Of a stretch of DNA of 64,000 bases, positions 1 through 64,000 are shown piece after piece (within the stretch, counting starts at the first letter, position 1; every line of letters starts with the position of its first letter). Origin of the DNA: a virus; the IMG/VR virus record IMGVR_UViG_3300047281_000098, positions 41,265 through 105,264 of that record. One strand, written 5' to 3'. Made by a program: the position numbers and the translations under genes. The notes under the pieces were generated by a model. The model did not search any database and was not told the origin of the DNA. It saw only the letters and a program-made list of their open reading frames with translations.

Positions 1-1
1 T

Positions 2-1366
2 GAATATGAAATCCCCGGGGCACGATTCTTGCCTGCGGTCCGTCTAGGTAGATGGAACGGTAAGATGAGTTATTTTAGCCTTGGGGGAAGTACTTTCGTA
101 AATCTCCTGGAAGAAATTATCCCTGTACTTGATCGTATTGGATATGACATTGAGTTGGATGATACCAGAGAGTATCGCACTAACTTTGAGTTCTCTCCTT
201 GTACCGAAGACACATTCAAGCACAAGACTTGGCCCGTTGGTCATCCAGTCGCTGGTACACCTATCGTATTGCGTGATTATCAAATTGAACTAATCAATAA
301 CTTTTTAAGTAACCCAGCGTGTCTACAAGAGATTGCGACAGGCGCCGGTAAGACAATTATGACTGCGGCACTTAGTTACAATATTGAGCCATATGGACGT
401 AGTATTATCATTGTCCCTAACACCAGCTTAGTAACACAGACCGAGAAAGATTATATCAACTTGGGGCTTGACGTAGGTGTATACTATGGTGGACGCAAAG
501 AGATTGGCAAGACTCATACAATTTGTACTTGGCAGAGTTTGAATGTGATGTTGAAGAATACTAAGTCAGGTGAAGCAGAAGTTAGTATTCAAGACTTCTT
601 GGAAGGTGTTGTATGCGTTATTGTTGATGAAGTTCACCAAGCAAAAGCAGACGCCCTGAAAACATTGCTGACTACGGTAATGGCTCAGGTTCCTATTCGT
701 TGGGGATTGACAGGTACTATTCCTAAAGCAAAGATGGAAAGTCAAGCTCTATTCGTTAGTCTTGGTCCAGTTATCAACAAGCTATCAGCAAGCACTTTAC
801 AAGAACAAGGTGTACTGGCAAACTGTCATGTCAATGTTGTACAATTACAAGATAAAGTTGAGTTCCCTAATTATCAAACAGAGTTAAAGCATCTGCTGGA
901 AGACTCTGTTCGTTTAGATACAGTAGCAGGTCTTATCAACAAACTGAAAGAAAGCGGCAATACACTGGTTCTAGTTGACCGTGTGAATGCTGGAACTGAA
1001 TTAGTCAATCGTATCCCTGATGCTGTGTTTATCAGCGGTGGTACCAAGGCACAAGTAAGACAAGAAGAATATGACAAAGTGTCCGTGGAGTCTGGATTAG
1101 TGCTTGTGGCGACATACGGGGTGGCAGCAGTTGGTATTAATATTCCTCGCATTTTCAACGTGGTTCTTATTGAACCCGGTAAGTCATTCGTGCGTGTCAT
1201 TCAAAGTATTGGTCGAGGCATTCGTAAAGCAGAAGATAAGGACCATGTTGAAATTTACGACATTACTTCAAGCTGTAAGTTTGCCAAGCGACATTTGACC
1301 AAGCGTAAAGAATTCTATAAAGAGGCCAATTACCCGTTCTCTATACAGAAACTAAATTACAAATAA
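2..1366 (+). CDS. uvsW: SF2 DNA helicase, T4 UvsW-like (5'-truncated by window edge)
   Basis: LRDYQ Q-motif, ATGAGKT Walker A, DEVH, GLTGT, QSIGRGIR motif VI; frame open from position 2. Confidence 0.9.
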   Translation, partial: EYEIPGARFLPAVRLGRWNGKMSYFSLGGSTFVNLLEEIIPVLDRIGYDIELDDTREYRTNFEFSPCTEDTFKHKTWPVGHPVAGTPIVLRDYQIELINNFLSNPACLQEIATGAGKTIMTAALSYNIEPYGRSIIIVPNTSLVTQTEKDYINLGLDVGVYYGGRKEIGKTHTICTWQSLNVMLKNTKSGEAEVSIQDFLEGVVCVIVDEVHQAKADALKTLLTTVMAQVPIRWGLTGTIPKAKMESQALFVSLGPVINKLSASTLQEQGVLANCHVNVVQLQDKVEFPNYQTELKHLLEDSVRLDTVAGLINKLKESGNTLVLVDRVNAGTELVNRIPDAVFISGGTKAQVRQEEYDKVSVESGLVLVATYGVAAVGINIPRIFNVVLIEPGKSFVRVIQSIGRGIRKAEDKDHVEIYDITSSCKFAKRHLTKRKEFYKEANYPFSIQKLNYK

Positions 1367-1369
1367 AGC

Positions 1370-1398
1370 TTGACATTCCCACAGATATAGACTATAAT
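1370..1398 (+). promoter_or_regulatory. sigma70-type early/middle promoter
   Basis: TTGACA(1370-75)-17 nt-TATAAT(1393-98), intergenic. Confidence 0.85.
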
Positions 1399-1419
1399 AC
1401 ATTAACTGAAAGACATCCC

Positions 1420-1920
1420 GTGCGTATATTAACCCTTGACAACACCTTCTATGATTTAGAAACTCTGCCCGAAGAGATTGATGATTTGCGATTCGCAATC
1501 CTAGATAATAGCAATCCACTTAATGTAGACTATCATTACATTCCGCTGATCTTTCTTGAATCATTTAACTCGCCGGCACTTGTTTTGAAGATTGGTAAGC
1601 ATACGATTAAAATGCCAGTTGATTGGCAGATTGTAATCGGTGAGAAAGAACACGGTGATCTGGAGACATTACCACTGACAAGTATTAATGATCGTGGATT
1701 CAATGCGTTTGAATTCAATCCACTATCATCATTCAGTCCATCATTTCTTCCCATTGAAATCGTTGATATCTACAATGATGTTACTTGGTTCGCCCCACGA
1801 CTGAAGAACGGTCAATTTCTGTGTGTACCGATTGAAGATGGATTGAAACCCAAGTGTGTTTACTTTGTTAAAGAAGTAAGCCGTAATTGTGAAATTGTAG
1901 ACTACTCCCAAGCTTTTTAA
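1420..1920 (+). CDS. hypothetical phage protein
   Basis: 166 aa ORF, GTG start downstream of promoter, in operon. Confidence 0.75.
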   Translation: MRILTLDNTFYDLETLPEEIDDLRFAILDNSNPLNVDYHYIPLIFLESFNSPALVLKIGKHTIKMPVDWQIVIGEKEHGDLETLPLTSINDRGFNAFEFNPLSSFSPSFLPIEIVDIYNDVTWFAPRLKNGQFLCVPIEDGLKPKCVYFVKEVSRNCEIVDYSQAF

Positions 1921-1921
1921 T

Positions 1922-2353
1922 ATGAACGAAACATTTTTATTCTTTTCTTATGGTATGCTGACTAACAATGATGTTATGCCTCAGGGTGCTGAAAGACTTG
2001 GCCCAGCTGCCTTGCCCGGATTCGAATGGGAAATGTTATGCTATGCCAATGTGTATGACAAGCCCGGCAACATGGTATTGGGTGTACTTTGGGAAATTGA
2101 TTACGACATCCTGGATGATCTAGATCACCGAGAAGGGTACCCCTCATTCTACGGACGAGTATATGCGGATATTATCCATGAAGGCATTCCTAAGCAAGCT
2201 TGGGTTTATGTCATGACAGAAGATTATCGCAAAATTCTTCGTGATACGCCACCGTCGGCTTCGTATGTCAGAACTGTTATCGAAGGATTCGCAACAGATG
2301 GCATTACCATGCCAAATTTAAATGTAGCTGAACTTGGCTACGAAGCATACTAG
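1922..2353 (+). CDS. gamma-glutamylcyclotransferase (GGCT/AIG2-like) family protein
   Basis: FFSYGMLT N-terminal motif, GVLWEI, LDHREGYP..Y.R. Confidence 0.8.
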   Translation: MNETFLFFSYGMLTNNDVMPQGAERLGPAALPGFEWEMLCYANVYDKPGNMVLGVLWEIDYDILDDLDHREGYPSFYGRVYADIIHEGIPKQAWVYVMTEDYRKILRDTPPSASYVRTVIEGFATDGITMPNLNVAELGYEAY

Positions 2354-2354
2354 T

Positions 2355-2963
2355 ATGGCAACCAAAGTAACTAAAGTAACTAAATCTAAAACTCCAGCTG
2401 ATGAAAAATTCGGAAATCAAGATTTTGATTTATTCGAATCGCTGGCAGCAATGGATAAAAAAGACTATGGATATCTTGAACGCCTGACTGAAGAACAACA
2501 AAAAAAGTTTGTTCCATTTATGATGACTCATTGGATGAGCGCGGTATCAGGTAGCGGTGATGTAGCTGGATACTATGTTCGCAGTGTGGATCATTATGCG
2601 AATACTCATTTGTTCAATGAAGTAGTACAAAAACATCCTAAGCTTCAATGGTTGATGCTGTGCGCTTCAAGTCCTAACTTAGGTAAGCAATTTCACAAAT
2701 GGATTCCCCACCTTAGTGGTAAAGTAAGTTTGTTAAAAGAGCCAGCAAAGACTAAAGATGTCAAAGAGTACTTTAATAAGATTTATCCCAAGACAAGCGA
2801 AGATGCCATCGATGGCGCAGCTAAAGCGTTTGTATCCGATCATAAACGCAAGTGTCATTTAGCTGAACTATTCCCTAATTTAAAGCAAGCTGATATCGAA
2901 ACTCTTAATCAACTTATTACAGATGCCGACATTGCTCAATATGATAAAGACCGCGGAAACTAA
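2355..2963 (+). CDS. clamp loader small subunit, T4 gp62-like
   Basis: KKFVPFMMTHWMS ... HPKLQWLML ... KQFHKWI resembles gp62 family; ATG at 2355 follows the upstream TAG. Confidence 0.55.
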   Translation: MATKVTKVTKSKTPADEKFGNQDFDLFESLAAMDKKDYGYLERLTEEQQKKFVPFMMTHWMSAVSGSGDVAGYYVRSVDHYANTHLFNEVVQKHPKLQWLMLCASSPNLGKQFHKWIPHLSGKVSLLKEPAKTKDVKEYFNKIYPKTSEDAIDGAAKAFVSDHKRKCHLAELFPNLKQADIETLNQLITDADIAQYDKDRGN

Positions 2964-3642
2964 TCCAGTAAAATATGAATGTGAATTTTGTAAGAGAGAA
3001 TTCGCAAAGGAAGCCACGGTATTCAAACATATATGCCAATACAAACATCGTTGGGTTGAACGCGACAAGAAGGGCAATCGTATTGGATTTCAAGCTTGGC
3101 TACAATTCTATACTCGCAACAGCACAAGTAAAAAGAATAGGACCGTTGAAGAATTTATCAAAAGTCCGTACTACAACGCATTTGTAAAATTTGGCAATTA
3201 CTGTGCGGAAATTAATGCGATAAGCGTCAGTAGATTCATTGATTGGTTACTGAAAGAACAGATAAAAATTGACACCTGGTGTCAAGACAGTGTTTATACA
3301 AAGTTTCTGATTGCTTATACCAGAATCGAAGATCCAATGGACGCGATTGTTCGCAGCATTGAAACAACTATTAAATTAGCTGAAACAGAATCAATTCAAT
3401 CACATGATTGTCTACGATATGGAAATGTAAATCGAATTTGTTATGCCATTACCGCAGGGAAGATAAGTCCATGGTTGTTGTATCAAAGCGACAGCGGAAC
3501 AACATTTCTGTCTAATCTAACTTCTGATAATGTTTCAATGATTCTTGATTATATCAACCCAGAGCAATGGGCTATTAAGTTCAAAAGATACCCAGAAATT
3601 GCTGCTGAAGTCAAAGCATTGTTACGAGCAGGTGGCTATTGA
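2923..3642 (+). CDS. hypothetical protein with N-terminal zinc finger
   Basis: YECEFCKREF...KHIC. Confidence 0.7.
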   Translation: MPTLLNMIKTAETNPVKYECEFCKREFAKEATVFKHICQYKHRWVERDKKGNRIGFQAWLQFYTRNSTSKKNRTVEEFIKSPYYNAFVKFGNYCAEINAISVSRFIDWLLKEQIKIDTWCQDSVYTKFLIAYTRIEDPMDAIVRSIETTIKLAETESIQSHDCLRYGNVNRICYAITAGKISPWLLYQSDSGTTFLSNLTSDNVSMILDYINPEQWAIKFKRYPEIAAEVKALLRAGGY

Positions 3643-3667
3643 CATTTAATCCATAATCTGTTATAAT
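3639..3667 (+). promoter_or_regulatory. consensus sigma70 promoter with extended -10, heading the LRW cassette array
   Basis: TTGACA(3639-44)-17 nt-TATAAT(3662-67) with TG extension; ATG 6 nt downstream (leaderless). Confidence 0.88.
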
Positions 3668-3673
3668 ACAGAT

Positions 3674-4009
3674 ATGAAGACATTATACGACCTTGAAAGT
3701 ACGGGCTTACATAGTTTTAAGCGAGGTGAACTAACATTGTTCACTGCTTATAGGCAGTCTGGCAAAAGTATGCTTAATCAATTGTACGGGACAATTATGA
3801 CAAAAGGAAACTTTGAGATAACAGATCAGGCCCCAGTAGATGGAGAGACTTGGTATACTGTTGCGTGTGTCAGTGTCGTATGCGAATGGATGCGTGAGCA
3901 ACCCAAAGAATTGTGGCACGAACACATTGACCTTAGGTGGATTCATTATTCAAACAAGTTTGACATACATGAAAAACTCTATACCGTGTTAGCACTGCGA
4001 TGGAGCTAG
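3674..4009 (+). CDS. LRW-array ORF 1; N-terminal helicase Walker-A-like fragment
   Basis: FKRGELTLFTAYRQSGKSM; ends LALRWS*. Confidence 0.75.
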   Translation: MKTLYDLESTGLHSFKRGELTLFTAYRQSGKSMLNQLYGTIMTKGNFEITDQAPVDGETWYTVACVSVVCEWMREQPKELWHEHIDLRWIHYSNKFDIHEKLYTVLALRWS

Positions 4010-4236
4010 AACTAAGTGAAGGTGGAATACACGGTGCCAGGTATTATATAGTCAGACCCTGGCCATGGGACTCGCACATCACCTGGCTCACAATGGAAGC
4101 ATGGGCTATTGGAACATTCGGACCAGACGGTGGCTCTATTTGGAATAATCTTAACTCACGCTGGTATATGAATAATAGCAAATTCTGGTTTCGCACTGAA
4201 GCGGATCGTACTTTTTTTATATTAAGATGGCAATGA
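4000..4236 (+). CDS. LRW-array ORF 2
   Basis: ends FWFRTEADRTFFILRWQ*; its ATG lies within the preceding CGA-TGG codons. Confidence 0.75.
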   Translation: MELELSEGGIHGARYYIVRPWPWDSHITWLTMEAWAIGTFGPDGGSIWNNLNSRWYMNNSKFWFRTEADRTFFILRWQ

Positions 4237-4433
4237 GAATTCAAAAAGTGTCCAGCAGTGACAACATACATGCTCCTGGCGAATATATGTATAAAATTCA
4301 TGACCACTGTAAAGATAGCGACACCCTGAGGGGGTGGAGAGACGAAATCAAGTTGGATTGTCTCATTTACTCCAATGTTGCTTATTTCAATACCGAAACA
4401 GATGCTATGTTTTTCATACTGAGATGGCAATGA
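4233..4433 (+). CDS. LRW-array ORF 3
   Basis: ATGA overlap; ends FNTETDAMFFILRWQ*. Confidence 0.75.
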   Translation: MRIQKVSSSDNIHAPGEYMYKIHDHCKDSDTLRGWRDEIKLDCLIYSNVAYFNTETDAMFFILRWQ

Positions 4434-4594
4434 CTACCAATTACAGTTGGCAGTACAATGGTGCTGCCCCGTTCATAGATATCATGCAATGGTGCGTTGA
4501 TACTTTTGAAAATGCTAACTGGTCTGCCAACTGGGAAACTTTTAGTTTCAATAATGAAAAAGATTATGTTTGGTTTGTATTGAGGTGGCAATGA
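4430..4594 (+). CDS. LRW-array ORF 4 (minimal 54 aa module)
   Basis: ATGA overlap; IMQWCVDTF...W...FNNEKDYVWFVLRWQ*. Confidence 0.75.
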   Translation: MTTNYSWQYNGAAPFIDIMQWCVDTFENANWSANWETFSFNNEKDYVWFVLRWQ

Positions 4595-4833
4595 GAAAAC
4601 TAATTCCAAATAATATAACTGTTACTGAACAGATTGCGATCCATCGTCAGTTTTTTAATATGGTTGGAAAATGGCGTCGTAGTCAGCAGCCTGTTTTAAG
4701 AAAGGATGAATACTTGCAGTGTTTGGAAGAGGACAGCGGTGTTCGGTGCCAATATAGTAGCGGTGGTCAGTTGACAGGATTCGAAGTTATTGATGAAAAG
4801 ACTTATACCTGGTTTGTGTTGAAATGGACATGA
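4591..4833 (+). CDS. LRW-array ORF 5
   Basis: GAGGTG SD + ATGA overlap; ends DEKTYTWFVLKWT*. Confidence 0.75.
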   Translation: MRKLIPNNITVTEQIAIHRQFFNMVGKWRRSQQPVLRKDEYLQCLEEDSGVRCQYSSGGQLTGFEVIDEKTYTWFVLKWT

Positions 4834-5066
4834 ACGATACTACAAGTTGGATTACCTTTGGTAAAGACCATTATCATTTAAACAGGGTAATGGAGCAGTG
4901 GTGTCACGAACATATCGGGCAAGGTGGATGGGCACACGAAACACCAAAGGCTTGGGGATGTATGATGGGCGATAAGATTTGGGTAATGCATAGTATGTTT
5001 GGTAACACAACTTTTTGCTTTAAAGAAGAAAAAGACTTTATGTGGTTTAAGTTGAGGTGGGCATGA
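4830..5066 (+). CDS. LRW-array ORF 6
   Basis: ATGA overlap; MEQWCHEHIG...FKEEKDFMWFKLRWA*. Confidence 0.78.
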   Translation: MNDTTSWITFGKDHYHLNRVMEQWCHEHIGQGGWAHETPKAWGCMMGDKIWVMHSMFGNTTFCFKEEKDFMWFKLRWA

Positions 5067-5290
5067 GTTTTATAACAGTTTCGCGTAATTTGAACGCTGA
5101 TGAGTTAAGAGATTGGTTAGTCACCAATGTTGGAAAAGAGATCGGCAAGGGAGCTTATGCTAGAAAATGTGGCGACGGATGGGACTTGGATACGACCATT
5201 GGTTACAGGGAAATTCCCGCTGTCTTAAAATGGGGCATAACCATTGATGACGAAGCATTAGCAGTATTTTTTAAATTGAGGTGGGCATGA
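5063..5290 (+). CDS. LRW-array ORF 7
   Basis: SD + ATGA overlap; DWLVTNVG...DDEALAVFFKLRWA*. Confidence 0.78.
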   Translation: MSFITVSRNLNADELRDWLVTNVGKEIGKGAYARKCGDGWDLDTTIGYREIPAVLKWGITIDDEALAVFFKLRWA

Positions 5291-5601
5291 ATAATAAAAC
5301 AATTGAAGATTTTGTAATCCGTTACGGTGCCAAAGTAAATTACGAACAAAGACGCGACTATAATACTTATAATACTATGGGTAGGGCAATGGATTACTAT
5401 TCATTGGATTACTATGGCAATGGTAACAGCATAGTAGGCATTGAACTACCTTTAAAGGCATTTGAGCACTTAGTCAACTCGGATAATCAAGCTGATGTAG
5501 ACTATCAAGCTGGTAAGGAAGAGGCTCGCATTCGTGCTCGGTATCCATCAGTAGCAGAAGCGTATGCTCAATATAAAATGTTACTTGAACTATGCAGATA
5601 A
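5287..5601 (+). CDS. array ORF 8, hypothetical (lacks LRW end)
   Basis: SD + ATGA overlap; ends EARIRARYPSVAEAYAQYKMLLELCR*. Confidence 0.72.
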   Translation: MNNKTIEDFVIRYGAKVNYEQRRDYNTYNTMGRAMDYYSLDYYGNGNSIVGIELPLKAFEHLVNSDNQADVDYQAGKEEARIRARYPSVAEAYAQYKMLLELCR

Positions 5602-5987
5602 TTGAATATATTAAAGACAAGTATCTAACTTGGCGTACTGGCCAAGATAAGCAAACACGCGATTGGAATAAGTGGTTGTATGAAACTGTTCTATTTCGTG
5701 CTGACACGATTGAAAATATGTTTGTGAACTTTAAATACATACTACCAGTGTCCGTAGAGATATTTGATCTTGAAGAACCGTTTGGATGGGCACTGGGCGA
5801 TGACATTCGACAGTATATGTATCCTAACCGAGCATTAGGTGACTGTGCGGTTCATTACTTTGCGCGTGGGTTTCGCCATCAATGGGATGGTCGCTTTCAC
5901 CTTAATGAAATTAGCGGTGGTGATCAAGTGTTTATAGCAACTAACAACAGCAAGGATGCTATGATGATAGCATTGAAGTATTCATGA
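5592..5987 (+). CDS. array ORF 9, divergent LRW-type end
   Basis: overlapping start; ends NNSKDAMMIALKYS*. Confidence 0.72.
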   Translation: MQIIEYIKDKYLTWRTGQDKQTRDWNKWLYETVLFRADTIENMFVNFKYILPVSVEIFDLEEPFGWALGDDIRQYMYPNRALGDCAVHYFARGFRHQWDGRFHLNEISGGDQVFIATNNSKDAMMIALKYS

Positions 5988-6316
5988 ACGATTTACAAAT
6001 AGAAATACACAAGCGCACTATGAAGCTGCTATCTACTGTAATGGCACAATCTATTATAGGGGTGCAACCTATGCCAAATACTGGTATCTTCAATGTAAGG
6101 TTTAGTAAATCTAAATATAAATTCAACCGTGCTAAATGGTATGTAGCAGTGTATAACTACAACTATTATTACGAAGTAGTTGAATGGTGTGCTGAACAGT
6201 TCGGCCCACATCCCGAGCAACCAGATGCTTGGAGTCGTTGGGTACACAAATACGAAGATACGATTCACTTCCGTGATGAAAAAGATTATATTTGGTTTAC
6301 ATTGAGGTGGTCATGA
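5984..6316 (+). CDS. LRW-array ORF 10; N-terminal major-capsid (Gol-like) fragment
   Basis: MAQSIIGVQPMPNTGIFNVR; VEWCAEQFG...FRDEKDYIWFTLRWS*. Confidence 0.78.
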   Translation: MNDLQIEIHKRTMKLLSTVMAQSIIGVQPMPNTGIFNVRFSKSKYKFNRAKWYVAVYNYNYYYEVVEWCAEQFGPHPEQPDAWSRWVHKYEDTIHFRDEKDYIWFTLRWS

Positions 6317-6501
6317 AATTACTGGAAGACTACTCAGTATCATTGAGCGCAGACAGATGGATCAAAATAAAAGAACAATTAACAAAAGTTGAATCTAATT
6401 CATTGGTGTCTATTACTTGGACAGGTCCGTTTGAAAGAACCAGAATATTACGATTTAAATCTGAGAATGATGCATTGATATTTGTATTGAGGTGGAGCTA
6501 A
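6313..6501 (+). CDS. LRW-array ORF 11
   Basis: SD + ATGA overlap; ends FKSENDALIFVLRWS*. Confidence 0.75.
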   Translation: MKLLEDYSVSLSADRWIKIKEQLTKVESNSLVSITWTGPFERTRILRFKSENDALIFVLRWS

Positions 6502-6752
6502 TGATTACATATAAAGTACTGTGGACCGAGTTACCACATATTAAAGTACCGGTATTACACACGGTAATGTATGCTCACAGTACAGATGGAGTAGACGCAA
6601 AATATCAACGAAGTTATAAGGATCATTTAGTAGATGAGTGGTTAAAAGCAAACTGTCGGGCGCCTTACTATCACTCTACCTATCATACAGAAAAGTTTAT
6701 ACAATTTGAAGATGATGAAGATGCTATGTGGTTTTCTTTGAGGTGGTCATGA
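6501..6752 (+). CDS. LRW-array ORF 12
   Basis: SD + TAATG overlap; ends IQFEDDEDAMWFSLRWS*. Confidence 0.78.
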   Translation: MITYKVLWTELPHIKVPVLHTVMYAHSTDGVDAKYQRSYKDHLVDEWLKANCRAPYYHSTYHTEKFIQFEDDEDAMWFSLRWS

Positions 6753-7009
6753 TATATAACGAAATAGAACAAGACATTATAAACAGAGCAGGCAAGGAAC
6801 TATCCAGTGAAATTGACTTCCATGTACTTGCTGATTTATACTCACAAGACGGCTGGACTGAAGTTAATTTGCCGAGACAGCCCAGAGAAACAGTAGTTGA
6901 GATTCTATCCTGGTGTGCGAGTCATAATATTAAGTGCTATGGCAGAGGGCAACGATGGGTGTTTGAGAAGAAGCAAGACGCCTTGTTCTTTAGTTTGAGG
7001 TGGGCATGA
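6749..7009 (+). CDS. LRW-array ORF 13; N-terminal capsid-helix-like fragment
   Basis: EIEQDIINRAGKELSSEIDFHVLADL; ends FEKKQDALFFSLRWA*. Confidence 0.78.
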   Translation: MIYNEIEQDIINRAGKELSSEIDFHVLADLYSQDGWTEVNLPRQPRETVVEILSWCASHNIKCYGRGQRWVFEKKQDALFFSLRWA

Positions 7010-7185
7010 TTGTTACATTACCATATGATCCAGCATGGAAAGCATTAGAATGGGCTAAAGACCATTGTCCTGATTATGTTACTAATGAAGTACACCCCCA
7101 CAAAGCATGGATTCGCCCGATTCAGATTGACTACTTCTTTTCGTCCGAGCGAGATGCTGTATTTTTTAGTTTGAGGTGGGTATGA
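7006..7185 (+). CDS. LRW-array ORF 14
   Basis: SD + ATGA overlap; ends FSSERDAVFFSLRWV*. Confidence 0.78.
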   Translation: MIVTLPYDPAWKALEWAKDHCPDYVTNEVHPHKAWIRPIQIDYFFSSERDAVFFSLRWV

Positions 7186-7427
7186 AATACTTTAGCAGTA
7201 GCGGAGGCAACAATAAACCATACTTTGCCCATCGTATTAAATTACCCAAAGTGGTTAGTGAAGCATATGACTGGTGCTTAGAGTACCCAGATCAAGATAG
7301 ACCCTTTAGAAGATTCCATGTAGAATGGGATCATTATCCAGAGGGAAAATACGGGCATAAAGGTTATGAAATTATTCAATTTGAGTGGGAAGAAGCCGCC
7401 ATTATGTTTACATTGAGGTGGTTATGA
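7182..7427 (+). CDS. LRW-array ORF 15
   Basis: SD + ATGA overlap; ends FEWEEAAIMFTLRWL*. Confidence 0.78.
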   Translation: MKYFSSSGGNNKPYFAHRIKLPKVVSEAYDWCLEYPDQDRPFRRFHVEWDHYPEGKYGHKGYEIIQFEWEEAAIMFTLRWL

Positions 7428-7693
7428 GAGTAGAGTTTAGACAAGGTGTGCCTGACGGATGTGCCCGGTGGCTACGTGAGAATGTTGGACTGGGTAATAT
7501 TGAGGAAGACAGCAACAACAAGAGAACACGGCAGGGGATGATTGACATGCCTGAGTATGCTTGGTTCTATGAGCGGGTAGCAATTATACCCGACGATGCC
7601 TTGAGTCTGCTTTACGAGTCCATTCATTATGTTCCTACTATCACAGTTAAAGATCCCGAGTTGGCTACATTTTTTAGTTTGAGGTGGTTATAA
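7424..7693 (+). CDS. LRW-array ORF 16
   Basis: SD + ATGA overlap; ends KDPELATFFSLRWL*. Confidence 0.78.
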   Translation: MRVEFRQGVPDGCARWLRENVGLGNIEEDSNNKRTRQGMIDMPEYAWFYERVAIIPDDALSLLYESIHYVPTITVKDPELATFFSLRWL

Positions 7694-7908
7694 TGGTAGA
7701 CTGGCTTAATGACAGCTCTGACGAAGTTTATTGCGCTGATTCAGAAGCGTTTGAAAACTTTTTTCATGACTTCTGCCTAAATGGAAAAGCCAAAGGAGCA
7801 GAATGGGGTCCTGACTATTGGGAACAACATGGCATTAAGGTTGTGAACAGTAGAGTAGAATATGATACCCCTGCACATCGCACTATGTTTTTATTGAGGT
7901 GGTTATGA
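7693..7908 (+). CDS. LRW-array ORF 17
   Basis: SD + TAATG overlap; ends YDTPAHRTMFLLRWL*. Confidence 0.75.
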   Translation: MVDWLNDSSDEVYCADSEAFENFFHDFCLNGKAKGAEWGPDYWEQHGIKVVNSRVEYDTPAHRTMFLLRWL

Positions 7909-8168
7909 AGAAACCTAAACCAAAGAAGCCAAAAGCTAAAATACCCAAAGGTGCATTGATAGTTGACTACGGCTTGTATCGTGTAATCCTACCTTATAAA
8001 CACCCGATTGACTTGTATAATAACAAAGAATTAGATATAATATGTGAATGGTGCGATAGAACATTTCCAAAAGATGATTGGAGATGTAGCAGAAGTAGCT
8101 GGCCAGGTCATGTCTACTTTTTAAAAGAAAGCTATCTGACAATGTTTTTATTGATGTGGGCAAAATAA
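7905..8168 (+). CDS. LRW-array ORF 18, Lys/Pro-rich N-terminus
   Basis: MKKPKPKKPKAK; CEWCDRTF...W; ends TMFLLMWAK*. Confidence 0.75.
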   Translation: MKKPKPKKPKAKIPKGALIVDYGLYRVILPYKHPIDLYNNKELDIICEWCDRTFPKDDWRCSRSSWPGHVYFLKESYLTMFLLMWAK

Positions 8169-8169
8169 T

Positions 8170-8610
8170 ATGGTTCAGCTAACTAGACCTGTACCGCCAA
8201 AACCAAGCATGATACCGTGGCCATATAAGTTGCCTCGCAATAAATTAGAAAGACAAGAAGATATGGCTAAATGGGAAATACATAAACGAGCAGGCAATCT
8301 AGTAGAAGCTGCTTGGTGGCACTGGATGCCAGGGGTAACAATTAATGTTAAATGGCCTGTTGGTTTAGTATTTGTGCTTGATGAAAAAGATCGTCGGTGG
8401 GATTGGACCATGGGAACAACCAAGCAATCATTTGACTCGGCGGACCCTAACGACCATTATAGACCTTGGCTTGAAAAGAATGTTGGCAAGCAGGGATGGG
8501 ATTGGCAATGGGGACTTAGAGATAACAACGCAGCAGAGAATAGACTTACTATTAAAGTTAGAACTAAACATGCCAAGTGGGCAACAGTCGCCTCACTTCT
8601 GTGGGGATAA
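8170..8610 (+). CDS. LRW-array ORF 19 (long variant)
   Basis: PWLEKNVGKQGWDW...ATVASLLWG*. Confidence 0.72.
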   Translation: MVQLTRPVPPKPSMIPWPYKLPRNKLERQEDMAKWEIHKRAGNLVEAAWWHWMPGVTINVKWPVGLVFVLDEKDRRWDWTMGTTKQSFDSADPNDHYRPWLEKNVGKQGWDWQWGLRDNNAAENRLTIKVRTKHAKWATVASLLWG

Positions 8611-8613
8611 GTA

Positions 8614-8835
8614 ATGGATTTTGACTTCAACAAGGAAAAGCGATTTATCCTTGTCCCTGCTAATCTTGAGTTTTCAAAACTCATGGTCATACTAACTGAT
8701 ATGGACTATTGGAACACACATTACGAAGCACTCAAAGACTGGTGCGATCTACAACTAGGAACTAATCAAGTTGGGATGACGGTTGAGTTCGACAGTGAGC
8801 AGGACCTGATGTTGTTTATATTAAGATGGAGCTAG
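8614..8835 (+). CDS. LRW-array ORF 20
   Basis: DWC...VEFDSEQDLMLFILRWS*. Confidence 0.78.
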   Translation: MDFDFNKEKRFILVPANLEFSKLMVILTDMDYWNTHYEALKDWCDLQLGTNQVGMTVEFDSEQDLMLFILRWS

Positions 8836-8836
8836 A

Positions 8837-9103
8837 GTGAAACACATATTCAGAAATTTAATTCGCAAAGAGAAATGGACTCTTGTGGAAATTAAGCCGA
8901 CCAAGGACACAATGTGGTCTTCTGGTGGGGAAGATTTAAATCGGCAAGACTATATTAAAATGCGGAATTGGTGCGAACAAACTTTTCACAAAGAAGTATT
9001 CGCCACTTCATTACAATCAGTACACGGAGTTAGTCCTGGATTGAAACGATTCATATTCAACAATCCCGCAGATGCCACGATGTTCAGATTGCGTTGGGAA
9101 TGA
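8837..9103 (+). CDS. LRW-array ORF 21
   Basis: GTG start; NWCEQTF...FNNPADATMFRLRWE*. Confidence 0.75.
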   Translation: MKHIFRNLIRKEKWTLVEIKPTKDTMWSSGGEDLNRQDYIKMRNWCEQTFHKEVFATSLQSVHGVSPGLKRFIFNNPADATMFRLRWE

Positions 9104-9333
9104 CTAAGACCTCTGTTACAGTTTACGGTGCGTATGCTCCAATGCTAAAATGGCTAAGTGACAACATAGGCGCGGAGCTTCACAGTATGCCAATTGTTTT
9201 TTGGTACGGAAAAGGTTGGTTCATGAAACGCACATCTGATATTAGAGAAGAAAGAGTTGGACTCAGGGCTGGCTGGTCAGTTGATTTTGATGATGATCAG
9301 AATGCGACATGGTTCGCATTAATATGGGGATAA
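9100..9333 (+). CDS. LRW-array ORF 22
   Basis: ATGA overlap; KWLSDNIG...FDDDQNATWFALIWG*. Confidence 0.75.
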   Translation: MTKTSVTVYGAYAPMLKWLSDNIGAELHSMPIVFWYGKGWFMKRTSDIREERVGLRAGWSVDFDDDQNATWFALIWG

Positions 9334-9334
9334 T

Positions 9335-9610
9335 ATGGCAATTTTAAATACACACGCACATGGATACTTTAGAGCAGTTGAATACGAGACAATAGAAGTA
9401 ATAGACATGCCTCGCACCTACGGCGCCAAGAAAGTATACACGTATGATTGTAGGGCAAAGTCAGAAGATCCAAGCATTATTGTAAAATGGTGCAGAAGAA
9501 ACTTTGGGCAGCGAGGTGATGGTTGGGACTTTACTTTTCACTCAGACCGTGTTACAATAGAGATTACAAAAGACGAGTTTAAGACAATGTACGAAATGTG
9601 GAAACTATAA
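9335..9610 (+). CDS. LRW-array ORF 23 (divergent)
   Basis: KWCRRNFG.RGDGW...TMYEMWKL*. Confidence 0.72.
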   Translation: MAILNTHAHGYFRAVEYETIEVIDMPRTYGAKKVYTYDCRAKSEDPSIIVKWCRRNFGQRGDGWDFTFHSDRVTIEITKDEFKTMYEMWKL

Positions 9611-10155
9611 TGGCAAATAATGTAATGATAGATTTGGAAACGCTGGACACAAGTCCATTCTGCGTTATCCTCACGATTGGAGCAGTAGTATTCGACCCTA
9701 AGGGCAACGGTATCGTTGACAAGATTGATCTGCGACCTTCAATTGAAGAACAACTTGATATGGGCAGAGTTATCAACGATGAAACTGTTAAGTGGTGGGG
9801 CAATCAAAGTGAGGCGGCGCAACATGAAGCACTAGGTGATCATGACCGAATTCCCTTCAAGGAAGCAATGGAGAAACTTCATAAATTCTGTTGGAACAAA
9901 GGTAACCCCTGGAGTCACGGCGCAGCGTTTGACATTGTAGCAGTGGAAACATCTTGGGCCAGCTTTAAGATGCAACCACCATGGGACTTTTACAAAGTAC
10001 GAGACACACGAACATTGTTTGATGTTACTGGAGTGAATCTTAAAGACGGTGGTTATGTGACAACTCACAAGGCTTCCGAAGATGCGGCACGTCAGGCATT
10101 CATTGTACAGAAGGCGTATAAGATTCTCATTGCCGCCGGAGTAACCCCTCCGTGA
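9610..10155 (+). CDS. DEDDh 3'-5' exonuclease (DnaQ/RNase T superfamily)
   Basis: MIDLET (ExoI), HGAAFD (ExoII), HKASEDA (ExoIII); TAATG overlap. Confidence 0.85.
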   Translation: MANNVMIDLETLDTSPFCVILTIGAVVFDPKGNGIVDKIDLRPSIEEQLDMGRVINDETVKWWGNQSEAAQHEALGDHDRIPFKEAMEKLHKFCWNKGNPWSHGAAFDIVAVETSWASFKMQPPWDFYKVRDTRTLFDVTGVNLKDGGYVTTHKASEDAARQAFIVQKAYKILIAAGVTPP

Positions 10156-10159
10156 AATT

Positions 10160-10414
10160 ATGAAGATTAATCCTAAACTTAAACCAGACGAGTTAGCTCT
10201 TTTATCAGTAGATTCTGCTAGGAGATATTTTCTATTAAACGTTAATACCACTAAACTAGCACCGGACGAAGATTCTATACAGCATGAGTTTGCACTGTGG
10301 TTAGAAACAGAATACTCCTGTAAAATGTGGCGCCCGTATAAAGGAGCAACAAGACGGTTGAAATTTAATGATATGGCTAAATTAGTTTGGTTTAAACTCA
10401 AATATGAAATTTAA
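10160..10414 (+). CDS. hypothetical, outlying LRW-like C-terminus
   Basis: ends LKFNDMAKLVWFKLKYEI*. Confidence 0.65.
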   Translation: MKINPKLKPDELALLSVDSARRYFLLNVNTTKLAPDEDSIQHEFALWLETEYSCKMWRPYKGATRRLKFNDMAKLVWFKLKYEI

Positions 10415-11003
10415 CGGTGACGTTGACATTGATCTAGGAAACAGGGACTTACTGTTGGAACACATTAAGCATATTCCTGCGGCTATGCGTAATATAACAC
10501 CTATAAGAAAGCACTCCACTGGAATTCATATCACTGATATTCCATATGATCCTATCAATAATATCGCGTCAATTGACTATGCCGCTGCTGAATCGCGCGG
10601 GTATTTTAAGCTGGACTTGCTGAATGTTCATGTATATGCTAATGTACGTGATGAGTCACATTTAGTAGAATTAATGCGCGAGCCAGATTGGAATCTACTG
10701 AATGACAGAGAATTTGTAAGTACGCTTATACATTTAGGTAATCATTATCAAAGTATACAGCGTATGATTGAGCCTATCAATAGTATTCCCAGACTGGCTA
10801 TGTTTCTGGCAATGATCAGACCTGCAAAAAAGCATCTGATAGGCTTGCCATGGAGTGAGGTTGCGAAGACTATTTGGGAGAAAGATAGTGACGGCGGGTA
10901 TAGCTTTAAGAGAAGTCACGCAGTTGCGTATTCACAGTTAGTCACTGTACATATGAATCTGTTACAGGAAATGCCTGTTACGAAATTCTTTTCACAAGAG
11001 TAA
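10404..11003 (+). CDS. dnaE: DNA polymerase III alpha (C-family) catalytic fragment, second half of split DnaE
   Basis: DVDID, KHSTGIHI, GYFKLDLL, PINS..LAMFLAMIRP, GYSFKRSHAVAY in DnaE order. Confidence 0.82.
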   Translation: MKFNGDVDIDLGNRDLLLEHIKHIPAAMRNITPIRKHSTGIHITDIPYDPINNIASIDYAAAESRGYFKLDLLNVHVYANVRDESHLVELMREPDWNLLNDREFVSTLIHLGNHYQSIQRMIEPINSIPRLAMFLAMIRPAKKHLIGLPWSEVAKTIWEKDSDGGYSFKRSHAVAYSQLVTVHMNLLQEMPVTKFFSQE

Positions 11004-11358
11004 TGGATCTTCTTTTTGATCGACGCTTGCTTAGGTCTGACATACTACATACGGGGCCGTGTAGTATTACTAAGCTTTTGTTATTGAATGTTCTGATATA
11101 TGGTCTGAAGATTGCCCAATCTTCTTTTAAAAACAAGTTGATAGGGATAAGTCTGTTGCTTTCCCACCACCATATATCACCTAATTCTAGAAATTTCTCT
11201 TTAACTGCTAAGTCCTGTATAGCACCATAATCATATATAGTGGTAACGACATCATCACGATTCTGAACAATTCCCACGTAGTCTTGGCTGGCGTATGAAC
11301 AGATTGTGATGAAAGGGTGATTCTCGCTTAGGCGTTTAAAGAATTCGTTAGGTATCAT
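10978..11358 (-). CDS. hypothetical protein
   Basis: 126 aa ORF preceded on - strand by GATAAATA late-type motif. Confidence 0.7.
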   Translation of the reverse strand: MIPNEFFKRLSENHPFITICSYASQDYVGIVQNRDDVVTTIYDYGAIQDLAVKEKFLELGDIWWWESNRLIPINLFLKEDWAIFRPYIRTFNNKSLVILHGPVCSMSDLSKRRSKRRSITLVKRIS

Positions 11359-11463
11359 TGATAATGTGTATTAAGTTTATTTATCTGCGGAAAGAATTCG
11401 GGTATTATTCCTGAATGACTAAATATAAGATATGCTAAATATAACATTAGAAGCGAATAACAA

Positions 11464-12237
11464 ATGTATGCAACCTCAGTTTTCTCCTATATCCCTCGGC
11501 AAATTGTCGTTGTCTTATCCGGCAACTCGGTAAGGAAATATATGCCCGTTTATGCTAAACCACTCACATTACACAAAGGTGTCGACAACCAGCTGCAGTT
11601 TCAGTTCCTTAATCAAGAGCAGAAACCTGTTAATATCACTGGTGCGGAGATCACATGCCGTATTTTAAACTATCAAGGTAATACTGTGCTTCTTCAGAAA
11701 GCACTGACCCTACAATTAGCAGCCACAGGTATTGCTGCTCTTCAACTAAACGCAGCAGACATTGAGGGTATTGATCCACAAAAATGCTATTACACATTAG
11801 AAATTCCAGTTGGTAGTTTCAATTACCCAGTATTCGTGGATCAGAACGCAGGTGGTCGCGGTGATCTAAACATCGTTAATTCTATTCTACCAAGCTTTGT
11901 GCCGTCACAAAGTGTGTCTATTCCTACTGGGCAATTGTTCCCGAATAACAATTCAAGCGCAAATGCCAATTCAAACGCACTAACATATTTTACCAGTGTT
12001 TGGTCAACTGATGATAATCCAATTTCAACTATTCAAGCAGAATACACTGGGTTTTATGGTAACGTTCAGATTCAAGGTTCCACAATAGTAGACGGTGATT
12101 GGTATAACATTGGAAACACGTATGTCTATTCAAACGTATCCGATACCATTGGATATTCCTTTACTGGATATCATCCATACATCCAAGTACAATTCATCAG
12201 TAATATTGGTGATGTTACTAACATTTTAAGAAGATAG
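11464..12237 (+). CDS. putative virion structural protein (beta-rich)
   Basis: TAAATA motifs upstream; Asn/Thr/Gly/Val-rich. Confidence 0.55.
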   Translation: MYATSVFSYIPRQIVVVLSGNSVRKYMPVYAKPLTLHKGVDNQLQFQFLNQEQKPVNITGAEITCRILNYQGNTVLLQKALTLQLAATGIAALQLNAADIEGIDPQKCYYTLEIPVGSFNYPVFVDQNAGGRGDLNIVNSILPSFVPSQSVSIPTGQLFPNNNSSANANSNALTYFTSVWSTDDNPISTIQAEYTGFYGNVQIQGSTIVDGDWYNIGNTYVYSNVSDTIGYSFTGYHPYIQVQFISNIGDVTNILRR

Positions 12238-12250
12238 ATCACCGTATCTA

Positions 12251-12279
12251 TTGTATTTTCGTGTTCACTATGTTATAAT
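12251..12279 (+). promoter_or_regulatory. sigma70-type promoter of primase-helicase
   Basis: TTGTAT-17 nt-TATAAT with TG extension. Confidence 0.7.
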
Positions 12280-12281
12280 AG

Positions 12282-13268
12282 ATGAACATGTTTGATATTC
12301 TATCTATATTACCTGGCAAGAAAAAAACAACGAGTAGCGGCTGGACAAGTTTCAACGCTGTTTGTTGTAGCCATCTTGGACACAAGTCCGATCGCCGTAT
12401 GCGCGGCGGTATTAAGTTTGACGGTCAATCCAAATGGACCATGAACTGTTTCAATTGTAGATACTCATGTAATTTTGTATTAGGCAAATCAATAAGCCCA
12501 AAAACTAGACAGCTTCTTATTTGGTGCGGTATTGACAGTGAACAGATTCAACGATGGAGTCTGGAGAGTTTACAACATAAAGACTTACTGGACTTTTCAG
12601 GTGACGTTCTACCTCGTAAAAAAGTAAAATTCAAAGAGCAGGAATTGCCAACTGATGCTGAATTAATAAACGTAAACAACCCTGATCATAAGATATACAC
12701 TGACTATTTGATCAAACGACATATTGATCCTAATGAATATCCGTTTATGGTAACTCCGCATATTCAGGGTAGAAATAACAATCGCATAATTGTACCGTAT
12801 ACTTATAAAAATAAGATCGTTGGACATACTAGTAGATACCTAGATAATAAATTACCAAAGTATATCAATTCTCAACAGCACGGATATGTATTCGGATTTG
12901 ACTTTCAAAAACCTGAATGGAATATATGTCTGGTAGTTGAGGGTATATTTGATGCGCTGAGTTTGAATGCGTGCGCTACAATGCATAACACAATCAATGA
13001 CGATCAAGCACAGGTATTAGCACAGTTAAACAAACAGATAATAGTAGTACCGGATAGAGACCGTGCCGGATTAGAAATATGTAGTCGTGCGTTAGAGTTA
13101 GGATATAGTATTAGCTTACCAAATTGGCACGTTGATGTAAAGGATGTTAACGATGCGATAATCCGTTACGGAAAGCTTCCAACGCTAATGAGTATATTAC
13201 AAGCAGCCACGATGTCTAAAATTAAAATCGAAATGCAAAGGAAAAAAATTGAAAAAACAAGAATCTAA
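12282..13268 (+). CDS. DNA primase (T4 gp61/DnaG-like)
   Basis: N-terminal Zn ligands (CC...CFNC), TOPRIM VVEGIFDA, VPDRD, KDVND. Confidence 0.88.
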   Translation: MNMFDILSILPGKKKTTSSGWTSFNAVCCSHLGHKSDRRMRGGIKFDGQSKWTMNCFNCRYSCNFVLGKSISPKTRQLLIWCGIDSEQIQRWSLESLQHKDLLDFSGDVLPRKKVKFKEQELPTDAELINVNNPDHKIYTDYLIKRHIDPNEYPFMVTPHIQGRNNNRIIVPYTYKNKIVGHTSRYLDNKLPKYINSQQHGYVFGFDFQKPEWNICLVVEGIFDALSLNACATMHNTINDDQAQVLAQLNKQIIVVPDRDRAGLEICSRALELGYSISLPNWHVDVKDVNDAIIRYGKLPTLMSILQAATMSKIKIEMQRKKIEKTRI

Positions 13269-14688
13269 GAAACAACTTGAATATACTCCTGATGTTCAGA
13301 AATTATTTTTGCGAATGATGATAACTAACTCGGAGTTATACACCCGTGTTATGAACATTATGAACAGCGAGAATTTTGACAGATCGCTGCGCCCAGTGGC
13401 AGAAATGTTTAAAGAACATACTGACAAGTATAAGATTTTACCTGATGCCACTCAGATTAAAGCAACAACCGGGATTGATATTGAACCGGTGCCTGAATTA
13501 AGTGACGGACATTTTGAATGGTTCTTTGATGAGTTTGAAGCATTCACTAAGCGACAGGAACTTGAGCGTGCGATTCTTAAAGCAGCAGACTTGCTTGAGA
13601 AGGGTGATTTTTCTCCTGTGGAAAAGCTAATCAAGGACGCAGTTCAAATTAGCCTACAGAAAGACATGGGGACTGACTACTTTGCTGACCCCGCACATCG
13701 TATCAATAAGTATTTTAACTCAGGTGGTCAAGTATCAACTGGCTGGCCACAGATGGATCGTATTTTGTACGGTGGCATGAGTCGCGGCGAACTTAATATC
13801 TTTGCAGGTGGCTCTGGTTCTGGTAAGTCACTGGTCATGATGAATTTGGCATTGAATTGGCTACAAGTTGGATTGAGCGGAGTTTATATTACACTAGAAC
13901 TTTCAGAAGAACTAACCTCACTGCGTACTGATGCGATGTTAACCAGTATGGGAACTAAAGATATTCGTAAGGATATTGACAATACTGCTTTAAAGGTAGC
14001 ATTGATAGGGAAGAAGTCTGGTAAGTATCGTGTCAAGGGACTACCTGCGCAAAGTAATGTCAATGATATTCGTGCTTATCTGAAAGAAGTTCAAATTCAA
14101 ACTGGTATCAAGATCGACTTTGTTATGGTCGATTATCTTGACTTGGTTATGCCAGTATCTGTTAAAGTTAACCCCAACGACCAGTTTATTAAAGACAAAT
14201 ATGTAGCTGAAGAATTGCGAAATTTAAGCAAAGAATTAGGCGTGTTGTTAGTTACAGCATCACAGTTGAATCGTTCAGCAGTTGATGAAATTGAGTTTGA
14301 TCATAGTCACATTGCAGGTGGTATCTCTAAGATTAATACAGCGGATAACGTGTTCGGTATCTTCACAAGCCGTAGTATGCGTGAACGTGGTAAGTATCAG
14401 ATTCAATGTATGAAGTCGCGTAGTTCAACAGGTGTTGGTATGAAAGTTGATTTGGAATACAACATTGAAACGATGCGTATTACTGACGATGACCCTGAGG
14501 GATATGCGGATCAGCAAGCAAAATATACTCCTAAACCTAGTCCTAATGATTTAATGACTAGGATGAAGCCTACTCCATACACTGATATTTCTCAACTATC
14601 AGATAATTCAGAACCACTGACCAAGAAAATAGTGGCAAATGTTCAGGGTAGTAAACTAAATGCGCTACTGAATAGTTTAAAGAAATAA
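13249..14688 (+). CDS. replicative helicase (DnaB/T4 gp41-like)
   Basis: STGW, GGSGSGKS Walker A, VMVDYLDL, TASQLNR, KSR. Confidence 0.92.
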   Translation: MKKQESKKQLEYTPDVQKLFLRMMITNSELYTRVMNIMNSENFDRSLRPVAEMFKEHTDKYKILPDATQIKATTGIDIEPVPELSDGHFEWFFDEFEAFTKRQELERAILKAADLLEKGDFSPVEKLIKDAVQISLQKDMGTDYFADPAHRINKYFNSGGQVSTGWPQMDRILYGGMSRGELNIFAGGSGSGKSLVMMNLALNWLQVGLSGVYITLELSEELTSLRTDAMLTSMGTKDIRKDIDNTALKVALIGKKSGKYRVKGLPAQSNVNDIRAYLKEVQIQTGIKIDFVMVDYLDLVMPVSVKVNPNDQFIKDKYVAEELRNLSKELGVLLVTASQLNRSAVDEIEFDHSHIAGGISKINTADNVFGIFTSRSMRERGKYQIQCMKSRSSTGVGMKVDLEYNIETMRITDDDPEGYADQQAKYTPKPSPNDLMTRMKPTPYTDISQLSDNSEPLTKKIVANVQGSKLNALLNSLKK

Positions 14689-14711
14689 ACAAAGCAAAGC
14701 ATAAATACTTG

Positions 14712-14960
14712 ATGCAAACAAATACTCGCAGCCTTCTGGAAGAATTAGAGTCTATTAGTCATAATCGTGATACAACTCACATTATAGAAAGTAGAGCTAA
14801 TAATATTATTACCAGTGCTATTAATTTATTAGAATTAATGAATAAGCACTATACGGAAGAGCAATGTCAAATCCTGGAAAGAAAACTACTAGGTGCTATA
14901 AAAAGCAGAGACCAAAGTAGATTTGCAAAATCTTTAAGGAAAAATAGTGAAACTGAATGA
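14712..14960 (+). CDS. hypothetical late protein
   Basis: TAAATA at 14702-07 just upstream. Confidence 0.65.
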   Translation: MQTNTRSLLEELESISHNRDTTHIIESRANNIITSAINLLELMNKHYTEEQCQILERKLLGAIKSRDQSRFAKSLRKNSETE

Positions 14961-16203
14961 ACTAAAACACCCTAGCGCACTAAATGAAGACCTTAGTGAT
15001 TGGATAGGAACTCACGGAGCAGCGGCTGTAAAAGGCGGAATAGATAAATTTAAAGGTAATGCTGAAGGTAGCTTGAGTACTGTTGACCGAATGGCAAGAG
15101 ATGGATTCATTAAAGATTTCATCGGGCGCGCATCTGCTAACATCAAAAGTGCAATTGCTAGCGGAATAGTTATCCCCCCAGTAGCAGGTCAATCTGCGCC
15201 TGTGGCAGGTCAAACAGCAACAGCAGCCCCAGAGACTCCTGAACAAAAACGTATTAGATTACAAAAGACGCAACAGCAAACGCTTGATAAGTCCAGTGGT
15301 CAATTCAGTAAGCTGCCAAACCCTGTCTCGGCACAAGCCGAGACTCCTGAACAAAAACGTATTAGATTACAAAAGACGCAACAGCAATCACAAGCTGGTG
15401 CCAGTGGACAATTCAGTAAGTTACCGGCAAATCAAGTAGCAACGCAATCCGCTAATATCAGGACAGCAAAACAATTAGCCGCAGCTCCACAAACAACTGT
15501 AAAGCCAGTTGCTGTACCCGTACAAACCCCCGGTGAGAAAAGAGCAGCAAGACTGGCCACTGCTACAGCCGCATTAAGGGAATCATCAACATATAGCAAA
15601 TTAAATGTTGTGTTTGAATCAATGATGGAAGCAGGCAACGCCACTAGCAGTGTTAGCAGCTACTTACAAAAAATGTTTACTCAGTACATGCACGGAGTTG
15701 ATACATCATCACAATCTGCGAAAATCAAAGAATTGAGTGATGCTGTTGAACAATCATATTCAATGACAGACGGTGGAAAAGCAGCTATTGCTCCTCTTAC
15801 ACAACTAGCAAACTTAGGATTTGCGCTATCGCATAGCAACAAAGGCAGAGATGCAGCCGCTGCCCCGGCCACTGCGGCAGAACAGCCTGGTTTTTTGAGT
15901 GGACTAACACAGGGTGCTAGTTCAGCACAGGGTATAGCACCCGTAGCTGACGGCACCGCATATGCTAAAGCAAAAGCAGCAGTGACTGTTCTTGATAAAA
16001 AAGGTAAACAGCGAATAGGATCGTTAATACAGAAATCTCTTGCGACTCCTAATGCGGCATTGGCGCCAGCAGCAGACCGGGCTAGTGCTGAAGCTGCTAT
16101 GCGTGCTAGACGGGCACCGGTTGTACCGCAGTCTCCCGCGCAGCGTCGAGGCGGTATGCAGGTCGCCGAACAAAAAATAGTGAAAAAATGGGGCGAAGAA
16201 TAA
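14947..16203 (+). CDS. putative internal head protein, Ala/Gln-rich with internal duplication
   Basis: MKLNEL..ALNE N-terminus; ETPEQKRIRLQKTQQQ twice. Confidence 0.6.
   Translation: MKLNELKHPSALNEDLSDWIGTHGAAAVKGGIDKFKGNAEGSLSTVDRMARDGFIKDFIGRASANIKSAIASGIVIPPVAGQSAPVAGQTATAAPETPEQKRIRLQKTQQQTLDKSSGQFSKLPNPVSAQAETPEQKRIRLQKTQQQSQAGASGQFSKLPANQVATQSANIRTAKQLAAAPQTTVKPVAVPVQTPGEKRAARLATATAALRESSTYSKLNVVFESMMEAGNATSSVSSYLQKMFTQYMHGVDTSSQSAKIKELSDAVEQSYSMTDGGKAAIAPLTQLANLGFALSHSNKGRDAAAAPATAAEQPGFLSGLTQGASSAQGIAPVADGTAYAKAKAAVTVLDKKGKQRIGSLIQKSLATPNAALAPAADRASAEAAMRARRAPVVPQSPAQRRGGMQVAEQKIVKKWGEE
15232..15387 (+). repeat. exact 48 bp direct repeat, 108 bp period
   Basis: gagactcctgaacaaaaacgtattagattacaaaagacgcaacagcaa at 15232 and 15340. 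Confidence 0.9.
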
Positions 16204-16204
16204 C

Positions 16205-17356
16205 ATGATTGATTCACTATCAACACTTACTAAGAAACTTGATAACATTGCGTCTATTATAGTAGAAGCAAAAGGCCATCTAGACCACCCAGAAGATTTG
16301 ATTTTCTTGGGAGGGGGCGCTGGGGCCACTCAAGCACTTAATGCTATTATAGCAACAGCAAAAAATCCTAATACAGTTACTATCAAGTGGGATGGTTATC
16401 CCGCACTAATATTTGGTCGTGATTTCAACGGCAAGTTTAGTATTATGGACAAGCACATGTTCAATAAGAAAGACGGCTCTGGAAGAGCCGTCTATAGCCC
16501 TGAACAATTTAGACAGTATGATATAGCCAGAGGTGTTGATCGCAGTGATTTACATCGTTTAATCAATGAGATTTGGCCCGGATTAGAAAAAGCATCAAGT
16601 TCTGCCAAGGGATACTATTGGGGCGACTTATTATTCAGTCAACCACTAGTGGATAAGAACGGTGTGTTCACTTTTAAAGCAAATCCTAATGGTATTACTT
16701 ATACAGTAGACACAAGCAGTGATGTAGGTAAGTTAATGTCCGGAAAGACTGCCGGAATAGCAGTTCACCAACAACTTGCCCCTGAATCAGCAAGTACCGA
16801 CTTTGCCACTACACTGAACGGGACAATAGGTAATTTAAAGAATAATTCTGATGTGGCAATTGTTCCTAGCGCAATGCCTAATACTCCAAAGATTAAATTA
16901 GATGCTGGATTAGTAAAGAATGTAAAAAGTGCTATTGCAAAATACGGAGCCGATGTTGATCAGTTGATAAATTCAGCTCCACAAGCAAAGAATACCTTTA
17001 ATCAGCTATTCACTGTGTATATTAATAAGAAAATTGTATCAGGTAACTTAGAGAATCTAGTCGAAGACTTCATGGGATTCTTTAAAACTAGACCTATGTC
17101 AGATGATATGGCATACAAGCTATCTGAGCACTTTCACATTAATCAAAAAGGCATCATTGGGGCATTTACTATCTGGATAGCATTATATCAGCTAAAGATG
17201 AGTATTGTTAATCAGTTGAATGAAGCTGCTAAGGCATCCCCTGTCAAAGGATATCTACAAGATGGATCTGAAACACATGAGGGTTTCGTGTCTAATGGTC
17301 TGAAATTCGTAGATAGGATGGGATTTAGTCGTCAAAATTTAGCCGGTAGGGCATAG
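16205..17356 (+). CDS. conserved T4-like phage protein (DUF6267-like) with ligase-type KxDG motif
   Basis: HLDHPED, TIKWDGYPA, YWGDLLF, HEGFV..LKFVDR. Confidence 0.6.
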   Translation: MIDSLSTLTKKLDNIASIIVEAKGHLDHPEDLIFLGGGAGATQALNAIIATAKNPNTVTIKWDGYPALIFGRDFNGKFSIMDKHMFNKKDGSGRAVYSPEQFRQYDIARGVDRSDLHRLINEIWPGLEKASSSAKGYYWGDLLFSQPLVDKNGVFTFKANPNGITYTVDTSSDVGKLMSGKTAGIAVHQQLAPESASTDFATTLNGTIGNLKNNSDVAIVPSAMPNTPKIKLDAGLVKNVKSAIAKYGADVDQLINSAPQAKNTFNQLFTVYINKKIVSGNLENLVEDFMGFFKTRPMSDDMAYKLSEHFHINQKGIIGAFTIWIALYQLKMSIVNQLNEAAKASPVKGYLQDGSETHEGFVSNGLKFVDRMGFSRQNLAGRA

Positions 17357-17449
17357 ATAATCCACAATTTTTTGTTCCTGGCATAAATACATTTAGAGCA
17401 ACACATTATTCATAGTGAATAATAGCTCACATACTAAAGGAAATATATT

Positions 17450-17929
17450 ATGTCAGGATTTACACGTACACACGGCGATTCACAACCAGTATTCGCTATC
17501 GACACATTGAACGGCCCAGTTGCTTCAACTGCTTCTGCTGACGGTACAACTACAAACTTCATCGGTCCAGCAATGGACTTCTTCAGCTTTGATCTAGGTG
17601 CTGCTCCAACTGCTCAGTTAGGCGTATCTGGTGCTATTGCTGCTGTTCTACAAAGCTTAGAGCAATTGTCAACTGTTATGATCTATTCAGTATCAGCTAC
17701 TGCTAATACTACTAACATGTCAGTTGGTCTATATCCAGTTGGCGCATACGGCGAAACAGCTTTAGGTACTGCTGCGTTCAACATCCAAACAGCAATTCGT
17801 GCTTTGGGTACTGTTAACACATACAGCTTAGCTGGAGCAGTTTGTTCAGGCGCTGCTACTACTGCTACTGCTCAAGACGGTTCAAACGCTGGTTTCAGAT
17901 TAGCTTCTACTGTTACTTCAGCTTCTTAA
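17450..17929 (+). CDS. putative abundant structural protein
   Basis: late motif, AAGGA SD, biased codon usage, own terminator. Confidence 0.6.
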   Translation: MSGFTRTHGDSQPVFAIDTLNGPVASTASADGTTTNFIGPAMDFFSFDLGAAPTAQLGVSGAIAAVLQSLEQLSTVMIYSVSATANTTNMSVGLYPVGAYGETALGTAAFNIQTAIRALGTVNTYSLAGAVCSGAATTATAQDGSNAGFRLASTVTSAS

Positions 17930-17945
17930 TCAATTACTGATTAGC

Positions 17946-17977
17946 AAAAGCCCTAAGATTTTTCTTGGGGCTTTTTT
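17946..17977 (+). terminator. rho-independent terminator
   Basis: aaaagccctaaga/tcttggggc stem + T6. Confidence 0.8.
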
Positions 17978-17994
17978 ACGGCTCTAAATAGAGT

Positions 17995-18453
17995 ATGAGC
18001 TTTACTATTACATGTTACACGCTGTTTGATATCACCCCGACAGGAGTAATCAATAGACAGCGACCAGGCCCTGATCAGGATATGAATATGTGGCTTCATA
18101 AAAGAAACACACAATGTAATTTTGATACAGTGATCCAATCAGTTTCTCTTAGGTCTCAACCTGAAGTCACTCGTCTTCCAGAAAAAATACAAATACGATT
18201 TGATGAGTTTGATAAGTTTGGATTTTTGTTTGAACAACAAGAAGATGAATTGTACAATTGTTGGTCATTTGATTTTGAGATACAACATCCAAGTGTGTTC
18301 GACAATGGAATCACTGAATTAGGAGCATTATATAGTGATTGCGATAATGTTCCAATGATCAAATGTAGTACTACATGGGATAAGTTACCCTCATTTCTAG
18401 ATACATCTGATGAGTTGCGTAATATATATTTTAAGGTATCAAAGTATGAATAA
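17995..18453 (+). CDS. hypothetical protein
   Basis: 152 aa; TAAATA 4 nt before ATG. Confidence 0.7.
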   Translation: MSFTITCYTLFDITPTGVINRQRPGPDQDMNMWLHKRNTQCNFDTVIQSVSLRSQPEVTRLPEKIQIRFDEFDKFGFLFEQQEDELYNCWSFDFEIQHPSVFDNGITELGALYSDCDNVPMIKCSTTWDKLPSFLDTSDELRNIYFKVSKYE

Positions 18454-18952
18454 CAAAAAAATGGCAGTCGTCGAGAAAGCCATAAAACACGGCATGCTCT
18501 CTGATATGAGAAATATCATCATTTATCAAGAGCCAGACGGTACTTATCAACTTTTCAATAAGTACACCATACTCAGAATAGCTTCTGGTGAGTTCGTTGT
18601 CGGAAGTAATACTGTTACTAAACATACAACATTTTATAATCTACAAAACGCAGCTGCCTGGTGTATTTTTGATGTGCAGGATAAAGTGCGTGAATCATCA
18701 CGAATAGCTGAGTTAGATTACAGACTAAGTAGCATTGACATTGATATAGCAATTCATAACAAACTATTCAAAAAGAGCAAGAATACAGAAGAAAAATTGA
18801 TATATATTGCTAAGCTTGATGATGATAGATTGAAGAAGACATTGATCACCGATGAACTTCATATGTATTTGACTGATTCAAAAAGATGGCAAACAAAGCG
18901 ATTTGATCAAAAACCAGACAATAATATAAGAAAGATAAATACTACATACTAG
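18446..18952 (+). CDS. hypothetical protein
   Basis: start moved to the overlapping ATG at 18446. Confidence 0.65.
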   Translation: MNNKKMAVVEKAIKHGMLSDMRNIIIYQEPDGTYQLFNKYTILRIASGEFVVGSNTVTKHTTFYNLQNAAAWCIFDVQDKVRESSRIAELDYRLSSIDIDIAIHNKLFKKSKNTEEKLIYIAKLDDDRLKKTLITDELHMYLTDSKRWQTKRFDQKPDNNIRKINTTY

Positions 18953-18966
18953 TTTTGGAACACACT

Positions 18967-19671
18967 ATGAAATTAACTGAATTTAACAACACCACTCTTG
19001 CTACTGCTAAAAAAGCATTAACAGAAAATTACAACTTACCATTTAATGTAGGTAATCTCTCACCTTCAGCTACTAATGCCATGCTACAAAAAGTTCGTGG
19101 TTTAATATCTGAGACCAGAGAATCGTCTGACTTCTATTCAAGTCAGAACAATCCTGCATACATGAAACTTATGTTCATGAGTCAGGCATTGACTAATCAG
19201 ATGAACGAATTCAGATCACGGGCATCTACTCGTATTGTAGTAGAAAACGAAGAAGTTGAGAAATCACAAGTAGTTTTAGCTGCTCAGGATATGGTAGATA
19301 GCATTCAAAAAATGCTTGAACAAGTAAGCGATATGTTAGTAAAAGAAATGCCTGCACTAGTTGATAGCATTCAAAGTGAAATTGGTGTTAATGAAAGTGA
19401 ACAGTTTAGTTCTCAAGCTGGTGAAGCATTGACTTCATTAACTGCTGCTCTAACTCAATCAAAGACCGGGCTTCAAGGCGCATTAGGTGTTGTCACTGGA
19501 CAAGGCGGCATGGAATCTCCAGCGGCATTTGGTGATGAAGATATGGGCGATGCTGAAATGGCCCCTCCTGAAGAAGACATCGAAGACTCGTTCCCACCTG
19601 AAGAAGAAGACCTAGCTCCTGAAGAAGAACTTGGTGCTCCCGTTGCTGATGTTGGTCGCGCAAGAAGATAA
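18967..19671 (+). CDS. putative prohead core/scaffold-type protein
   Basis: MKLTEF start, helical, acidic Pro/Glu tail. Confidence 0.55.
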   Translation: MKLTEFNNTTLATAKKALTENYNLPFNVGNLSPSATNAMLQKVRGLISETRESSDFYSSQNNPAYMKLMFMSQALTNQMNEFRSRASTRIVVENEEVEKSQVVLAAQDMVDSIQKMLEQVSDMLVKEMPALVDSIQSEIGVNESEQFSSQAGEALTSLTAALTQSKTGLQGALGVVTGQGGMESPAAFGDEDMGDAEMAPPEEDIEDSFPPEEEDLAPEEELGAPVADVGRARR

Positions 19672-19673
19672 CA

Positions 19674-19997
19674 ATGTTACTTCACGAGTTTACTGGTCCA
19701 AATGATGTAGCCGTTCAATTAGTCGGGGCTATGAGCCAACTAAAAAGTAGTATTGATGACGGACAAGCAAAAAATGATTGGACAGTTGATGAGTTACTCA
19801 GTTACCTTAAGGGAAATGATATACACATTGACAAGTCTGACTTGTTTAATATGATTAAAAAGCCACCTCTTCAAAATATGATTTCCAATATCCAAGGTGA
19901 AGAGGTTGTCTTTAAGGGACAAGAGACAATTGCTGCTCCTGACCAAGATCAAAACAAGAAAATTGTCAAAGCAATGGCACACAGTGCAGCAAAATGA
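19674..19997 (+). CDS. hypothetical (possible internal head protein)
   Basis: MLLHEF N-terminus. Confidence 0.6.
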   Translation: MLLHEFTGPNDVAVQLVGAMSQLKSSIDDGQAKNDWTVDELLSYLKGNDIHIDKSDLFNMIKKPPLQNMISNIQGEEVVFKGQETIAAPDQDQNKKIVKAMAHSAAK

Positions 19998-20314
19998 TAA
20001 CTATCACTGATAAAGCAGCAGCGAAAGTAAAACAAACAATCGCTAAGCGAGGCAAAGGATTAGGACTCAAAGTTGGAGTCAGGACGACCGGATGTTCCGG
20101 TCTTGCCTATGTGCTTGAATTTGTTGATGTCACACTACCAGATGATATAGTAGTTGACTGTAGCGGATGTAATTTATACATTGACCCCAAAAGTTGTGCT
20201 TATGTTCAGGGTATGGTAATAGATTATGTTCGAAACGGACTCAATGAAGGGTTTGAGTTCAGCAACCCAAATGAGCGTGATCGCTGCGGTTGCGGAGAGA
20301 GTTTTAGAGTATAG
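19994..20314 (+). CDS. iscA: A-type Fe-S cluster carrier (IscA/HesB)
   Basis: ITITDKAA, TTGCSGLAY, NPN...CGCGESF. Confidence 0.95.
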   Translation: MITITDKAAAKVKQTIAKRGKGLGLKVGVRTTGCSGLAYVLEFVDVTLPDDIVVDCSGCNLYIDPKSCAYVQGMVIDYVRNGLNEGFEFSNPNERDRCGCGESFRV

Positions 20315-20327
20315 TTATCCGAATTAA

Positions 20328-20366
20328 TTGACAGTTATACTATAATCAACTATAATTGACTATAAT
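20328..20366 (+). promoter_or_regulatory. sigma70 promoter with three phased TATAAT boxes
   Basis: TTGACA 20328-33; TATAAT at 20341, 20351 (17 nt spacer), 20361. Confidence 0.8.
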
Positions 20367-21054
20367 GTATATTCCAAATAAATTCAACTATGTTGCGCTT
20401 CCTCGCGAAACTATCGCAGACGGTACACGTAAATATGCTACCCCTGACGGCGAGAAGCTTCCTAGTGTTACTACAATTCTCGGCGCAACTACGCCTGAAG
20501 AAAAGAAATTGGTGCTACAGAACTGGCGTAAGAGAGTAGGTGCTGCGAAGGCACAAGAGATTACTACTGAAGCTGCCGGGCGCGGCACCCGGATGCACAA
20601 GTATCTTGAAGACTATATTAAAACAGGCGTACTGTCTGCTCCCGGTAGTAACCCTTATAGTATTCAAAGTAATTCAATGGCAAAGACTATCATTGACCAA
20701 GGGCTTGTAAATTGTAATGAATATTGGGGGACAGAAATTCCAGTATATTTTCCTAAAATTTACGCAGGAATGACCGACTTAGCAGGAGTTCATTCCAATG
20801 GTGAATCAATTATGGATCATAAGCAAACGAATAAGCCAAAGAAGAGAGAATGGATCGATGATTATTTCATTCAGCTTTGTGCTTATGCCGCTGCCCATAA
20901 TGAATTACATGGAACAAAGATTCGCAAAGGAGTTATCTTTATGTGCGATCCTACATGCGCCTATCAAGAATTTATTATAGAGGGTGCTGAATTTGACAAG
21001 TACTCGGACATGTGGTGGAAACGAGTTGAAGAATACTATACAAAGTTTCTATAG
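20365..21054 (+). CDS. PD-(D/E)XK exonuclease
   Basis: LPSVTTIL, GTRMH, YAGMTDL, IMDHK, QLCAY. Confidence 0.85.
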   Translation: MYIPNKFNYVALPRETIADGTRKYATPDGEKLPSVTTILGATTPEEKKLVLQNWRKRVGAAKAQEITTEAAGRGTRMHKYLEDYIKTGVLSAPGSNPYSIQSNSMAKTIIDQGLVNCNEYWGTEIPVYFPKIYAGMTDLAGVHSNGESIMDHKQTNKPKKREWIDDYFIQLCAYAAAHNELHGTKIRKGVIFMCDPTCAYQEFIIEGAEFDKYSDMWWKRVEEYYTKFL

Positions 21055-21099
21055 CCCAAAGTTTCTGTAACAGATAAATAAGTATGAGGAATCATACTT

Positions 21100-24021
21100 A
21101 TGGCAATTATCCAAATTTCAAAATTACAACAGCGTTCAGGCAATCTAGTAGACTTACCACAATTAGATGACGCTGAATTTGGGTGGGCATCTGATTCCAA
21201 ACGACTGTTCATCGGTAAATCTACCCCTAATGAAAATATTGAGGTTCTAACTTCATACTCAAATATTAGCTTTAGTCAAATAAATGGTAGTATTGGTAAT
21301 TTAAATATAACTGCTGCTTCAGCCGGGCAAGTACTAAGTTATGATGGTACTAATTGGATCAATTATACTGGCACAGGCTTAGCTGGATCAGGTAATTTAC
21401 AGTTAGGTAATGTCTCGAATGTTCGGATAGCAGGCGGTGCTATTGGGTATGTATTACAAACAGACGGGCAAGGTAATTTATCTTGGACACCTAAAACTAC
21501 AGTTACTGCTACTATAAAGGGATTAAGTGCTGCCACTCCGGTTGTTATGACTGTTGACGCCAACACTCCGTATACTAACGCAACACAAGTAACTATTTCA
21601 GGAGCTACTGGAGCCGGCAATACCATTGTTAATGGATTAAGCTTTTATGTTAAAGTAGCTACAAATTTCCCAACTACTGGCAATGTATCACTTTACACTG
21701 ATGCTACTCTGCTGACTGCCCTAGTAGGCACCGGTATTGTGTACACAGCAAATTCTGGTATCGCAGTGTCAACTATTAGCGGATCAGGTACTAGTGCTGC
21801 CGGCGGCGCATCAACATCAATTCAATATAATAATGGTGGTATCATCACAGGTTCAGCAAACTTAACGTTTGATTTTACCACTAATTTATTTACTGTATCT
21901 GGTAATGCTAATGCGGGGAATATTAACACCTCAGGAGTTGTTACCTCAAGTAGAGTTATCTCAAATATAGCAACCGGTACAGCGCCACTAACTATAACAA
22001 GTTCAACTCTTGTGCCTAACTTATATGTTGCACGAGCGAATGTAGCTGATTTCGAAGTTGTTACTACCCGAACAACCGGTACATTTTACCCAACTTTTGT
22101 CAGCGGAAATACTACTGCGAATTATTCGCAATCATCTAATGCTAATTTATCTTTCAATGTAGCCACTGGCGCACTAGCTGCTACTCTATTGACAGGTACA
22201 TTAACAACAGTAGCACAGCCAAACATTACAAGCGTAGGTACTTTGACATCAGTAGATGTTACTGGTATTGCTACAGTAGGAGATATTCAAAAGACTGGTA
22301 CAGCCGGTGACACACTGAGTATTTTTGGCGCAGGAAATACAAATGTTAACGGGGCAGGTGGCATCATTCAAGTTTTTGCGGGTGATGGTAACGGTACAGG
22401 AACGGGCGGTGCTCTATCACTGAACGCCGGTACAGCAAATTCTAGTGGTAACGCAGCAGGTGGTATGACCGAACTTAGGGCAGGAGAAGGATATGGTCAA
22501 GGTCAAGGCGGTACGGTAGGTATCTATTCAGGTGCGTCTGCTAATACATATGGTGCTACAGGTGGTAATATCACAATTACTGGTGGTACATATGACGGCG
22601 CCGGTGGTGATATGTCTATCACTGGCGGGCAGGCTGCTGGACTAAATCATATTGGTGGTGACATTACTGTTATAGCGGGCGCATCTACTGGTACTGGCAC
22701 TTCAGGAAAAATAGTATTTCAGACATCAACAGTAGGTAGCACCGGAAACGTTGTACAAACATTATCTGATAGAGTTATCATTGATGGCACGCAGATGAAT
22801 GTTAGATTCACGACTGCCTCATCATCAACTACAACAGGAGCCTTAGAAGTTGCAGGTGGAGTAGGAGTTGTTGGGAATGTCTATGCAGGCGCTTTCTACG
22901 GAGCAGCTACTGGATTGACTTCAATCCCCGGTGCTAATGTCTCAGGTACTGTCCCACTTGCTACTACAGCAGGTACAGTAACAACTGCTGCCCAACCAAA
23001 TATTACATCAGTTGGTACTTTAACTGCTCTGTCAGTGACAGGTAACATCTCAGGTGCCAACATAACTGGTACGCATTATGGTGCAGCTACTGGATTAACT
23101 TCAATCCCTGGTGCAAATGTAACTGGTACTGTCCCACTTGCTACAAGTGCTACTACAGCAGGAACAGTAACAACTGCGGCGCAGCCAAACATCACTAGTA
23201 CAGGTACTTTAACTGCTCTTGTGGTAACCGGTAACATTACATCAGGTAATGCTAACTTAGGTAACTTGTTAATTGCTAACTTCCATCAAGGAACTTTAAC
23301 AACTGCTGCCCAGCCAAATATCACTTCCGTCGGGACGTTGACAAGTTTAAGCGTCAACGGAACAACAACTGGTGTAGCATTCACTGCTAATACAGGTGTA
23401 TTTACAGGTAATGGATCTGGATTGACATCAATCACCGGTGCGAATGTAACTGGCACTGTGGCTAATGCGACATACGCAGTAAGTTCAGGTACGGCAGGAA
23501 CAGTAACAACTGCTGCTCAGCCAAATATCACTTCTGTTGGAACATTAAGTTCATTAACTACTACTATAATAACATCCGGAGCTAATACAACCGCAGGAAC
23601 TATTACTGGTAATTGGGGACTAAGCGCAGGATCTAAGCTGACAGCTACTTATGCTGACTTGGCTGAGTATTACACTGCTGACCAGTTCTATGCCCCGGGT
23701 ACCGTGTTGGCGTTTGGTGGAAGTCAAGAAGTAACAATAGCCAAAGATTCAACCAATAAGGTAGCTGGCGTAGTGTCTACTAATCCTGCGTATGTAATGA
23801 ACTCTCTCTGTAAGGGTGAATTTATTGTCGCATTAGCTCTACAAGGAAGAGTCCCGTGTAAGGTTCGCGGAACTATCGCTAAAGGTGATATGTTAGTAAG
23901 TGGCGGTGACGGCTACGCCAGACCGGCAACGACTCCATTAATGGGAACTGTTATCGGAAAAGCATTAGAAAATTTCTCAGGATCAGATGGCATCATAGAA
24001 GTCGCAGTGGGAAGATTATAA
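21100..24021 (+). CDS. tail fibre/appendage protein with AQPNITS repeats
   Basis: five xAQPNITS(V/T)GTL repeats, Gly-rich region, C-terminal ADLAEYY...GVVST.P...GRVPCKV domain typical of fibre ends. Confidence 0.75.
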   Translation: MAIIQISKLQQRSGNLVDLPQLDDAEFGWASDSKRLFIGKSTPNENIEVLTSYSNISFSQINGSIGNLNITAASAGQVLSYDGTNWINYTGTGLAGSGNLQLGNVSNVRIAGGAIGYVLQTDGQGNLSWTPKTTVTATIKGLSAATPVVMTVDANTPYTNATQVTISGATGAGNTIVNGLSFYVKVATNFPTTGNVSLYTDATLLTALVGTGIVYTANSGIAVSTISGSGTSAAGGASTSIQYNNGGIITGSANLTFDFTTNLFTVSGNANAGNINTSGVVTSSRVISNIATGTAPLTITSSTLVPNLYVARANVADFEVVTTRTTGTFYPTFVSGNTTANYSQSSNANLSFNVATGALAATLLTGTLTTVAQPNITSVGTLTSVDVTGIATVGDIQKTGTAGDTLSIFGAGNTNVNGAGGIIQVFAGDGNGTGTGGALSLNAGTANSSGNAAGGMTELRAGEGYGQGQGGTVGIYSGASANTYGATGGNITITGGTYDGAGGDMSITGGQAAGLNHIGGDITVIAGASTGTGTSGKIVFQTSTVGSTGNVVQTLSDRVIIDGTQMNVRFTTASSSTTTGALEVAGGVGVVGNVYAGAFYGAATGLTSIPGANVSGTVPLATTAGTVTTAAQPNITSVGTLTALSVTGNISGANITGTHYGAATGLTSIPGANVTGTVPLATSATTAGTVTTAAQPNITSTGTLTALVVTGNITSGNANLGNLLIANFHQGTLTTAAQPNITSVGTLTSLSVNGTTTGVAFTANTGVFTGNGSGLTSITGANVTGTVANATYAVSSGTAGTVTTAAQPNITSVGTLSSLTTTIITSGANTTAGTITGNWGLSAGSKLTATYADLAEYYTADQFYAPGTVLAFGGSQEVTIAKDSTNKVAGVVSTNPAYVMNSLCKGEFIVALALQGRVPCKVRGTIAKGDMLVSGGDGYARPATTPLMGTVIGKALENFSGSDGIIEVAVGRL

Positions 24022-24053
24022 TTATATACAGTCTTATTCCAAAAGAAGTAAGA

Positions 24054-24144
24054 TAAATAAACTCATACACTCTCATTCGGAGAGTTTATGCTGTAACCCA
24101 CAGCGTAGTGACTAGAACTCACTAATACTTCAAAGGAAAATCAA
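24054..24144 (+). promoter_or_regulatory. late promoter and structured 5' leader (three tandem hairpins)
   Basis: TAAATA 24054; stems 24069-85, 24087-107, 24106-124; AAGGA SD. Confidence 0.6.
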
Positions 24145-25323
24145 ATGGGACGTCCACTAAAAATCGCCAAGGCACAATTCATTGGCATCATCACTGCTAC
24201 CACAGCAACAACAAACGTAGTAACTTTTTCACCTGCGACTAGTAGTACAGCAACATTTACAATAGGCATGCCGATTGTATCAGCTACTTCTGTTGGTAAT
24301 ATTGTCGCAGGAACAACATACTGGGTTCTAACTTTACCTAGTACAACATCAATGACTCTTAGTGAAACTTCATTAGATGCCAATCGTGATCGCACATCAT
24401 TTCCATTGTCAACAACGACTGTTCAAACAGTCCCGTTCACTGTTGGTGCAGTTGATACAGGATTCAACAACCCAAACGGATTATCAAATACGTATGGCGT
24501 AGTGGGTGGAAACACAGGTATCGTTGGTAATCAAGTGTTGGCTCGCATTGCTATCGGTGTCGCTGGAATTGGTACTATCGAAAGTACATCAGGAAATACT
24601 AAAGTATACGGTATTGGTACTGACTTTGCAAATACAGCAGCGGCCGGATCATCAATCTTCAGTACTACTTCAGGTTTACTAGGTTTCTCAGCTTCTGTCG
24701 CAGCTTCAATCAGTGTTACAGCAACTACTATTACAACAAATGTTGTTACTGTTTCTGACAATACTGGTTTAGTATTGAACAAACCAATCGTATTCAGCGA
24801 AAGTATTGGTAATATCATTGCTGGTACAGTGTACTATGTGAAGTCAATCAACATCGACGGTGTATCTATCACTATCTCAGCAACTTCAGGCGGTGCAGTA
24901 TTTGTATTGGCAACTGCTGCTAGTATTACATGTACTGCTCTTCAAGATACTGTTACTCTAGTTGCTATTTCTCCTGCAACAGTAACAACTACTGATTGGG
25001 TTCATGCTAAAGACGAAGCTGGATATCTTATTCGTCAAAAAGGTCGTAGCAAGTTCTTAGTTGAAGGTCTTACTACCGGGTTGATCGGTCCTTGCTTTAC
25101 TGCTAATGTTGCTAATGCTGCTCTAACTGCCAACACAATGAGCATTACTGCTACTGACGCTGGATCAGCTACAATCTACATTGATCGTTTATCTGATCAC
25201 AATGCTGATGGATTTGGTAATGTAACTACTGCGTTACCGTATACAGTAACATTCAATACTGCGCAAGTTGCGAATGCTAATCCTGGTCAGCCTTACCCAA
25301 TCATAACTATCAACGCGGCATAA
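24145..25323 (+). CDS. virion structural protein with two copies of a shared beta module
   Basis: PIV...GNI(V/I)AGT(T/V)Y(W/Y)V twice; Thr-rich. Confidence 0.65.
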   Translation: MGRPLKIAKAQFIGIITATTATTNVVTFSPATSSTATFTIGMPIVSATSVGNIVAGTTYWVLTLPSTTSMTLSETSLDANRDRTSFPLSTTTVQTVPFTVGAVDTGFNNPNGLSNTYGVVGGNTGIVGNQVLARIAIGVAGIGTIESTSGNTKVYGIGTDFANTAAAGSSIFSTTSGLLGFSASVAASISVTATTITTNVVTVSDNTGLVLNKPIVFSESIGNIIAGTVYYVKSINIDGVSITISATSGGAVFVLATAASITCTALQDTVTLVAISPATVTTTDWVHAKDEAGYLIRQKGRSKFLVEGLTTGLIGPCFTANVANAALTANTMSITATDAGSATIYIDRLSDHNADGFGNVTTALPYTVTFNTAQVANANPGQPYPIITINAA

Positions 25324-25324
25324 T

Positions 25325-25789
25325 ATGGCGTCATCGTACCATACAGTATCAACACCAGCGGTATTAGATATATCGCTGATGATTGCTGCGGAAGATGACC
25401 CTAAGCAACGAGCCTTCTTGATTGTTTTAAACTCAATCAATTTGGCTTTGGAAGCAAATACGGTTACAGTTAAGGATATAAGCTTTAAACTAGAAACACA
25501 TTTGCTTGCCTACAATCAGAGTACAAAGAACAGCGAGGAAATTATTAATAAAGGCAAAGGTGCTTGGAAAGTTATCGCATGGGTGATTGGTATTGCTCAA
25601 GTGGGTTGTTTAGCAGCATGGATTCAACTAAGAACTGATTTGACTGAATTGACTACTAATTCCAGAAATACTCAGATAGCTGATGTAAAAGTAAACGCAA
25701 GACTTGATGCTCTTGAAGGGAATAAAACAAAAGCAGCAGAATCAATTGTGTCTACTCCCTCTACGACACATATAATTCGAACTAAGTAA
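25325..25789 (+). CDS. single-TM membrane protein (holin/spanin-like candidate)
   Basis: hydrophobic AWKVIAWVIGIAQVGCLAAWI flanked by coiled-coil-like segments. Confidence 0.5.
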   Translation: MASSYHTVSTPAVLDISLMIAAEDDPKQRAFLIVLNSINLALEANTVTVKDISFKLETHLLAYNQSTKNSEEIINKGKGAWKVIAWVIGIAQVGCLAAWIQLRTDLTELTTNSRNTQIADVKVNARLDALEGNKTKAAESIVSTPSTTHIIRTK

Positions 25790-25813
25790 AAAAAGCCCAT
25801 TAGGGCTTTTTTT
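25788..25813. terminator. bidirectional terminator between convergent genes
   Basis: A7-gccc-atta-gggc-T7. Confidence 0.8.
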
Positions 25814-26216
25814 TCGTCAACGCATTCAGTTTTTCCTGTACTATATCGAAATTAACTGTGCTAAGTAATCCGGGATGCAGAGGTTTAGGATATTGATTAT
25901 CTCCTACCCAGGCATAGCCACAATGTTCACTATTCAGGATAGGAGTAAATTCTTCTTCTACTTCACAGAAGAAGGTATTGTAAGTAAATGAATGATTTAC
26001 AAATTTCTGAATAGGGATTAGCTTACCTAATTTAGGAAAATACCCTAATTCTTCTTCGCATTCACGAGTAACGCCATCTAGCAGAGTTTCATCACGGTTG
26101 ACTTTGCCACCTGGCAATCCCCAATTGTATGGATTTCTAGAATCAGTGCGGAGTAGATATAGATATCGTCCGGTGTTACTACTATAAAAAAATACTCCGG
26201 CTGAATTATTACGCAT
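25800..26216 (-). CDS. Nudix hydrolase
   Basis: Nudix box GGKVNRDETLLDGVTRECEEELG. Confidence 0.9.
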   Translation of the reverse strand: MRNNSAGVFFYSSNTGRYLYLLRTDSRNPYNWGLPGGKVNRDETLLDGVTRECEEELGYFPKLGKLIPIQKFVNHSFTYNTFFCEVEEEFTPILNSEHCGYAWVGDNQYPKPLHPGLLSTVNFDIVQEKLNALTKKKP

Positions 26217-26251
26217 ATAATGATTTATCACATTATATGCGTCACTGAATA

Positions 26252-27622
26252 TTAAATTACAATGCTATAGTCACCTTGATCATACCAACCTTCCCAAGAT
26301 TTCATCCAAGATTGATCGGTGTATCTATATTGGACAGCAGTGGCCAAGTTAGTAACGTATTGAACAATTGTATCTGCGTTGCTATCAAAACTAACGAACC
26401 ATTGCCCTGTAATTGAATTATATTCAATTATATCATTAGCATACGCAATGACCCCACCCCAAGAAATTGTTGTATCACCTAGGTGTCCAATATTATCTAC
26501 TATCAAATAGCGTCTGCCATGAACCGGAGCAGGTAACCCTGCATTGGGACCAGTAACTAATGGGTTAATCACACTATCAACTGGTTCTAATGTATTTTGT
26601 GGTAACGTGTCAATGTCAATTGTATAAGTTAGCAATCTATCATCAGCTGGATCAAGAACTATAGTACCTACTATGTCAGTGTCCATATATGGATTTTGTA
26701 ACCAAATTTGTGAAATTCCCGGGCGAATAGTACCGTATACATTCAGTACACTTGACCAATATACTGAGGTATCAGGACTAGGAGGGATAGTTAAATCATC
26801 ATTACCTGGATAAAAATCTTGATTAGCAGGAAGTATTTGTAGTGTGTTGCCAACTAATAGTAAGTTATATCCATATGGGGTTATCTTTTGTCTAGTACCT
26901 AATAACAAATCATCATCTTTAATATCAGACAGCGCAGTTTTTTGAAATATAGAAGCAATGATTTTTTCAACAACTCCTAATTTTTTAAGTTTAGCCGGAG
27001 AGCTTAACCAGACTGGCATATAGAATTTCCAACTCAGCACATCAATTGGATTAGCAGTTCCCTGTGGTATAGTCTTTGATGAAAATGTTAATCCATCTTG
27101 ATATACAACGCTCAACGAAGTCCAGTCAATAAAATTGTCAGTACTTTGGATTTCCAGCGCCGGGTTGAATAATGTACCCAATTGCTCTATTAGTTCAAGT
27201 TTTTGATTGTAGTTAGTAGTCCAAAACTCTACATTAAGTCTGAGCGTATACGGCACTGGCATTAATCGTTCAACAGTAAACGCTTGTCCTTGAGTAGTTT
27301 CGTATTCTTGAGTTTCACTATTATATGCACGTTGTCGCACATTAATCTTGTCAATAAAAGTAGGACTCTGTGTTCTTCGCTGATCATATTCTAATCCGCT
27401 AATATAGAATGTGATCATAGGGGCACTAGGTAAATTGCTGGCACTGTTGTTAGCAATAATAGTAGCAGCTTGTCTACTTGAATCACCGTACATAACAGGG
27501 ACTCTAACAATGATATCATTACCGGCTGGATCTTTGCCCCGTGTAACTTCCCAGTTACTGAAAATTTTTGCGAATTGAATCAGAAATCTGCGTATCTGAT
27601 TATCATAGAAGTATGCTGCCAA
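26252..27622 (-). CDS. tail sheath stabiliser/terminator, T4 gp15-like, with C-terminal extension
   Basis: YFYDNQIRRF..F..IFS, VPVMYG, MPVPYTL, LIEQL..LFNP. Confidence 0.75.
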   Translation of the reverse strand: MAAYFYDNQIRRFLIQFAKIFSNWEVTRGKDPAGNDIIVRVPVMYGDSSRQAATIIANNSASNLPSAPMITFYISGLEYDQRRTQSPTFIDKINVRQRAYNSETQEYETTQGQAFTVERLMPVPYTLRLNVEFWTTNYNQKLELIEQLGTLFNPALEIQSTDNFIDWTSLSVVYQDGLTFSSKTIPQGTANPIDVLSWKFYMPVWLSSPAKLKKLGVVEKIIASIFQKTALSDIKDDDLLLGTRQKITPYGYNLLLVGNTLQILPANQDFYPGNDDLTIPPSPDTSVYWSSVLNVYGTIRPGISQIWLQNPYMDTDIVGTIVLDPADDRLLTYTIDIDTLPQNTLEPVDSVINPLVTGPNAGLPAPVHGRRYLIVDNIGHLGDTTISWGGVIAYANDIIEYNSITGQWFVSFDSNADTIVQYVTNLATAVQYRYTDQSWMKSWEGWYDQGDYSIVI

Positions 27623-27633
27623 AATGATTTCCT

Positions 27634-29283
27634 TTAAATTACGGGAGGGAACGGGTCCGGAGCTACAGTCAATATAGTTGACAGTGCTTGTCTCTGAGGA
27701 ATAGATGTTCCATCTGTTAACAATGTGGTTGCTGAGTTATTTATAAATGTAGATTGCTGTGCGCCATCTGTACTAGTAAATCCGGTATCTGTTCTTACGT
27801 TTGATGATATTCTAATCCATATTCTACCGTCCCAACGATATAGCAATTGAGGTAGATAATCAGTGCGTAGGAAGTAGTCACCTATTGCCGGTGTGACTGG
27901 GAATGCTATGCCTGTGCCCACAGGTAATCCATTAGGTGCTGCTTCTGTTCCTGTCAAATAACCAACTGTATAGCCAAATGATCGAGGACTATATCTTGAA
28001 ATAAATTGAAATGCAGGGTCAACATCTGATCTAAAGTCCATTAAACTAGTCACGGCCCAATCTATTCCTTCTTGTGCCGGATCTTGATCTGTAGTAGCAT
28101 ACATATTATCAGCAGTGCCATATGGACCAGAGACCGATCCCAAACTTTGAACTGATAGTATAGTATCACCCTCTACTGGACCTGATCCGCTTCCAATTGA
28201 TGTAGGGTCTAGTGTGATAGTTTCTAAACTCATTTGTAGGAAAGCTGCGATAGCACTATTATTTGTATTAGCTGGTAATCTAATAACAGGACTAGCTGTT
28301 TTATACTTAGGAGATCGCATCATTACTATAATGCCTCCACCTAAGGTGAATGAATTTGTATTGATATCTGTCGGCGGGGCCGGCTGATTAAATTTACCAG
28401 ACTCTATGCCGTATGTAGGTACTACATACAGATTACTATTATCATATCCTGATTTAGGTAGCAATCTTGCTGCTTCAACTAAAATAGCATCATTAACTGC
28501 GATATTTTTATTATAAGTTGATAATATATCTTTTAAATTTTGATTTGTATCGGGTGCCCAATATACTGTATTAGGCGGAGCAATACCAATAGGTACTGCT
28601 TGAGTAGAGGTATAATTAGTATCACCGTAAGTAATTACGTATCCTGCAGGATACGCCTCAGTAGCATTCCAATTACCCAAGTAGTTGTCTTGATTAATTG
28701 GAGCAGTAAGAATCTGTGAGAATTCTTGACTATCAACTAATGGTTCGCATTTGATACGCCACAAATGAGGATACCAAGTTGCCGAAAAGCCCTCAGAGGC
28801 ATAATTACTATCAGTAATCTGATAATATCTGCGCAATGAAGTAGGTATGGTCTCATTTAATGGATTATAATCTAATAGGTGAGGGAGTTCAAATACATCA
28901 CCTACCATTAGTTTTCGACCAATCAAGTCTATCATGTCATTATAATGAACAGTAATAAACAGGATGTCATTATTTAAAAATAAACCAAATTGACTCAAAT
29001 CAAAGTCAAGATTTTGAACATTGTAATGACCACGTATTCTGAATATATCTGGTGCGTATGTTCTGTCACGATTTTCCAGAAAAAGCAAATCTTGTATGTT
29101 AGTTGGATTCAATTGATCATACTGAGGCTGAGTTGCATCAATCGACGGGCCCTGATCAGTAGGACCCAAGTACTTGTGAACATACAAATCTGTTGCCCCA
29201 ATGGTAAACATTTCTGATATTGTTCTATCAAAAAATCTATAATCATTTGATTTTTGCGGTTTGTATAAACTTAATCTAGGCAT
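27634..29283 (-). CDS. neck protein, T4 gp14-like, extended
   Basis: LSQFGLFL, GDVFELPHL, WRIKCEP; adjacent to gp15-like gene. Confidence 0.65.
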   Translation of the reverse strand: MPRLSLYKPQKSNDYRFFDRTISEMFTIGATDLYVHKYLGPTDQGPSIDATQPQYDQLNPTNIQDLLFLENRDRTYAPDIFRIRGHYNVQNLDFDLSQFGLFLNNDILFITVHYNDMIDLIGRKLMVGDVFELPHLLDYNPLNETIPTSLRRYYQITDSNYASEGFSATWYPHLWRIKCEPLVDSQEFSQILTAPINQDNYLGNWNATEAYPAGYVITYGDTNYTSTQAVPIGIAPPNTVYWAPDTNQNLKDILSTYNKNIAVNDAILVEAARLLPKSGYDNSNLYVVPTYGIESGKFNQPAPPTDINTNSFTLGGGIIVMMRSPKYKTASPVIRLPANTNNSAIAAFLQMSLETITLDPTSIGSGSGPVEGDTILSVQSLGSVSGPYGTADNMYATTDQDPAQEGIDWAVTSLMDFRSDVDPAFQFISRYSPRSFGYTVGYLTGTEAAPNGLPVGTGIAFPVTPAIGDYFLRTDYLPQLLYRWDGRIWIRISSNVRTDTGFTSTDGAQQSTFINNSATTLLTDGTSIPQRQALSTILTVAPDPFPPVI

Positions 29284-29333
29284 ATATGTGGTCTTATACG
29301 AGTATTTATCATTTACACACTAGCTTATAAAGG

Positions 29334-29362
29334 TTGACAATTAATCCATAATCTGATATAAT
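29334..29362 (+). promoter_or_regulatory. sigma70 promoter, near-copy of the 3639 promoter
   Basis: ttgacaattaatccataatctgatataat, 27/29 identical to 3639-3667. Confidence 0.85.
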
Positions 29363-29386
29363 AGACTCAACAGCAAGAAAGACTTT

Positions 29387-29578
29387 ATGAAGATTTTCAA
29401 TTCTTTTACCGTGAGCTATGTCGTTGTAGAAACCAATTTTGGCGATTTTAAAGTTGAAAAAAACGGATATATTACTCGTTGGGATGAAGAACTACACTCA
29501 TATGTTTGGGTCGATGAGGGAAAATTTAACAGTGATGAGCTTGAATCCATACGACAAAGAGGCTTGACACAAATTTGA
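29387..29578 (+). CDS. small early hypothetical protein
   Basis: 63 aa ORF between two consensus promoters. Confidence 0.6.
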   Translation: MKIFNSFTVSYVVVETNFGDFKVEKNGYITRWDEELHSYVWVDEGKFNSDELESIRQRGLTQI

Positions 29579-29592
29579 TAATCTGCTATAAT
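29564..29592 (+). promoter_or_regulatory. sigma70 promoter
   Basis: TTGACA-17 nt-TATAAT, spacer contains ATAATCTG. Confidence 0.85.
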
Positions 29593-29628
29593 AGCAGCTA
29601 TGACTAATTATAACCCCCGGAGCGCATA

Positions 29629-30831
29629 ATGGCAACTCGTAAACCCAAAGTAACCGAAGATCACTCAGCAGTTAAAGCGTTGAATCCGCGTGATGCTGAA
29701 ACAAAATATCTAGGCGAAGAGCCACTGTTCGCAGAACAGCCCGTACCTGAATATCGTAATTCAGCAATTGCCCGCGGGCTTATGTGGTATCACAGATTTT
29801 ACGGACGCAAAGATGCTCGTGATATGCTTGCTGCTTATTTAGAGACACACGGACGCACCGCAGATGCTAAGATCATGCGCAAAGTAGTTGACCAAGAATT
29901 TATGCTCCCCACATTCGCTTGGCTCTCTCGCATGACACTACGTGGACTGGAATTGACTGAACACGAAATGATGACGATGGAAAATGAAATCACACGATTG
30001 CTTGACACCATCAATAAGCCTGAAGTCAAGGAAGTAAGTCGTTTTACTACAGCAGCCAAGACTACAGAAGAAGTAGCAGTTACTCGTAACAATGTTCAAG
30101 AGACCATGCGCGAAAAAGCTCGGGAAGCTGCTGGTGAACTTGAAGGTCTTATTGATGAATTTCACGGACTGTCATCCCCTACAAAGCACACTCTTCGTCC
30201 GATTGATGAAGTAGCCAAAAAGAATGTGCTGCCGCAACATATCAGTATGCTCACCGAAGTTTGGCAAAAGAAACTTGCTGAAATGGAAGAAGTACTAGTT
30301 GGTAAAGATGCGCAGCTAGTAGAAGGTTACTCCCACTATAGCAAACAACAGATCAAAAATACAATCAAATTTATTGAACTGGTGCTCAGTGATTTGAGTA
30401 GCTATATCAGTGTTAAGAAGTCTGCTAAAGCTCCGCGTGCTCGTAAAGCTGTTCCAGTAGAAAAGATTGTAGCAAAACTTCAATATCTGAAAACATTTAA
30501 AGATGCCGCTGCTAAGATTGACTTAGTAAGTGTTCATCCTATCAAAATTCACGGAGCAAGTGAAGCATGGGTATATGATACTGCTAAGCGTAAACTTCAT
30601 CACTACATTGCCGATGAATACTCAAAAACATTCACTGTTAAAGGCAATACGCTATTAGGATTTGACACCGCACAAAGTGAAGTCAAAACTCTACGCAAGC
30701 CCGGAGAACAATTGAAGGAAGTTATGGGAAGCAAGCCTGTTGCTCGTAAGTACTTCAAAGATATCAAGTCAGTAGCAACTATTCCAAACGGTAGATTCAA
30801 TGCTGCTATGATAATTTTGAAAGCATTCTAA
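29629..30831 (+). CDS. hypothetical phage protein
   Basis: 400 aa, GGAG SD, C-terminal KTLRKP...NGRFN. Confidence 0.75.
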   Translation: MATRKPKVTEDHSAVKALNPRDAETKYLGEEPLFAEQPVPEYRNSAIARGLMWYHRFYGRKDARDMLAAYLETHGRTADAKIMRKVVDQEFMLPTFAWLSRMTLRGLELTEHEMMTMENEITRLLDTINKPEVKEVSRFTTAAKTTEEVAVTRNNVQETMREKAREAAGELEGLIDEFHGLSSPTKHTLRPIDEVAKKNVLPQHISMLTEVWQKKLAEMEEVLVGKDAQLVEGYSHYSKQQIKNTIKFIELVLSDLSSYISVKKSAKAPRARKAVPVEKIVAKLQYLKTFKDAAAKIDLVSVHPIKIHGASEAWVYDTAKRKLHHYIADEYSKTFTVKGNTLLGFDTAQSEVKTLRKPGEQLKEVMGSKPVARKYFKDIKSVATIPNGRFNAAMIILKAF

Positions 30832-31409
30832 TGAATGCATTATTTGAGTTCGAGAACAGCAACAAAGCCGTAGCAAAAAATCTTGGATATGTTGGTGCCC
30901 CTGTAACAAAGCTCAAAGCTGGTAGAGATAGTGATAGTTGGTATACTCCAGGAGAGTATATTGAGAGTGCCAGATTCGCCCTCGGTACAATCGATTTGGA
31001 CCCATTCAGCAGCGCACTAGCTAATGAGATAGTTGGTGCTACCAAGTATCACAGTGAGGACGACAGTTCATTGAACGTTGACTGGAAAGCTAGAACAGTA
31101 TGGATGAATCCACCGTACGGGCCACTATGCGGTGCCGCGGTTGATAAATTCATTGAACAGTTCACGGCTAAGAATTTTGTCGAAGGCATCATACTAGTCA
31201 ATAACTCTACAGATACTAAATGGTTCAAGCGCCTATCAGAACACGCATCTGCTTGGTGCTTCACCGACCACAGAATTGGGTTTAACGCACCCGATGGCAA
31301 ATCACTTGGCGGCAACACCCGCGGTCAGGTATTCATCTACTTCGGGCCTAATGTTCAGAAGTTTAAACAACAGTTCGATGAACACGGACTGGTCCTACAG
31401 AAAGCATAA
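30831..31409 (+). CDS. phage DNA N6-adenine methyltransferase
   Basis: WYTP, IDLDPFS, WMNPPY. Confidence 0.88.
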   Translation: MNALFEFENSNKAVAKNLGYVGAPVTKLKAGRDSDSWYTPGEYIESARFALGTIDLDPFSSALANEIVGATKYHSEDDSSLNVDWKARTVWMNPPYGPLCGAAVDKFIEQFTAKNFVEGIILVNNSTDTKWFKRLSEHASAWCFTDHRIGFNAPDGKSLGGNTRGQVFIYFGPNVQKFKQQFDEHGLVLQKA

Positions 31410-31410
31410 T

Positions 31411-31851
31411 ATGACAAAACAAATCGACCTAAACAAATACAAAGACTTCGTTGAAGCAGTCACAAGTAAGGAAAGTAACGACCTTACAACGTTTATGAGT
31501 CGTCTAGATGAACTAGATGCTAACTTTGATGAGGTAACTGTCAGTCACGGACCTGATGTTAATATCCCTCTATTGATCACTGCTTGCTTTGGCCTCGCTG
31601 CTGAAGCCGGTGAGTTTATTGAAGTGCCCAAGAAAATCATTTTTCAGGGTAAGCGACTGTCCGAAGCCGAAGTCTATCACATGAAACGTGAACTCGGTGA
31701 CGTATTTTGGTATTGGATGAATGCGTGTCGTGCGCTGAATCTTGATCCCAATGATGTAATTGACGAAAATGTACGCAAGCTAGAATCTCGTTATCCCGGT
31801 GGCTCATTTGATGCTCACTATTCTGAAAATCGTAAAGAAGGCGATATTTAA
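31411..31851 (+). CDS. mazG: MazG-like NTP pyrophosphohydrolase
   Basis: GLAAEAGEF...KK, RELGDVFWY, N..KL..RYP. Confidence 0.88.
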   Translation: MTKQIDLNKYKDFVEAVTSKESNDLTTFMSRLDELDANFDEVTVSHGPDVNIPLLITACFGLAAEAGEFIEVPKKIIFQGKRLSEAEVYHMKRELGDVFWYWMNACRALNLDPNDVIDENVRKLESRYPGGSFDAHYSENRKEGDI

Positions 31852-31853
31852 AT

Positions 31854-31874
31854 AATAGGGCTTCGGCCCTATTT
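31854..31874 (+). terminator. UUCG-capped hairpin/terminator after mazG
   Basis: aatagggc-ttcg-gccctatt-t. Confidence 0.7.
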
Positions 31875-32450
31875 CCGTTATTGGCTTATAGGTAGCACCA
31901 CCTCGAAGTGTGCCATTAATCCGTCCCCGACCCGCGTTGTGACGGTAGTTAAGATGAATGCCAACATCATATTTATGGGACTACCCTTCGGGATGCCTAA
32001 ACGCCTGCTCCATAGCAGTTCACGTTTCCTATATCTTAATGGTTGAGATAGAGTAATCTACTAGAAGCATTGCCGCGTCAAAGTAATAGCGATAGAGGGC
32101 GCGGGCTGGTTAAATCTTCCTAATGAACAATGATTTAACAACAGCGAATACGGCAAATTCCCTCACGGGTCAGTGAGACATAGACAATCCTCCACTATAA
32201 TTTTTGAATTCATTATCGCACCCGTACCAGGGCCTCAAGAATGGATATTTTTGGTGAGTAGGTATTTTATATCTACTCGCCTATGCCTAAGAATGAATAG
32301 AGATTAGTACCCACTGAAGTTTTAGTTGAATGAATTGTATTACTAAGACCGAACTTAGTTGAGCAAAGCGAAGACTAAGAGAAGGGCTGATGACCGAGGT
32401 CATCCTTATACTGAGTTTTATATTAAATGAGTAACTTCGGATACAAATCA
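31875..32450 (+). ncRNA. candidate large structured ncRNA (or replication origin)
   Basis: no credible ORF; at least eight stem-loops, some with G-U pairs on the + strand. Confidence 0.45.
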
Positions 32451-32480
32451 TAAATACTCTATACACTCTGGGAATTATAT

Positions 32481-33245
32481 ATGGCACTAGGAATGACTCT
32501 TGACGAACTTAAACAAACAATGTTTGCTAATCTTGGCTACAGGCTTGGTGCCGGCATTATTGATTTAGAACTAGACCCTGAACACTATGAAGCAGCGTAT
32601 CAGTATGCCATCAAAGTATATCGTCAACGGGCGCAGAATGCCACTGAAGAAACTTACACGTTATTTTCCACTGAAAAGAATATGGATATATACACATTAC
32701 CTGAACAGTTTATCAATGTTCGTTCGTTATTCAGACGCACCGTTGGTTTAGATACAGGTCCAGGAGCATCATCATTTGATCCGTTCAGCAGTGCTATTCT
32801 CAACACCTACTTATTGAACTATAATGTCTCTGGTGGTCTAGCTACATATGATCTTTATGCTGGTTATGTTGAGTTGGCTGCTCGTATGTTTGGTGGTTAT
32901 GTTGTCTACACCTTTAATCCTGTTACTAAAGTACTGCGCATTGTTCGTGATCCTAAGAGTACAGGAGAAAAGATTCTTATTTGGGCTGACGTATTGAAGC
33001 CAGAAGAAGTTCTGCTACAAGACCCGGGTTCAGGTGTATGGATTGCTGATTGGACTCTTGCGATCCTTAAGGGTATCATCGGCGATGCTCGTGAGAAGTT
33101 CGCAAGCATAGCGGGGCCAGGCGGTGGAACTTCATTGAACGGTTCAGCTATGAAAGCAGACGGCGAAAAAATGCAGGCAGCATTGCTAGAAGACTTAAAA
33201 CGCTTTGTTGACTACTCGCAGCCACTGACATGGGTACAAGGCTAA
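32481..33245 (+). CDS. neck protein, T4 gp13-like
   Basis: RLGAGIIDLELD, AILKGIIG..R.KF....GPGGG..LNG. Confidence 0.8.
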   Translation: MALGMTLDELKQTMFANLGYRLGAGIIDLELDPEHYEAAYQYAIKVYRQRAQNATEETYTLFSTEKNMDIYTLPEQFINVRSLFRRTVGLDTGPGASSFDPFSSAILNTYLLNYNVSGGLATYDLYAGYVELAARMFGGYVVYTFNPVTKVLRIVRDPKSTGEKILIWADVLKPEEVLLQDPGSGVWIADWTLAILKGIIGDAREKFASIAGPGGGTSLNGSAMKADGEKMQAALLEDLKRFVDYSQPLTWVQG

Positions 33246-33628
33246 TGAAATCCTCTGAATTTATCATAGAATCAGCACAGCGCGTAGGCCCTGTCTATCA
33301 CGGGACCAGTGGTTCTTTTACTAATTTCAATGATGCTACATTGGGAACTAGTTCAGGTGACCCTAACACAGTATTAGGGCATTTCTTCACATCTTCAAAA
33401 GAAGAAGCACTTATGTATGGTAAAAATATCATCGCTGCTCAATTAGTACTACGTAATCCATATGAAGCTACTATGGATGAGTTGGTTAGTTTGGATGAAG
33501 AAGACTATCGAACAATGCGTGAAGAACTGATTGAAGATGGATACGACAGTATTATTGCTCTGCATGATGAGGGTGCTGACGTGTGGTATGTTGTATTCTC
33601 TAATACCCAAATTAAAATAATACAATAA
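33245..33628 (+). CDS. ADP-ribosyltransferase-fold protein (ART-PolyVal-like) with putative capsid-targeting N-terminus
   Basis: VYHGT..F..F, GHFFTS..EA..YG, L..P, GYDSII; starts MKSSEFIIES. Confidence 0.65.
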   Translation: MKSSEFIIESAQRVGPVYHGTSGSFTNFNDATLGTSSGDPNTVLGHFFTSSKEEALMYGKNIIAAQLVLRNPYEATMDELVSLDEEDYRTMREELIEDGYDSIIALHDEGADVWYVVFSNTQIKIIQ

Positions 33629-33695
33629 CATTAACCTAAAATACTTTATTTTGTGACAGTTTTGTGATATACTAAGTATAATACAGGAGTTACAT

Positions 33696-34331
33696 ATGAT
33701 TATTAGCGTGTCAGGATTTATAGGTTCTGGTAAAGATACAGTCGCAGATTATCTCACTACATTTCACGGGTACAAGAAATTAAGTTTTGCCTCGTCATTA
33801 AAAGACGCTGTTGCGGCAGTCTTTGGGTGGGAAAGAGATTTACTTGAAGGTATTACTAAGCATAGCAGAGAGTGGCGAGACCAAGTTGATCCATGGTGGG
33901 CCGACAGATTGAATGTACCCCATCTTACCCCGCGTTGGGTTCTACAATACTGGGGCACAGAAGTTTGTCGTCATGGATTTCACGATGATATCTGGGTTGC
34001 TAGTCTTGAAAATAGAGTACGACAAAGTAAAGATAATATCGTCATCACTGACTGTCGGTTTAAGAATGAAATTATCGCAGTCAAGAACGCAGGCGGAACA
34101 ACACTGAGAGTTACACGAGGATTGTTGCCTGAATGGTATGACGATGCCATTGCTTATAATTTAGGACCTAATAACAATTCTCATTGGGCACTAGGCAAAG
34201 CAAGTTTAGATAAATTGCGCATTCATGCCAGCGAATATAGCAGCGTTGGGTTAGAGTATGATTATCAAGTTGATAACAACAACACAATTGATACACTACA
34301 TAGAACGGTAGAATCAATAATCAACCGCTAG
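33696..34331 (+). CDS. deoxynucleoside monophosphate kinase (T4 gp1-like)
   Basis: GFIGSGKDT P-loop, R.VLQ.WGTE, ITDCRF.NE. Confidence 0.88.
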   Translation: MIISVSGFIGSGKDTVADYLTTFHGYKKLSFASSLKDAVAAVFGWERDLLEGITKHSREWRDQVDPWWADRLNVPHLTPRWVLQYWGTEVCRHGFHDDIWVASLENRVRQSKDNIVITDCRFKNEIIAVKNAGGTTLRVTRGLLPEWYDDAIAYNLGPNNNSHWALGKASLDKLRIHASEYSSVGLEYDYQVDNNNTIDTLHRTVESIINR

Positions 34332-34661
34332 GTCGCCTCTTTTCCAATTAACTTCCTTACGTTTTACAACCTCAATACAGTTCAGACATATACTTTTTAG
34401 ATTGGATAACTCTATGTTATCCAATTTACCATCTATGTGAAAGACAGTGATCTGTGAGGGGTATGAACTATGAAAGCCGCATAAGTCACATATAGATTTT
34501 TTCTTGTATCTACTTTTTTGCCAATTTGGTTTTCTAGGCTTTGCTTTAGATTTTTTCCTACCACACTCATCGCAATAACTTCGATAGTGTGGTATTCCTA
34601 TGCGGTGATAGTTTATAGCACACATATTTTTATTACATTGATTGCATATCGGTCTTATCAT
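34314..34661 (-). CDS. zinc-binding HNH-like protein
   Basis: four CxxC pairs, HIDG...N...NL..ICLNC; TAAATA 5 nt upstream on - strand. Confidence 0.7.
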   Translation of the reverse strand: MIRPICNQCNKNMCAINYHRIGIPHYRSYCDECGRKKSKAKPRKPNWQKSRYKKKSICDLCGFHSSYPSQITVFHIDGKLDNIELSNLKSICLNCIEVVKRKEVNWKRGDLAVDY

Positions 34662-34780
34662 ATGAGTATTTAACAAAAAACCTTCGAAGGCACGGTAATG
34701 AGTACTTTTTGAAAGATAAAACTAAATACTATTATGCATTTAGGTTGTAAACCTCATAATCTTACTAAAGGAAAAATAAA

Positions 34781-37700
34781 ATGGCATTAACATCACCAGG
34801 CGTAGAAGTAACAATCACAGACCAGAGCCAATACTTACCGGCTCCGGGTGGATCAGTTCCACTTGTTATATTAGCTACTGCACAAAACAAAGCAGACGCA
34901 TCTGGTACAGGAGTTGCAGCTGCAACTACTGCTGCTAATGCAGGGAAATTATATCAGATAACAAGTCAACGCGATTTGGTAAATCTATATGGTTCACCGT
35001 TCTTCTACTCAACAACTAACGGAACACCTATTCAAGGATATGAATTAAATGAATACGGTCTATTAGCTGCTTACTCAACATTAGGTGTTACTAATCGTTG
35101 TTATGTATTACGTGCTGATATTGACTTGGCTAGTTTAGTTGGTCAAACAGGTCGTCCAGTTGGATTTCCAGAAAATAATACTTACTGGTTAGATACTACT
35201 AGCAGCACTTGGGGCATATATGTATTCAATCAAACTACTGGTAAATTTTCGTTACAAACTCCTATTGTCATTACTAACCCTGATGATTTAACAGGTGGGG
35301 TACCTAATTCAACTATAGGAAATATTGGTAATTATGCGGTTAACGCATTGGAAACTGCATATTCATTCGAGTCCGATGCATCAAATAGAGAATTCTTCTA
35401 TAAATCTTCTTTCAATGTTTGGGTACCATTAGGCGGTACGGCATGGAAGAAAGATGTGCCTACAGTATCAGGAACAACATCAAATCCTGTACTAAGTCCG
35501 GGCACATTTACTATCAATTTAAATGGAATATATATTACTACAATAACAGTTCCAGTATTTCCTAACAATAATGTATATGGTGTAGCAGCAGCAATAAATA
35601 ATTTAAATTGGTTTCAATTAACTGCTAGTGTACGAAATAATAAATTGTGTATTTTTTCATCACAAAATAGTAATTTGTCCGGGGCAATGACTCTTTCTCA
35701 AACAGGTACTGTGTTAGATGAACTTGGTATAGTAGCAAAAACATATTATCAAGCAGGTGTTGAATTTGGTACTGCAGCGCAAATGCCATTATGGACTTCT
35801 AGTCAAGCCCAACCGCACCCAACTGGGTCTGTATGGATAAAGGTTGGTCAATCTGGTAACGGTTTAGCACCAGTTGTTGCTAATTTTAATGCAGTAACTA
35901 ATATTTGGCAAAATAAAAACGTGTCATTGGCAACCTCAGATGCTCAGGTTAATTCCAATTTAGATGCTACTGGTGGTAAATTAATTCCTGCCGGATCTAT
36001 CTATGCTCAATATGATCCTAGTTACGTAACAGCACCTCTATATCTATGGGAAAGAATCGCTACTGGGCCTACTGTTGTGACAGGAAGTGTATCAAATCCT
36101 GTACTTAACAGCGGTCCGTACGTGATGACTGTACAAACATCAGTGCCAGGATCTCCGACTTTATCATCAGTGTATTCTGTAACAGTACCTGACAACACAG
36201 ACGCTAGTGGATTTGTAACTGCTTGGACTGCGACAAATATATTATATACTACTGCCTCAGTAACTACTGACGGTGCTATTCAGATAACTCATACTGATGG
36301 TGGATCAATTAATCTTTCTGATCTAGTAGCTGGTGTATCTAACGGATTGTTATCCGCAGTTGGATTCAATATCAATAGTACTGCTGGATGTAAATACGGG
36401 CCAACTGTATCAATTAATTTCTCAGACGTTCCTCAGCTATCAACAACTGGTGTGGGAACAAATGGTCTGTTTAATATTATATCTGAATATTCAGCATATG
36501 TTGTATCATTTGGTGGAGTTGGCTCTACTGGTGGTAGTGGATATGCAGTAGGTGATAATATTACTATTTCAGGCGCAGTGCTTGGTGGTACTACACCTAC
36601 AAATGATCTAGTTATCAAAGTAACTAGTGTAAGTATTACAAATGCTATAACTTCAGTGATGTATGTATCAGGATCTACTCCTAATAATTACGCAACAGAA
36701 TTGAGCAATTGGAGATCATTTACTTATACAGCAAATGAAGGTTCACCAGTAGCTGCGCCTGTCAATGATACAAATTGGTTCTTCAGTGTTGTTGATCAAG
36801 TTGATATTATGGTACAAAAAGGCGGTGTGTGGATTGGTTACGGTCAAACGTCATACGATAGTTCAGGTTTCCCTGCTGCTACTGGTGTTAATGCCACTGA
36901 TCCTAACGGACCAATCATTGCTGCTACTGCTCCTACTACCCAAAGTGATGGTACAGCATTGGTATACGGTGATTTATGGATGAGTACAAGTGACTTGGAA
37001 CTATATCCTCTACTATCTCGTTGGGAAGCAATCGATTCTTTGACCAATGGTTGGGTTCTTTTAGACAATTCAGATCAAGTAAGTTCATCTGGTGTTGTAT
37101 TTGCGGATGCTCGTTGGGCAACTTCAGGCACAGTAAGTCCTACTGATGATCCTATCGCAACTATCCCTACATTGCTACAAAGCAATTATCTAGATTTAGA
37201 TGCTCCTACTGCTACGCTATATCCACAAGGTATGTTGTTGTTTAACACACGCCGCTCAGGTTATAACGTTAAGCAATACAAAGCTAATTACTTCAATTCA
37301 ACTGACTTCGCTGGTGATACATTACCAGTTCAAAAAGCAGCTTGGGTCACGATAAGTGGTAATCAAGCAAATGGTTCTCCGTATATGGGTCGTAAAGCTC
37401 AACGTGCAGTAGTTGTTCAAGCAATGAATGCTGTTGTTGCTACTAACATGGCAATACGTGATGAAGACAATGCGTTTAACTTAATGGCAGCTCCTAATTA
37501 TCCTGAACTACAGCCTAACATGGTTGTGTTGAATAATGATCGTGGTGATACTGGATACATATTAGGTGACACCCCAATGCGTTTACCTGACGATGCTACT
37601 GCTATTCAAGCATGGGCTACTAACGCAGCAGGTGCTACATCAACCGGCGAAGATGGTTGCGTAACTCGTGATACTTATTTAGGATTGTTCTACCCAAGTG

Positions 37701-38329
37701 GTATCACTAACGATTTATCAGGTAATTTAGTTGCAGTTCCAGCTTCACACATGATGCTAAGAACATTCATCCGTAGTGATAATGTTTCTTATCCTTGGTT
37801 AGCAGCAGCAGGTACTCGTCGTGGTACTATTGATAATGCGACTAACATTGGTTATCTAGATGGTCAAACAGGTGAATTCCAGACAATTAAAACTCGTATA
37901 GGTATTCGTGACGTTCTATATACTAACTTCATTAACCCAATGGTGTTCTTCACTGGAGTTGGACTATTGAATTACGGTAATAAAACAAGCTTTAATTCAT
38001 CAAGCGCATTAGACAGAGTTAACGTTGCTCGTTTAGTAGCTTACATACGTAGACAACTAACATTAGCTGCTCGTCCATTCGTGTTCGAACCAAATGATGC
38101 GTTGACTCGTCAACAAATCGCTGGTGTTGTTCAAACATTGATGGTAGACTTGGTTGCTAAACGTGGTCTATATGATTATCTAGTAGTATGTGATGATTCA
38201 AATAATACTCCTGCTAGAATTGATCGCAATGAGCTTTGGATTGACGTTGCTATTGAGCCCGTCAAGGCAGCTGAATTCATCTACATCCCTGTTCGTATAT
38301 TGAACACAGGTGAATTGTCAGGCAAATAA
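34781..38329 (+). CDS. tail sheath protein (gp18-like) with large insertions
   Basis: MALTSPGVEV, PW.A.AG..RG, RVNVARL, FVFEPND, CDDSNNTP..IDRNEL, P.KAAEFIYI. Confidence 0.95.
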   Translation: MALTSPGVEVTITDQSQYLPAPGGSVPLVILATAQNKADASGTGVAAATTAANAGKLYQITSQRDLVNLYGSPFFYSTTNGTPIQGYELNEYGLLAAYSTLGVTNRCYVLRADIDLASLVGQTGRPVGFPENNTYWLDTTSSTWGIYVFNQTTGKFSLQTPIVITNPDDLTGGVPNSTIGNIGNYAVNALETAYSFESDASNREFFYKSSFNVWVPLGGTAWKKDVPTVSGTTSNPVLSPGTFTINLNGIYITTITVPVFPNNNVYGVAAAINNLNWFQLTASVRNNKLCIFSSQNSNLSGAMTLSQTGTVLDELGIVAKTYYQAGVEFGTAAQMPLWTSSQAQPHPTGSVWIKVGQSGNGLAPVVANFNAVTNIWQNKNVSLATSDAQVNSNLDATGGKLIPAGSIYAQYDPSYVTAPLYLWERIATGPTVVTGSVSNPVLNSGPYVMTVQTSVPGSPTLSSVYSVTVPDNTDASGFVTAWTATNILYTTASVTTDGAIQITHTDGGSINLSDLVAGVSNGLLSAVGFNINSTAGCKYGPTVSINFSDVPQLSTTGVGTNGLFNIISEYSAYVVSFGGVGSTGGSGYAVGDNITISGAVLGGTTPTNDLVIKVTSVSITNAITSVMYVSGSTPNNYATELSNWRSFTYTANEGSPVAAPVNDTNWFFSVVDQVDIMVQKGGVWIGYGQTSYDSSGFPAATGVNATDPNGPIIAATAPTTQSDGTALVYGDLWMSTSDLELYPLLSRWEAIDSLTNGWVLLDNSDQVSSSGVVFADARWATSGTVSPTDDPIATIPTLLQSNYLDLDAPTATLYPQGMLLFNTRRSGYNVKQYKANYFNSTDFAGDTLPVQKAAWVTISGNQANGSPYMGRKAQRAVVVQAMNAVVATNMAIRDEDNAFNLMAAPNYPELQPNMVVLNNDRGDTGYILGDTPMRLPDDATAIQAWATNAAGATSTGEDGCVTRDTYLGLFYPSGITNDLSGNLVAVPASHMMLRTFIRSDNVSYPWLAAAGTRRGTIDNATNIGYLDGQTGEFQTIKTRIGIRDVLYTNFINPMVFFTGVGLLNYGNKTSFNSSSALDRVNVARLVAYIRRQLTLAARPFVFEPNDALTRQQIAGVVQTLMVDLVAKRGLYDYLVVCDDSNNTPARIDRNELWIDVAIEPVKAAEFIYIPVRILNTGELSGK

Positions 38330-38336
38330 TAAAATA

Positions 38337-38363
38337 AGACTCCCTTAACTGGGAGTCTATTTT
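38337..38363 (+). terminator. terminator after sheath gene
   Basis: agactccc-ttaact-gggagtct-atttt. Confidence 0.7.
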
Positions 38364-38395
38364 AATGATAAATAATACTAACAGGAGAATTTTAT

Positions 38396-39022
38396 ATGGC
38401 AACAGCCTCACAATCATTATTTAATATGACCGTCGCAGCAGATAATGCTGGTGGCAATCAAGGTCTATTAATGCCAAAACTACAGTTCAGATTCAGAGTT
38501 AACTTCTTGAATTTTGGAGTGGGTTCGGCACTAGAACTTACTAAACAAGTTATCGACTGCTCACGTCCTAATCTTTCATTCGCTGAAATCACATTACCAG
38601 TTTATAACTCAACAATGTATTTGGCAGGTAAGCATACATGGGCTCCGATGTCAGTTAACATCAGAGATGACGCGGCAGGTGGCGTTTCTAAATCAGTTGG
38701 TGCTCAACTACAGAAGCAATTAGACTTTGTTGAACAAGCAAGCGCAGCATCAGGCCAAGATTACAAATTTCAAACTAACATTGAAATTTTAGACGGTGGT
38801 AACGGTACATTAGTTCCTACTGTATTAGAAACTTGGGAATTATACGGATGCTTCTTAGTATCTGCTAATTACAATACATTGAACTACGGTACATCTGATG
38901 TAGTAACTATTGGTCTATCAATTCGTTATGATAACGCAATTCAGTCCCCATTAGGTGGCGGAGTTGGTACATCAGTTGGTCGTGCTCTAGGTGGCGCATC
39001 AGTTACTGGTATCGGTCAATAA
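38396..39022 (+). CDS. tail tube protein (gp19-like)
   Basis: follows sheath; PKLQFRFRV, YLAGKHTW, W.LYGCF, I.YDNA. Confidence 0.85.
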   Translation: MATASQSLFNMTVAADNAGGNQGLLMPKLQFRFRVNFLNFGVGSALELTKQVIDCSRPNLSFAEITLPVYNSTMYLAGKHTWAPMSVNIRDDAAGGVSKSVGAQLQKQLDFVEQASAASGQDYKFQTNIEILDGGNGTLVPTVLETWELYGCFLVSANYNTLNYGTSDVVTIGLSIRYDNAIQSPLGGGVGTSVGRALGGASVTGIGQ

Positions 39023-39030
39023 CATAGTAC

Positions 39031-40185
39031 ATGGCTGGATTTTTTCAAAATCTGCTAACTGACACTGCCGGATCATTATTCGGCAGTGATTACCTGCGTG
39101 ACTTTCAACACGCCGCAAAAACATTTAGACCTAATTCTTTTCAGAATGCGCCTAAATTCAAGTTTCTATTCCATGTCTATTTTGACATAAATCCTCAGGC
39201 AATGGCATCAGTCGGTATGACTTCAAGTCCTAATTTAGGATTAGATGTAAAGACAATAAAACTTCCTAGTTATACTTTTGCCACTCATGAGCTTAATCAA
39301 TACAATCGTAAGCGTATTGTACAAACAAAAATAAAATACGATCCAGTTGATATAGCATTTCATGATGATCAAGGTAATGCCATACGTAATATGTGGTATG
39401 CTTATTATACGTATTACTATAAAGATGCTACTAAAGTAAACACAGGCGGTCCTGGCTCAAGTCAAATAGCCCCGGATGCGTCTTATGTTAATAGAAATAT
39501 ATACGACCCATCGATAACAGGTAATGATAACTGGGGTTTTTCAGGCGAGCCTGCTCAGTCAGCAACTGCTCAAGTTAAAGCTCCGTTCTTTAATAATATA
39601 ACTGTGTTTAGTATAAATCAGCATAAATTTGCTGCTTATACATTAATAAATCCTATTATAACACGATTTGGTCATGATACTCATAGTTATGCTGAAGGTT
39701 CCGGTACGATGGAGAATACAATGACTCTTGACTATGAAACTGTAAAATACTATGAAGGTGCGATAGATGGTACTAAGCCTGGTAATAAAGTAACAGGTTT
39801 TGGTGACAATGCCTCATATGACTTAACTGCTAGTCCAATTACTAAGCCAGGTTCACAGGCATCTATATTAGGTCAAGGCGGATTAGTTGACGCAGTTGGC
39901 GGATTTATAAATGACTTAACTCCTGATGCCAATGGTGAGATTAGCGGCGGAGCATTATTTAATGCTGCTATAAATGCCGGTACAGCATATAATACATTTA
40001 AAAATGTAGATTTGAAACAAATAGCCAAGACTGAAGTTCTAGCTGGTATCACTAATCAAGTTCAACAAACACCAAATAGAAGCGTATCGTTCTCTTTCCC
40101 TACTTTTGCTGGCTCGCCTAGTACAACAGGAACTGCTGGTTCACCGTCAGCGACCCCTCAAAAAACACCCGGTACAAACGGATAA
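39031..40185 (+). CDS. baseplate-tail tube junction protein (gp54/gp48-like, tube fold)
   Basis: KLPSY...NQYNRKR..QTKI.Y.PV.I.FHDD; follows tube gene. Confidence 0.6.
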   Translation: MAGFFQNLLTDTAGSLFGSDYLRDFQHAAKTFRPNSFQNAPKFKFLFHVYFDINPQAMASVGMTSSPNLGLDVKTIKLPSYTFATHELNQYNRKRIVQTKIKYDPVDIAFHDDQGNAIRNMWYAYYTYYYKDATKVNTGGPGSSQIAPDASYVNRNIYDPSITGNDNWGFSGEPAQSATAQVKAPFFNNITVFSINQHKFAAYTLINPIITRFGHDTHSYAEGSGTMENTMTLDYETVKYYEGAIDGTKPGNKVTGFGDNASYDLTASPITKPGSQASILGQGGLVDAVGGFINDLTPDANGEISGGALFNAAINAGTAYNTFKNVDLKQIAKTEVLAGITNQVQQTPNRSVSFSFPTFAGSPSTTGTAGSPSATPQKTPGTNG

Positions 40186-40237
40186 AGTAATGCTCACTGT
40201 GATACTATTGTATAAATAGTAGATAGGGGTACATTAA

Positions 40238-40597
40238 ATGGCACGCATAATAGATTCACGCACATCACTTGATAAAACAGTCAGAATATTTGATTCTTTC
40301 TACGCATTTGATTTGGTTGTCAACGGAGATTCGTATGACATTGTATATGGTTATTTCAAATCTGTAAGTAGCAGCATAAATGTAGCAGCTAATTTTACTG
40401 CTGTTCTATTTAGAATTTCACAAGAGACCAAGATACCGGTACTAGATTTATTAGGTTATATCAAGGGTACAACGAAGTTGGAAATGAATCAAGTAATATG
40501 TTACTATCTTAACAGTTTCAAATCTAAAACTTCTCTATACGGAGTAAGCGTTGTACCACAAGCCAATCAGCCCGTAGCAAGAAACATAGTTCAATAA
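40238..40597 (+). CDS. hypothetical late protein
   Basis: TATAAATA upstream. Confidence 0.65.
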   Translation: MARIIDSRTSLDKTVRIFDSFYAFDLVVNGDSYDIVYGYFKSVSSSINVAANFTAVLFRISQETKIPVLDLLGYIKGTTKLEMNQVICYYLNSFKSKTSLYGVSVVPQANQPVARNIVQ

Positions 40598-40598
40598 T

Positions 40599-41033
40599 AT
40601 GGCACGGTTTGCTACAGGGATTTTCACTCCAAAGAATCCAGCAAAATATGTAGGTAAGCATTTGCCACGCTATCGTAGTTCATGGGAATTAGTCTTTATG
40701 ACTTTTCTAGATCAGAATTCTAATATCATGCAATGGGCAAGCGAATCAATCGCAATTCAATATCGCCATCCTCTTACTGGTAAGATTGCGAACTATATCC
40801 CTGATTTTCTAGTACTATATCAAAACAAAAGCGGCAGACAACTAGCTGAAATTGTTGAAGTAAAACCTAAATCACAAACTGCTATAACTGAAGCAAAATC
40901 TAAGCATGATAAACTTCATGTGGTGGTGAATACTGCTAAGTGGCGGGCAGCCGCAGCATATTGTAAGCAACATGGGATGACTTTCCGAATAGTAACTGAG
41001 ATGGATATTTTTCACCAGCCTAAAGGTAAGTAA
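40599..41033 (+). CDS. head completion nuclease, T4 gp4-like
   Basis: NP.KY.G, YRSSWE, W.SE, Y.PDF, VEVKP, N.AKW.AA. Confidence 0.88.
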   Translation: MARFATGIFTPKNPAKYVGKHLPRYRSSWELVFMTFLDQNSNIMQWASESIAIQYRHPLTGKIANYIPDFLVLYQNKSGRQLAEIVEVKPKSQTAITEAKSKHDKLHVVVNTAKWRAAAAYCKQHGMTFRIVTEMDIFHQPKGK

Positions 41034-41040
41034 ATACAGT

Positions 41041-41523
41041 ATGACAAAAAAATTATCCGAACTGTTTGACTTATCACCTGATATCATGGAAAGTCTATCA
41101 ATGCCTATTCCCGACGATGCTGAGATAATCACAACTGGTGCACTGACTAATCTGGAAAAGATTGAAAATGCTCTACCTCAAGTTAGAGGACTGGAATCAA
41201 GTGACATAGAACTTGACGAAATAGCAAAAATGGCTATTGACAGTTACAAAGACTTGTCTGAGTTAGGTATGCAGGTTGATAGCAGATTCTCCAGTGAGAT
41301 ATTTGGCGTTGCTGCTACTATGTTAGGCCATGCGCTTACTGCTAAGACAGCTAAACTAACTAAAAAGATTAAAATGATTGAGCTACAGTTGAAGAAAGCT
41401 GCGCTGGATCAAAAAGCAAGTTCTAATGTTGAAGAATTAGAAGCTACTCCTCTAGGTGATGTAAAAAGTTTAGACAGAAATGAATTACTCAAGATGTTAG
41501 CTGTCAAATCATCTGCCGAATGA
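41041..41523 (+). CDS. helical protein, possible terminase small subunit
   Basis: helical hairpin/coiled-coil pattern and position after gp4; weak. Confidence 0.4.
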   Translation: MTKKLSELFDLSPDIMESLSMPIPDDAEIITTGALTNLEKIENALPQVRGLESSDIELDEIAKMAIDSYKDLSELGMQVDSRFSSEIFGVAATMLGHALTAKTAKLTKKIKMIELQLKKAALDQKASSNVEELEATPLGDVKSLDRNELLKMLAVKSSAE

Positions 41524-41548
41524 TAAATAAGATAATGAGGAATATTCA

Positions 41549-42166
41549 ATGAAAAGTTTAAAACATTTTATCACCGAATCGGTGAGAAGTTACAAATACA
41601 CCATCAAGATTGCCGGTGATGTGGATAAGAACTTTATTGAGATGTTTAAGTACAATCTCAATAAGTTTGACCCAATTAAAGTCGGTGATCCTGTCAACAC
41701 ACCTATTCAAAAAAGCCCGTACGGTTTTCCTGAATTGAAGAATGAGCAAATAACTATCATTAAGGCGGAGTTTAGATACCCTGCTACTGAGCCAATGATA
41801 CAGCAAATCGCACAGTTACTTGGTTATAATATCAATATGGTTCGTGTTGTTACCACTGATTTTGATGATAGCATCAATAGCGAAGCTGAAGGATATTCTA
41901 ATCAAGTTGAACACACTCCGTTGCTAAATCATCCTGAATTGGAAGATAATGGTAAAGATGCTGCTAAAGCATATGGTGATTCATACTTAGACAGTATTAA
42001 GAAACAGTCAGAGGGTTCAAAAATTGATATCCCTTATGAAGGTAAAAAAACTCCGGATTCGTTTGATCCATTCAAACAGCCAATTCAAGACAAACTTGGT
42101 GCTCTTAGCCCAATGAGTAAAATGACACGAGCTCCAAAACCACAAACAGGCGCATCGGCTAAATAA
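41549..42166 (+). CDS. putative head-associated protein
   Basis: MKSLKHFITES N-terminus. Confidence 0.6.
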   Translation: MKSLKHFITESVRSYKYTIKIAGDVDKNFIEMFKYNLNKFDPIKVGDPVNTPIQKSPYGFPELKNEQITIIKAEFRYPATEPMIQQIAQLLGYNINMVRVVTTDFDDSINSEAEGYSNQVEHTPLLNHPELEDNGKDAAKAYGDSYLDSIKKQSEGSKIDIPYEGKKTPDSFDPFKQPIQDKLGALSPMSKMTRAPKPQTGASAK

Positions 42167-42181
42167 TAAAAGGAATATGAT

Positions 42182-44707
42182 ATGAATATGAATATGTTAG
42201 ATTTAATGAACAAGCTTACACAGCTTCAAGCCGCTGACCTTACTGAAGCTAAGGCAGAAACTACTCACAAAGGTGGCACTAAGACTACTGATGACAAGGG
42301 TACTACTCATAAAGGCCGTTACGGCAACGAGTATCAAGGTGATAGTGATGATGAAGAGCGTGATTCAGTTACTGGTAAGAAGAAAAAAGCTCCTAAAGTA
42401 ATGCCATCTGATGGTGAAAAACGTGGGCGCGGCCGTCCTGCTAAAGCTGGTTCAGAAGGTGATGGCAAGAAATATGCTAATGCTGCTGCTCTACAAAGCT
42501 TTATCGTTGGTAACAAGCCAAGTAAAGCTGTTGAAAAACTTCCAAAGACAAAGAGCAACAAGACTCTTAAAGACTGGATCGAAAATCTAGATAACGCAAT
42601 TAATGAAGGTGAAGAAGTAACAATTGCTCCGGCAACTGCTACTAATACACAAGTTATCAAACAAGGTCAGAACACATTGGGAACTGTTAGTAACCCTCAG
42701 TTAGCACAACAAATCAAGCAAAGCATTGGCAAGGGCGAAATGACTCTAGCTGGTAATACACTTGGTGAAGATGCTCAAGGAAAAACAGCACGCATTTTCT
42801 TCAACAAAGACTTAGGTGAATATACAGTTCGTTTCTATCAAAACGGTAAGCACATGGCTGACGCTGATTACTTCACTGATGATAAAGAAGATGCTCGTTC
42901 TACTGCTAAGGCATCCTGTGAAGAGCAAGGTGAAGAAGAAGTTACAGAGCGTTCAACTAGTATGTACAATGAAGCTAAGAAAGCCAAGCCAGACTTTCTA
43001 GATGTTGATAAAGACAAGAACAAAAAAGAACCATTCAAAAAAGCTGTTAAAGATAAAGCAGCTAAAACAGTTGAAGAAGCTAAGAAAGCCAAGCCAGATT
43101 TTCTCGATGTAGACAAAGACGGTGACAAGAAAGAGCCATTCAATAAAGCTGTTAAAGACAAAGAAGCTAAAACAGTTGAAGAAGCCAAGAAGCCAAGCGC
43201 AGGTATGACTGCTAAGGAAAAATCAGCAGTAGTTACTAAAGCTAAAGCAGGTAAAGATATCGGTAAGCCGGGTAAGGGCTTTGAGAAAGTTGCTGCTAAA
43301 GCTGCTAAAGAATACGGTTCAAAAGAAAAGGGCCAAAAAGTAGCCGCCGCAGCAATGTGGAAAGGCCAAGCTAAGAAAGTTTCAGAAAGCAAAATGTCTA
43401 ATCTAGATGCTGATCTTAAAGATAAAAACTTCTCTGATGCTGACTTTAAAAAGCAATATGGTAAGACCAAGGCTGAAATGAGAGCATCTATGAAAGACAA
43501 GCCTGATGCTAAAAAGAAAGTTGCTGAAAGCGTATTGAATGATTCTACTGGTGCTACTTTAGATCATATCTGTAAAACATTCAGCCGTGAAGTAGCCGAC
43601 TTTAAACAAACTGGTGATATGGATGAAGATTTATTCCAAGCTCTATATGACTATTATTTTGATGACATGCCATATGGTGTTAAAAAAGCAAGAAGCGGTG
43701 ATCCATATGAATGGGTATCTGATCGTTTCCAAGAAGACATGCCATTAGAAGAAGGTACAAGAGAAGATTTCACTACTCACGGTATGGATAGTCAGCCATC
43801 AAAAGTAATGCCAATGCCAGCTAAGCCCGCTCAAACTCCATGGAGCAGAGATCCTATTGCTGCGTTAACTGATCGTGCGTATGACAAGTTTGCCAGCAAA
43901 CCAAAGACCCCTCAGTTTGAAAGCTGGAACACTCAGTTAGATTCATTGTTAAATGAAGACATCACTGAAGGCATGACTGTATCTATTAGCAAAGGTCAAC
44001 AAGGATCTCCTGATTCAGTAAGTATCAATGCTCAAGACGCAGAAGCTGACCAATTACTTGCTCTAGTTAAAAGCGCAGGATTAGGTTTATTTGGTGGTGA
44101 TGAAGCACAAACTCCAGGCGGAATGAATATGTCATCGGCTACTGGTGGAGAAGCAGGCGCTGTTGATGTTGAAGTAGTTGATGATCATGATGATATGTTA
44201 TCTCTTATTCGCAAAATGACAGGTCAAGCTCCTGCTCAACAAGCATCAAGTGAAGATTATGCTGATGAAGAAGGTACTGAAGAGCACGCTGAAGAAGTAT
44301 GCGGTGACTGTGGTCATAGTGAATGCGAATGCGAAACTGAAGAAGTTGTTGACGAAACAGAAACAGACGATCAGCGCGAATTTGAAGTTTCTGAAGACGA
44401 CAATGTAGCACAAGCAGGCGCTCAAGAAGCTGGTGAAGATTCAGCATTAGCTTCAGCAGCCGGTCAAGCTCAGAGCGCAGAAGAAGACGAGCCTGAAGAA
44501 GAGGAAGCAGAACTTGAAGAATCATTTGCTAATAGTGAAGATGACAAGTTTCAAACTGATATCGACTTTATGACTAATGTTATCACTGGTGGACTGAATA
44601 GACAGAAACGTAATCAATCAGTTGGTAATCCAATAACGATTGCTTCTACTCCAATGAAAGAATCCGCAGATTTGCTTTCAGACTTTAGAAAACTAAGCGG
44701 TCTGTAA
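42182..44707 (+). CDS. large charged internal head/core protein with many putative protease sites
   Basis: Lys/Glu-rich; KPDFLDVDKD..KKEPF.KAVKDK twice; repeated (L/I/V)xE-(S/A/G). Confidence 0.65.
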   Translation: MNMNMLDLMNKLTQLQAADLTEAKAETTHKGGTKTTDDKGTTHKGRYGNEYQGDSDDEERDSVTGKKKKAPKVMPSDGEKRGRGRPAKAGSEGDGKKYANAAALQSFIVGNKPSKAVEKLPKTKSNKTLKDWIENLDNAINEGEEVTIAPATATNTQVIKQGQNTLGTVSNPQLAQQIKQSIGKGEMTLAGNTLGEDAQGKTARIFFNKDLGEYTVRFYQNGKHMADADYFTDDKEDARSTAKASCEEQGEEEVTERSTSMYNEAKKAKPDFLDVDKDKNKKEPFKKAVKDKAAKTVEEAKKAKPDFLDVDKDGDKKEPFNKAVKDKEAKTVEEAKKPSAGMTAKEKSAVVTKAKAGKDIGKPGKGFEKVAAKAAKEYGSKEKGQKVAAAAMWKGQAKKVSESKMSNLDADLKDKNFSDADFKKQYGKTKAEMRASMKDKPDAKKKVAESVLNDSTGATLDHICKTFSREVADFKQTGDMDEDLFQALYDYYFDDMPYGVKKARSGDPYEWVSDRFQEDMPLEEGTREDFTTHGMDSQPSKVMPMPAKPAQTPWSRDPIAALTDRAYDKFASKPKTPQFESWNTQLDSLLNEDITEGMTVSISKGQQGSPDSVSINAQDAEADQLLALVKSAGLGLFGGDEAQTPGGMNMSSATGGEAGAVDVEVVDDHDDMLSLIRKMTGQAPAQQASSEDYADEEGTEEHAEEVCGDCGHSECECETEEVVDETETDDQREFEVSEDDNVAQAGAQEAGEDSALASAAGQAQSAEEDEPEEEEAELEESFANSEDDKFQTDIDFMTNVITGGLNRQKRNQSVGNPITIASTPMKESADLLSDFRKLSGL

Positions 44708-44722
44708 GATCATTTAACACAT

Positions 44723-44751
44723 AAAATACTCGGGCAACCGGGTATTTTTTT
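44723..44751 (+). terminator. rho-independent terminator
   Basis: aaaatactcgg-gcaa-ccgggtatttt + T run. Confidence 0.8.
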
Positions 44752-44802
44752 GGCTATCACTTTATACACAAACGATAAATACTTGATAAGAAAGTAAAAC
44801 CC

Positions 44803-47800
44803 ATGGCACAAAATAATATTGACTTCGGAACATTTCCGGATGATCCTAGCGCAGACGCGATACGAACAGCATTTCAAAAAGTTCAAGACAACTTTGATCA
44901 AGTATTTGCTGTAACTACCGGAGCATCAGTTACTTCAGTAAATAAGACGCCCGGGGTAGGCATTACTGTTAGTTCTCCGATCGGAGATGTAGTTGTCAGT
45001 GCTAATATCGCATGTGTTCAAGTTAGTACCAGCTCACTAAGTATAGGACGCGGCAGTAACGGTGGAACATCAACTTCAATCACTGCGTCAAGTCAAATTT
45101 TAGTAATTGACATTAATCCAACTAATGTATTCTCAAACAGTTTTGCAGCAGTCGGAGGCGGTTTAGCAAATATTACTGGAAAATTAACAGTAGCTGCTAA
45201 TGCTCAACCAAACATTACATCAGTTGGTACTTTGACTACTTTAGCAGTATCAGGCAATATCTCGGCTGGAAATGTTGCTGCGACCACATTTACTGGTAAT
45301 TTTACTGGTAATGCCACAACAGCGGGTACAGTAACCACTGCTGCGCAGCCAAACATAACATCAGTTGGTACATTAACATCATTAGTAGTAACCGGTAACA
45401 TCACATCAGGCAATGCTAATTTAGGCAATTTAGCACGTGCTAACTTTATTCAAGGGACATTAACCACTGCTGCGCAGCCAAACATCACAAGTACAGGTAC
45501 ACTGTCTTCGTTAGCAGTAACTGGTAACGTAACAAGTGGAAATGCTAACTTAGGTAACTTGTTAATTGCTAACTTCCATCAAGGAACATTAACAACGGCT
45601 GCTCAACCAAATATTACATCAGTTGGTACTTTAACTGCTTTAGCTGTTACGGGAAATGTCACTTCAGGTAATGCTAACTTAGGTAACTTGTCAATTGCTA
45701 ACTTCATTCAAGGAACATTAACAACTGCTGCTCAGCCAAATATCACGTCTGTTGGAACATTAAGTTCTTTGGCAGTAACAGGTAACATTTCAGGTGCTAA
45801 TCTAACTGGAACTCATTATGGCGCAGCAACCGGACTAACAGCAATTCCGGGTGCTAATGTAACTGGTACAGTAGCTAATGCGACATACGCAGTAAGCTCA
45901 GGCACGGCCGGTAGTGCTACTACTGCAGGTACGGTAACAACGGCTGCTCAACCAAATATTACATCAGTTGGTACGTTAACTGCTTTAGCTGTTACGGGAA
46001 ATGTCACTTCAGGTAATGCTAACTTAGGTAACTTGTCAATTGCTAACTTCATTCAAGGAACATTAACAACTGCTGCTCAGCCAAACATCACTTCAACAGG
46101 TACTTTAACTGCGTTAGCAGTAACTGGTAATATTTCTGGTGCGAATATCACAGGTACTCATTACGGTGCAGCTACTGGACTAACAGCAATTCCGGGTGCT
46201 AATGTAACTGGTACAGTAGCTAATGCGACATACGCAGTAAGCGCGGGGACAGCGGGTACAGTAACAACTGCTGCTCAGCCAAACATCACTAGTACAGGAA
46301 CTTTAACTGCTCTTGCAGTAACTGGAAACATTACATCAGGTAACGCCAACTTAGGTAACTTGTTAATTGCTAACTTCATTCAAGGAACATTAACAACTGC
46401 TGCGCAGCCAAACATCACAAGTACAGGTACACTGTCTTCGTTGGCAGTAACTGGTAACATTTCGGCTGGTAATGTTTCTGCTACGACTTTTACAGGGGCG
46501 TTCACTGGAAATTCAACTACAGCAGGTACAGTAACAACTGCTGCGCAACCAAATATTACATCAGTTGGTACGTTGACTTCTCTAGCAGTTTCAGGTAATA
46601 TTACGTCGGGAAATGTTTCAGCAACAACTTTCACCGGTGCGTTAACTGGTCTTGCTTCAAGTGCGACAGTAGCTGCTTCAGCAAACGCCGTAGCAGGGGC
46701 GAATGTAAGCGGGCAAGTAGCAAACGCATTAGTAGCCGGCACTGTGTATACTGCGGCACAACCAAACATCACTAGTACAGGTACTTTAACTTCGTTATCA
46801 GTGACCGGCAATATATCCGCAGCAAACGTAAATGCAGCTACATTTGGAGCACATAACGGAACAGTCGGAGCATCTACTCCTAACACAGTGGCAGCAACTT
46901 CGATAACAGCTACGACAACAATAGCTGCTACTGGTAACTTGTCAGGTGCTAATATAAACACCGCTGGTGTTCTATCTGTCACGGGTAACGCTAATGTCGG
47001 TAATTTAGGTACTGCTGGATTAATCGTTGCAACTGGTAATATCACCGGTGGAAATTTAGTTACTGCTGGAAATTTATCAGTTACTGGTAATGCAATTATT
47101 ACTGGAAATCTATCAGCCGCAGTATTCACGGGCGCTGGAACTGGGCTTACTTTCTTGCCAGGTGCTAATGTATCTGGCACAGTAGCTAATGCGACATACG
47201 CAGTAAGTTCAGGTACAGCAGGTAGTGCTACTACAGCGGGTACAGTAACAACTGCGGCACAACCAAACATCACTTCAACTGGTACTTTAACTGCGTTAGC
47301 AGTCACTGGCAATATCTCCGGTGCTAACATCAATGGTACTTTCTATGGCGCAGCAACTGGACTAACTTCAATCCCGGGCGCGAATGTAACTGGTACTGTA
47401 CCACTTGCTGCAAGTGCTACTACAGCGGGTACAGTAACAACTGCGGCACAACCAAACATCACTTCAACTGGTACTTTAACTGCGTTAGCAGTCACTGGCA
47501 ATATCTCCGGTGCTAACATCACAGGTACTCATTACGGAGCAGCTACTGGATTAACTTCAATCCCTGGCGCGAATGTATCTGGTACAGTAGCCAATGCGAC
47601 ATACGCAGTAAGTTCAGGTACAGCGGGTACAGTAACAACTGCAGCACAACCAAACATCACATCAGTTGGTATATTAACATCATTAGCAGTAACCGGCAAT
47701 ATATCAGGTGCTAATGTAACTGGTACACATTATGGGGCAGCTACTGGATTGACTTCAATTCCTGGCGCGAATGTATCTGGTACAGTGGCAAATGCGACAT

Positions 47801-50800
47801 ACGCAGTAAGTTCAGGTACAGCGGGTACAGTAACAACTGCGGCACAGCCAAATATTACAAGCACTGGTACGTTGACATCATTAGCAGTCACTGGTAACAT
47901 CTCTTCAGGAAATGTTTCAGCAACAACTTTCACCGGTGCGTTAACTGGTCTTGCTTCAAGTGCGACAGTAGCAGCTAGTGCGAATGCGGTAGCAGGCGTT
48001 AATGTAAGCGGGCAAGTAGCAAACGCATTAGTAGCCGGCACTGTGTATACTGCGGCACAACCAAACATCACTAGTACAGGTACTTTAACCTCATTAACTG
48101 TTACTGGTAATATTAATTCAGGCAATGTATCAGGTGGTAACTTAGTAAGTGCTACTTATCTACAAGGGACGTTAACTACTGCTGCTCAACCAAACATCAC
48201 AAGTACAGGTACATTAACTTCATTAGCAGTTACTGGTAACATTTCAGGTGCCAATCTAACTGGTACTCATTATGGCGCAGCTACTGGACTAACTGCTATT
48301 CCAGGCGCGAATGTAACTGGTACAGTGGCAAATGCGACATACGCAGTAAGTTCAGGTACAGCAGGTACAGCAGGTACTGTAACAACTGCTGCGCAGCCAA
48401 ATATTACAAGTACAGGTACATTAACTTCATTAGCAGTAACAGGTAATATTACTTCAGGCAATGCTAATTTAGGCAATGCTGTCACTGCTAACTTCTTTGT
48501 AGGTAGCGGCCAGTATCTTACTAATTTAAATGCAGGTACTAATATTGTCAACGGAAATAGTAATGTAGTTGTCAGTCCAAATAGTAATATCACATTTGGA
48601 GTGGCCGGGGTGGCTGGTTTAGCAGTAGTTACGAGTACCGGTGCTAATATTAATGGTTATTTAACAGTAACAGGTAATGTAAGTGCCGGTAATGTTTCTG
48701 GTACACGATTTACTGGTTTACTTGCTGGATCATTGCTAACTAACGCTCAGCCAAACATTACTTCAGTTGGAACATTAAGTTCATTAACAGTTAGTGGAAT
48801 ATCTAATTTAAGTGAAGTTGGTAACATAAAAATTTCAGGTGGTAGTTTAAATACTTACTTGACAACTGACGGCACAGGCAATCTTACTTGGACATCAGGT
48901 GCGTTTAGTCCAGTAGCCGGTTCAAATACACAGGTTCAATTCAATAATAATGGTTTATTTGGTGCCAGTGCTAATCTAACATTCAACGGTAATTTATTGT
49001 CATTAGTTGGTAATATGACTGCTGGTAACGTGACTGGTGCAAATCTGATGAGCGCCAATTATGTCACTGGTACACTAACAACAGCAGCACAGCCAAATAT
49101 TACATCAGTGGGATCACTGACTAATCTAATTGTATCTGGTAATATTAACTCTGGTAATGTTGCCGGCGGCAACTTAGTAAGTGCTACTTATCTACAAGGT
49201 ACAGTAACAACTGCGGCTCAGCCAAATATTACTAGTACAGGTACGTTAAGTTCATTGGCAGTAACGGGAAATGTATCAAGTGGTAACGCTAACTTAGGTA
49301 ACTTGTTAATTGCTAATTTCTATCAAGGAACTTTAACAACTGCTGCCCAGCCAAATATCACGTCTGTTGGAACATTAAGTTCATTAGCAGTAACAGCTAA
49401 TATTCAAGCTGGTAACTTATATTCATCTGGCGTATTGCAAGTAACAGCTAATGCTAATGTTGGTAATTTAGGCACTGTTGGATTAATATCAGCAACTGGT
49501 AATATAACCGGTGGTAACTTATCAACTGCAGGCGCGCTGTTAGTAACAGGTAATGCTACTGTTGGTAATATTAGTGCTACAACACATACAGGCGGAACTG
49601 TCAATGTAACAGGTAATATCACTGGTGGTAACTTAATCACTGGTGGTCTTGCATCAGTAACAGGTAATATCACTGGTGGGAACGTAATCACTGGTGGACG
49701 CGCAACCGCAACAGGTAATGTCACTGGTGGAAATTTAGTAACGTCAGGTGCACTAAGTGTTACTGGTAACGCTAATGTAGGTAATTTAGGTACTACTGGA
49801 TTAATTACTGCGTCTGGTAATATTACTGGTGGTAATATTATAACATCTGGTTCAATATCAGTAACAGGCAACGCCTCAGTTGGTAACCTGAGCACTGTTG
49901 GGCTAGTAGTTGGAACAGGCAATATAACATCCAATGCGAATGTTGTAACAAACAATATTTTAGGCAGAACGACTGGGGTGACAATTACTGCTGTTGGTAT
50001 TGATCAAAACATCTCACTAGTCCCAACAGGCACTGGGTCAGTTGATGTCGCAAGCAAAAATATTACTAGTTTAGCAGAGCCTGTTAATGCAACAGACGCT
50101 GCTACTAAAGCATATGTAGATGCAGTTGCATCTAACTTAATTGTCAAAGCGGCATGTCAGTTAGCAACTACAGTAGCACTTGTCGCAAACTACAATAATG
50201 GAACAAGTGGTGTTAATGCGACATTAACTGCTACTACTAATGTAGTATTGCCAAATATTGATAGTTATCCTGACACTCAAGTAGGATATCGTATTCTTGT
50301 CAAGAATCAAGCAACTACTCAACAAAACGGTATTTATGTTGTTACTAGTTTAGGTGAAGCAGGAATTTCTCCTTGGATACTTACCCGGGCAACAGATTTT
50401 GACGGTAACAACCCTCTTTCAGAAATAACAGCAGGTGATTTTACTTTCATTCAAGAAGGTACTACTCAAGCAAATTCGGGATGGGCTGAGACCGCAGTAG
50501 GTACAGGTCTGCCGGGTGAATATATCATCGTAGGAACTGACCCGATAACATTTACTCAGTTTTCAGGCGCCGGAACGTACACTGCTGGCACAGGATTATC
50601 ATTAATTGGTACTCAGTTCAGTATAGCAAATACTACAATAACTCCAGCTTCATATGGTGGTTCTACTGCTATTCCTACTTTCACTGTAAATCAACAAGGT
50701 CAGTTAACAGCAGCAGGTACAGCAGCAGTCATTGCCCCGGCAGGAACGTTAACAGGTGCTACATTAAATTCAACAGTGGTGACTTCAAGCTTAACATCAG

Positions 50801-53800
50801 TTGGAACACTAGGTTCATTGACAGTAACTGCTAATATAAGTGCTGGCAATGTTAACTCTAAATTCTTTGGGGCGCTTAACGGAACTGTTGGAGCAACAAC
50901 AGCTAACACAGGTAACTTCACAACAGTTGCTGGTACTACAATAACAGGAACAGGAAATGTCACCGGCGCAAACTTAGTTACGGGCGGCGTGCTAACAGTA
51001 ACCGGAAATGCTAACGTTGGTAATCTAGGCACCACAACTGCTATTATATCTACTGCCAACATAACAACTATAAACGCAGCAACTATCAATGCGAATACTG
51101 TAATAAATGTAACTTCGTCAACTGAAGCAACAAGCACAACAACTGGTTCTATTAAGACTGCCGGCGGCATTGGTGTTGTAGGGAACGCTGTGATCGGCAA
51201 CACATTGTATGTAGGCAATGGTGCAGCGGCAACAACATTTATCAACCCTGTTATCATTGCTAAAGACACTGGAGCTACTTATGTTCAAGCAGCACTGATC
51301 AATAATTCGAACACCGGATCATCTGATTGGGTAGCATACGGGGATACAGGTACTGATTCTCAATCTTTTGTGGATATAGGATTTACTAGCAGCGCATTCA
51401 ATGACCCTGCGTATACTATCACAGGTACAAATGATGGATACGTATTCGCTCAAGGCGACACTGCTAATGTCAATGGTGGAAATTTAGTATTCGCAACTGG
51501 CTCACAAGGTACAACAAAAGACTTAGTATTCGCAACCGGTGGCTTCTTAGTCGCTAATGAGAAAATGCGTTTCATACATGCAACTGGTCAATTCTATATT
51601 GAACCTACTACTGCTGCTTCAAGTACGATAACAGGCGCATTACGTGTAGCAGGCGGAGCAGGTATTGGTGGTAACGCATACGTTGGTGGACTTTTAGCAG
51701 TCACTGGCAATATCTCCGGTGCTAACATCAATGGTACTTTCTATGGCGCAGCAACTGGACTAACTTCAATCCCGGGCGCGAATGTAACTGGTACTGTACC
51801 ACTTGCTGCAAGTGCTACTTCAGCTACCACAGCAGGAACAGTAACAACTGCTGCTCAACCAAATATCACTTCAACTGGTACTTTAACTGCTCTAGCAGTA
51901 ACCGGCAATATATCAGGTGCTAACGTAACCGGTACTCATTATGGCGCAGCTACTGGACTAACAGCTATCCCAGGTGCTAACGTAACTGGTACTGTTCCGC
52001 TTGCTAATGTTGCATCATTCGATTCAATCACTACAGTGGCAACCGGCGTCGTATATGCCCAGTTCTCTAATACTGTTTCAGGCACTGCGATTGCATATGC
52101 TAACTCTGTTTATACTGCTAATATAGCCAATGGATCATTTACAGCAACAAGATTCGTTGGTGCGTTAACTGGTCTTGCTTCAAGTGCAACAGTAGCTGCT
52201 TCTGCAAATGCAGTGGCAGGCGCCAACGTAAGTGGACAAGTAGCAAACGCATTAGTTGCGGGTACTGTTTATACTGCTGCCCAACCAAATATCACAAGTA
52301 CAGGAACTTTGACTGCTTTAGCAGTAACAGGTAACATCTCAGGTGCTAACATCAATGGTACTTTCTATGGCGCAGCAACTGGACTAACTTCAATCCCGGG
52401 TGCGAATGTCTCTGGTACTGTACCACTTGCTACTACAGCAGGTACAGTAACAACTGCTGCTCAACCAAATATCACATCAGTTGGTACTTTAACTTCGTTA
52501 GTAGTAACTGGTAATGTCACATCAGGTAATGCTAATTTAGGTAATTTACTAATTGCTAACTTCATTCAAGGGACATTAACAACTGCTGCTCAACCAAATA
52601 TCACATCAGTTGGTACTTTAACTTCGTTAGTAGTAACTGGTAACATCGACGGGGCTAACATAACAGGTACTCATTATGGGGCAGCTACTGGATTAACTTC
52701 AATCCCGGGTGCTAATGTATCTGGTACAGTAGCCAATGCGACATACGCAGTAAGTTCAGGTACAGCAGGTACAGTAACAACTGCCGCACAATCAAATATT
52801 ACTTCAGTTGGAACTCTGACGAGTTTAAGTGTTAATGGTGGCATAACTGCAATTAATATCACTGCTAATACAGGTGTATTTACGGGTAACGGCTCTAGTT
52901 TATCAGCGATAGCAGGTGGAAATGTAACTGGTCAAGTTGCTAATGCGCTAGTAGCGGGTACAGTTTATACTGCGGCACAACCAAATATTACATCAGTTGG
53001 AACTCTAACTTCATTAAGTGTATCAGGTAATGTTAATGGTGTTCGTGCTACTTTCACAGCGACGGCGGCTCCAACTACTGATATGGTTTCCATAACTAAT
53101 GCAGGCCAAGCAGTAGCAACAGTAGGTGTAAGTGGATTACAAGTGACTTATGTGGGCGGTGCTGCAGCAATTGAAGCATCGGCTAGTAGAATTGATCTGA
53201 CTCCGGGTGGAACTACTGGTGGTATTTGGAATGGACATAGAATTGTAGCAACAGCATCAACTACTGGGGTCGCAGTGAATGCGATTAAAGTTGATACTAA
53301 AGCAGCAGGATTAGGCACAAGTTCAGTTATCTATTCCGGTACTGGGTGGGATAGTATTGTCAACTACAATGGCACCACTGTTATAAATGGAACAGGACAA
53401 GTAGTTGCTGGTCAAATAACTGGACAAGTAGCAAACGCATTGGTGGCAAGTACAGTTTATACTGCTGCGCAACCAAATATTACTTCAGTTGGAACTTTAA
53501 CTGCTCTAGCAGTAACCGGCAATATATCAGGTGCTAACATAACAGGTACTCATTATGGCGCAGCAACTGGATTAACTTCAATCCCGGGTGCGAATGTAAC
53601 TGGTACTGTTGCTAATGCGACATACGCAGTAAGTGCAGGTACAGCAGGTAGTGCTACTACAGCAGGTACAGTAACAACTGCTGCGCAACCAAATATTACT
53701 TCTATAGGCACGTTGACTTCATTGAGTTCATCAGGTAACATCTCAGGTGCTAATGTAGCAGCTACCACATATACTATTCATGGAGTAACTACTGGGATTT

Positions 53801-54087
53801 CAGCAGCAGGATCGACTCAAGGTACTGGTACTGTATTAACTAAGCAGATAAATATTGTTCCTACAGTAGCCGCGGGACAAGGTGTTGTATTGCCCGTTGC
53901 TGTAGCAGGTATGATTATCTTTATTACTAATACCAGTGCTAATACATTATTAGCGTATCCTGCATCAGGTGGAACAATAAATACATTGGCGTTGAATGGA
54001 GCATTATCAATGCCAGCTGGTTCTACTTTACAGTACTTGGCACCTACTACTACTCAGTGGTACACGGTTGGGGCAACATACGCTTAA
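44803..54087 (+). CDS. giant (3094 aa) tail fibre/appendage protein
   Basis: about 30 AAQPNITS(V/T)GTL repeats, GNITGGNL repeats, DAATKAYVD motif, fibre-type RILVKNQ...QNGIY domain. Confidence 0.85.
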   Translation: MAQNNIDFGTFPDDPSADAIRTAFQKVQDNFDQVFAVTTGASVTSVNKTPGVGITVSSPIGDVVVSANIACVQVSTSSLSIGRGSNGGTSTSITASSQILVIDINPTNVFSNSFAAVGGGLANITGKLTVAANAQPNITSVGTLTTLAVSGNISAGNVAATTFTGNFTGNATTAGTVTTAAQPNITSVGTLTSLVVTGNITSGNANLGNLARANFIQGTLTTAAQPNITSTGTLSSLAVTGNVTSGNANLGNLLIANFHQGTLTTAAQPNITSVGTLTALAVTGNVTSGNANLGNLSIANFIQGTLTTAAQPNITSVGTLSSLAVTGNISGANLTGTHYGAATGLTAIPGANVTGTVANATYAVSSGTAGSATTAGTVTTAAQPNITSVGTLTALAVTGNVTSGNANLGNLSIANFIQGTLTTAAQPNITSTGTLTALAVTGNISGANITGTHYGAATGLTAIPGANVTGTVANATYAVSAGTAGTVTTAAQPNITSTGTLTALAVTGNITSGNANLGNLLIANFIQGTLTTAAQPNITSTGTLSSLAVTGNISAGNVSATTFTGAFTGNSTTAGTVTTAAQPNITSVGTLTSLAVSGNITSGNVSATTFTGALTGLASSATVAASANAVAGANVSGQVANALVAGTVYTAAQPNITSTGTLTSLSVTGNISAANVNAATFGAHNGTVGASTPNTVAATSITATTTIAATGNLSGANINTAGVLSVTGNANVGNLGTAGLIVATGNITGGNLVTAGNLSVTGNAIITGNLSAAVFTGAGTGLTFLPGANVSGTVANATYAVSSGTAGSATTAGTVTTAAQPNITSTGTLTALAVTGNISGANINGTFYGAATGLTSIPGANVTGTVPLAASATTAGTVTTAAQPNITSTGTLTALAVTGNISGANITGTHYGAATGLTSIPGANVSGTVANATYAVSSGTAGTVTTAAQPNITSVGILTSLAVTGNISGANVTGTHYGAATGLTSIPGANVSGTVANATYAVSSGTAGTVTTAAQPNITSTGTLTSLAVTGNISSGNVSATTFTGALTGLASSATVAASANAVAGVNVSGQVANALVAGTVYTAAQPNITSTGTLTSLTVTGNINSGNVSGGNLVSATYLQGTLTTAAQPNITSTGTLTSLAVTGNISGANLTGTHYGAATGLTAIPGANVTGTVANATYAVSSGTAGTAGTVTTAAQPNITSTGTLTSLAVTGNITSGNANLGNAVTANFFVGSGQYLTNLNAGTNIVNGNSNVVVSPNSNITFGVAGVAGLAVVTSTGANINGYLTVTGNVSAGNVSGTRFTGLLAGSLLTNAQPNITSVGTLSSLTVSGISNLSEVGNIKISGGSLNTYLTTDGTGNLTWTSGAFSPVAGSNTQVQFNNNGLFGASANLTFNGNLLSLVGNMTAGNVTGANLMSANYVTGTLTTAAQPNITSVGSLTNLIVSGNINSGNVAGGNLVSATYLQGTVTTAAQPNITSTGTLSSLAVTGNVSSGNANLGNLLIANFYQGTLTTAAQPNITSVGTLSSLAVTANIQAGNLYSSGVLQVTANANVGNLGTVGLISATGNITGGNLSTAGALLVTGNATVGNISATTHTGGTVNVTGNITGGNLITGGLASVTGNITGGNVITGGRATATGNVTGGNLVTSGALSVTGNANVGNLGTTGLITASGNITGGNIITSGSISVTGNASVGNLSTVGLVVGTGNITSNANVVTNNILGRTTGVTITAVGIDQNISLVPTGTGSVDVASKNITSLAEPVNATDAATKAYVDAVASNLIVKAACQLATTVALVANYNNGTSGVNATLTATTNVVLPNIDSYPDTQVGYRILVKNQATTQQNGIYVVTSLGEAGISPWILTRATDFDGNNPLSEITAGDFTFIQEGTTQANSGWAETAVGTGLPGEYIIVGTDPITFTQFSGAGTYTAGTGLSLIGTQFSIANTTITPASYGGSTAIPTFTVNQQGQLTAAGTAAVIAPAGTLTGATLNSTVVTSSLTSVGTLGSLTVTANISAGNVNSKFFGALNGTVGATTANTGNFTTVAGTTITGTGNVTGANLVTGGVLTVTGNANVGNLGTTTAIISTANITTINAATINANTVINVTSSTEATSTTTGSIKTAGGIGVVGNAVIGNTLYVGNGAAATTFINPVIIAKDTGATYVQAALINNSNTGSSDWVAYGDTGTDSQSFVDIGFTSSAFNDPAYTITGTNDGYVFAQGDTANVNGGNLVFATGSQGTTKDLVFATGGFLVANEKMRFIHATGQFYIEPTTAASSTITGALRVAGGAGIGGNAYVGGLLAVTGNISGANINGTFYGAATGLTSIPGANVTGTVPLAASATSATTAGTVTTAAQPNITSTGTLTALAVTGNISGANVTGTHYGAATGLTAIPGANVTGTVPLANVASFDSITTVATGVVYAQFSNTVSGTAIAYANSVYTANIANGSFTATRFVGALTGLASSATVAASANAVAGANVSGQVANALVAGTVYTAAQPNITSTGTLTALAVTGNISGANINGTFYGAATGLTSIPGANVSGTVPLATTAGTVTTAAQPNITSVGTLTSLVVTGNVTSGNANLGNLLIANFIQGTLTTAAQPNITSVGTLTSLVVTGNIDGANITGTHYGAATGLTSIPGANVSGTVANATYAVSSGTAGTVTTAAQSNITSVGTLTSLSVNGGITAINITANTGVFTGNGSSLSAIAGGNVTGQVANALVAGTVYTAAQPNITSVGTLTSLSVSGNVNGVRATFTATAAPTTDMVSITNAGQAVATVGVSGLQVTYVGGAAAIEASASRIDLTPGGTTGGIWNGHRIVATASTTGVAVNAIKVDTKAAGLGTSSVIYSGTGWDSIVNYNGTTVINGTGQVVAGQITGQVANALVASTVYTAAQPNITSVGTLTALAVTGNISGANITGTHYGAATGLTSIPGANVTGTVANATYAVSAGTAGSATTAGTVTTAAQPNITSIGTLTSLSSSGNISGANVAATTYTIHGVTTGISAAGSTQGTGTVLTKQINIVPTVAAGQGVVLPVAVAGMIIFITNTSANTLLAYPASGGTINTLALNGALSMPAGSTLQYLAPTTTQWYTVGATYA

Positions 54088-54099
54088 TAGAAAGATAAA

Positions 54100-54720
54100 A
54101 TGATAACATTAGAACTACTAGCGGCAATATGCCCTAATACTAAAAGAACAGTTTTAGAAAAATATGTTGATTCTTTAAATGAAGTTGCTGAATATTATGA
54201 TATGACTAAGAATCCAGCAAGACTTGCTAGTTTTTTAGCACAAGTAGCACACGAAAGTGGAGGATTTAACGCAGTGAAAGAAGGATTAAATTACTCTGCT
54301 CCCGGTTTACGGGCTACTTTTGGTAAATATTTTCCAACAAACGAAATGGCCATGAGTTACGCAAGAAAACCAGAGTCAATTGCTAATAGAGTATATGCGA
54401 ATCGCATGGGCAACGGGTCAGAAGAATCAGGTGATGGCTATAAATTTTGTGGTCGAGGCCTAATTCAACTAACTGGGCGCGATAACTACACCAAGTTTGC
54501 TAACGATCTAAGTATGAGTATTGAAGAAACTGTTGACTATTTACAAACTCCTGAGGGAGCATGTGCTAGCGCCGGGTGGTTTTGGGATAATAATAACTTA
54601 AATTCATATTGTGATAGAAATGATTTTACGGGTTTAACTAAACGAATCAACGGCGGCATTAATGGTCTAGCAGATAGAAAACATCATTTTGACATAGCGT
54701 TAAATATGTTACAAGGATAA
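54100..54720 (+). CDS. glycoside hydrolase family 19 endolysin
   Basis: FLAQ..HES, YANRMGN, GRGLIQLTGRDNY, INGG.NGL.DR. Confidence 0.92.
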   Translation: MITLELLAAICPNTKRTVLEKYVDSLNEVAEYYDMTKNPARLASFLAQVAHESGGFNAVKEGLNYSAPGLRATFGKYFPTNEMAMSYARKPESIANRVYANRMGNGSEESGDGYKFCGRGLIQLTGRDNYTKFANDLSMSIEETVDYLQTPEGACASAGWFWDNNNLNSYCDRNDFTGLTKRINGGINGLADRKHHFDIALNMLQG

Positions 54721-54722
54721 AC

Positions 54723-57206
54723 ATGTCACAACCAATTTGGAACACAGCAGCAGGAACATTAGGATCATATCCAACACGTATACCATTAGAGGTTCAATTA
54801 TCTGCCTCACCTCAGTTTCCTGCTACAAGTTTGATTTATAACTTGCTAAGTGGTAGCTTACCGCCGGGGCTTATAATTTCAGTTACTGGGCTTATATATG
54901 GTATTCCCTTGCTAGTAACGACGGATACATCATCTACATTCACTATACGAGTAACTGATGATTTAAATAATATAAGAGATAGAACATTCTCAATGACTAT
55001 CTCAGGTTCAGCTATCCCTAAATTTACGACTCCAACTGGCAGCTTATTAAATACTCAGGATAGTATTTGGACTGACCTACATATTAACTATTCGAATATA
55101 GATGTTACTAATCAAGTAATAGTAAGACTGAAGGAAGGGATACTTCCTCCAGGTCTCGAAATTAATACTGCGGGTATAATACGAGGTTATCCATTGCCAC
55201 CTACTGCTAGTGTAACTTTATCTGAAGTAACAACACTCTCTACCGTAACAACTTCTACACAAAATATAATAGTATGTTCGAGTACTACTGGATTTTCAGT
55301 GGGAAGACCAGTTATATTCACTGGCACAGTATTTGGTGGTATAGTGTCGGGCACTACTTACTATATTAAATCAATAGAAAGTGCTATATCCTTTACTATA
55401 TCTAGTACTCAATATGGAAATATTTTCTCAGTAGTAGATGGTACTGGATCGATGACAACTACACTGACCACTACCTCAGTTGGTATGCCAACAATCAGAA
55501 CATATTCATTTACTTTAGAATTAGTAAGTGATTTAGGTGGTGATACCGCTGCATACTCTATAACAGTTATAAATCAAAATACACCTATTAGTCAAGGTGG
55601 CCCGGGTAAATTAGCAAATTCTCGCTCACCTACACTATTGAATACCAGACCACTTACGTTTAATCTAGTAAATTCTGACCCATATTATGGCTATTACTTA
55701 TTACCACCGGTAACTCCTACACAGATAGCACAGATTGGAACTGTACAGTCCGGTGACTATTTCGCATTTAATATCATAGGACATGATTTTGATAACAATG
55801 TAATACAATATACTTATTCTAATCTCCCACTAGGATTAATAGGTAATAGCACAACTGGATGGATAACTGGCACACCAGTATTAACATCGACTGGTATTAG
55901 TAGCTATAGTTTTACTGTAAGTGCTTATAAAGTTAATTCCCCTACTATAACAACTGGTAATTTTAAATTCGGCTTAAATGTTAGTAATCAAATTAATGGT
56001 GTAATAACTTGGATTACTCCGGCTAATTTAGGAATTATATTCAACGGTACTATTAGTACATTAAGCGTGTTGGCTGATTCTGATGTGGATTTGTCATATC
56101 GTATTACATCAGGCAATCTTCCTACTAATTTAGAATTATTATCAAATGGTGAGATTATAGGCAGAGTATCAAATCAGCCCACTAGTGAATTCTTAGTTCA
56201 AGGTGACACAACCTTATTCACATTTACTGTTCAAGCATACTCTCTTGCTTATTCAATAGTCCAGTCAAGTAAGACATTTGTGATGACTGTCTTACAAGAA
56301 TATCAACAGCCAACTGATATTCTATATATTAAAGCAGCACCTAGTATTTCAGATAGAAATCTAATTGACTCACTGTTGACTAATGAAACAATCATACCTA
56401 ATGATGATATTTATAGAATAGATGATATCTACTTTGGCAAAGCCTCATCAGTTATATATGAACACGCATACGGGATATACGCAAGTGATATAACTTCTTA
56501 CCTAGTAGCAGTTACTAAAAATCACTATTGGAGAAATATCGTATTGGGTGAATTGAAGACCGCAATTGCTAAAAATGCCGCTGGTGATGTTATTTATGAA
56601 GTAGTTTATAGTGAAGTAATAGATAATTTAGTAAACCCAGATGGTATCAGTATTAATAGTCGCATATATTGGGATAATTTAATCGATCTAGGATTAGGAC
56701 CGTGGTATACAAGTATCACTGACATATACACTAGCTATGACTTTGAAGTAAACGGATTACCGACATACTATACAAGTTTGACCCCGGGATATGCCAGAGT
56801 TTTATATCCAAATAGCTTATATAACATGAGAAATCGTGTATCTGAGGTAATTGGGCAAGAGTATGATAGTAGATTATTACCACAGTGGATGACTAGTCAG
56901 CAGCCAAACGGGAGTACACTGGGTTATACTCAGGCCTGGGTTATTTGTTATACTAAACCGGGTCGAGCAGATAAGATTAAATCAAACATAGAAACTATGT
57001 GGCCTAATACATTGAATCAAATCAATGTTGGAATTGATAGATTTACAGTAGATAAGAGCGCAACGTTTGACTACGACAAACATATGCAGCCTGCTGCTTG
57101 GACAAATTTACCAAGCTCAGTACCTACTCCTAATCCACTAGATAGTAAAGACTTTTACGTATTATTTCCTAGAAAAACAATTTTACCCGATGAAACCCAA
57201 TACTAA
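54723..57206 (+). CDS. virion protein with tandem Ig-like (He_PIG-type) domains, probable baseplate component
   Basis: repeated SG.LP.GL....G.I.G.P motifs. Confidence 0.7.
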   Translation: MSQPIWNTAAGTLGSYPTRIPLEVQLSASPQFPATSLIYNLLSGSLPPGLIISVTGLIYGIPLLVTTDTSSTFTIRVTDDLNNIRDRTFSMTISGSAIPKFTTPTGSLLNTQDSIWTDLHINYSNIDVTNQVIVRLKEGILPPGLEINTAGIIRGYPLPPTASVTLSEVTTLSTVTTSTQNIIVCSSTTGFSVGRPVIFTGTVFGGIVSGTTYYIKSIESAISFTISSTQYGNIFSVVDGTGSMTTTLTTTSVGMPTIRTYSFTLELVSDLGGDTAAYSITVINQNTPISQGGPGKLANSRSPTLLNTRPLTFNLVNSDPYYGYYLLPPVTPTQIAQIGTVQSGDYFAFNIIGHDFDNNVIQYTYSNLPLGLIGNSTTGWITGTPVLTSTGISSYSFTVSAYKVNSPTITTGNFKFGLNVSNQINGVITWITPANLGIIFNGTISTLSVLADSDVDLSYRITSGNLPTNLELLSNGEIIGRVSNQPTSEFLVQGDTTLFTFTVQAYSLAYSIVQSSKTFVMTVLQEYQQPTDILYIKAAPSISDRNLIDSLLTNETIIPNDDIYRIDDIYFGKASSVIYEHAYGIYASDITSYLVAVTKNHYWRNIVLGELKTAIAKNAAGDVIYEVVYSEVIDNLVNPDGISINSRIYWDNLIDLGLGPWYTSITDIYTSYDFEVNGLPTYYTSLTPGYARVLYPNSLYNMRNRVSEVIGQEYDSRLLPQWMTSQQPNGSTLGYTQAWVICYTKPGRADKIKSNIETMWPNTLNQINVGIDRFTVDKSATFDYDKHMQPAAWTNLPSSVPTPNPLDSKDFYVLFPRKTILPDETQY

Positions 57207-57214
57207 ATAGATAT

Positions 57215-58243
57215 ATGAGTACAATAAACACATCAGGCGTCAACGTAAACTATCCGGTCCCGGGCATTAATAATAACAGCCAGGGATTTCGAGACAACTT
57301 CGCCTCTATCAAAACAAACTTAAATGCCGCAGGAACTGAGATAACGGACTTGCAAAATAAGGTTATAGTTAAGTCTGCGTTAGCTAATTCTACTATTAAT
57401 AATGACATGGCTAACACGCTAATGTCAAACACATTAACTCGTGGATTTCGGGCAAGTACATATAATCTTGGTAACGCATTATCAGGTACTGTATTAGTGG
57501 ACGCCTCATTGGGTGATGTACAATACGGGACTATTGCAGGTAACGTTACTTTACAATTCGCAGGGTGGGCACCCGCCGGGACACAAAGTAATGTTCAATT
57601 ACAGTTAGCAGTATCTAACGCAAGTGCTGTAGTATCATTCCCATCGTCAATATCAAGTAATGCTTGTTTTGGTGTTACTACATTAGAAAACTATGCTAAT
57701 ATAGCAAGTATAGCTACTGTTAGTGTTCCTTATTCAGTATGTCAGTTGGATTATCGTCTTAGTACAGTAGATTGCGGCGGCAATGTTTCAATCGAACCAT
57801 ACAACAGACCTAGAAAAGCTACTGAAATACGCACAAGAACTCCAGCACCAACTGGATTTCAAGGTGATGTTGCTGGTACAGTAACAGTCGATACTAATTA
57901 TATGTATGTTTGTACTGGTACATACGATTCAGGTAATGGTAATACTATATCCAAAACTGCCACAGCAACCGCAACTGGTACTAATCTTGTTACATTGAAT
58001 AATATAACGAGCCTAGTAGTTAATGCTCCTATTATCTTTACTGGGACTACTTTTGGTGGAATCGTAGCTGGCACAGTATACTATATAAAATCTATTGCGT
58101 CACCTAATATTACGCTAAGTGATACACGTACTGCGGGCACTGCTGGATCAGTATTTCCGCTTAGCACTTCATCTGGTTCAGTGACAGCAGACAGTTTTAA
58201 CGGTTCAGTAATTTGGAAGAGAATCGCGCTTACTGCCTGGTAA
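57215..58243 (+). CDS. tail/baseplate structural protein
   Basis: NSQGFRDNF..IK N-terminus, shared beta module, C-terminal WKRIALTAW. Confidence 0.65.
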   Translation: MSTINTSGVNVNYPVPGINNNSQGFRDNFASIKTNLNAAGTEITDLQNKVIVKSALANSTINNDMANTLMSNTLTRGFRASTYNLGNALSGTVLVDASLGDVQYGTIAGNVTLQFAGWAPAGTQSNVQLQLAVSNASAVVSFPSSISSNACFGVTTLENYANIASIATVSVPYSVCQLDYRLSTVDCGGNVSIEPYNRPRKATEIRTRTPAPTGFQGDVAGTVTVDTNYMYVCTGTYDSGNGNTISKTATATATGTNLVTLNNITSLVVNAPIIFTGTTFGGIVAGTVYYIKSIASPNITLSDTRTAGTAGSVFPLSTSSGSVTADSFNGSVIWKRIALTAW

Positions 58244-58288
58244 TACTTAGAAAAATATCAAGGGGTTGTTTCTGTAATAAATATTTAC

Positions 58289-58522
58289 ATGGAACACCCC
58301 TTTATCCACGACTTATCTGATAAGTCGATTGAAGATTTACAAACTACTATTTCTGACCTGACAGGTAAGCTTAATTTTGCTTATAGAATGGGTAATCAAC
58401 CAATGGTAAATCAACTACGAATGGCTATAACCAGTTATCAAGTTGAATCTAGTAAGCAAATGGATGCTTTACTCGCTAAACAAAATATTAACTCTCAAAT
58501 TAATATCAAAAAAGAAACTTAA
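58289..58522 (+). CDS. small coiled-coil hypothetical protein
   Basis: 77 aa; TAAATA 5 nt upstream. Confidence 0.65.
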   Translation: MEHPFIHDLSDKSIEDLQTTISDLTGKLNFAYRMGNQPMVNQLRMAITSYQVESSKQMDALLAKQNINSQINIKKET

Positions 58523-58523
58523 T

Positions 58524-59120
58524 ATGACTACTAGAATACTCCGTGAATTTGCCTTTCAAGCAGGTGTTTATTTCGAAGATGCGTTTTCAATGAATATGTA
58601 TAGCTTGTCTATATGTATGGATGTTGAAACTGACAGTATCAGAGAACAGAATATCGCAATGGAACGTATTAAATACTTTCTAGCGGAATCATTAGAAAGC
58701 AGTATCTTTGTAAACGAAGCTGAAACCAAGCTAATTGAAAAGTATACCTCATGTGGATTTAAAGTTTGTACTTTGCCCAATGACCCGTATGATCAAATAA
58801 TTACTATAATGTTGTTAGTAAAGCTTAATGCCATTGCTGAAGGTAGATTAATAGTCACTGATATCACATTAGGTTCACAGTTAAGTGATGAGGTTAATTT
58901 TATGTATGATTTGGATAGTCCCCTGGGTCCGTTTGAAGAACTTGGCTGGTGGGTTGATCCTAATCCGATTATCTCTGATATAGTAAAGACCAACAAGAAA
59001 GATAAGATTGTTAAATTGTTCAATCCAAATACATCAGCTTGGGCAGAAATTGATCTATTATGGAAAGAAGTTGGATCTGCTATTAGCTCACCAGAAATAA
59101 TCTTCACCACTGAAAAATAA
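58524..59120 (+). CDS. hypothetical, possible degenerate QueD/T-fold
   Basis: start moved to ATG 58524; REFAFQAG..., IKYFL...LESSIF. Confidence 0.6.
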   Translation: MTTRILREFAFQAGVYFEDAFSMNMYSLSICMDVETDSIREQNIAMERIKYFLAESLESSIFVNEAETKLIEKYTSCGFKVCTLPNDPYDQIITIMLLVKLNAIAEGRLIVTDITLGSQLSDEVNFMYDLDSPLGPFEELGWWVDPNPIISDIVKTNKKDKIVKLFNPNTSAWAEIDLLWKEVGSAISSPEIIFTTEK

Positions 59121-59133
59121 CTTACCAAACAAG

Positions 59134-59162
59134 TTGACTTTTCATTCAACTTATGTTAAACT
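59134..59162 (+). promoter_or_regulatory. sigma70-type promoter (leaderless) for DnaE N-fragment
   Basis: TTGACT-17 nt-TAAACT with TG extension; ATG 6 nt downstream. Confidence 0.65.
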
Positions 59163-59168
59163 ATGTAA

Positions 59169-59675
59169 ATGAAAACTGATATTTACGGCCAACAAGTCTA
59201 TAGTGAAGCAGACCTATGTGATTTCTTCCTACAAGACCCTAGCCGCAATTTGAATCAAGTTTTGGTGGAGAAATCTATCCAGTTTGATGAGATTCTATCA
59301 GTCGTTAACATTCCTAACTTCAAAGCGTATACGCAATCACGCTTAACGCCAGCTCAGTTTGACGAAGAAAAACAATCACACTGGTATATGCCAGATGAGT
59401 ACGCACAATTTGATATAGCAAAATGGGTACTGGATCAGTGTAATGACGAAGCCGAGTTACAACGAGCTGGTGACGAACTATTAAAGTTTCATGATCGTGA
59501 TATGTTTTCTCTGCTACAGTATCTCAAATACTTAGTAGATACAATGCGACAGTATAACATAGTTTGGGGTGTTGGTAGGGGAAGTAGTGTAGCAAGTTTT
59601 GTGTTATTTTTAATAGGGATACACAAGATTAATTCATTATATTACGATCTTTCTATTGATGAGTTTTTAAAATAG
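59169..59675 (+). CDS. dnaE: DNA polymerase III alpha fragment, first half of split DnaE
   Basis: R...EL......YL..LVD......GVGRGSSVASFVLFLIGIHKINSLYYDLSIDEFLK*. Confidence 0.82.
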   Translation: MKTDIYGQQVYSEADLCDFFLQDPSRNLNQVLVEKSIQFDEILSVVNIPNFKAYTQSRLTPAQFDEEKQSHWYMPDEYAQFDIAKWVLDQCNDEAELQRAGDELLKFHDRDMFSLLQYLKYLVDTMRQYNIVWGVGRGSSVASFVLFLIGIHKINSLYYDLSIDEFLK

Positions 59676-59720
59676 ACAGTTAAATTACATTAAATAACAT
59701 AATACACAAGGAGAAACATT

Positions 59721-60113
59721 ATGGCAATTCACAGAACAGCAATGGGTAAGTCAATCGACATGGCCTCACTGGCAACTAAAAATGAACACACACGAGCGGT
59801 GGGGAATATGAAGGTTAATTCGCGTGGCGACACAATCGATTCTATGGGCCGCGTAACTCAACCGGTAACTGACAAAGTAAATAACATGTATGCGCAAACA
59901 GTGGGTAATCGTTCTGCTCAAGTTAGATCCAAACCATCTAACTCTGTCCCTGTACAACCCGCCGCAGTTGCTCCTGTCAAAATCGATCTAAGTGAACTTA
60001 CAGAGATTGAAGTTGAGCTAGAAAGCAATCTAGAAGATGATTTGGCAGTAGAAGCTATCAAAGCTGAAGCTGACAAAGCTGAAGCTGCTAAAATCAAACC
60101 ATCTAAGAAGTAA
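59721..60113 (+). CDS. hypothetical protein
   Basis: AGGAG SD; H.TAMGK.IDM, RAVGNMKVN.RGD. Confidence 0.7.
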   Translation: MAIHRTAMGKSIDMASLATKNEHTRAVGNMKVNSRGDTIDSMGRVTQPVTDKVNNMYAQTVGNRSAQVRSKPSNSVPVQPAAVAPVKIDLSELTEIEVELESNLEDDLAVEAIKAEADKAEAAKIKPSKK

Positions 60114-60114
60114 T

Positions 60115-60483
60115 ATGTCAAGACCAGCATACTCACCATCACAGATTCGAAACTTCAAAGCACTAGGTAAAACTATTGTTGTAACTGATATGAAGTTTGA
60201 TGACCGTATTACAGCTAATGGTATTATTTTGATGAATGACGATAAGAAATCAGCCGGCATTCGTCCTCGTTGGGCCAAGATTTACGCCATTGGTCCTGAT
60301 CAACTAGATACTGATCTTCAAGTTGGTAAGTACATCCTTATCAGTCACGGTCGATGGACTCGTGGTATTACAGTTGAAGATGAAACGGGTAAGAAAACAT
60401 TGCGCAAAGTTGATGAAAATGATATACTGATCATTAGTGACATCCCAATGGATGACGAAACAATGAGTACACAGGTATATTAA
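60115..60483 (+). CDS. groES: GroES-like co-chaperonin
   Basis: RITANGIIL mobile loop, YAIGP, VGKYILI, V.ENDIL. Confidence 0.75.
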   Translation: MSRPAYSPSQIRNFKALGKTIVVTDMKFDDRITANGIILMNDDKKSAGIRPRWAKIYAIGPDQLDTDLQVGKYILISHGRWTRGITVEDETGKKTLRKVDENDILIISDIPMDDETMSTQVY

Positions 60484-60484
60484 T

Positions 60485-60784
60485 ATGAAATGGTTTGACA
60501 AATTTATCACCAGATGCGTTCAACGCCATCGCAACTTGCTGGATGGCGGAGAATGTGTCAAATCTTATCACCAACCCGACCGTCTAAGTAGTGGTCAAGA
60601 TAGACTTAGGAGTCAGAGTATGACCTTCAATATTCATTCTGCTTCAGGTGGTCATGTGTTGGAATATTCCGTTTATAACAATAAGACAGATCAACATGAA
60701 AATACTCTTCATCTTATCCCAAGTTCTGAAGAATTGGGTCAATCAATCGGTCATGCCATAACTTTAGAAATGCTACGTAAATGA
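60485..60784 (+). CDS. hypothetical protein
   Basis: 99 aa, in operon. Confidence 0.65.
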   Translation: MKWFDKFITRCVQRHRNLLDGGECVKSYHQPDRLSSGQDRLRSQSMTFNIHSASGGHVLEYSVYNNKTDQHENTLHLIPSSEELGQSIGHAITLEMLRK

Positions 60785-61707
60785 AAAATACCCTTTGGGT
60801 TGAGAAATATCGACCAAAAACTACTGCTGACTATGTGTTCGTTGATGAACGACAAAAGCAGCAAGTTGAAGGTTGGGTCAAAGACGGCACTATCCCTCAT
60901 CTGCTTTTGTCAGGTGATCCTGGTACAGGTAAGACAACTCTGGCTAAGATTCTGATTCATGAGCTTGGTGTTGAAGAGTATGATGTACTTGAAATCAATG
61001 CGTCACGAGAAAACGGTGTTGATGTTATTCGTGATAAGATTAATAACTTTGTTCAGACAATGCCCTTTGGTAAATTCAAGGTACTATTGCTTGATGAGGC
61101 TGATTATCTGACTACGAACGCTCAAGCCATGCTGCGTAATGATATGGAAGCATATCATATGACAGTGCGCTATATATTCACTTGTAACTATCAGCATAAG
61201 ATCATTCCGGCACTGAAAAGTAGATGTCACGAATTTCACATTGCGAAAACTGATCGTAATGAGTTCACTGCCAGAGCAGCAACTGTTTTAGTAACTGAAA
61301 ATGTAGAATTTGATTTGGATACGCTTGACAGCTATGTCAGAGCAACTTATCCTGATCTGCGTAAATGTCTGAATCAGTTACAAGTGAACAGCAGTTCCGG
61401 CACATTGCTTCCTCCTCAATCACAAGGATCAAGTGAAAATGAATTGCTTATGGAAGCTACTACCTTGTTTAAAGCAGGTAAGATCCTTGAAGGTCGTCAG
61501 CAACTGTTACAGTATATTGCGCTATACCCTACCCGCATTGAAGACACATATGCCTGGTGTTACTCTAATTTAGATTTATGGGGTAAGACACAAGAAAAAC
61601 GTGACGCAAGTATTGTTATCATTCGCAATGGATTAGCATCACTTCCTCTAGTGGGAATTCCTGAAATAAGTTTGGCAGCAACAATGGTGGAGCTTACATC
61701 ACAATGA
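60781..61707 (+). CDS. clamp loader AAA+ subunit (T4 gp44/RFC small-like)
   Basis: WVEKYRP, GDPGTGKT, LEINAS, LLDEAD, SRC, DLR. Confidence 0.93.
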   Translation: MKNTLWVEKYRPKTTADYVFVDERQKQQVEGWVKDGTIPHLLLSGDPGTGKTTLAKILIHELGVEEYDVLEINASRENGVDVIRDKINNFVQTMPFGKFKVLLLDEADYLTTNAQAMLRNDMEAYHMTVRYIFTCNYQHKIIPALKSRCHEFHIAKTDRNEFTARAATVLVTENVEFDLDTLDSYVRATYPDLRKCLNQLQVNSSSGTLLPPQSQGSSENELLMEATTLFKAGKILEGRQQLLQYIALYPTRIEDTYAWCYSNLDLWGKTQEKRDASIVIIRNGLASLPLVGIPEISLAATMVELTSQ

Positions 61708-61973
61708 GGTATTTGTTAATTACTTTCCTTAGAAAGCCAAATGGTCAAATTGATGAACAGGTAACTGTATCAAAGAGAGTTAAACCAGCAGACTTACAAA
61801 CTTGTAATCTGATCCTTGATTACGCCAAGAAGAAAATTGATAAATGCGTAATCGAAGGTCAGGCGTTGGATCAAGATTGGGATAAAATGCATGTATACTA
61901 TCAACGAATCTATCCGGCACTTATTGCGCAGCTTGAAAAAGAAGCTCCGATAACTGCTAAAGTCAAGAAATGA
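61704..61973 (+). CDS. hypothetical protein
   Basis: ATGA overlap. Confidence 0.7.
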   Translation: MRYLLITFLRKPNGQIDEQVTVSKRVKPADLQTCNLILDYAKKKIDKCVIEGQALDQDWDKMHVYYQRIYPALIAQLEKEAPITAKVKK

Positions 61974-62887
61974 GTTTATTTAAAGTCTTGTTCACTGGTG
62001 ATATTGAATTAACATATTCATTGGTTGATTCAGAGATAGTAGAATTATGGAAAACTCTAATAGTAACTCAAAATGTAAATGATTTATGTAAAATTAATCA
62101 CTATGTGGGCAATTCATCCGAATCAAGCTGTCTTATTAAAATTAATAGATTATATGAACTAGCAGATATTATAAATGAAGCAATACCAGAGAAAGTTATA
62201 AAATTAGAAATTAATCGGATTACATGGCAAAAAGCATTGCATTCAATGCATGTACATTTTCCTGAGTTAAAAAATGACATTAAGTATGATGCTATATGGC
62301 ATTTCTTAACAGAGTATAATGATATTATACATTGGCTTGAAGCTACACTTCTGAATATTTGGGGAGATTGGCAACTTAGTTCGGACCATAGTTTATTTAG
62401 GATTACACTTGATTTTAATAAATCAGGTAATAATACTGTCTTGTCAATTCCAAAAAGTGCTTATGAATCATTTGATCCTTTTCTTCGATTTGGAACATTA
62501 TCACTTCATTATACTCACGTGGGGAAACACCCGTTAGAATTATTTGTGAATAATGATTTAATATGCCCAGTGGACCAACTTGTACCGCAGCGAACATTTT
62601 CATCAAGCGTTCGTTTAAGATTTGGTGATGATTTGCATTCTAATACTGTAACACAGAGCTTAATGATGGATAGATGGAAGAAATTCTATGAATCACGCGG
62701 TGGAAAAGATTTTTGGGGATATGAAATAGATGATCCAATGCTAGCATTTGGCTTTATTAATATAGGTCAACTTGTAAAAATTAGTGTCAGTGGTGTGTCA
62801 CTTAATTTTCCACTCTCTACTTCAGAGATAGATATTTTTAGAAAAAGATTAGGCAATACTGCTATACTTAATTGGAGTATAGAGTAA
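61970..62887 (+). CDS. hypothetical protein (AT-rich)
   Basis: 305 aa, ATGA overlap. Confidence 0.7.
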   Translation: MSLFKVLFTGDIELTYSLVDSEIVELWKTLIVTQNVNDLCKINHYVGNSSESSCLIKINRLYELADIINEAIPEKVIKLEINRITWQKALHSMHVHFPELKNDIKYDAIWHFLTEYNDIIHWLEATLLNIWGDWQLSSDHSLFRITLDFNKSGNNTVLSIPKSAYESFDPFLRFGTLSLHYTHVGKHPLELFVNNDLICPVDQLVPQRTFSSSVRLRFGDDLHSNTVTQSLMMDRWKKFYESRGGKDFWGYEIDDPMLAFGFINIGQLVKISVSGVSLNFPLSTSEIDIFRKRLGNTAILNWSIE

Positions 62888-62912
62888 GCAAGAGATATAA
62901 TATCGCAATAAT

Positions 62913-62940
62913 AAAAAACGGGACAATTGTCCCGTTTTTT
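62913..62940. terminator. bidirectional terminator
   Basis: perfect palindrome aaaaaacgggacaattgtcccgtttttt between convergent genes. Confidence 0.85.
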
Positions 62941-62946
62941 ACGATA

Positions 62947-63747
62947 TTATGAATACAGACGTAATACGTGTTCAATGATTTTATGACGTTGTATGTCATG
63001 TAAATCAAATGTACATGCGGTTAATCCGGGTATATTTCCGCGTTCCAAACGATAAAGTAAATCTAACAATCCATTATCTGCTGTACGACGGTCTGCTTGT
63101 TCGACATCTCCTGTAACTACTATCTTGCTACCCACGCCAATTCTGGTCATAATCATTTTCATCTGACTAGGGGTAGCATTTTGTGCTTCGTCTAATACGA
63201 TCCAACTATGTTTGAAATTTCGACCTCGACAGAATGCTAGTGGCGCGATTTCCACGATTTGTTCTTCTAGCATGTGGGCTATTTCCGTTGTTGAATAATA
63301 TTCACGTAACACATCTATTAATGGTCTTGTCCATGGTTCCATTTTTTCATTTAATGTACCTGGCAAGAAACCATGTTTTTCATCATCAACCCCGACTGCA
63401 GGGCGAGTTAAAATAATCCGATCACATTCACCTGACCGTAGTGCTTTTATTGCTGCTTGCATTGCCAGGTAAGTTTTACCTGTACCAGCAGGGCCAGAAA
63501 TAACAACGATATCAGTTTCAGGGTTTAATAATGCCAGAATATATTTTTCTTGATTCAGTGACTTAGGGACTAAGGACACTACTTTTGTACTAACCTTGCT
63601 TGGTTTTGGGGCTATTGGTTGAGCGAAGTCTATTGTTTTAGATTCATGTATATAAAACATTTTAGCATCTGCATTTTTTTTAGTATGTGCAAATCTTGGG
63701 TCTCTTGACTCTTGGTTACGTGATGCGCTAGCTTTTTGTCTGCTCAA
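62947..63747 (-). CDS. phoH: PhoH-like ATPase
   Basis: GPAGTGKT, LTRPAV, GFLPG, RGRNF, LDEAQN, TRIG, GD..Q.D. Confidence 0.95.
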   Translation of the reverse strand: MSRQKASASRNQESRDPRFAHTKKNADAKMFYIHESKTIDFAQPIAPKPSKVSTKVVSLVPKSLNQEKYILALLNPETDIVVISGPAGTGKTYLAMQAAIKALRSGECDRIILTRPAVGVDDEKHGFLPGTLNEKMEPWTRPLIDVLREYYSTTEIAHMLEEQIVEIAPLAFCRGRNFKHSWIVLDEAQNATPSQMKMIMTRIGVGSKIVVTGDVEQADRRTADNGLLDLLYRLERGNIPGLTACTFDLHDIQRHKIIEHVLRLYS

Positions 63748-63926
63748 AGTGTTTCTCCTTAAAAGAGCTGAATTTTTACATTCACATTTATTTACTCTGT
63801 TTACTAAGCCCTATAATATAGTAGTTTTTGACTTAAATAAAAGCATAAATATTAGGCTAAGGGTAAAGTTATTGAACTACTCTATATCAATATTCAGCGC
63901 ATTCAGCCGCAAATGATAAATACTTG

Positions 63927-64000
63927 ATGTCAAACAATACAGCAAATGATTTTTTTAAAGATATTGATTACACCAGTATCATAGACACCGTTAAGGGCAT
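63927..64000 (+). CDS. start of a gene running off the window
   Basis: GATAAATA then ATG 63927, open to window end. Confidence 0.5.
   Translation, partial: MSNNTANDFFKDIDYTSIIDTVKG

Follow-up and report, generated by a model that had tools for sequence, protein, structure and literature searches.

Translational coupling through ATGA or TAATG stop-start overlaps, with the Shine-Dalgarno sequence located inside the upstream gene, is a textbook feature of operons. Poxvirus gene accordions, such as the amplification of K3L, consist of recent, near-identical tandem copies. T4-type phages carry promoter-early stem-loop (PeSL) cassettes in hyperplastic regions (Arbiol et al. 2010, PMC2839356; Comeau et al. 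2014, PMC4122927), and jumbo phages show lineage-specific expansions of tiny domains, with about 35 copies of a zinc ribbon in Bacillus phage G as an example (Iyer et al. 2021, PMC7824862).

We analyzed a window of 64,000 nucleotides from an uncultured, giant freshwater phage that carries a chain of small ORFs sharing what we designate the LRW domain. As in PeSL regions, clusters of small, non-core early ORFs lie between core-gene blocks in T4-related phages, and a short inter-ORF repeat is the homologous recombination site for inserting, deleting or swapping whole ORFs between relatives. However, the PeSL repeat is an intergenic promoter-terminator unit joining unrelated ORFans, whereas the LRW repeat is coding DNA (last helix, Shine-Dalgarno sequence and ATGA), its chain has one promoter and essentially no intergenic DNA, and its cassettes form one protein family. 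The overlap geometry, with GAGG 5 nt upstream of the next ATG, is that of textbook coupling, but the Shine-Dalgarno sequence is fixed in a conserved protein motif for about 20 repeats in a row. Like poxvirus accordions, the locus holds small, putatively host-interacting genes whose copy number differs between related viruses; unlike them, its copies share no more than about 30% identity, each with orthologues of its own elsewhere. The phage G zinc ribbons are likewise a very small jumbo-phage domain present in tens of copies, but the LRW domain is beta-alpha-beta-beta-alpha, has no metal site, occurs in phage group 2.2 and is chained in one operon. The jumbo-phage survey of Iyer et al. (2021, PMC7824862) did not describe this family.

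The layout agreed with the original prediction, which listed 23 ORFs of 54-146 aa with almost no intergenic DNA. They span 3674-9610, with abutting or overlapping stops and starts. The endings were also as described: 17 of the 23 finish in L(R/K)W-x-stop, five in variants (LMWAK, LLWG, LIWG, EMWKL and LKYS), and ORF8 has no motif. The predicted flanks, a Zn-finger gene, an exonuclease and a DnaE-type polymerase fragment, were identified as well, and a 24th family member (ORF25) was found past the exonuclease. The true ORF starts are the ATGs of the ATGA or TAATG overlaps; the GTG within AGGTGG, which the ORF lister had chosen, was rejected in favor of the overlap ATG. The features are as follows (E, match to the external profile described below; L103, L022 and L013, related loci).

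2923-3642, +, Zn-finger gene, left fixed flank, phrog_11058; more than 600 IMG/VR relatives; homologous to 121Q gene 14
3639-3667, +, putative sigma-70-type early promoter, TTGACA-17-TGnTATAAT; 12/12 match
3674-4009, +, ORF1, 111 aa, ends LALRWS; E 2.8e-4
4000-4236, +, ORF2, 78 aa, FILRWQ, member; E 5.1e-20; L103 orthologue with 92% aa identity
4233-4433, +, ORF3, 66 aa, FILRWQ, member, missing in L103; E 6.9e-9
4430-4594, +, ORF4, 54 aa, minimal domain, modelled; E 1.8e-14; AF2 pLDDT 87, beta-alpha-beta-beta-alpha
4591-4833, +, ORF5, 80 aa, FVLKWT, member, profile match limited to the C-terminal part; E 6.5e-5
4830-5066, +, ORF6, 78 aa, FKLRWA, member; E 3.6e-17
5063-5290, +, ORF7, 75 aa, FKLRWA, member; E 3.2e-6; 78 aa aligned with ORF22, E 6e-8
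5287-5601, +, ORF8, 104 aa, in the chain but outside the family; no profile, Pfam or PHROG match; L103 orthologue dN/dS 0.39
5592-5987, +, ORF9, 131 aa, IALKYS, doubtful member; E 0.009, wrong region matched; L103 orthologue dN/dS 0.21
5984-6316, +, ORF10, 110 aa, gp23 'Gol' copy at the N-terminus and LRW domain; E 6.6e-25
6313-6501, +, ORF11, 62 aa, member; E 8.6e-9
6501-6752, +, ORF12, 83 aa, member; E 7.4e-11
6749-7009, +, ORF13, 86 aa, member; E 1.6e-8
7006-7185, +, ORF14, 59 aa, member; E 2.3e-8; L022 orthologue 67% identical
7182-7427, +, ORF15, 81 aa, member, missing in L103; E 7.2e-10
7424-7693, +, ORF16, 89 aa, member, long loop insert; E 3.9e-4; L013 orthologue 54%
7693-7908, +, ORF17, 71 aa, member, missing in L103; E 7.7e-6
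7905-8168, +, ORF18, 87 aa, FLLMWAK, member; E 1.6e-11; dN/dS 0.11 against L103
8170-8610, +, ORF19, 146 aa, SLLWG, membership not supported; E 0.33; L103 83% aa identity, dN/dS 0.13
8614-8835, +, ORF20, 73 aa, member; E 2.7e-10
8837-9103, +, ORF21, 88 aa, GTG start, member; E 7.8e-14
9100-9333, +, ORF22, 77 aa, FALIWG, member; E 3.5e-7
9335-9610, +, ORF23, 91 aa, MYEMWKL, conserved anchor member adjoining the exonuclease, modelled; E 1.3e-6
9610-10155, +, Rv2179c-like 3'-5' exonuclease, right fixed flank; Pfam PF16473 1e-32; phrog_255
10160-10414, +, ORF25, 84 aa, FKLKYEI, 24th member, missing in L103; E 6.6e-6
10404-11003, +, DnaE-type DNA polymerase fragment, flank; phrog_11778, 5e-55

Family membership was assessed with a profile made from foreign proteins only and run on the 24 ORFs. 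The profile recognized 21 of them, in line with the prediction that the motif-bearing ORFs form one family, but ORF9 and ORF19 carry motif remnants only. Several ORF pairs aligned over 50-85 aa (E 1e-5 to 5e-10). The shared core of about 50 aa proposed earlier is real, but it is an entire 55-aa domain and not the C-terminus alone, with near-invariant W, C, W, F, F, L and W. The AF2 model of ORF23 (residues 30-91, pLDDT 80-89) has the same topology as that of ORF4; the models of these two divergent members agree in the full fold beyond the last helix, which supports the predicted single small scaffold domain. The suggested kinship with RRM folds was not supported, the resemblance being a generic two-layer alpha/beta one (Z <=6.4). 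A metagenome search retrieved 2,056 LRW-family clusters at E<=1e-3, all of small proteins with a C-terminal domain, and copies are present in the cultured jumbo phages Phosso, Atu_ph07 and PA5oct. No relatives were found in Pfam, PHROG or PDB. Across the array ORFs, pI values extend from 4.1 to 9.8.

The LRW ending is mostly written TTG AGG TGG NNA TGA, that is, a Shine-Dalgarno sequence followed by an ATGA stop/start overlap, a feature the original prediction had overlooked. The 15-nt junction TTGAGGTGGNNATGA occurs nine times against 0 expected; together with the pair alignments, this indicates that the array is not due to chance. AGG encodes 11 of the 16 motif arginines compared with 4.4% elsewhere (p=4e-12). 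Among 208 relatives, AGG encodes 49% of the motif arginines, with an excess at junctions that overlap (OR 3.3, p=0.002), and the exact spacing of W, one codon and stop is kept in 191. Array junctions are ATGA in 16 cases and TAATG in several. Six junctions, with AGA, CGA, CGT or AAA codons, have no good Shine-Dalgarno sequence. LRW is also encoded by CTG CGA, TTA AGA and CTC CGC, and it is retained with non-Shine-Dalgarno codons both in the window and in the GC-richer Phosso. Thus, the motif is selected at the protein level too. With the Shine-Dalgarno sequence locked into a protein motif over some 20 consecutive repeats, one sequence appears to serve fold, translation initiation and recombination.

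The perfect sigma-70 promoter predicted ahead of the array, with its TG extension, is the sole 12/12 consensus match within 2000-12000. The + strand of the contig has 27 near-consensus sites, this one included, and the - strand has 2. In L103, the promoter and the ORF1 ATG are identical, with about 40 nt unchanged, and the first codons of ORF1 show conservative conservation. A strong host-type promoter that is 100% conserved in this relative would agree with the predicted early expression. The ORF1 ATG lies 6 nt downstream of the -10 box, suggesting a leaderless start. No terminator was found upstream of 3639; thus, transcription from upstream promoters may read through into the array. Residues 17-34 of ORF1 are weakly similar to the helicase Walker A of the same phage.

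Comparison with 46 related loci having both flanks revealed 0-17 members within 289-6,041 bp, and the number and order of genes between fixed flanks varied as had been anticipated. In L103, the flanks are 85-90% identical, the array order is changed, and cassettes were lost and gained. Crossovers between L103 and the window fall within the junction block, and the L103 junction at the loss of ORF3 is a hybrid of the ORF2 and ORF3 ends. HSP ends cluster near the joints, which is partly expected because all joints resemble one another. The coding joint of 15-40 nt is the sole DNA common to the cassettes. Between the window and L103, dS is 0.08-1.0 in cassettes and at least 1.5 in flanks, indicating recent exchange of several cassettes. 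The dN/dS values of 0.11-0.47 denote purifying selection in all orthologue pairs tested except one short, nearly identical pair, and the cassettes are therefore real genes. ORF23 has orthologues at 15 related loci, with 14 invariant columns.

The T4 capsid protein gp23 contains the Gol region, which binds EF-Tu and switches on the e14 Lit protease (reviewed in PMC3014915). The N-terminus of ORF10 aligns with T4 gp23 at about residues 96-125 and is homologous to its most conserved stretch, around GVQPM; ORF10 homologues match Pfam Gp23 (2.5e-9) and capsid genes in 696 phage records. Unlike gp23, ORF10 has a fragment of about 35 aa, fused to an LRW domain, with an early promoter; EF-Tu binding is known for gp23, and ORF10 is alike by sequence. 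ORF10, presenting a Gol-region copy, is the clearest candidate for a decoy.

The locus is probably a hyperplastic early region set in the replication module of a metagenome-derived jumbo myophage (T4-related, group 2.2), made of old, divergent paralogues of one unnamed beta-alpha-beta-beta-alpha domain of about 55 aa, with coupled expression, joint recombination and early host- or defence-directed binding modules. Host RNA polymerase would initiate at the consensus promoter, the first cistron would start at or beside the 5' end of the transcript, and ribosomes would be passed from gene to gene via the overlaps. GAGGTG, written in the Leu-Arg-Trp codons closing the last helix of one protein, would act as the Shine-Dalgarno sequence of the next gene. 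As the comparison of loci shows, homologous recombination inside the joint inserts, removes or reorders whole genes, leaving frame and expression intact. Against this explanation, we infer transcription, leaderless start and coupling from sequence, six junctions deviate as described above, and the PA5oct homologues lie outside the region termed early in the PA5oct paper.

The position among replication genes and the conservation of ORF23 beside the exonuclease also fit a replication-linked role. The LRW proteins might be accessory or regulatory replication subunits, acting as small adaptors for the exonuclease, split DnaE polymerase, primase or helicase; every relative has the array between replication genes, ORF23 is the best conserved and always last, with its stop abutting the exonuclease start, and the Walker A similarity of ORF1 points the same way. 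We consider this unlikely, as L058, L011 and L083 have the same replication genes with 0-2 members and 121Q has none, the ORF23 orthologue is missing from about two-thirds of loci, close relatives differ in array content and order, and Phosso copies are scattered over many unrelated places. We give still less credence to cassettes being mostly dispensable or selfish passengers, spread via the self-chaining joint with no specific benefit to the phage. Their presence is patchy with many singletons, several have synonymous divergence far below the flanks, and the joint guarantees expression at any landing place; however, purifying selection, a domain core kept in over 2,000 clusters and in distant cultured phages, and a strong conserved promoter, which implies costly high expression, argue against it.

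The many copies, with their variable N-termini and loops, could also suggest a recent gene accordion or a DGR-like library under active diversification, as in the 'accordion-style' and 'hypervariable' wording of the original prediction. This is highly improbable: no pair exceeds about one-third identity, and other phages carry orthologues of many cassettes, excluding recent tandem amplification; dN/dS is below 1; and neither a template/variable repeat pair nor long near-identical repeats were found, nor any reverse transcriptase in the 105-kb contig, outside which 70% of the genome lies. The paralogues are thus old, and neither term applies. Least probable of all is that the LRW ending is a mere by-product of the Shine-Dalgarno signal in otherwise unrelated ORFs; the codon bias and exact spacing would fit, but homology across the whole 55-aa domain contradicts it, as do the retention of LRW with other codons and the common fold of the ORF4 and ORF23 models.

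The search for homology pointing to function found none, and the fold matches are generic. Conservation in the LRW domain falls almost entirely on buried aromatic or hydrophobic residues, and N-termini, loops and surface charge vary, suggesting non-enzymatic binding modules with different targets. Most likely, the LRW proteins would be early-made host-interaction or anti-defence binders. As the LRW ending doubles as the ribosome-binding site of the next gene, whole genes may be exchanged between phages like cassettes.

The array lies on a 105-kb IMG/VR virus contig that is about 30% complete as estimated by CheckV, and the window covers its bases 41265-105264. The features of the array and its flanks are as follows.

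Left flank: Zn-finger gene (phrog_11058)
3639-3667, + strand: promoter TTGACA-17-TATAAT with TG extension
3674-9610, + strand: 23 chained small ORFs of 54-146 aa (ORF1 to ORF23)
Right flank: Rv2179c-like exonuclease gene, followed by a DnaE-type polymerase fragment
10160-10414: ORF25, a 24th member beyond the exonuclease gene

The original prediction listed 17 ORFs ending in L(R/K)W-x-stop, five ending in variants, and ORF8 lacking the motif, and our recount was identical. Several ORF pairs aligned over 50-85 aa with E values of 1e-5 to 5e-10. A profile of the 23 array sequences, searched against 1.84 billion proteins at E<=1e-3, matched 2,056 clusters, each counted by its 50% identity representative. 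Nearly all of the matched representatives were 56-155 aa long and carried the common domain, here called the LRW domain, at the C-terminus. To avoid circularity, a foreign-only profile was built from 100 outside sequences, each less than 60% identical to any ORF of the window. At E<1e-3, this profile recognized 21 of the 24 candidate ORFs, and ORF8, ORF9 (marginal), and ORF19 (E 0.33) failed.

We modeled the structures of two members using AlphaFold2. ORF4, a minimal member, showed the order beta-alpha-beta-beta-alpha (pLDDT 87), and residues 30-91 of ORF23, a divergent anchor member, showed the same order (pLDDT 80-89) behind a disordered N-terminus. In these models, the predicted beta-alpha-beta-beta-alpha core of approximately 55 aa forms the very end of the protein; W-C is located in the first helix and the F-x-L-R-W segment in the second. 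Thus, the proposal of one common scaffold was supported, as the two models share a topology that is not restricted to the last helix. The near-invariant positions of the domain were W21, C22, W31, F40, F49, L51, and W53, and no polar constellation pointing to catalysis or metal binding was found among the conserved positions. The pI of the array proteins ranged from 4.1 to 9.8. The structural core is conserved and the rest is variable, which fits a non-enzymatic binding scaffold.

No named relative of the domain was found in sequence or structure databases. Megablast of 3000-11000 and tblastn of one family member gave no match in 50,697 phage records, and Pfam and PHROGs searches with the array members and 63 homologs returned nothing for the LRW domain. 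A PDB profile search with the family gave chance-level matches only (E >=0.09), and Foldseek against PDB gave nothing at E<=0.001. In a wide structural search using VIA-align, the best Z values were 6.2 and 6.4 (CinA, DCoH/PCD, secretin N-domains, RRM, and KH); these matches fell within the range of noise and appear to be generic, showing a two-layer alpha/beta arrangement that is common. RRM and KH chains were found only at Z 4.5-5.5 amid many unrelated alpha/beta sandwiches, and Pfam gave no match for the LRW domain. The LRW model is without the fourth strand of the RRM/ferredoxin-like beta-alpha-beta-beta-alpha-beta fold, which carries RNP motifs on its sheet. In BFVD, the neighbors comprised a single protein from Agrobacterium phage Atu_ph07 and otherwise uncharacterized proteins from uncultured Caudovirales, and ESM Atlas yielded unnamed viral clusters only. 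A homologous-protein search with A3, which is limited by shared words, gave only two matches.

The phage belongs to jumbo group 2.2, a T4-related group described by Iyer et al. (PMC7824862). The helicase of the window was 48-50% identical to those of Phosso, Atu_ph07, and PA5oct, and the Zn-finger flank gene matched 121Q/Rak2-type phages. The LRW profile detected 33 copies in Phosso, six in Atu_ph07, and three in PA5oct, each annotated as hypothetical; 121Q had none. In 121Q, the polymerase fragment almost directly follows the syntenic Zn-finger gene without an array. DnaE-type polymerase pieces were located on two small ORFs approximately 48 kb apart, 10404-11003 (phrog_11778) and 59169-59675 (Pfam DNA_pol3_alpha positions 20-94); this phage group typically has its polymerase split in this way. 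The replication module also contains, just upstream of the array (1922-2353), a gamma-glutamyl cyclotransferase-like (GGACT/AIG2) gene. A 3,094-aa ORF among the tail genes (44803-54087) had no Pfam match at E<=0.001.

We examined the junctions between the array genes. All 22 internal junctions were overlaps or gaps of <=4 nt; 16 were ATGA and several others were TAATG. The interior of the array contains no intergenic DNA and no terminators, with one consensus promoter for all of the genes. The GTG starts assigned by the ORF lister fall within AGGTGG, and the better start is the ATG in the ATGA overlap. TTG AGG TGG was found at 11 junctions, nine of which contained the exact sequence TTGAGGTGGNNATGA (expected, 0), and TTGAGGTGG occurred 11 times in the 105-kb contig, each time within the array. 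GAGGTG, to which the 3' tail of 16S rRNA is complementary, was present at 11 junctions and absent from six, and the distance from GAGG to ATG was 5 nt. Coupling of a stop to the next start, with the Shine-Dalgarno sequence located inside a gene, is a textbook arrangement. The array shows the geometry expected for translational coupling, with tight junctions and putative intragenic Shine-Dalgarno sequences at a suitable spacing.

The codon usage of the motif was then compared with that of the contig. AGG accounted for 11 of the 16 arginine codons in the motif, compared to 4.4% of those elsewhere in the contig (p=4e-12). A census of 208 members from 68 related loci showed LRW in 157 and W plus one residue plus stop in 191. 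AGG encoded 49% of the motif arginines in these relatives and was enriched at an overlapping next start (odds ratio 3.3, p=0.002). LRW was also written as CTG CGA, TTA AGA, CTG AGA, and TTG CGT in the array and with GC-rich codons in Phosso, whose FKLRWS endings are encoded by CTC CGC TGG. As LRW is kept with these other codons, the motif itself is an ancestral element of the last helix, with codons that have been chosen to serve the next gene.

The array promoter is the only 12/12 match in 2000-12000. Near-consensus sigma-70 promoters in the contig numbered 27 on the + strand versus two on the - strand, most with the TG extension, as is the pattern for early promoters of the T4 type. The array promoter together with the ATG located 6 nt past the -10 box, approximately 40 nt in all, was identical in L103, the closest relative found, where the adjoining coding DNA was approximately 80% identical; changes in the first codons of ORF1 were conservative. 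The simplest reading of these sequences is that the first cistron would be leaderless and that the genes after it would be translated by coupled reinitiation. No terminator was found upstream of the array promoter, and thus read-through from upstream could also occur. Near-consensus sigma-70 promoters with ATG exactly 6 nt past the -10 box were located at three positions, 3639-3676 of the window and, upstream of the window, G000:C1:3790-3830 and G000:C1:4085-4125. The spacers were ACAGAT, ACAGAC, and ACATAC, which suggests leaderless early mRNAs.

We collected related loci via the Zn-finger flank gene, which yielded more than 600 relatives in IMG/VR. In the 46 loci with both flanks, the interval was 289-6,041 bp and contained 0-17 members, always on the same strand. 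Clustering of the members gave 39 orthogroups and 62 singletons. The order of the array was stable inside sub-lineages and differed in deeper relatives. ORF23 was a recurrent last member, and its ortholog was missing in approximately two-thirds of the relatives. In L103, the flank proteins were 85-90% identical to those of the window and the array was 7.8 kb in length. Expressed in the ORF numbers of the window, its order was 1, 2, 4, 5, X, 6, 12, 13', 8, 9, 10, X, 16, X, 14, 7', X, 11, 18, a radical-SAM gene, and 19-23; ORFs 3, 15, 17, and 25 were missing. The variable number and order of cassettes within fixed flanks, as originally predicted, were thus observed both across the 46 loci and in the reordered L103 array. 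The radical-SAM gene (312 aa, Pfam 1.6e-14) interrupts the middle of the LRW array at L103:8405-9343.

The comparison with L103 also indicated where exchange may take place. At the ORF3 indel, the sole L103 joint, comprising the LRW codons and the next start, is a hybrid: its left half corresponds to the ORF2 end, and its right half to the ORF3 end together with the ORF4 start. The crossover is located in the F-F-I-L-R-W codons. For ORF8, homology between the window and L103 begins within the joint, and the upstream neighbors are different cassettes. Alignments run slightly into any joint because all joints resemble each other, and the hybrid joint at the ORF3 indel appears to be stronger evidence of a crossover than the alignment edge at ORF8. 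Among database homologs, the C-terminal approximately 20 residues of P0026 (ORF16 type) were tandemly duplicated, and P0065 and P0090 each consisted of two fused LRW domains. Unequal recombination at the joint, or loss of the stop there, is expected to give such products.

We calculated the synonymous and nonsynonymous divergence from L103. dN/dS was 0.11-0.47 in 15 ortholog pairs and 0.03-0.05 in the three flanking genes with usable dS; for ORF4 it was 0.98 at dS 0.08. Third codon positions were the least conserved in nearly all ortholog pairs. These patterns indicate that the genes are translated and evolve under relaxed purifying selection, their dN being approximately three-fold that of the flanks. 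Synonymous divergence was far lower in many cassettes (0.08-1.0) than in the flanks (>=1.5), indicating more recent exchange of single cassettes. The ORF4 cassette (4430-4594; L103:3580-3741), with dS 0.08 compared to >=1.5 in the flanking core genes, shows the sign of a very recent exchange of this type.

The original prediction proposed accordion-style expansion and a hypervariable locus. A gene accordion is recognized by tandem copies that are nearly identical, and a DGR locus by paired template and variable repeats accompanied by a reverse transcriptase. The best paralog pairs over >=50 aa were only approximately 30% identical, and no near-identical tandem copies were present. Repeats were restricted to the 38-56-nt joints, with 60-82% identity and no template/variable repeat pair, and no reverse transcriptase (RVT_1) was detected in the 105-kb contig, which represents approximately 30% of the genome. 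Neither recent accordion expansion nor programmed hypervariation was supported by the contig analyzed.

Of the described systems, the nearest is the modular shuffling mediated by PeSL in T4-type phages, which affects their hyperplastic regions (PMC2839356, PMC4122927), and the LRW array follows the same logic. Indels and swaps between close relatives and crossovers in a repeated motif, as in PeSL shuffling, are both seen between the LRW array and L103. However, a PeSL cassette includes an intergenic sigma-70 promoter and a stem-loop terminator that flank its mobile ORF, whereas the array has neither for each cassette, and the LRW repeat, unlike the PeSL repeat, is coding and has a dual use. 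The expansion of tiny domains is known in jumbo phages from the zinc ribbons of phage G, to which the LRW array bears a likeness (PMC7824862). We class the array as carrying an undescribed, very large protein family with a logic otherwise of known kinds. Of the 27 consensus promoters on the + strand, many are succeeded by a conserved leader, AGATACTTAAACAGCAACA. They are located at window 29334-29600 and, before the window, in G000:C1:2861-38990, where the leader and its promoter together resemble a PeSL-like repeated regulatory cassette.

One array member offers a concrete clue to function. In its N-terminal part (5984-6110), ORF10 showed homology to the best-conserved stretch of gp23-type major capsid proteins, and this part is joined to the LRW domain. 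The same homology was clearer in the N-termini of the many homologs of ORF10, which matched Pfam Gp23 positions 4-51 (2.5e-9), and tblastn gave matches in 696 capsid genes. The ORF10 type was the commonest among the top database matches. ORF10 aligned with T4 gp23 at approximately residues 96-125, which fits the Gol region if, as we assume, it spans residues 93-122. The 29-residue Gol region, the most conserved part of gp23, binds EF-Tu and activates the Lit protease (reviewed in PMC3014915). A Pfam Gp23 search of the contig, approximately 30% of the genome, detected no capsid gene, and control genomes were equally silent. Residues 17-34 of ORF1 (RGELTLFTAYRQSGKS, 3722-3775) weakly resembled the Walker A motif of the DnaB-like helicase of this phage (13249-14688), and this resemblance was too weak to claim (pairwise E 0.002; 8 of 500 shuffles were equal).

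The predicted early expression fits a role in host takeover or anti-defense. A further proposal, which we consider improbable, is that the LRW domain serves jumbo phages as a small universal carrier for displaying bait surfaces, including short segments copied from core proteins of the phage itself, such as the Gol region in ORF10 and perhaps the helicase P-loop in ORF1. The array would be expressed within the first minutes after infection and would supply interchangeable decoys and inhibitors that pre-empt the abortive-infection sensors of the host, and the dual-coded joint would have evolved for trading countermeasures one gene at a time.

The LRW family is found only in phages, is nameless and missing from Pfam, PHROGs, and PDB, and comprises more than 2,000 clusters at 50% identity. 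Its genes take up as much as 6-8 kb of abundant freshwater jumbo phages, and the three cultured phages with LRW copies are where the family could be studied. The joint places three constraints, a protein helix, a ribosome-binding site, and a recombination site, on one compact sequence. It offers a simple route to gene-by-gene swapping that leaves expression intact, unlike the PeSL mechanism of T4-type phages. Should the array proteins turn out to act early against defenses or in host takeover, many new small inhibitors would be cataloged in these arrays, and the Gol-bearing cassette would provide a direct handle on capsid-sensing defenses.

Follow-up and report, generated by a model that had tools for sequence, protein, structure and literature searches.

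A run of small genes in this phage DNA raises the question of why the tripeptide Leu-Arg-Trp (LRW), conserved close to their C-termini, is repeatedly written with the same three codons. An earlier note had claimed that LRW reads TTG AGG TGG at 11 ORF ends, eight of them consecutive, and that this choice places GAGGTG shortly 5' of an ATG overlapping the stop codon (ATGA or TAATG). It had also proposed that the repeated segment is a junction where cassettes recombine in an integron-like plug-in architecture. Here, the window denotes the whole stretch of 64,000 nucleotides that was analysed, a fragment of an uncultured jumbo (giant) myophage; the 105-kb record to which it belongs represents only ~30% of the genome.

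Organization of the array and its gene family

Using a family HMM (E-values from 1e-7 to 3e-19), we identified 23 paralogous small genes at positions 3674–10414, all on the + strand and arranged head to tail. The encoded proteins have 56–146 aa, and neighbouring genes mostly overlap via ATGA. The array is broken by a non-family gene (5287–5601) and by an exonuclease gene (9610–10155); an outlying family cassette (10160–10414, + strand) lies between the latter and a DNA-polymerase-fragment gene. A sigma-70 promoter at 3639–3667 (+ strand), with TTGACA, a 17-nt spacer and a TG-extended TATAAT, matches the consensus at 12 of 12 positions and, judged by consensus match only, is the sole perfect site of this kind in 2800–11600. 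No convincing terminator was found within the array, which appears to be one operon of ~6.7 kb with a single promoter. With 6 nt between the end of the promoter and the first ATG of the array, the mRNA of the first gene would be leaderless or near-leaderless. UvsX-, UvsY- and gp32-like genes are located upstream, and a UvsW-type helicase is encoded at 29–1363.

Clustered at 50% identity, the family comprises 7,639 representative clusters. When ten array proteins were scanned against Pfam and PHROGs, nothing significant was obtained, Foldseek against the PDB returned no match with E <1, and the matches in BFVD were uncharacterised phage proteins only. VIA-align matched KH-like and secretin-N-like beta-alpha-beta-beta-alpha domains with Z no higher than 6.4, which is within the background range, and no function was inferred from this. 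In one subfamily, there is a segment with homology to the beginning of the Gp23 capsid-protein model. Searches of 50,697 phage records by megablast with the array and by tblastn with gene 5984 yielded no match. In E. coli phage 121Q, the flanking genes are present and the array is absent, and PA5oct and Atu_ph07 have distant family members with no LRW junction; hence, no cultured model of the junction was found. Since neither Pfam nor PHROGs contains this large family, and no structural relative is clear, the array represents a route into uncharted early proteins of jumbo phages.

Codon choice at the LRW motif and predicted ribosome binding

The nonamer TTGAGGTGG occurs 11 times in the window, always on the + strand; shuffled sequences contain 0.40 copies on average and at most 4. 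In the whole 105-kb record there are likewise 11 forward and 0 reverse copies, every one within the array. Each copy is the in-frame LRW of a small ORF, followed by one codon and the stop, and an ATG that overlaps this stop lies 2 or 5 nt downstream (NNATGA at nine junctions; TAATG at two, 6496–6503 and 7688–7695). The copy at 4580–4588 is the LRW of gene 4424–4594 and would be the Shine–Dalgarno sequence (SD) for the start at 4591, with a predicted anti-SD duplex of −10.7 kcal/mol. The same arrangement was found at 5052–5060 (start 5063; −10.8), 5276–5284 (start 5287; −10.4), 6302–6310 (start 6313; −14.1), 6487–6495 (TAATG type, start 6501; −10.3), 6738–6746 (start 6749; −14.1), 6995–7003 (start 7006; −10.4), 7171–7179 (start 7182; −10.4) and 7413–7421 (start 7424; −12.5), and at the copies that begin at 7679 and at 7894 (start 7905; −12.5). 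The description given in the earlier note was therefore accurate as to the 11 ends, the eight consecutive ones (6302 to 7894) and the position of GAGGTG at every TTGAGGTGG junction. All of them combine a stop/start overlap with a 16S-complementary SD 5–9 nt upstream (nine ATGA, two TAATG), which is one criterion for a translationally coupled operon. A reading of the nonamer as a Chi-like or endonuclease site was rejected, because it is found nowhere outside the array on either strand.

Altogether, 16 gene ends in the array carry LRW, and 11 of them read TTG-AGG. As also noted previously, cassettes at the edges use other codons and keep LRW, and their junctions, all on the + strand, lack the SD. 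At 3995–4003 (CTGCGATGG), the A-TG-G of the Arg/Trp codons is itself the next start (4000; duplex −2.0), and at 4222–4230 (TTAAGATGG), an extra in-frame ATG is present 6 nt 5' of the ATGA start (−4.0). A second copy of TTAAGATGG, at 8821–8829, is followed by a GTG start 8 nt further on (8837), and TTGCGTTGG at 9089–9097 by an ATGA start at 9100 (−3.3). A further LRW codon set, CTGAGATGG, is found at 4419–4427. The array ends, where the codon constraint lapses, provide a built-in control.

The 82 other ORFs use TTG for 19% of Leu and AGG for 4% of Arg, so that only ~0.8% of Leu-Arg pairs would be expected as TTG-AGG; the enrichment over genome codon usage, for which the earlier note had suggested a test, is thus evident in the 11 of 16 LRW ends. 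For the wider codon analysis, we used 137 dereplicated family clusters from 84 loci, mostly fetched via a neighbouring gene and not via the motif; most of the 318 sequence homologues were left out of this DNA-level comparison. AGG encodes the Arg of LRW in 70 of 96 cases (73%) when a start codon follows within 12 nt, but only in 4 of 14 (29%) when none does (Fisher p = 0.0018), and GAGGTG is present in 61 of 96 versus 2 of 14, respectively (p = 0.0008). Elsewhere in the same family genes, AGG accounts for 8% of 418 Arg codons. The position matrix at LRW has G at the third base of Leu in 79%, A at the first base of Arg in 89% and G at its third base in 80%. The upstream Phe is written TTT in 85%, and the first base of the Leu codon is T in 80%; both are enriched and are not explained by the SD.

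The predicted anti-SD duplexes at TTGAGGTGG range from −10.3 to −14.1 kcal/mol, versus a median of −2.4 for 87 other starts, and represent the strongest predicted pairing in the fragment, although the 16S tail of the host is not known. Other genes use AGGAG or GGAG, indicating that the host reads SDs. About a quarter of the coupled junctions have AGA or CGN for Arg and retain ATGA, which suggests that the SD is not indispensable and that termination–reinitiation may suffice.

These results support the proposal that the codon choice at LRW is under selection for an RNA function, as far as this can be judged from comparing genes. However, the fixed codons could also be viewed as a remnant left when neighbouring paralogs recently underwent tandem duplication or gene conversion, given that the nonamer is identical in eight consecutive genes, that the 3' ends form a family of direct repeats of 38–56 nt with 60–82% identity, and that FFSLRW endings recur with similar DNA. 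We find this hardly credible, since the paralogs are only 15–40% identical as proteins and their synonymous sites should be saturated, and the codons adjoining the nonamer differ between neighbours. Moreover, the same choice is made in the 137 clusters, from phages only 55–70% identical, and a duplication remnant does not account for the fall of AGG to 29% where no start follows. The suggestion that each cassette supplies the ribosome-binding site for whatever comes after it is likewise supported, with GAGGTG(G) at a constant spacing from the following start and present ahead of the non-family gene 5287–5601 as well. That the array genes are actually translationally coupled is an inference from sequence only.

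Gain, loss and transfer of cassettes

The breakpoints of cassette gain and loss had been predicted to fall in the junction motif. L009, a relative with 96% and 90% DNA identity, lacks exactly two cassettes, 6313–6501 and 7693–7908. In the first case the crossover is within the LRW codons. In the second, a 215-bp indel is bounded by a 13-bp direct repeat consisting of the junction motif plus TTAT, with the left copy at 7679–7691 and the right copy at 7894–7906 (both + strand). No relative of this cassette, which encodes 71 aa on the + strand, was found in viral_contigs. The outlying cassette 10160–10414 is missing from the 97%-identical contig L092, as a 252-bp indel with a 4-bp microhomology, TGAA, at the stop/start overlap. 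Between close pairs, 10 of 11 array indels are whole cassettes that share 4–34 bp at the junction, several of them just 4 bp (TGAA or ATGA); a 127-bp deletion in L063/L064 has a mid-gene breakpoint.

The segment 6312–6495 (+ strand; gene 6313–6501, 62 aa) behaves as a mobile cassette, with the nonamers at 6302–6310 and 6487–6495 as its left and right boundaries. It is 100% identical in L093, L095, L096 and the 359-kb phage contig behind L097, but its neighbours differ, since the array genes flanking these copies have 47–68% protein identity or at most 81% DNA identity. The identity stops at the two motifs, the right end exactly at the TGG of 6487–6495. The same cassette was also found in L091 at a different array position. 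A scan for more near-identical cassettes in divergent backgrounds (≥96% identity, both ends internal) gave one case only; the clear transfer across phages is a single case. More generally, 8 of 12 left ends of homology blocks in the arrays lie 9–29 nt before the end of the Trp codon, 12 of 14 right ends fall within −8 to +5 nt of it, and for 11 of 25 cassette clusters the left neighbour is not always the same. The crossover point is not fixed within the junction: some events have it in the LRW codons and others in TGGTCATGAG, in ATGA together with the first codons, or in TGAA alone.

The boundaries of indels and homology blocks thus fall where they had been anticipated, and random placement was not seen. 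Nevertheless, purifying selection would keep whole-gene indels anyway, so the clustering of breakpoints is partly survivorship, and the motif could be without a mechanistic role if illegitimate events occurred randomly everywhere and the survivors were those that add or remove whole genes. The precise indels that share only 4 bp (window/L092 and L076/L074) and the surviving L063/L064 deletion with its mid-gene breakpoint are compatible with this possibility. We consider it unlikely, because most events show 9–34 bp of shared sequence exactly at the crossover, the cross-phage transfer has both ends in an identical nonamer, and the indels outside the arrays are likewise situated between repeats, in this case of 20–53 bp. 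The latter suggests that these phages recombine at short repeats generally; in them, the gain and loss of other genes also takes place between promoters and terminator hairpins that occur repeatedly.

A cassette that ends exactly at two nonamers might instead point to a true site-specific system, integron-like in mechanism, in which a dedicated recombinase uses the nonamer as its core site. No match to PF00589 was obtained in the 105-kb record, where the controls were positive, and tyrosine recombinases are accordingly absent from it; with only ~30% of the genome in hand, a recombinase could lie elsewhere. Nevertheless, no attC hairpin (about 57–141 bp) was detected at the cassette ends and no local inverted repeats at the junctions; such a site could not be accommodated between genes that overlap by 1–4 nt or are separated by no more than a few nt. 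The variation of the crossover points is also contrary to this explanation, and the gains and losses at repeated promoters and hairpins fit homology and not a specific site; we regard it as very unlikely. Recombination at short homologies, already put forward in the earlier note as a candidate, agrees better with boundaries that lie in the junction and crossovers that vary, although it too is inferred. Taken together, the comparisons support the idea that individual genes enter, leave or are exchanged between phages at the junction.

A model for the junction and its relation to known systems

The sequence and its comparison with relatives show directly that the codons are biased, that this bias depends on a start following, and where breakpoints lie and homology blocks end. 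To account for these observations, we propose, as the probable explanation, that the nonamer has two selected jobs, in the peptide and as an SD, and that a third, as a crossover point, follows from them. In the protein, LRW would close the last helix of a small beta-alpha-beta-beta-alpha domain, the putative C-terminal module of every array protein. In the mRNA, the third-position G of Leu and AGG for Arg would spell GAGGTG(G), with GAGGTG 3 nt and the GAGG core 5 nt before the ATG that overlaps the stop codon; its predicted pairing with the 16S 3' end at this position implies that each gene hands ribosomes to the next. Translation could then run through the 6.7-kb operon, in which a lone promoter precedes a leaderless first gene and no gaps separate the genes. 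Since the paralogs have diverged so far as proteins, the junction would be the only DNA common to them, with a 9-bp core and up to 13–34 bp including neighbours. Recombination between cassettes, or between co-infecting related phages, would resolve there, and would delete, insert, relocate or exchange one gene while the reading frames and ribosome sites stay intact. The enzymology of this exchange is inferred; the likely engine would be the phage's own T4-type machinery (UvsX, UvsY, gp32-like SSB and UvsW-like helicase), possibly through template switching during replication or excised mini-circles. As a caveat, nine bases are very short for UvsX-type strand exchange.

According to this model, a phage needs hardly any dedicated sequence to keep a long, fast-evolving array both expressed and open to recombination, with one tripeptide in one codon set serving at once as protein core, as ribosome site and as crossover point. 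It would also be a clean natural case in which an overlapping RNA function fixes the choice among synonymous codons. A broader interpretation, which we offer as a doubtful conjecture, is that the arrays are an exchangeable early library for host takeover or anti-defence, with a constant C-terminal scaffold and variable N-terminal modules. The coding SD junction would then be a minimal, enzyme-independent 'att site', and single genes would move between co-infecting jumbo phages in the form of mini-circles, with translation as soon as they arrive. If true, such a library would parallel integrons and PeSLs (see below) at the level of translation, and would operate across thousands of uncultured phages.

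Overlapping stop and start codons, with the SD inside the upstream gene, couple translation in bacterial and phage operons. The array resembles this textbook case in its ATGA/TAATG overlaps and in the SD 5–9 nt upstream within the preceding ORF, but here the SD is made up of codons that spell a motif conserved in the family, and it recurs at as many as 11 junctions in succession, so that protein and RNA constraints are locked together across a gene family. Regarding the T-even ip cluster, Repoila et al. reportedly proposed in 1994 that shared capsid-targeting-sequence codons and upstream signals allow swapping. In both systems, a short conserved coding segment in otherwise unrelated small genes would be the recombination homology; however, the ip segment is N-terminal and accompanied by a promoter, whereas the array segment is C-terminal and acts as the SD of the next gene.

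The integron-like architecture holds as an analogy, and the earlier note had itself excluded integrase and attC sites; true membership does not hold, given the varying crossover points. The likeness is that promoterless cassettes stand in an ordered array behind one promoter and that genes are gained and lost singly, and the integron criterion of one promoter driving promoterless cassettes is met by 3639–3667, on a consensus match only. In contrast to integrons, the array has no attI or attC and no integrase in the 105-kb record, its cassettes overlap and are all paralogs, and its crossovers are variable.

In T4-type phages, promoter-early stem-loops (PeSLs) mediate modular shuffling; they are intergenic, about 100 bp long, and contain a promoter and a terminator, and mini-circles have been shown (Arbiol et al. 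2010, PMC2839356; Comeau et al. 2014, PMC4122927). The array shares with them short conserved expression signals that flank small non-essential early genes of a hyperplastic region, the immediate expression of an inserted gene, inferred here from sequence, and the presence of T4-type recombination genes in the phage. The crossovers of indels between close phages also lie in these signals, and the criterion that they fall in a conserved motif is met by the two window/L009 events, 10 of 11 array indels and the transferred cassette; in relatives, moreover, other small genes come and go between repeated consensus promoters and terminator hairpins. The differences are that the array cassettes all belong to one protein family and one operon, and that the signal is translational, 9–13 bp of SD and stop/start overlap within coding sequence that also encodes a conserved peptide. 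Neither element of the PeSL composite (sigma-70 promoter and stem-loop terminator, about 100 bp) was found at the array junctions, which share a coding/SD motif of 9–34 bp. The lack of attC and, in the fragment, of an integrase, the variable crossovers and the shuffling at promoters and terminators indicate short-homology recombination, as with the PeSLs of T4-type phages. The junction thus extends the idea of mobile regulatory cassettes in these phages from transcription signals to a translational signal in coding DNA, and, among known mechanisms, PeSL-mediated modular shuffling comes closest, with the signal reduced here to a coding SD motif.

Small genes ending in Leu-Arg-Trp and the phage that carries them

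A hidden Markov model built from the array ORFs matched 23 ORFs within 3674-10414 of the window (E 1e-7 to 3e-19), all on the + strand and 56-146 aa in size. Common to them is a C-terminal module with the pattern W-[CL]-x4-G, followed by W and by F-x-F-x2-E-x-D-A-x2-F-x-L-R-W; in an AlphaFold model (pLDDT 85.6, 115-sequence alignment), the final Leu-Arg-Trp (LRW) terminates the last helix of a beta-alpha-beta-beta-alpha domain. Also within the array are an interrupting gene with no family (5287-5601) and an exonuclease gene (9610-10155). Since a single perfect sigma-70 promoter (3639-3667), whose -10 is extended, ends 6 nt before the first array ATG, and no comparable promoter or terminator was found inside the array, the latter reads as one putative early operon in which the first gene is leaderless and the genes follow each other without intergenic space. 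TG-extended TATAAT sequences ending only 5-7 nt before an ATG, without a Shine-Dalgarno sequence (SD), were observed at 3639-3673, at the starts 12282 and -1113, and at others; promoters in this position suggest that the window's phage may produce leaderless early transcripts.

A profile search recovered 7,639 representative clusters of this family, all of them small proteins, and in nearly all of the best matches among those listed the domain was at, or a few residues from, the C-terminus. No model for the array family was found in Pfam or PHROGs, and structure searches returned only generic beta-alpha-beta-beta-alpha likenesses and uncharacterised phage proteins. The 21-nt junction pattern occurred in more than 116 viral contigs, with no more than 6 copies per contig among the matches listed. 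Four homologues (P0003, P0004, P0015 and P0039) of the array protein encoded at 5984-6316, whose N-terminus corresponds to 5984-6103, exceeded the gathering score of the Pfam Gp23 major-capsid model over its positions 2-59 (E 3e-7 to 2e-12), with the window's own copy below detection. Based on these matches, a widespread subfamily appears to consist of a capsid-protein fragment joined to the LRW module.

The source record, of which the window covers bases 41265-105264, comprises 105 kb, with a completeness of ~30% according to CheckV. Its genes identify the carrier of the array as a jumbo myovirus related to the Rak2/121Q, PA5oct and Atu_ph07 assemblage; these include a tail sheath with 45% identity to those of Atu_ph07 and PA5oct, the genes for a DnaB-like helicase, a primase and an exonuclease, a UvsW-type helicase (29-1363), and UvsX-, UvsY- and gp32-like genes immediately upstream of the window. 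In the structural region, 44803-54087 is occupied by one ORF of 3094 aa. The genes flanking the array are present in E. coli phage 121Q, which does not have the array, and only distant family members without the LRW junction were found in PA5oct and Atu_ph07.

Codon choice at the junction

The sequence TTGAGGTGG is present in 11 copies in the window, on the + strand only, versus 0.40 expected, and no other copy was found on either strand of the 105-kb record; the repetition of this motif is real and far beyond chance. All 11 copies encode, in frame, the LRW of a small ORF, with just one variable codon between it and the stop; the next ATG overlaps this stop as NNATGA at 9 junctions and as TAATG at 2. 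Both the eight consecutive junctions (6302 to 7894) and the alternative codon sets at the array edges (3995, 4222, 4419, 8821 and 9089) described in the earlier note were recovered, and the peptide is indeed conserved where the codons differ. That note missed that the AGA, CGA and AAA variants create an ATG within the Arg and Trp codons (xxA-TGG), which is the start of the next gene at 4000 and a second in-frame start, 6 nt ahead of the ATGA, at 4227, 4424 and 4824. Considering that TTA is paired with AGA and TTG with AGG, and that the former junctions hold this internal ATG, two junction types can thus be distinguished, with and without an SD.

The idea that the codons are selected for their role as an SD was supported by several lines of evidence. 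Elsewhere in the record (82 ORFs), TTG represents 19% of the Leu codons and AGG 4% of the Arg codons. To avoid circularity, relatives were retrieved not via the motif but via the exonuclease and a conserved gene of 239 aa that lies upstream of the array; this yielded 84 loci with 279 family hits, 236 of them with a recognisable end, grouped at 70% identity into 137 clusters. With each cluster represented by a single end, AGG was used at 70 of the 96 LRW ends with a start codon within 12 nt versus 4 of the 14 without (Fisher p=0.0018), and the full GAGGTG hexamer at 61/96 versus 2/14 (p=0.0008); elsewhere in the same family genes, only 8% of 418 Arg codons were AGG. The position matrix showed G at the third base of Leu (79%), A at the first base of Arg (89%) and G at the third base of Arg (80%), exactly the bases that spell GAGGTG. 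The predicted pairing of the motif junctions with the 16S 3' tail ranged from -10.3 to -14.1 kcal/mol, against a median of -2.4 for the record's remaining starts. Several of these carry AGGAG or GGAG, so the host, whose identity is unknown, evidently uses SDs. A dual role of the motif, as coding sequence and putative SD, is well supported statistically, in the absence of expression data.

Cassette gain, loss and exchange

The breakpoint mapping proposed in the earlier note was carried out on the relatives, and, as it had anticipated, the crossovers of cassette indels fall in the junction. The contig L009, with 96% identity to window 1-6301 and 90% to 6492-7691, lacks exactly two cassettes. Around the first (7693-7908), L009 matches the window's left flank up to a 13-bp direct repeat made up of the motif and TTAT, and after the second copy of this repeat it continues as the window's right flank; for the other (6313-6501), the switch point is within the LRW codons. 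Given that DNA identity, which is 96% up to the 6313 junction, falls to 90% exactly there, this junction is also a mosaic boundary between two histories. In L092 (97% identity), cassette 10160-10414 is absent, and the stop/start overlap shows TGAA microhomology. In all close pairs of the data set, whole cassettes were gained or lost in 10 of 11 independent array indels, sharing 4-34 bp at the junction; the exception was a 127-bp deletion with a breakpoint in the middle of a gene. More than one left neighbour was found for 11 of the 25 cassette clusters.

In 8 of 12 cases, the left ends of homology blocks lie 9-29 nt ahead of the end of a Trp codon, and in 12 of 14 the right ends fall between -8 and +5 nt relative to it, some rows being duplicates of one event. 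From these alignments, we infer that the junction is the place where cassettes recombine.

Two further arrangements were observed. The exonuclease and a 199-aa DNA-polymerase-fragment gene (phrog_11778), parted by a family cassette in the window (9610-11003), adjoin directly in L092, and a cassette-sized indel is present at the same site between L076 and L074. A 334-aa ORF in L091 (7564-8565), absent from the window, lies between the orthologues of 7905 and 8170.

Cassette 6313-6501 was also found in diverged phages. Window 6312-6495 is 100% identical in three contigs, L093 (92 kb), L095 and L096 (98.5% for 6295-6495), and an independent 359-kb contig, Ga0208916_10000001 (L097), has the same cassette arrangement, joining both of their contexts in one assembly. 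The other array genes of this 359-kb phage have 47-68% protein identity to those of the window, its nearest alignable flank has 81% DNA identity, and the neighbours of the cassette are different; the identity of the shared cassette starts at the upstream nonamer (the nine LRW-coding bases) and extends exactly to the final G of the downstream nonamer. In L091, the cassette (84% DNA identity) occupies yet another position, directly before the 7905 orthologue. Its presence in diverged contexts, its displacement in L091 and its absence from L009 indicate that a single gene of ~190 bp was recently exchanged horizontally between phages that have diverged, a transfer seen for one cassette only, though in four assemblies. 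The metagenome contigs L093 (end), L095 (start) and L096 (end) are interrupted within this cassette or precisely where it ends, as would be expected if an identical segment present in two different phages of one sample had tangled the assembly graph.

Recombination mechanism and relation to known systems

The earlier note had proposed an integron-like plug-in architecture without attC sites or integrase. No tyrosine recombinase was found in the 105-kb fragment (~30% of the genome), no hairpins were found at the junctions, which leave no space for attC-like sites, and the crossover points vary within the junction; the system is therefore integron-like by analogy only, not in the strict sense. 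For the same reasons, homology-guided recombination fits best as the presumed mechanism, also because these phages shuffle small genes at repeated promoters or terminators outside the arrays, and because the pattern is that described for the promoter-early stem-loop elements (PeSLs) of T4-type phages. The T4-type recombination genes of the phage would be a plausible engine of this exchange, and the clean breakpoints must also be due in part to purifying selection that keeps genes intact.

Outside the arrays, small-gene indels in the relatives lie between repeated consensus promoters (30-53 bp) or terminator hairpins (25 bp). Indels flanked by a repeated sigma-70 promoter or terminator hairpin were located at L057 5562-5787, L041 1608-1796, L029 8567-8902 and L023 167-485, and these repeats look like possible PeSL-type elements of this jumbo-phage group. 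In T4-type phages, PeSLs are promoter-terminator cassettes of ~100 bp that mediate indels and mini-circles (PMC2839356; PMC4122927). As with PeSLs, the small genes of the array are gained and lost between short repeated signals; however, the shared element of the array junction is only 9-13 bp long, is embedded in coding DNA and supplies a ribosome site instead of a promoter. By analogy, the junction may be considered a reduced, translational version of the PeSL pattern, and the system a variant form of PeSL-type modular shuffling combined with ordinary translational coupling, the latter being inferred without expression data.

Follow-up and report, generated by a model that had tools for sequence, protein, structure and literature searches.

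Orthologues of the group 2.2 jumbo-phage split minimal DNA polymerase III alpha in an uncultured jumbo myophage

Introduction

Bacterial DNA polymerase III alpha (DnaE), for which structures are available from E. coli (2hqa, 5fkw), Taq (2hpi, 3e0d, 4iqj) and M. tuberculosis (5lew, 7pu7), is a single chain of about 1160 residues, with a Pol-beta-like palm that carries the GRGS motif, the DxD motif and a third aspartate after a lysine, and with fingers marked by the RPG and KSH..AY motifs. In the canonical DnaE/PolC architecture (one chain of more than 1000 aa), this core is accompanied by a PHP domain, a thumb, a clamp-binding motif and an HhH/OB tail. Cyanobacteria encode dnaE as two distant genes, and there a natural split intein, with its halves at the break, joins the two pieces, so that the product is spliced to full length.

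A different division was described by Iyer, Anantharaman, Krishnan, Burroughs and Aravind (2021, Viruses 13:63, PMC7824862, sections 3.4.1 and 3.5), who read two genes of group 2.2 jumbo phages as a split minimal Pol III alpha that occurs alongside a family-B polymerase. In these phages, separate genes tens of kb apart encode an NTP-binding N-terminal piece and a Mg2+- and template-binding C-terminal piece, without PHP or any other Pol III domain, and with primase-helicase and clamp-loader genes as neighbours. Known members are found in PA5oct (gp196 and gp264), Atu_ph07 (gp316 and gp74), RaK2 (ORF162 and its C-half partner) and GAP32 (GAP32_282). Our literature searches found no biochemical data for any member of this group, and the main text of the PA5oct omics paper makes no mention of the two genes.

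The window analysed here (64,000 nt) is part of a 105-kb fragment (IMG/VR record IMGVR_UViG_3300047281_000098, about 30% complete) of an uncultured jumbo myophage of the Rak2/PA5oct/Atu_ph07 type. An initial annotation of this DNA had proposed that two plus-strand ORFs, about 48 kb apart, are the complementary halves of a miniaturised DnaE, forming either a heterodimeric minimal C-family polymerase without inteins or a repurposed nucleotidyltransferase. Both ORFs exist as claimed (Table 1), separated by 48,166 bp, and the pair is an orthologue of the published split minimal Pol III alpha. Since that enzyme was published in 2021 (Iyer et al., PMC7824862), the system in the window is not new in kind; the additions made here are a conserved sigma70-type promoter positioned for a leaderless N-half mRNA, a coupling, specific to this clade, between the C-half and a DEDD exonuclease, and rare contiguous forms of 336-376 aa, one of them a secondary re-fusion.

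Table 1. Features of the two polymerase loci, in window coordinates.
Feature	Position	Strand	Basis and remarks
DEDD 3'-5' exonuclease (Rv2179c-like)	9598..10155	+	Pfam PF16473 E 1e-32; upstream of C-half
Small ORF, 84 aa, between exonuclease and C-half	10160..10414	+	Overlaps C-half start by 11 nt
C-half of split minimal Pol III alpha	10404..11003	+	199 aa; PHROG 11778, AF2 model, Taq Pol III alpha match
DnaG-like primase	12282-13268	+	Pfam Toprim, PHROG 47
DnaB-like helicase	13249-14688	+	PHROG 19 E 5e-69
Sigma70-like promoter TTGACT-17-TAAACT	59134..59162	+	-10 end 6 nt before N-half ATG
N-half of split minimal Pol III alpha	59169..59675	+	168 aa; Pfam PF07733, PHROG 11127
RFC/gp44-like clamp loader, three genes downstream of N-half	60781..61707	+	PHROG 168 E 8e-72

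Results

Two halves of one catalytic core

The N-half matches the Pfam family PF07733 (DNA_pol3_alpha; 33.5 bits against a gathering score of 23.9, E 4.5e-8) over profile positions 20-94 of 260 only, and a PHROG named "DNA polymerase" (11127, E 1.2e-38). The C-half matches a PHROG of the same name (11778, E 5.1e-55) and has no match in Pfam, and for neither half did the Pfam search return a PHP domain. When the solved structures were searched by sequence, nothing was found with the C-half, and the best hit of the N-half had an E of 0.11 (Taq 409-454). By structure, the C-half is readily recognised: its AlphaFold (AF2) model (pLDDT 92) has Pol III alpha chains as all eight of its top Foldseek matches, aligning 195 of its 199 residues with Taq alpha 459-847 (3e0d_A; Z 9.4, rmsd 3.3) and 193 with E. 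coli alpha 398-790 (Z 7.2), while the next unrelated chain reaches Z 3.4. The N-half model alone gives no significant Foldseek match (Pol III alpha appears at ranks 20 and 35), and its residues 73-168 align with 4iqj/5fkv as a weak match only (Z 4.4, VIA-align).

The correspondence with DnaE was established by setting the motifs of both halves against the E. coli sequence (from NC_000913). In the N-half, residues 1-72 are a phage-specific extension and the palm portion, residues 73-168, is equivalent to E. coli alpha 277-393, with the nucleotide-binding motif GRGS136 (within GVGRGSS, 134-140) at E. coli GRGS361 and FL167 at FL392. The C-half, a palm with a shortened fingers domain and no thumb, carries DxDxD (D6, D8 and D10, at E. 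coli D401, D403 and D405), K69-L-D71 (at K553-F-D555), RP139-140 (at RP639) and SH171-172..Y176 (SH172 at SH760). All three catalytic aspartates (D6, D8 and D71) thus reside in the C-half, and the "DVD" and "KLD" singled out in the initial annotation are the correct catalytic residues.

What these two chains retain is the C-family catalytic core (the PF07733 match, the G-[GS] turn with the Asp triad, the palm-fingers fold of Pol III alpha), whereas the canonical architecture around it is missing. The reduction to about 367 aa that had been proposed is borne out by Pfam, by the structural alignment and by the tails: compared with the bacterial enzyme, the pair lacks the PHP domain, the beta-clamp motif, the HhH, the OB fold and the tau-binding tail, the thumb is absent (about 90 residues missing between the DxD and the third aspartate), the fingers are some 88 residues shorter, and nothing in either half corresponds to E. 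coli DnaE past residue ~790. The 72-residue N-terminal extension is an addition. A clamp-binding tail on the C-half was considered and rejected, the C-terminal tails being short and unconserved among relatives.

The break point and the question of covalent joining

From the motif anchors it follows that the break lies between FL and the DxD and that the halves are complementary, as first suggested. The N-half ends in ...GVGRGSSVASFVLFLIGIHKINSLYYDLSIDEFLK*, its stop codon one residue past the conserved FL, and the C-half starts with MKFNGDVDIDLG, its DxDxD beginning five residues after the start. The FL-to-D spacing across the break is 7 residues (9 in E. coli), which leaves none over for intein pieces; in this the pair differs from cyanobacterial DnaE, with which it shares the two distant genes, since here intein residues are lacking and the enzyme is minimal. 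The same holds among relatives: in almost all of 80 loci, the N-half ORFs (166-177 aa) end directly after FLK, while the C-half ORFs (187-219 aa) begin within a few residues of DxDxD (MKFNG-DxD here). The break point is identical wherever tested, with equally tight termini in 160 loci.

A few metagenome proteins carry the same core and motifs in a single chain (P0106, 353 aa; P0125, 336 aa; P0007, 376 aa; P0009, 375 aa). The N-terminal extension of 70 residues is missing from P0106 and P0125, whereas P0007 and P0009 retain it and are nested inside the split forms, and the latter two are therefore secondary fusions. Relatives of P0007, P0106 and P0125 were sought in viral contigs, and of P0125 also in metagenome contigs, and none were found. 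A search of longer proteins (385-2000 aa) with the C-half profile likewise found nothing, which is weak evidence, as this size range would miss a fusion of ~367 aa. Three "longer" N-half matches proved not to be fusions of the two halves: P0001 and P0002 are joined to a downstream 130-aa gene and P0003 to an upstream one.

Could the functional unit nevertheless be one chain, its halves being spliced by split inteins after translation or already joined in the RNA or the DNA? The cyanobacterial precedent and the intein in the PolB of the related phage MIJ3 speak for this, but the tight termini, here and in relatives, leave no intein residues at all, and in the secondary fusion P0007 it is the intact termini that are joined, via a 5-residue linker. 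We regard covalent joining as highly improbable.

Conservation and co-occurrence

About 96 cultured jumbo phages share the two-gene arrangement, as do hundreds of contigs from metagenomes. Among cultured phage records the N-half is present in 95 and the C-half in 96, with identical host tallies (the fused P0007, used as query, finds 187 places in 96 records), and of 10 large IMG/VR contigs, 8 have both halves, the two 100%-complete genomes among them. Throughout 160 related loci they are never less than 6 kb apart. Identity to PA5oct, Atu_ph07, RaK2 and GAP32 is 37-46% (tblastn). In alignments of sequences with 54-75% identity, GVGRGSS is invariant in 48 N-halves, and D6, D8, D10, K69, D71, R139, P140, H172 and Y176 in 45 C-halves. 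Both halves are under purifying selection (median dN/dS: N-half 0.19, C-half 0.15). The complete relatives G002 and G006 each encode a PolB of about 900 aa, with no second PF07733 match and no full-length dnaE. No PolB was found in the phage's own record, and because this is only about 30% complete, the replicase accompanying the split enzyme here is inferred from relatives.

These results contradict the view of the ORFs as functionless, decaying remnants of a former full-length dnaE, which we give practically no credence. It is true that the halves together span only about one third of a usual DnaE; against decay stand the lengths and break point kept in 160 loci, the low dN/dS (0.15-0.19) with invariant catalytic residues, the lack of a full-length DnaE in complete relatives and the persistence of the arrangement across very distant phages. 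Relaxed selection, failure to co-occur or an intact dnaE in relatives would each have counted against the original proposal, and none was seen.

Predicted assembly of the halves

Complex prediction of the N-half with the C-half gave an ipSAE of 0.90 in three runs, while the best control scored 0.00; 58 of 80 solved complexes attain this mark, as do 2 of 110 mismatched pairs. Contact agreement between runs was at least 98% and partner pLDDT at least 89. In the predicted heterodimer, a strand of the N-half (residues 132-136) pairs with the DxD strand of the C-half, W133 and G134 contacting D10 and L11, so that the GS strand lies beside the DxD strand. This prediction, a check of the kind suggested in the initial annotation, supports a heterodimer at the level of a model, and its success may derive from likeness to solved Pol III alpha structures.

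According to these models, the N-half would contribute the G-S nucleotide-binding turn of a Pol-beta-like nucleotidyltransferase palm together with the palm's first strand, and the C-half the DxD strand, the third catalytic aspartate and the shortened fingers domain. The halves would assemble non-covalently, without inteins, into a single active site over an inter-subunit beta-sheet, with residues 1-72 of the N-half, the phage-specific extension, probably contributing extra interface.

Expression and gene neighbourhoods

The -10 element upstream of the N-half ends 6 nt before the ATG and the start has no Shine-Dalgarno sequence, and a leaderless mRNA is predicted for this reason. Among relatives, the promoter is matched at 10 or more of 12 positions in 42 of 58 distinct N-half upstream sequences, and of these 42, 40 keep the spacing of exactly 6 nt between the end of the -10 and the ATG; in the control, C-half upstream sequences, it is matched in 1 of 62. 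Generic scans for promoters and terminators around both genes stayed at chance level, the N-half promoter being seen only by comparative analysis. From this sequence pattern, the N-half would be transcribed from its own sigma70-type promoter, and the C-half may be expressed via coupling to the genes upstream.

Both neighbourhoods are replication clusters with a shared gene order, that of the C-half (primase and DnaB helicase) being common to PA5oct, Atu_ph07 and GAP32, and that of the N-half (clamp loader) to PA5oct, Atu_ph07 and RaK2. These features also agree with the published group, and the differences from its cultured members are clade-specific details only, namely the exonuclease directly upstream of the C-half and the 84-aa ORF inserted here. 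Of 80 loci, 41 have the exonuclease upstream of the C-half, with the two genes abutting in 27, and in L003 and L002 the two genes overlap stop-to-start (ATGA/GTGA). In blastn comparisons with L002 (97.6% identity) and L003, the 84-aa ORF corresponds to an insertion of 245 bp with TGAAAT on its flanks, and it is absent from the nearest relatives. The link to this exonuclease that had been suggested holds within the phage's own clade and fails elsewhere: it was not found in PA5oct, Atu_ph07 or GAP32 at E<=1e-3, and in G002 it is 47 kb away from the C-half. An obligate partnership is thus rejected; a non-obligate one, within this clade, is possible.

Discussion

Co-occurrence, break point, selection, invariant residues, the predicted heterodimer and the lack of a full-length dnaE all support the proposal of a heterodimeric minimal C-family polymerase without inteins. 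We consider it probable that the two ORFs provide one subunit each of the split minimal Pol III alpha that jumbo myophages of group 2.2 (Rak2/PA5oct/Atu_ph07-like, T4-related) typically encode, with the assembly proposed above and the following role. The most likely activity would be templated DNA synthesis, presumably of low processivity, because the heterodimer has no thumb, clamp-binding motif or OB/HhH tail. The split enzyme would be auxiliary to the phage family-B replicase (present in the complete relatives, as in the published group), and its kept linkage to primase-helicase and clamp-loader genes suggests a possible role in lagging-strand primer extension or in repair synthesis.

Templated synthesis is not assured, given that there is no thumb and no clamp-binding tail and that the tails are unconserved; to our knowledge, a thumb-less polymerase without a clamp-binding tail is unprecedented in the C family. 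The heterodimer could instead be a repurposed nucleotidyltransferase (for instance one that adds tails or acts as a terminal transferase, one that initiates without a primer, or one that makes nucleotide signals or DNA modifications). Enzymes of the Pol-beta fold are frequently non-templated, every element with which Pol III alpha holds the primer-template (thumb, clamp-binding, OB, HhH) is gone, and complete relatives already have a family-B replicase. We nevertheless find this improbable, since what is retained is specifically the palm and fingers of Pol III alpha, with invariant RP and KSH..AY motifs (which, as far as we know, other Pol-beta-fold enzymes lack), and since both genes sit in replication clusters.

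A more specific version of the templated polymerase, which we put forward tentatively and consider rather unlikely in its entirety, is that the heterodimer of 367 aa works as an active, minimal C-family polymerase dedicated to primer extension or hand-off between the primase-helicase and the family-B replicase, much like DnaE beside PolC in Firmicutes; the leaderless N-half, transcribed by the host RNAP, would set the supply of subunits, and a translationally coupled DEDD exonuclease would act in this clade as an epsilon-like proofreader. If this were true, no smaller replicative-type polymerase core would be known, and the enzyme would exemplify in nature an active site built over two chains.

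Whatever its precise role, the split minimal Pol III alpha is a curiosity of evolution, a bacterial-type polymerase core at about one third of the usual size, cut within its catalytic fold and coexisting with an archaeo-eukaryotic-type PolB. The exactly conserved break point, the predicted inter-subunit beta-sheet, the N-half leaderless promoter, the coupling of C-half and exonuclease in one clade and the rare contiguous or re-fused forms all offer experimental handles, for which PA5oct and Rak2-like phages are culturable relatives.

Identity and source of the two ORFs

In the initial annotation, two intein-less genes about 48 kb apart were interpreted as a miniaturised DnaE, either a heterodimeric minimal C-family polymerase or a repurposed nucleotidyltransferase. 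Both ORFs, the N-half (with the GRGS motif) and the C-half (with the DxDxD motif), are confirmed in the window with the coordinates and termini listed in the table, separated by 48,166 bp that include myovirus tail genes. The window makes up the 64 kb at the 3' end of a linear, 105-kb virus record from IMG/VR. CheckV puts the completeness of this record at ~30%, so it represents part of a jumbo phage genome of roughly 350 kb.

Features of the window, with strand where available
Feature	Position	Strand	Description
Exonuclease	9598-10155		DEDD (Rv2179c-like)
Inserted ORF	10160-10414		84 aa
C-half	10404-11003	+	199 aa; starts MKFNGDVDIDLG
PHROG 11637 gene	10978-11358	-	adjoins C-half
Tail sheath gene	34781-38329		1182 aa; among the tail genes separating the halves
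Putative promoter, up to N-half ATG	59134-59171		TTGACT-17-TAAACT
N-half	59169-59675	+	168 aa; ends ...GVGRGSSVASFVLFLIGIHKINSLYYDLSIDEFLK*
PHROG 14844 gene	59721-60113		adjoins N-half

The N-half matches PF07733 (DNA_pol3_alpha, Pfam) above the gathering score, at profile positions 20-94 of 260, and the halves match phrog_11127 (N-half, 171 positions, E 1e-38) and phrog_11778 (C-half, 197 positions, E 5e-55), PHROG families named 'DNA polymerase' with profiles of about the halves' own short length. The C-half sequence gave no match in Pfam or among solved structures; with its AlphaFold model (pLDDT 92), the best eight Foldseek matches were all Pol III alpha chains, and VIA-align superposed the model on Taq alpha 459-847 with Z 9.4 and rmsd 3.3 (195 of the 199 residues) and on E. 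coli alpha 398-790 with Z 7.2 (193 residues); no unrelated chain scored above Z 3.4. The N-half model alone (pLDDT 83) matched weakly: residues 73-168 aligned at Z 4.4 to Taq 298-455 and to E. coli alpha 277-393, in the register that the Pfam match and a profile match to Taq 409-454 also give.

A split minimal enzyme in these jumbo phages was already published in 2021 (Iyer et al., PMC7824862), and gp316 of Atu_ph07 was already labelled Pol III alpha in the Atu_ph07 paper. The pair almost certainly belongs to this family, and the initial reading is therefore correct, yet a rediscovery.

Position of the break

Using E. coli DnaE (from NC_000913) as reference, GRGS136 and FL167 of the N-half correspond to GRGS361 and FL392, and D6/D8/D10, K69-L-D71, RP139 and SH172 of the C-half to D401/D403/D405, K553-F-D555, RP639 and SH760. 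GRGS and FL are 31 residues apart in both proteins, and FL is followed by the first Asp after 7 residues across the phage break, versus 9 in E. coli DnaE, which places the break in the loop that connects the G-S helix of a Pol-beta-like palm to its DxD strand. Judged from these spacings, nothing is missing at the break and there is no room for intein residues, in agreement with the proposal of complementary halves interrupted between FL and DxD without a split intein; the three catalytic Asp said to be retained are D6, D8 and D71 (D401, D403 and D555). The reductions described beforehand also hold: compared with E. coli alpha, the phage enzyme lacks the PHP domain, ~89 residues from DxD to the third Asp (thumb), ~88 residues of the fingers (RP to SH) and all sequence past about residue 790. 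No counterpart of N-half residues 1-72 could be detected.

Distribution and conservation

By tblastn, 95 records of cultured phages contain the N-half and 96 the C-half, at 37-46% identity and with host tallies that do not differ; all carriers are jumbo phages (Rak2-like/121Q-like coliphages, Klebsiella phages, PA5oct-like Pseudomonas phages, Atu_ph07, Phosso, SCTP-2, XacN1 and others). The single-chain metagenome protein P0007, used as a fused query, matched 187 places in 96 cultured records, none alone spanning 80% of the query, so both halves occur separately in nearly every record; no contiguous form was found there. Among the IMG/VR loci kept (80 per half, out of 138 and 110 confirmed), the halves are never less than 6 kb apart, the N-half ORF (166-177 aa) almost always stops directly past the FLK-equivalent, and the C-half ORF (187-219 aa) starts a few residues at most from DxDxD. 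Both halves are present in eight of ten large contigs, among them the two complete genomes (329 and 361 kb, with terminal repeats), and the two contigs without one half are 35-40% complete; co-occurrence is seen in the host tallies, the P0007 search and the contigs alike. In the nearer clade the halves share a strand and are 35-52 kb apart; the distance is about 45 kb across the ends of contig G006 and about 119 kb in contigs G002 and G003. A B-family polymerase, about which the initial annotation had asked, is present in both complete genomes (DNA_pol_B match, ORF of roughly 900 aa), neither of which has a PF07733 match besides the N-half.

In alignments of 48 (N-half) and 45 (C-half) non-redundant sequences, 54-75% identical to the window, GVGRGSS, D6, D8, D10, K69, D71, R139, P140, H172 and Y176 are invariant. 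Because its active-site residues are invariant, the split enzyme is likely to be catalytically active. Templated DNA synthesis is a reasonably probable prediction. For the N-half (82 pairs) the median dN/dS (Nei-Gojobori, pairs with 0.05<dS<1.5) is 0.19, for the C-half (164 pairs) it is 0.15, and the highest value is 0.35, so both are constrained and selection is not relaxed. The alternative of decaying remnants is therefore excluded by the kept lengths and break point, the invariant residues, the co-occurrence and these ratios.

Predicted assembly

Complex prediction with alignments for both halves gave an ipSAE of 0.90 in three runs (best of three controls, 0.00), with at least 98% contact agreement between runs, partner pLDDT of at least 89 and about 170 contacts; of 80 solved complexes 58 reached this ipSAE mark, and of 110 mismatched pairs 2 did. 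Since halves of a split fold may pass by resembling solved Pol III alpha, this result speaks for compatibility as a heterodimer, as had been suggested, and not for binding; we consider it likely that the heterodimer forms. N-half residues 125-142 (including W133/G134 in the strand before GRGS) are predicted against the DxDxD strand (C-half 1-12), and thus the catalytic sheet would span both chains. Residues 1-11, 28-31 and 61-74, in the phage-specific N-terminal region of the N-half, pack in the model on C-half 43-51 and 65-68, and this region may substitute for the missing covalent link.

Gene neighbourhoods and expression

In the window as in PA5oct, Atu_ph07 and GAP32, the C-half is followed by a small reverse-strand gene, a structural protein gene, primase and DnaB helicase. 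The N-half is followed by a ~130-aa gene, a GroES/gp31-like gene, a small gene and a gp44-type clamp loader, in the window and likewise in PA5oct, Atu_ph07 and RaK2. The halves therefore belong to separate replication clusters, and these very distantly related phages diverged after the split had occurred. The small adjoining PHROG 14844 and PHROG 11637 genes are kept from the window to the set of PA5oct, Atu_ph07, RaK2 and GAP32, and are candidates for further subunits.

The N-half lacks a Shine-Dalgarno sequence, and 6 nt separate the -10 hexamer of its putative promoter from the ATG. Among 58 distinct N-half upstream sequences of related loci, 42 agree with the sigma70 consensus at 10 or more of its 12 positions, and 40 of these 42 have exactly the same 6-nt distance from the -10 to the ATG; upstream of the C-half, the control, the match occurs in 1 of 62. 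A leaderless N-half mRNA, transcribed by the host RNA polymerase, is predicted.

The link to the exonuclease drawn in the initial annotation stands for the window's clade, where this gene directly precedes the C-half, but not beyond it. It lies upstream of the C-half in 41 of the 80 kept loci (abutting in 27), and in the related loci L003 and L002 the stop and start overlap (ATGA/GTGA), so that the two genes appear translationally coupled in this clade (loci L002-L070). This exonuclease was not detected at E<=1e-3 in PA5oct, Atu_ph07 or GAP32; it is 47 kb from the C-half in G002, and also absent or distant in G003, which makes it at most a clade-specific partner. Exactly at the overlap, the window carries a 245-bp insertion with an 84-aa ORF, bordered by TGAAAT (compared with L002:380-430 and L003:5960-6010) and not found in these relatives (97.6% and 82% identical in DNA). 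The ORF's end (...WFKLKYEI) resembles the F-x-L-R-W small-ORF array upstream.

Contiguous forms

With P0007 as query, phmmer gave 576 matches (E<=1e-10) in 1.84 billion representatives, and of the 150 best matches only P0009, P0106 and P0125 have both halves in one chain, the rest being of single-half size. The contiguous DnaE-like metagenome proteins are P0007, P0009, P0159 and P0160 (376 aa), P0106 (353 aa), and P0125 and P0161 (336 aa). P0007 and P0009 have intact termini joined by a 5-residue linker (…KEFIK-DSVEG-KYNIADLDID…), and in the C-domain tree they are sister to the split P0011/P0012 (SH-aLRT 94), inside an otherwise-split clade of 86 rows (99); this nesting suggests that the two arose by secondary re-fusion. 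Near the base of the tree are P0106 and P0125, without the 70-residue N-terminal extension and with a bacterial-like FLPPDRPDKLPDVD junction; they are compatible with an unsplit ancestor and may be nearer to it, the root of the tree not being established. On some metagenomic contigs the ORF called for the N-half also takes in the 130-aa gene downstream (P0001 and P0002, 400 and 383 aa; …EEFLK-Q-DKNM…) or the 225-aa gene upstream (P0003, 360 aa); loss of a stop codon, recoding or an artefact of gene calling could account for this.

Implications

The N-half promoter, the clade-specific exonuclease coupling and the contiguous forms are new in this analysis. Iyer et al. (PMC7824862) suggested synthesis of one strand, or repair, as the role of the enzyme, and no biochemical work on it was found in the literature. 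From the synteny and the lack of processivity elements, primer extension, hand-off or repair beside PolB can be put forward only tentatively, as a somewhat doubtful assignment. The enzyme is a curious one, but the window adds one more member to a system known since 2021.
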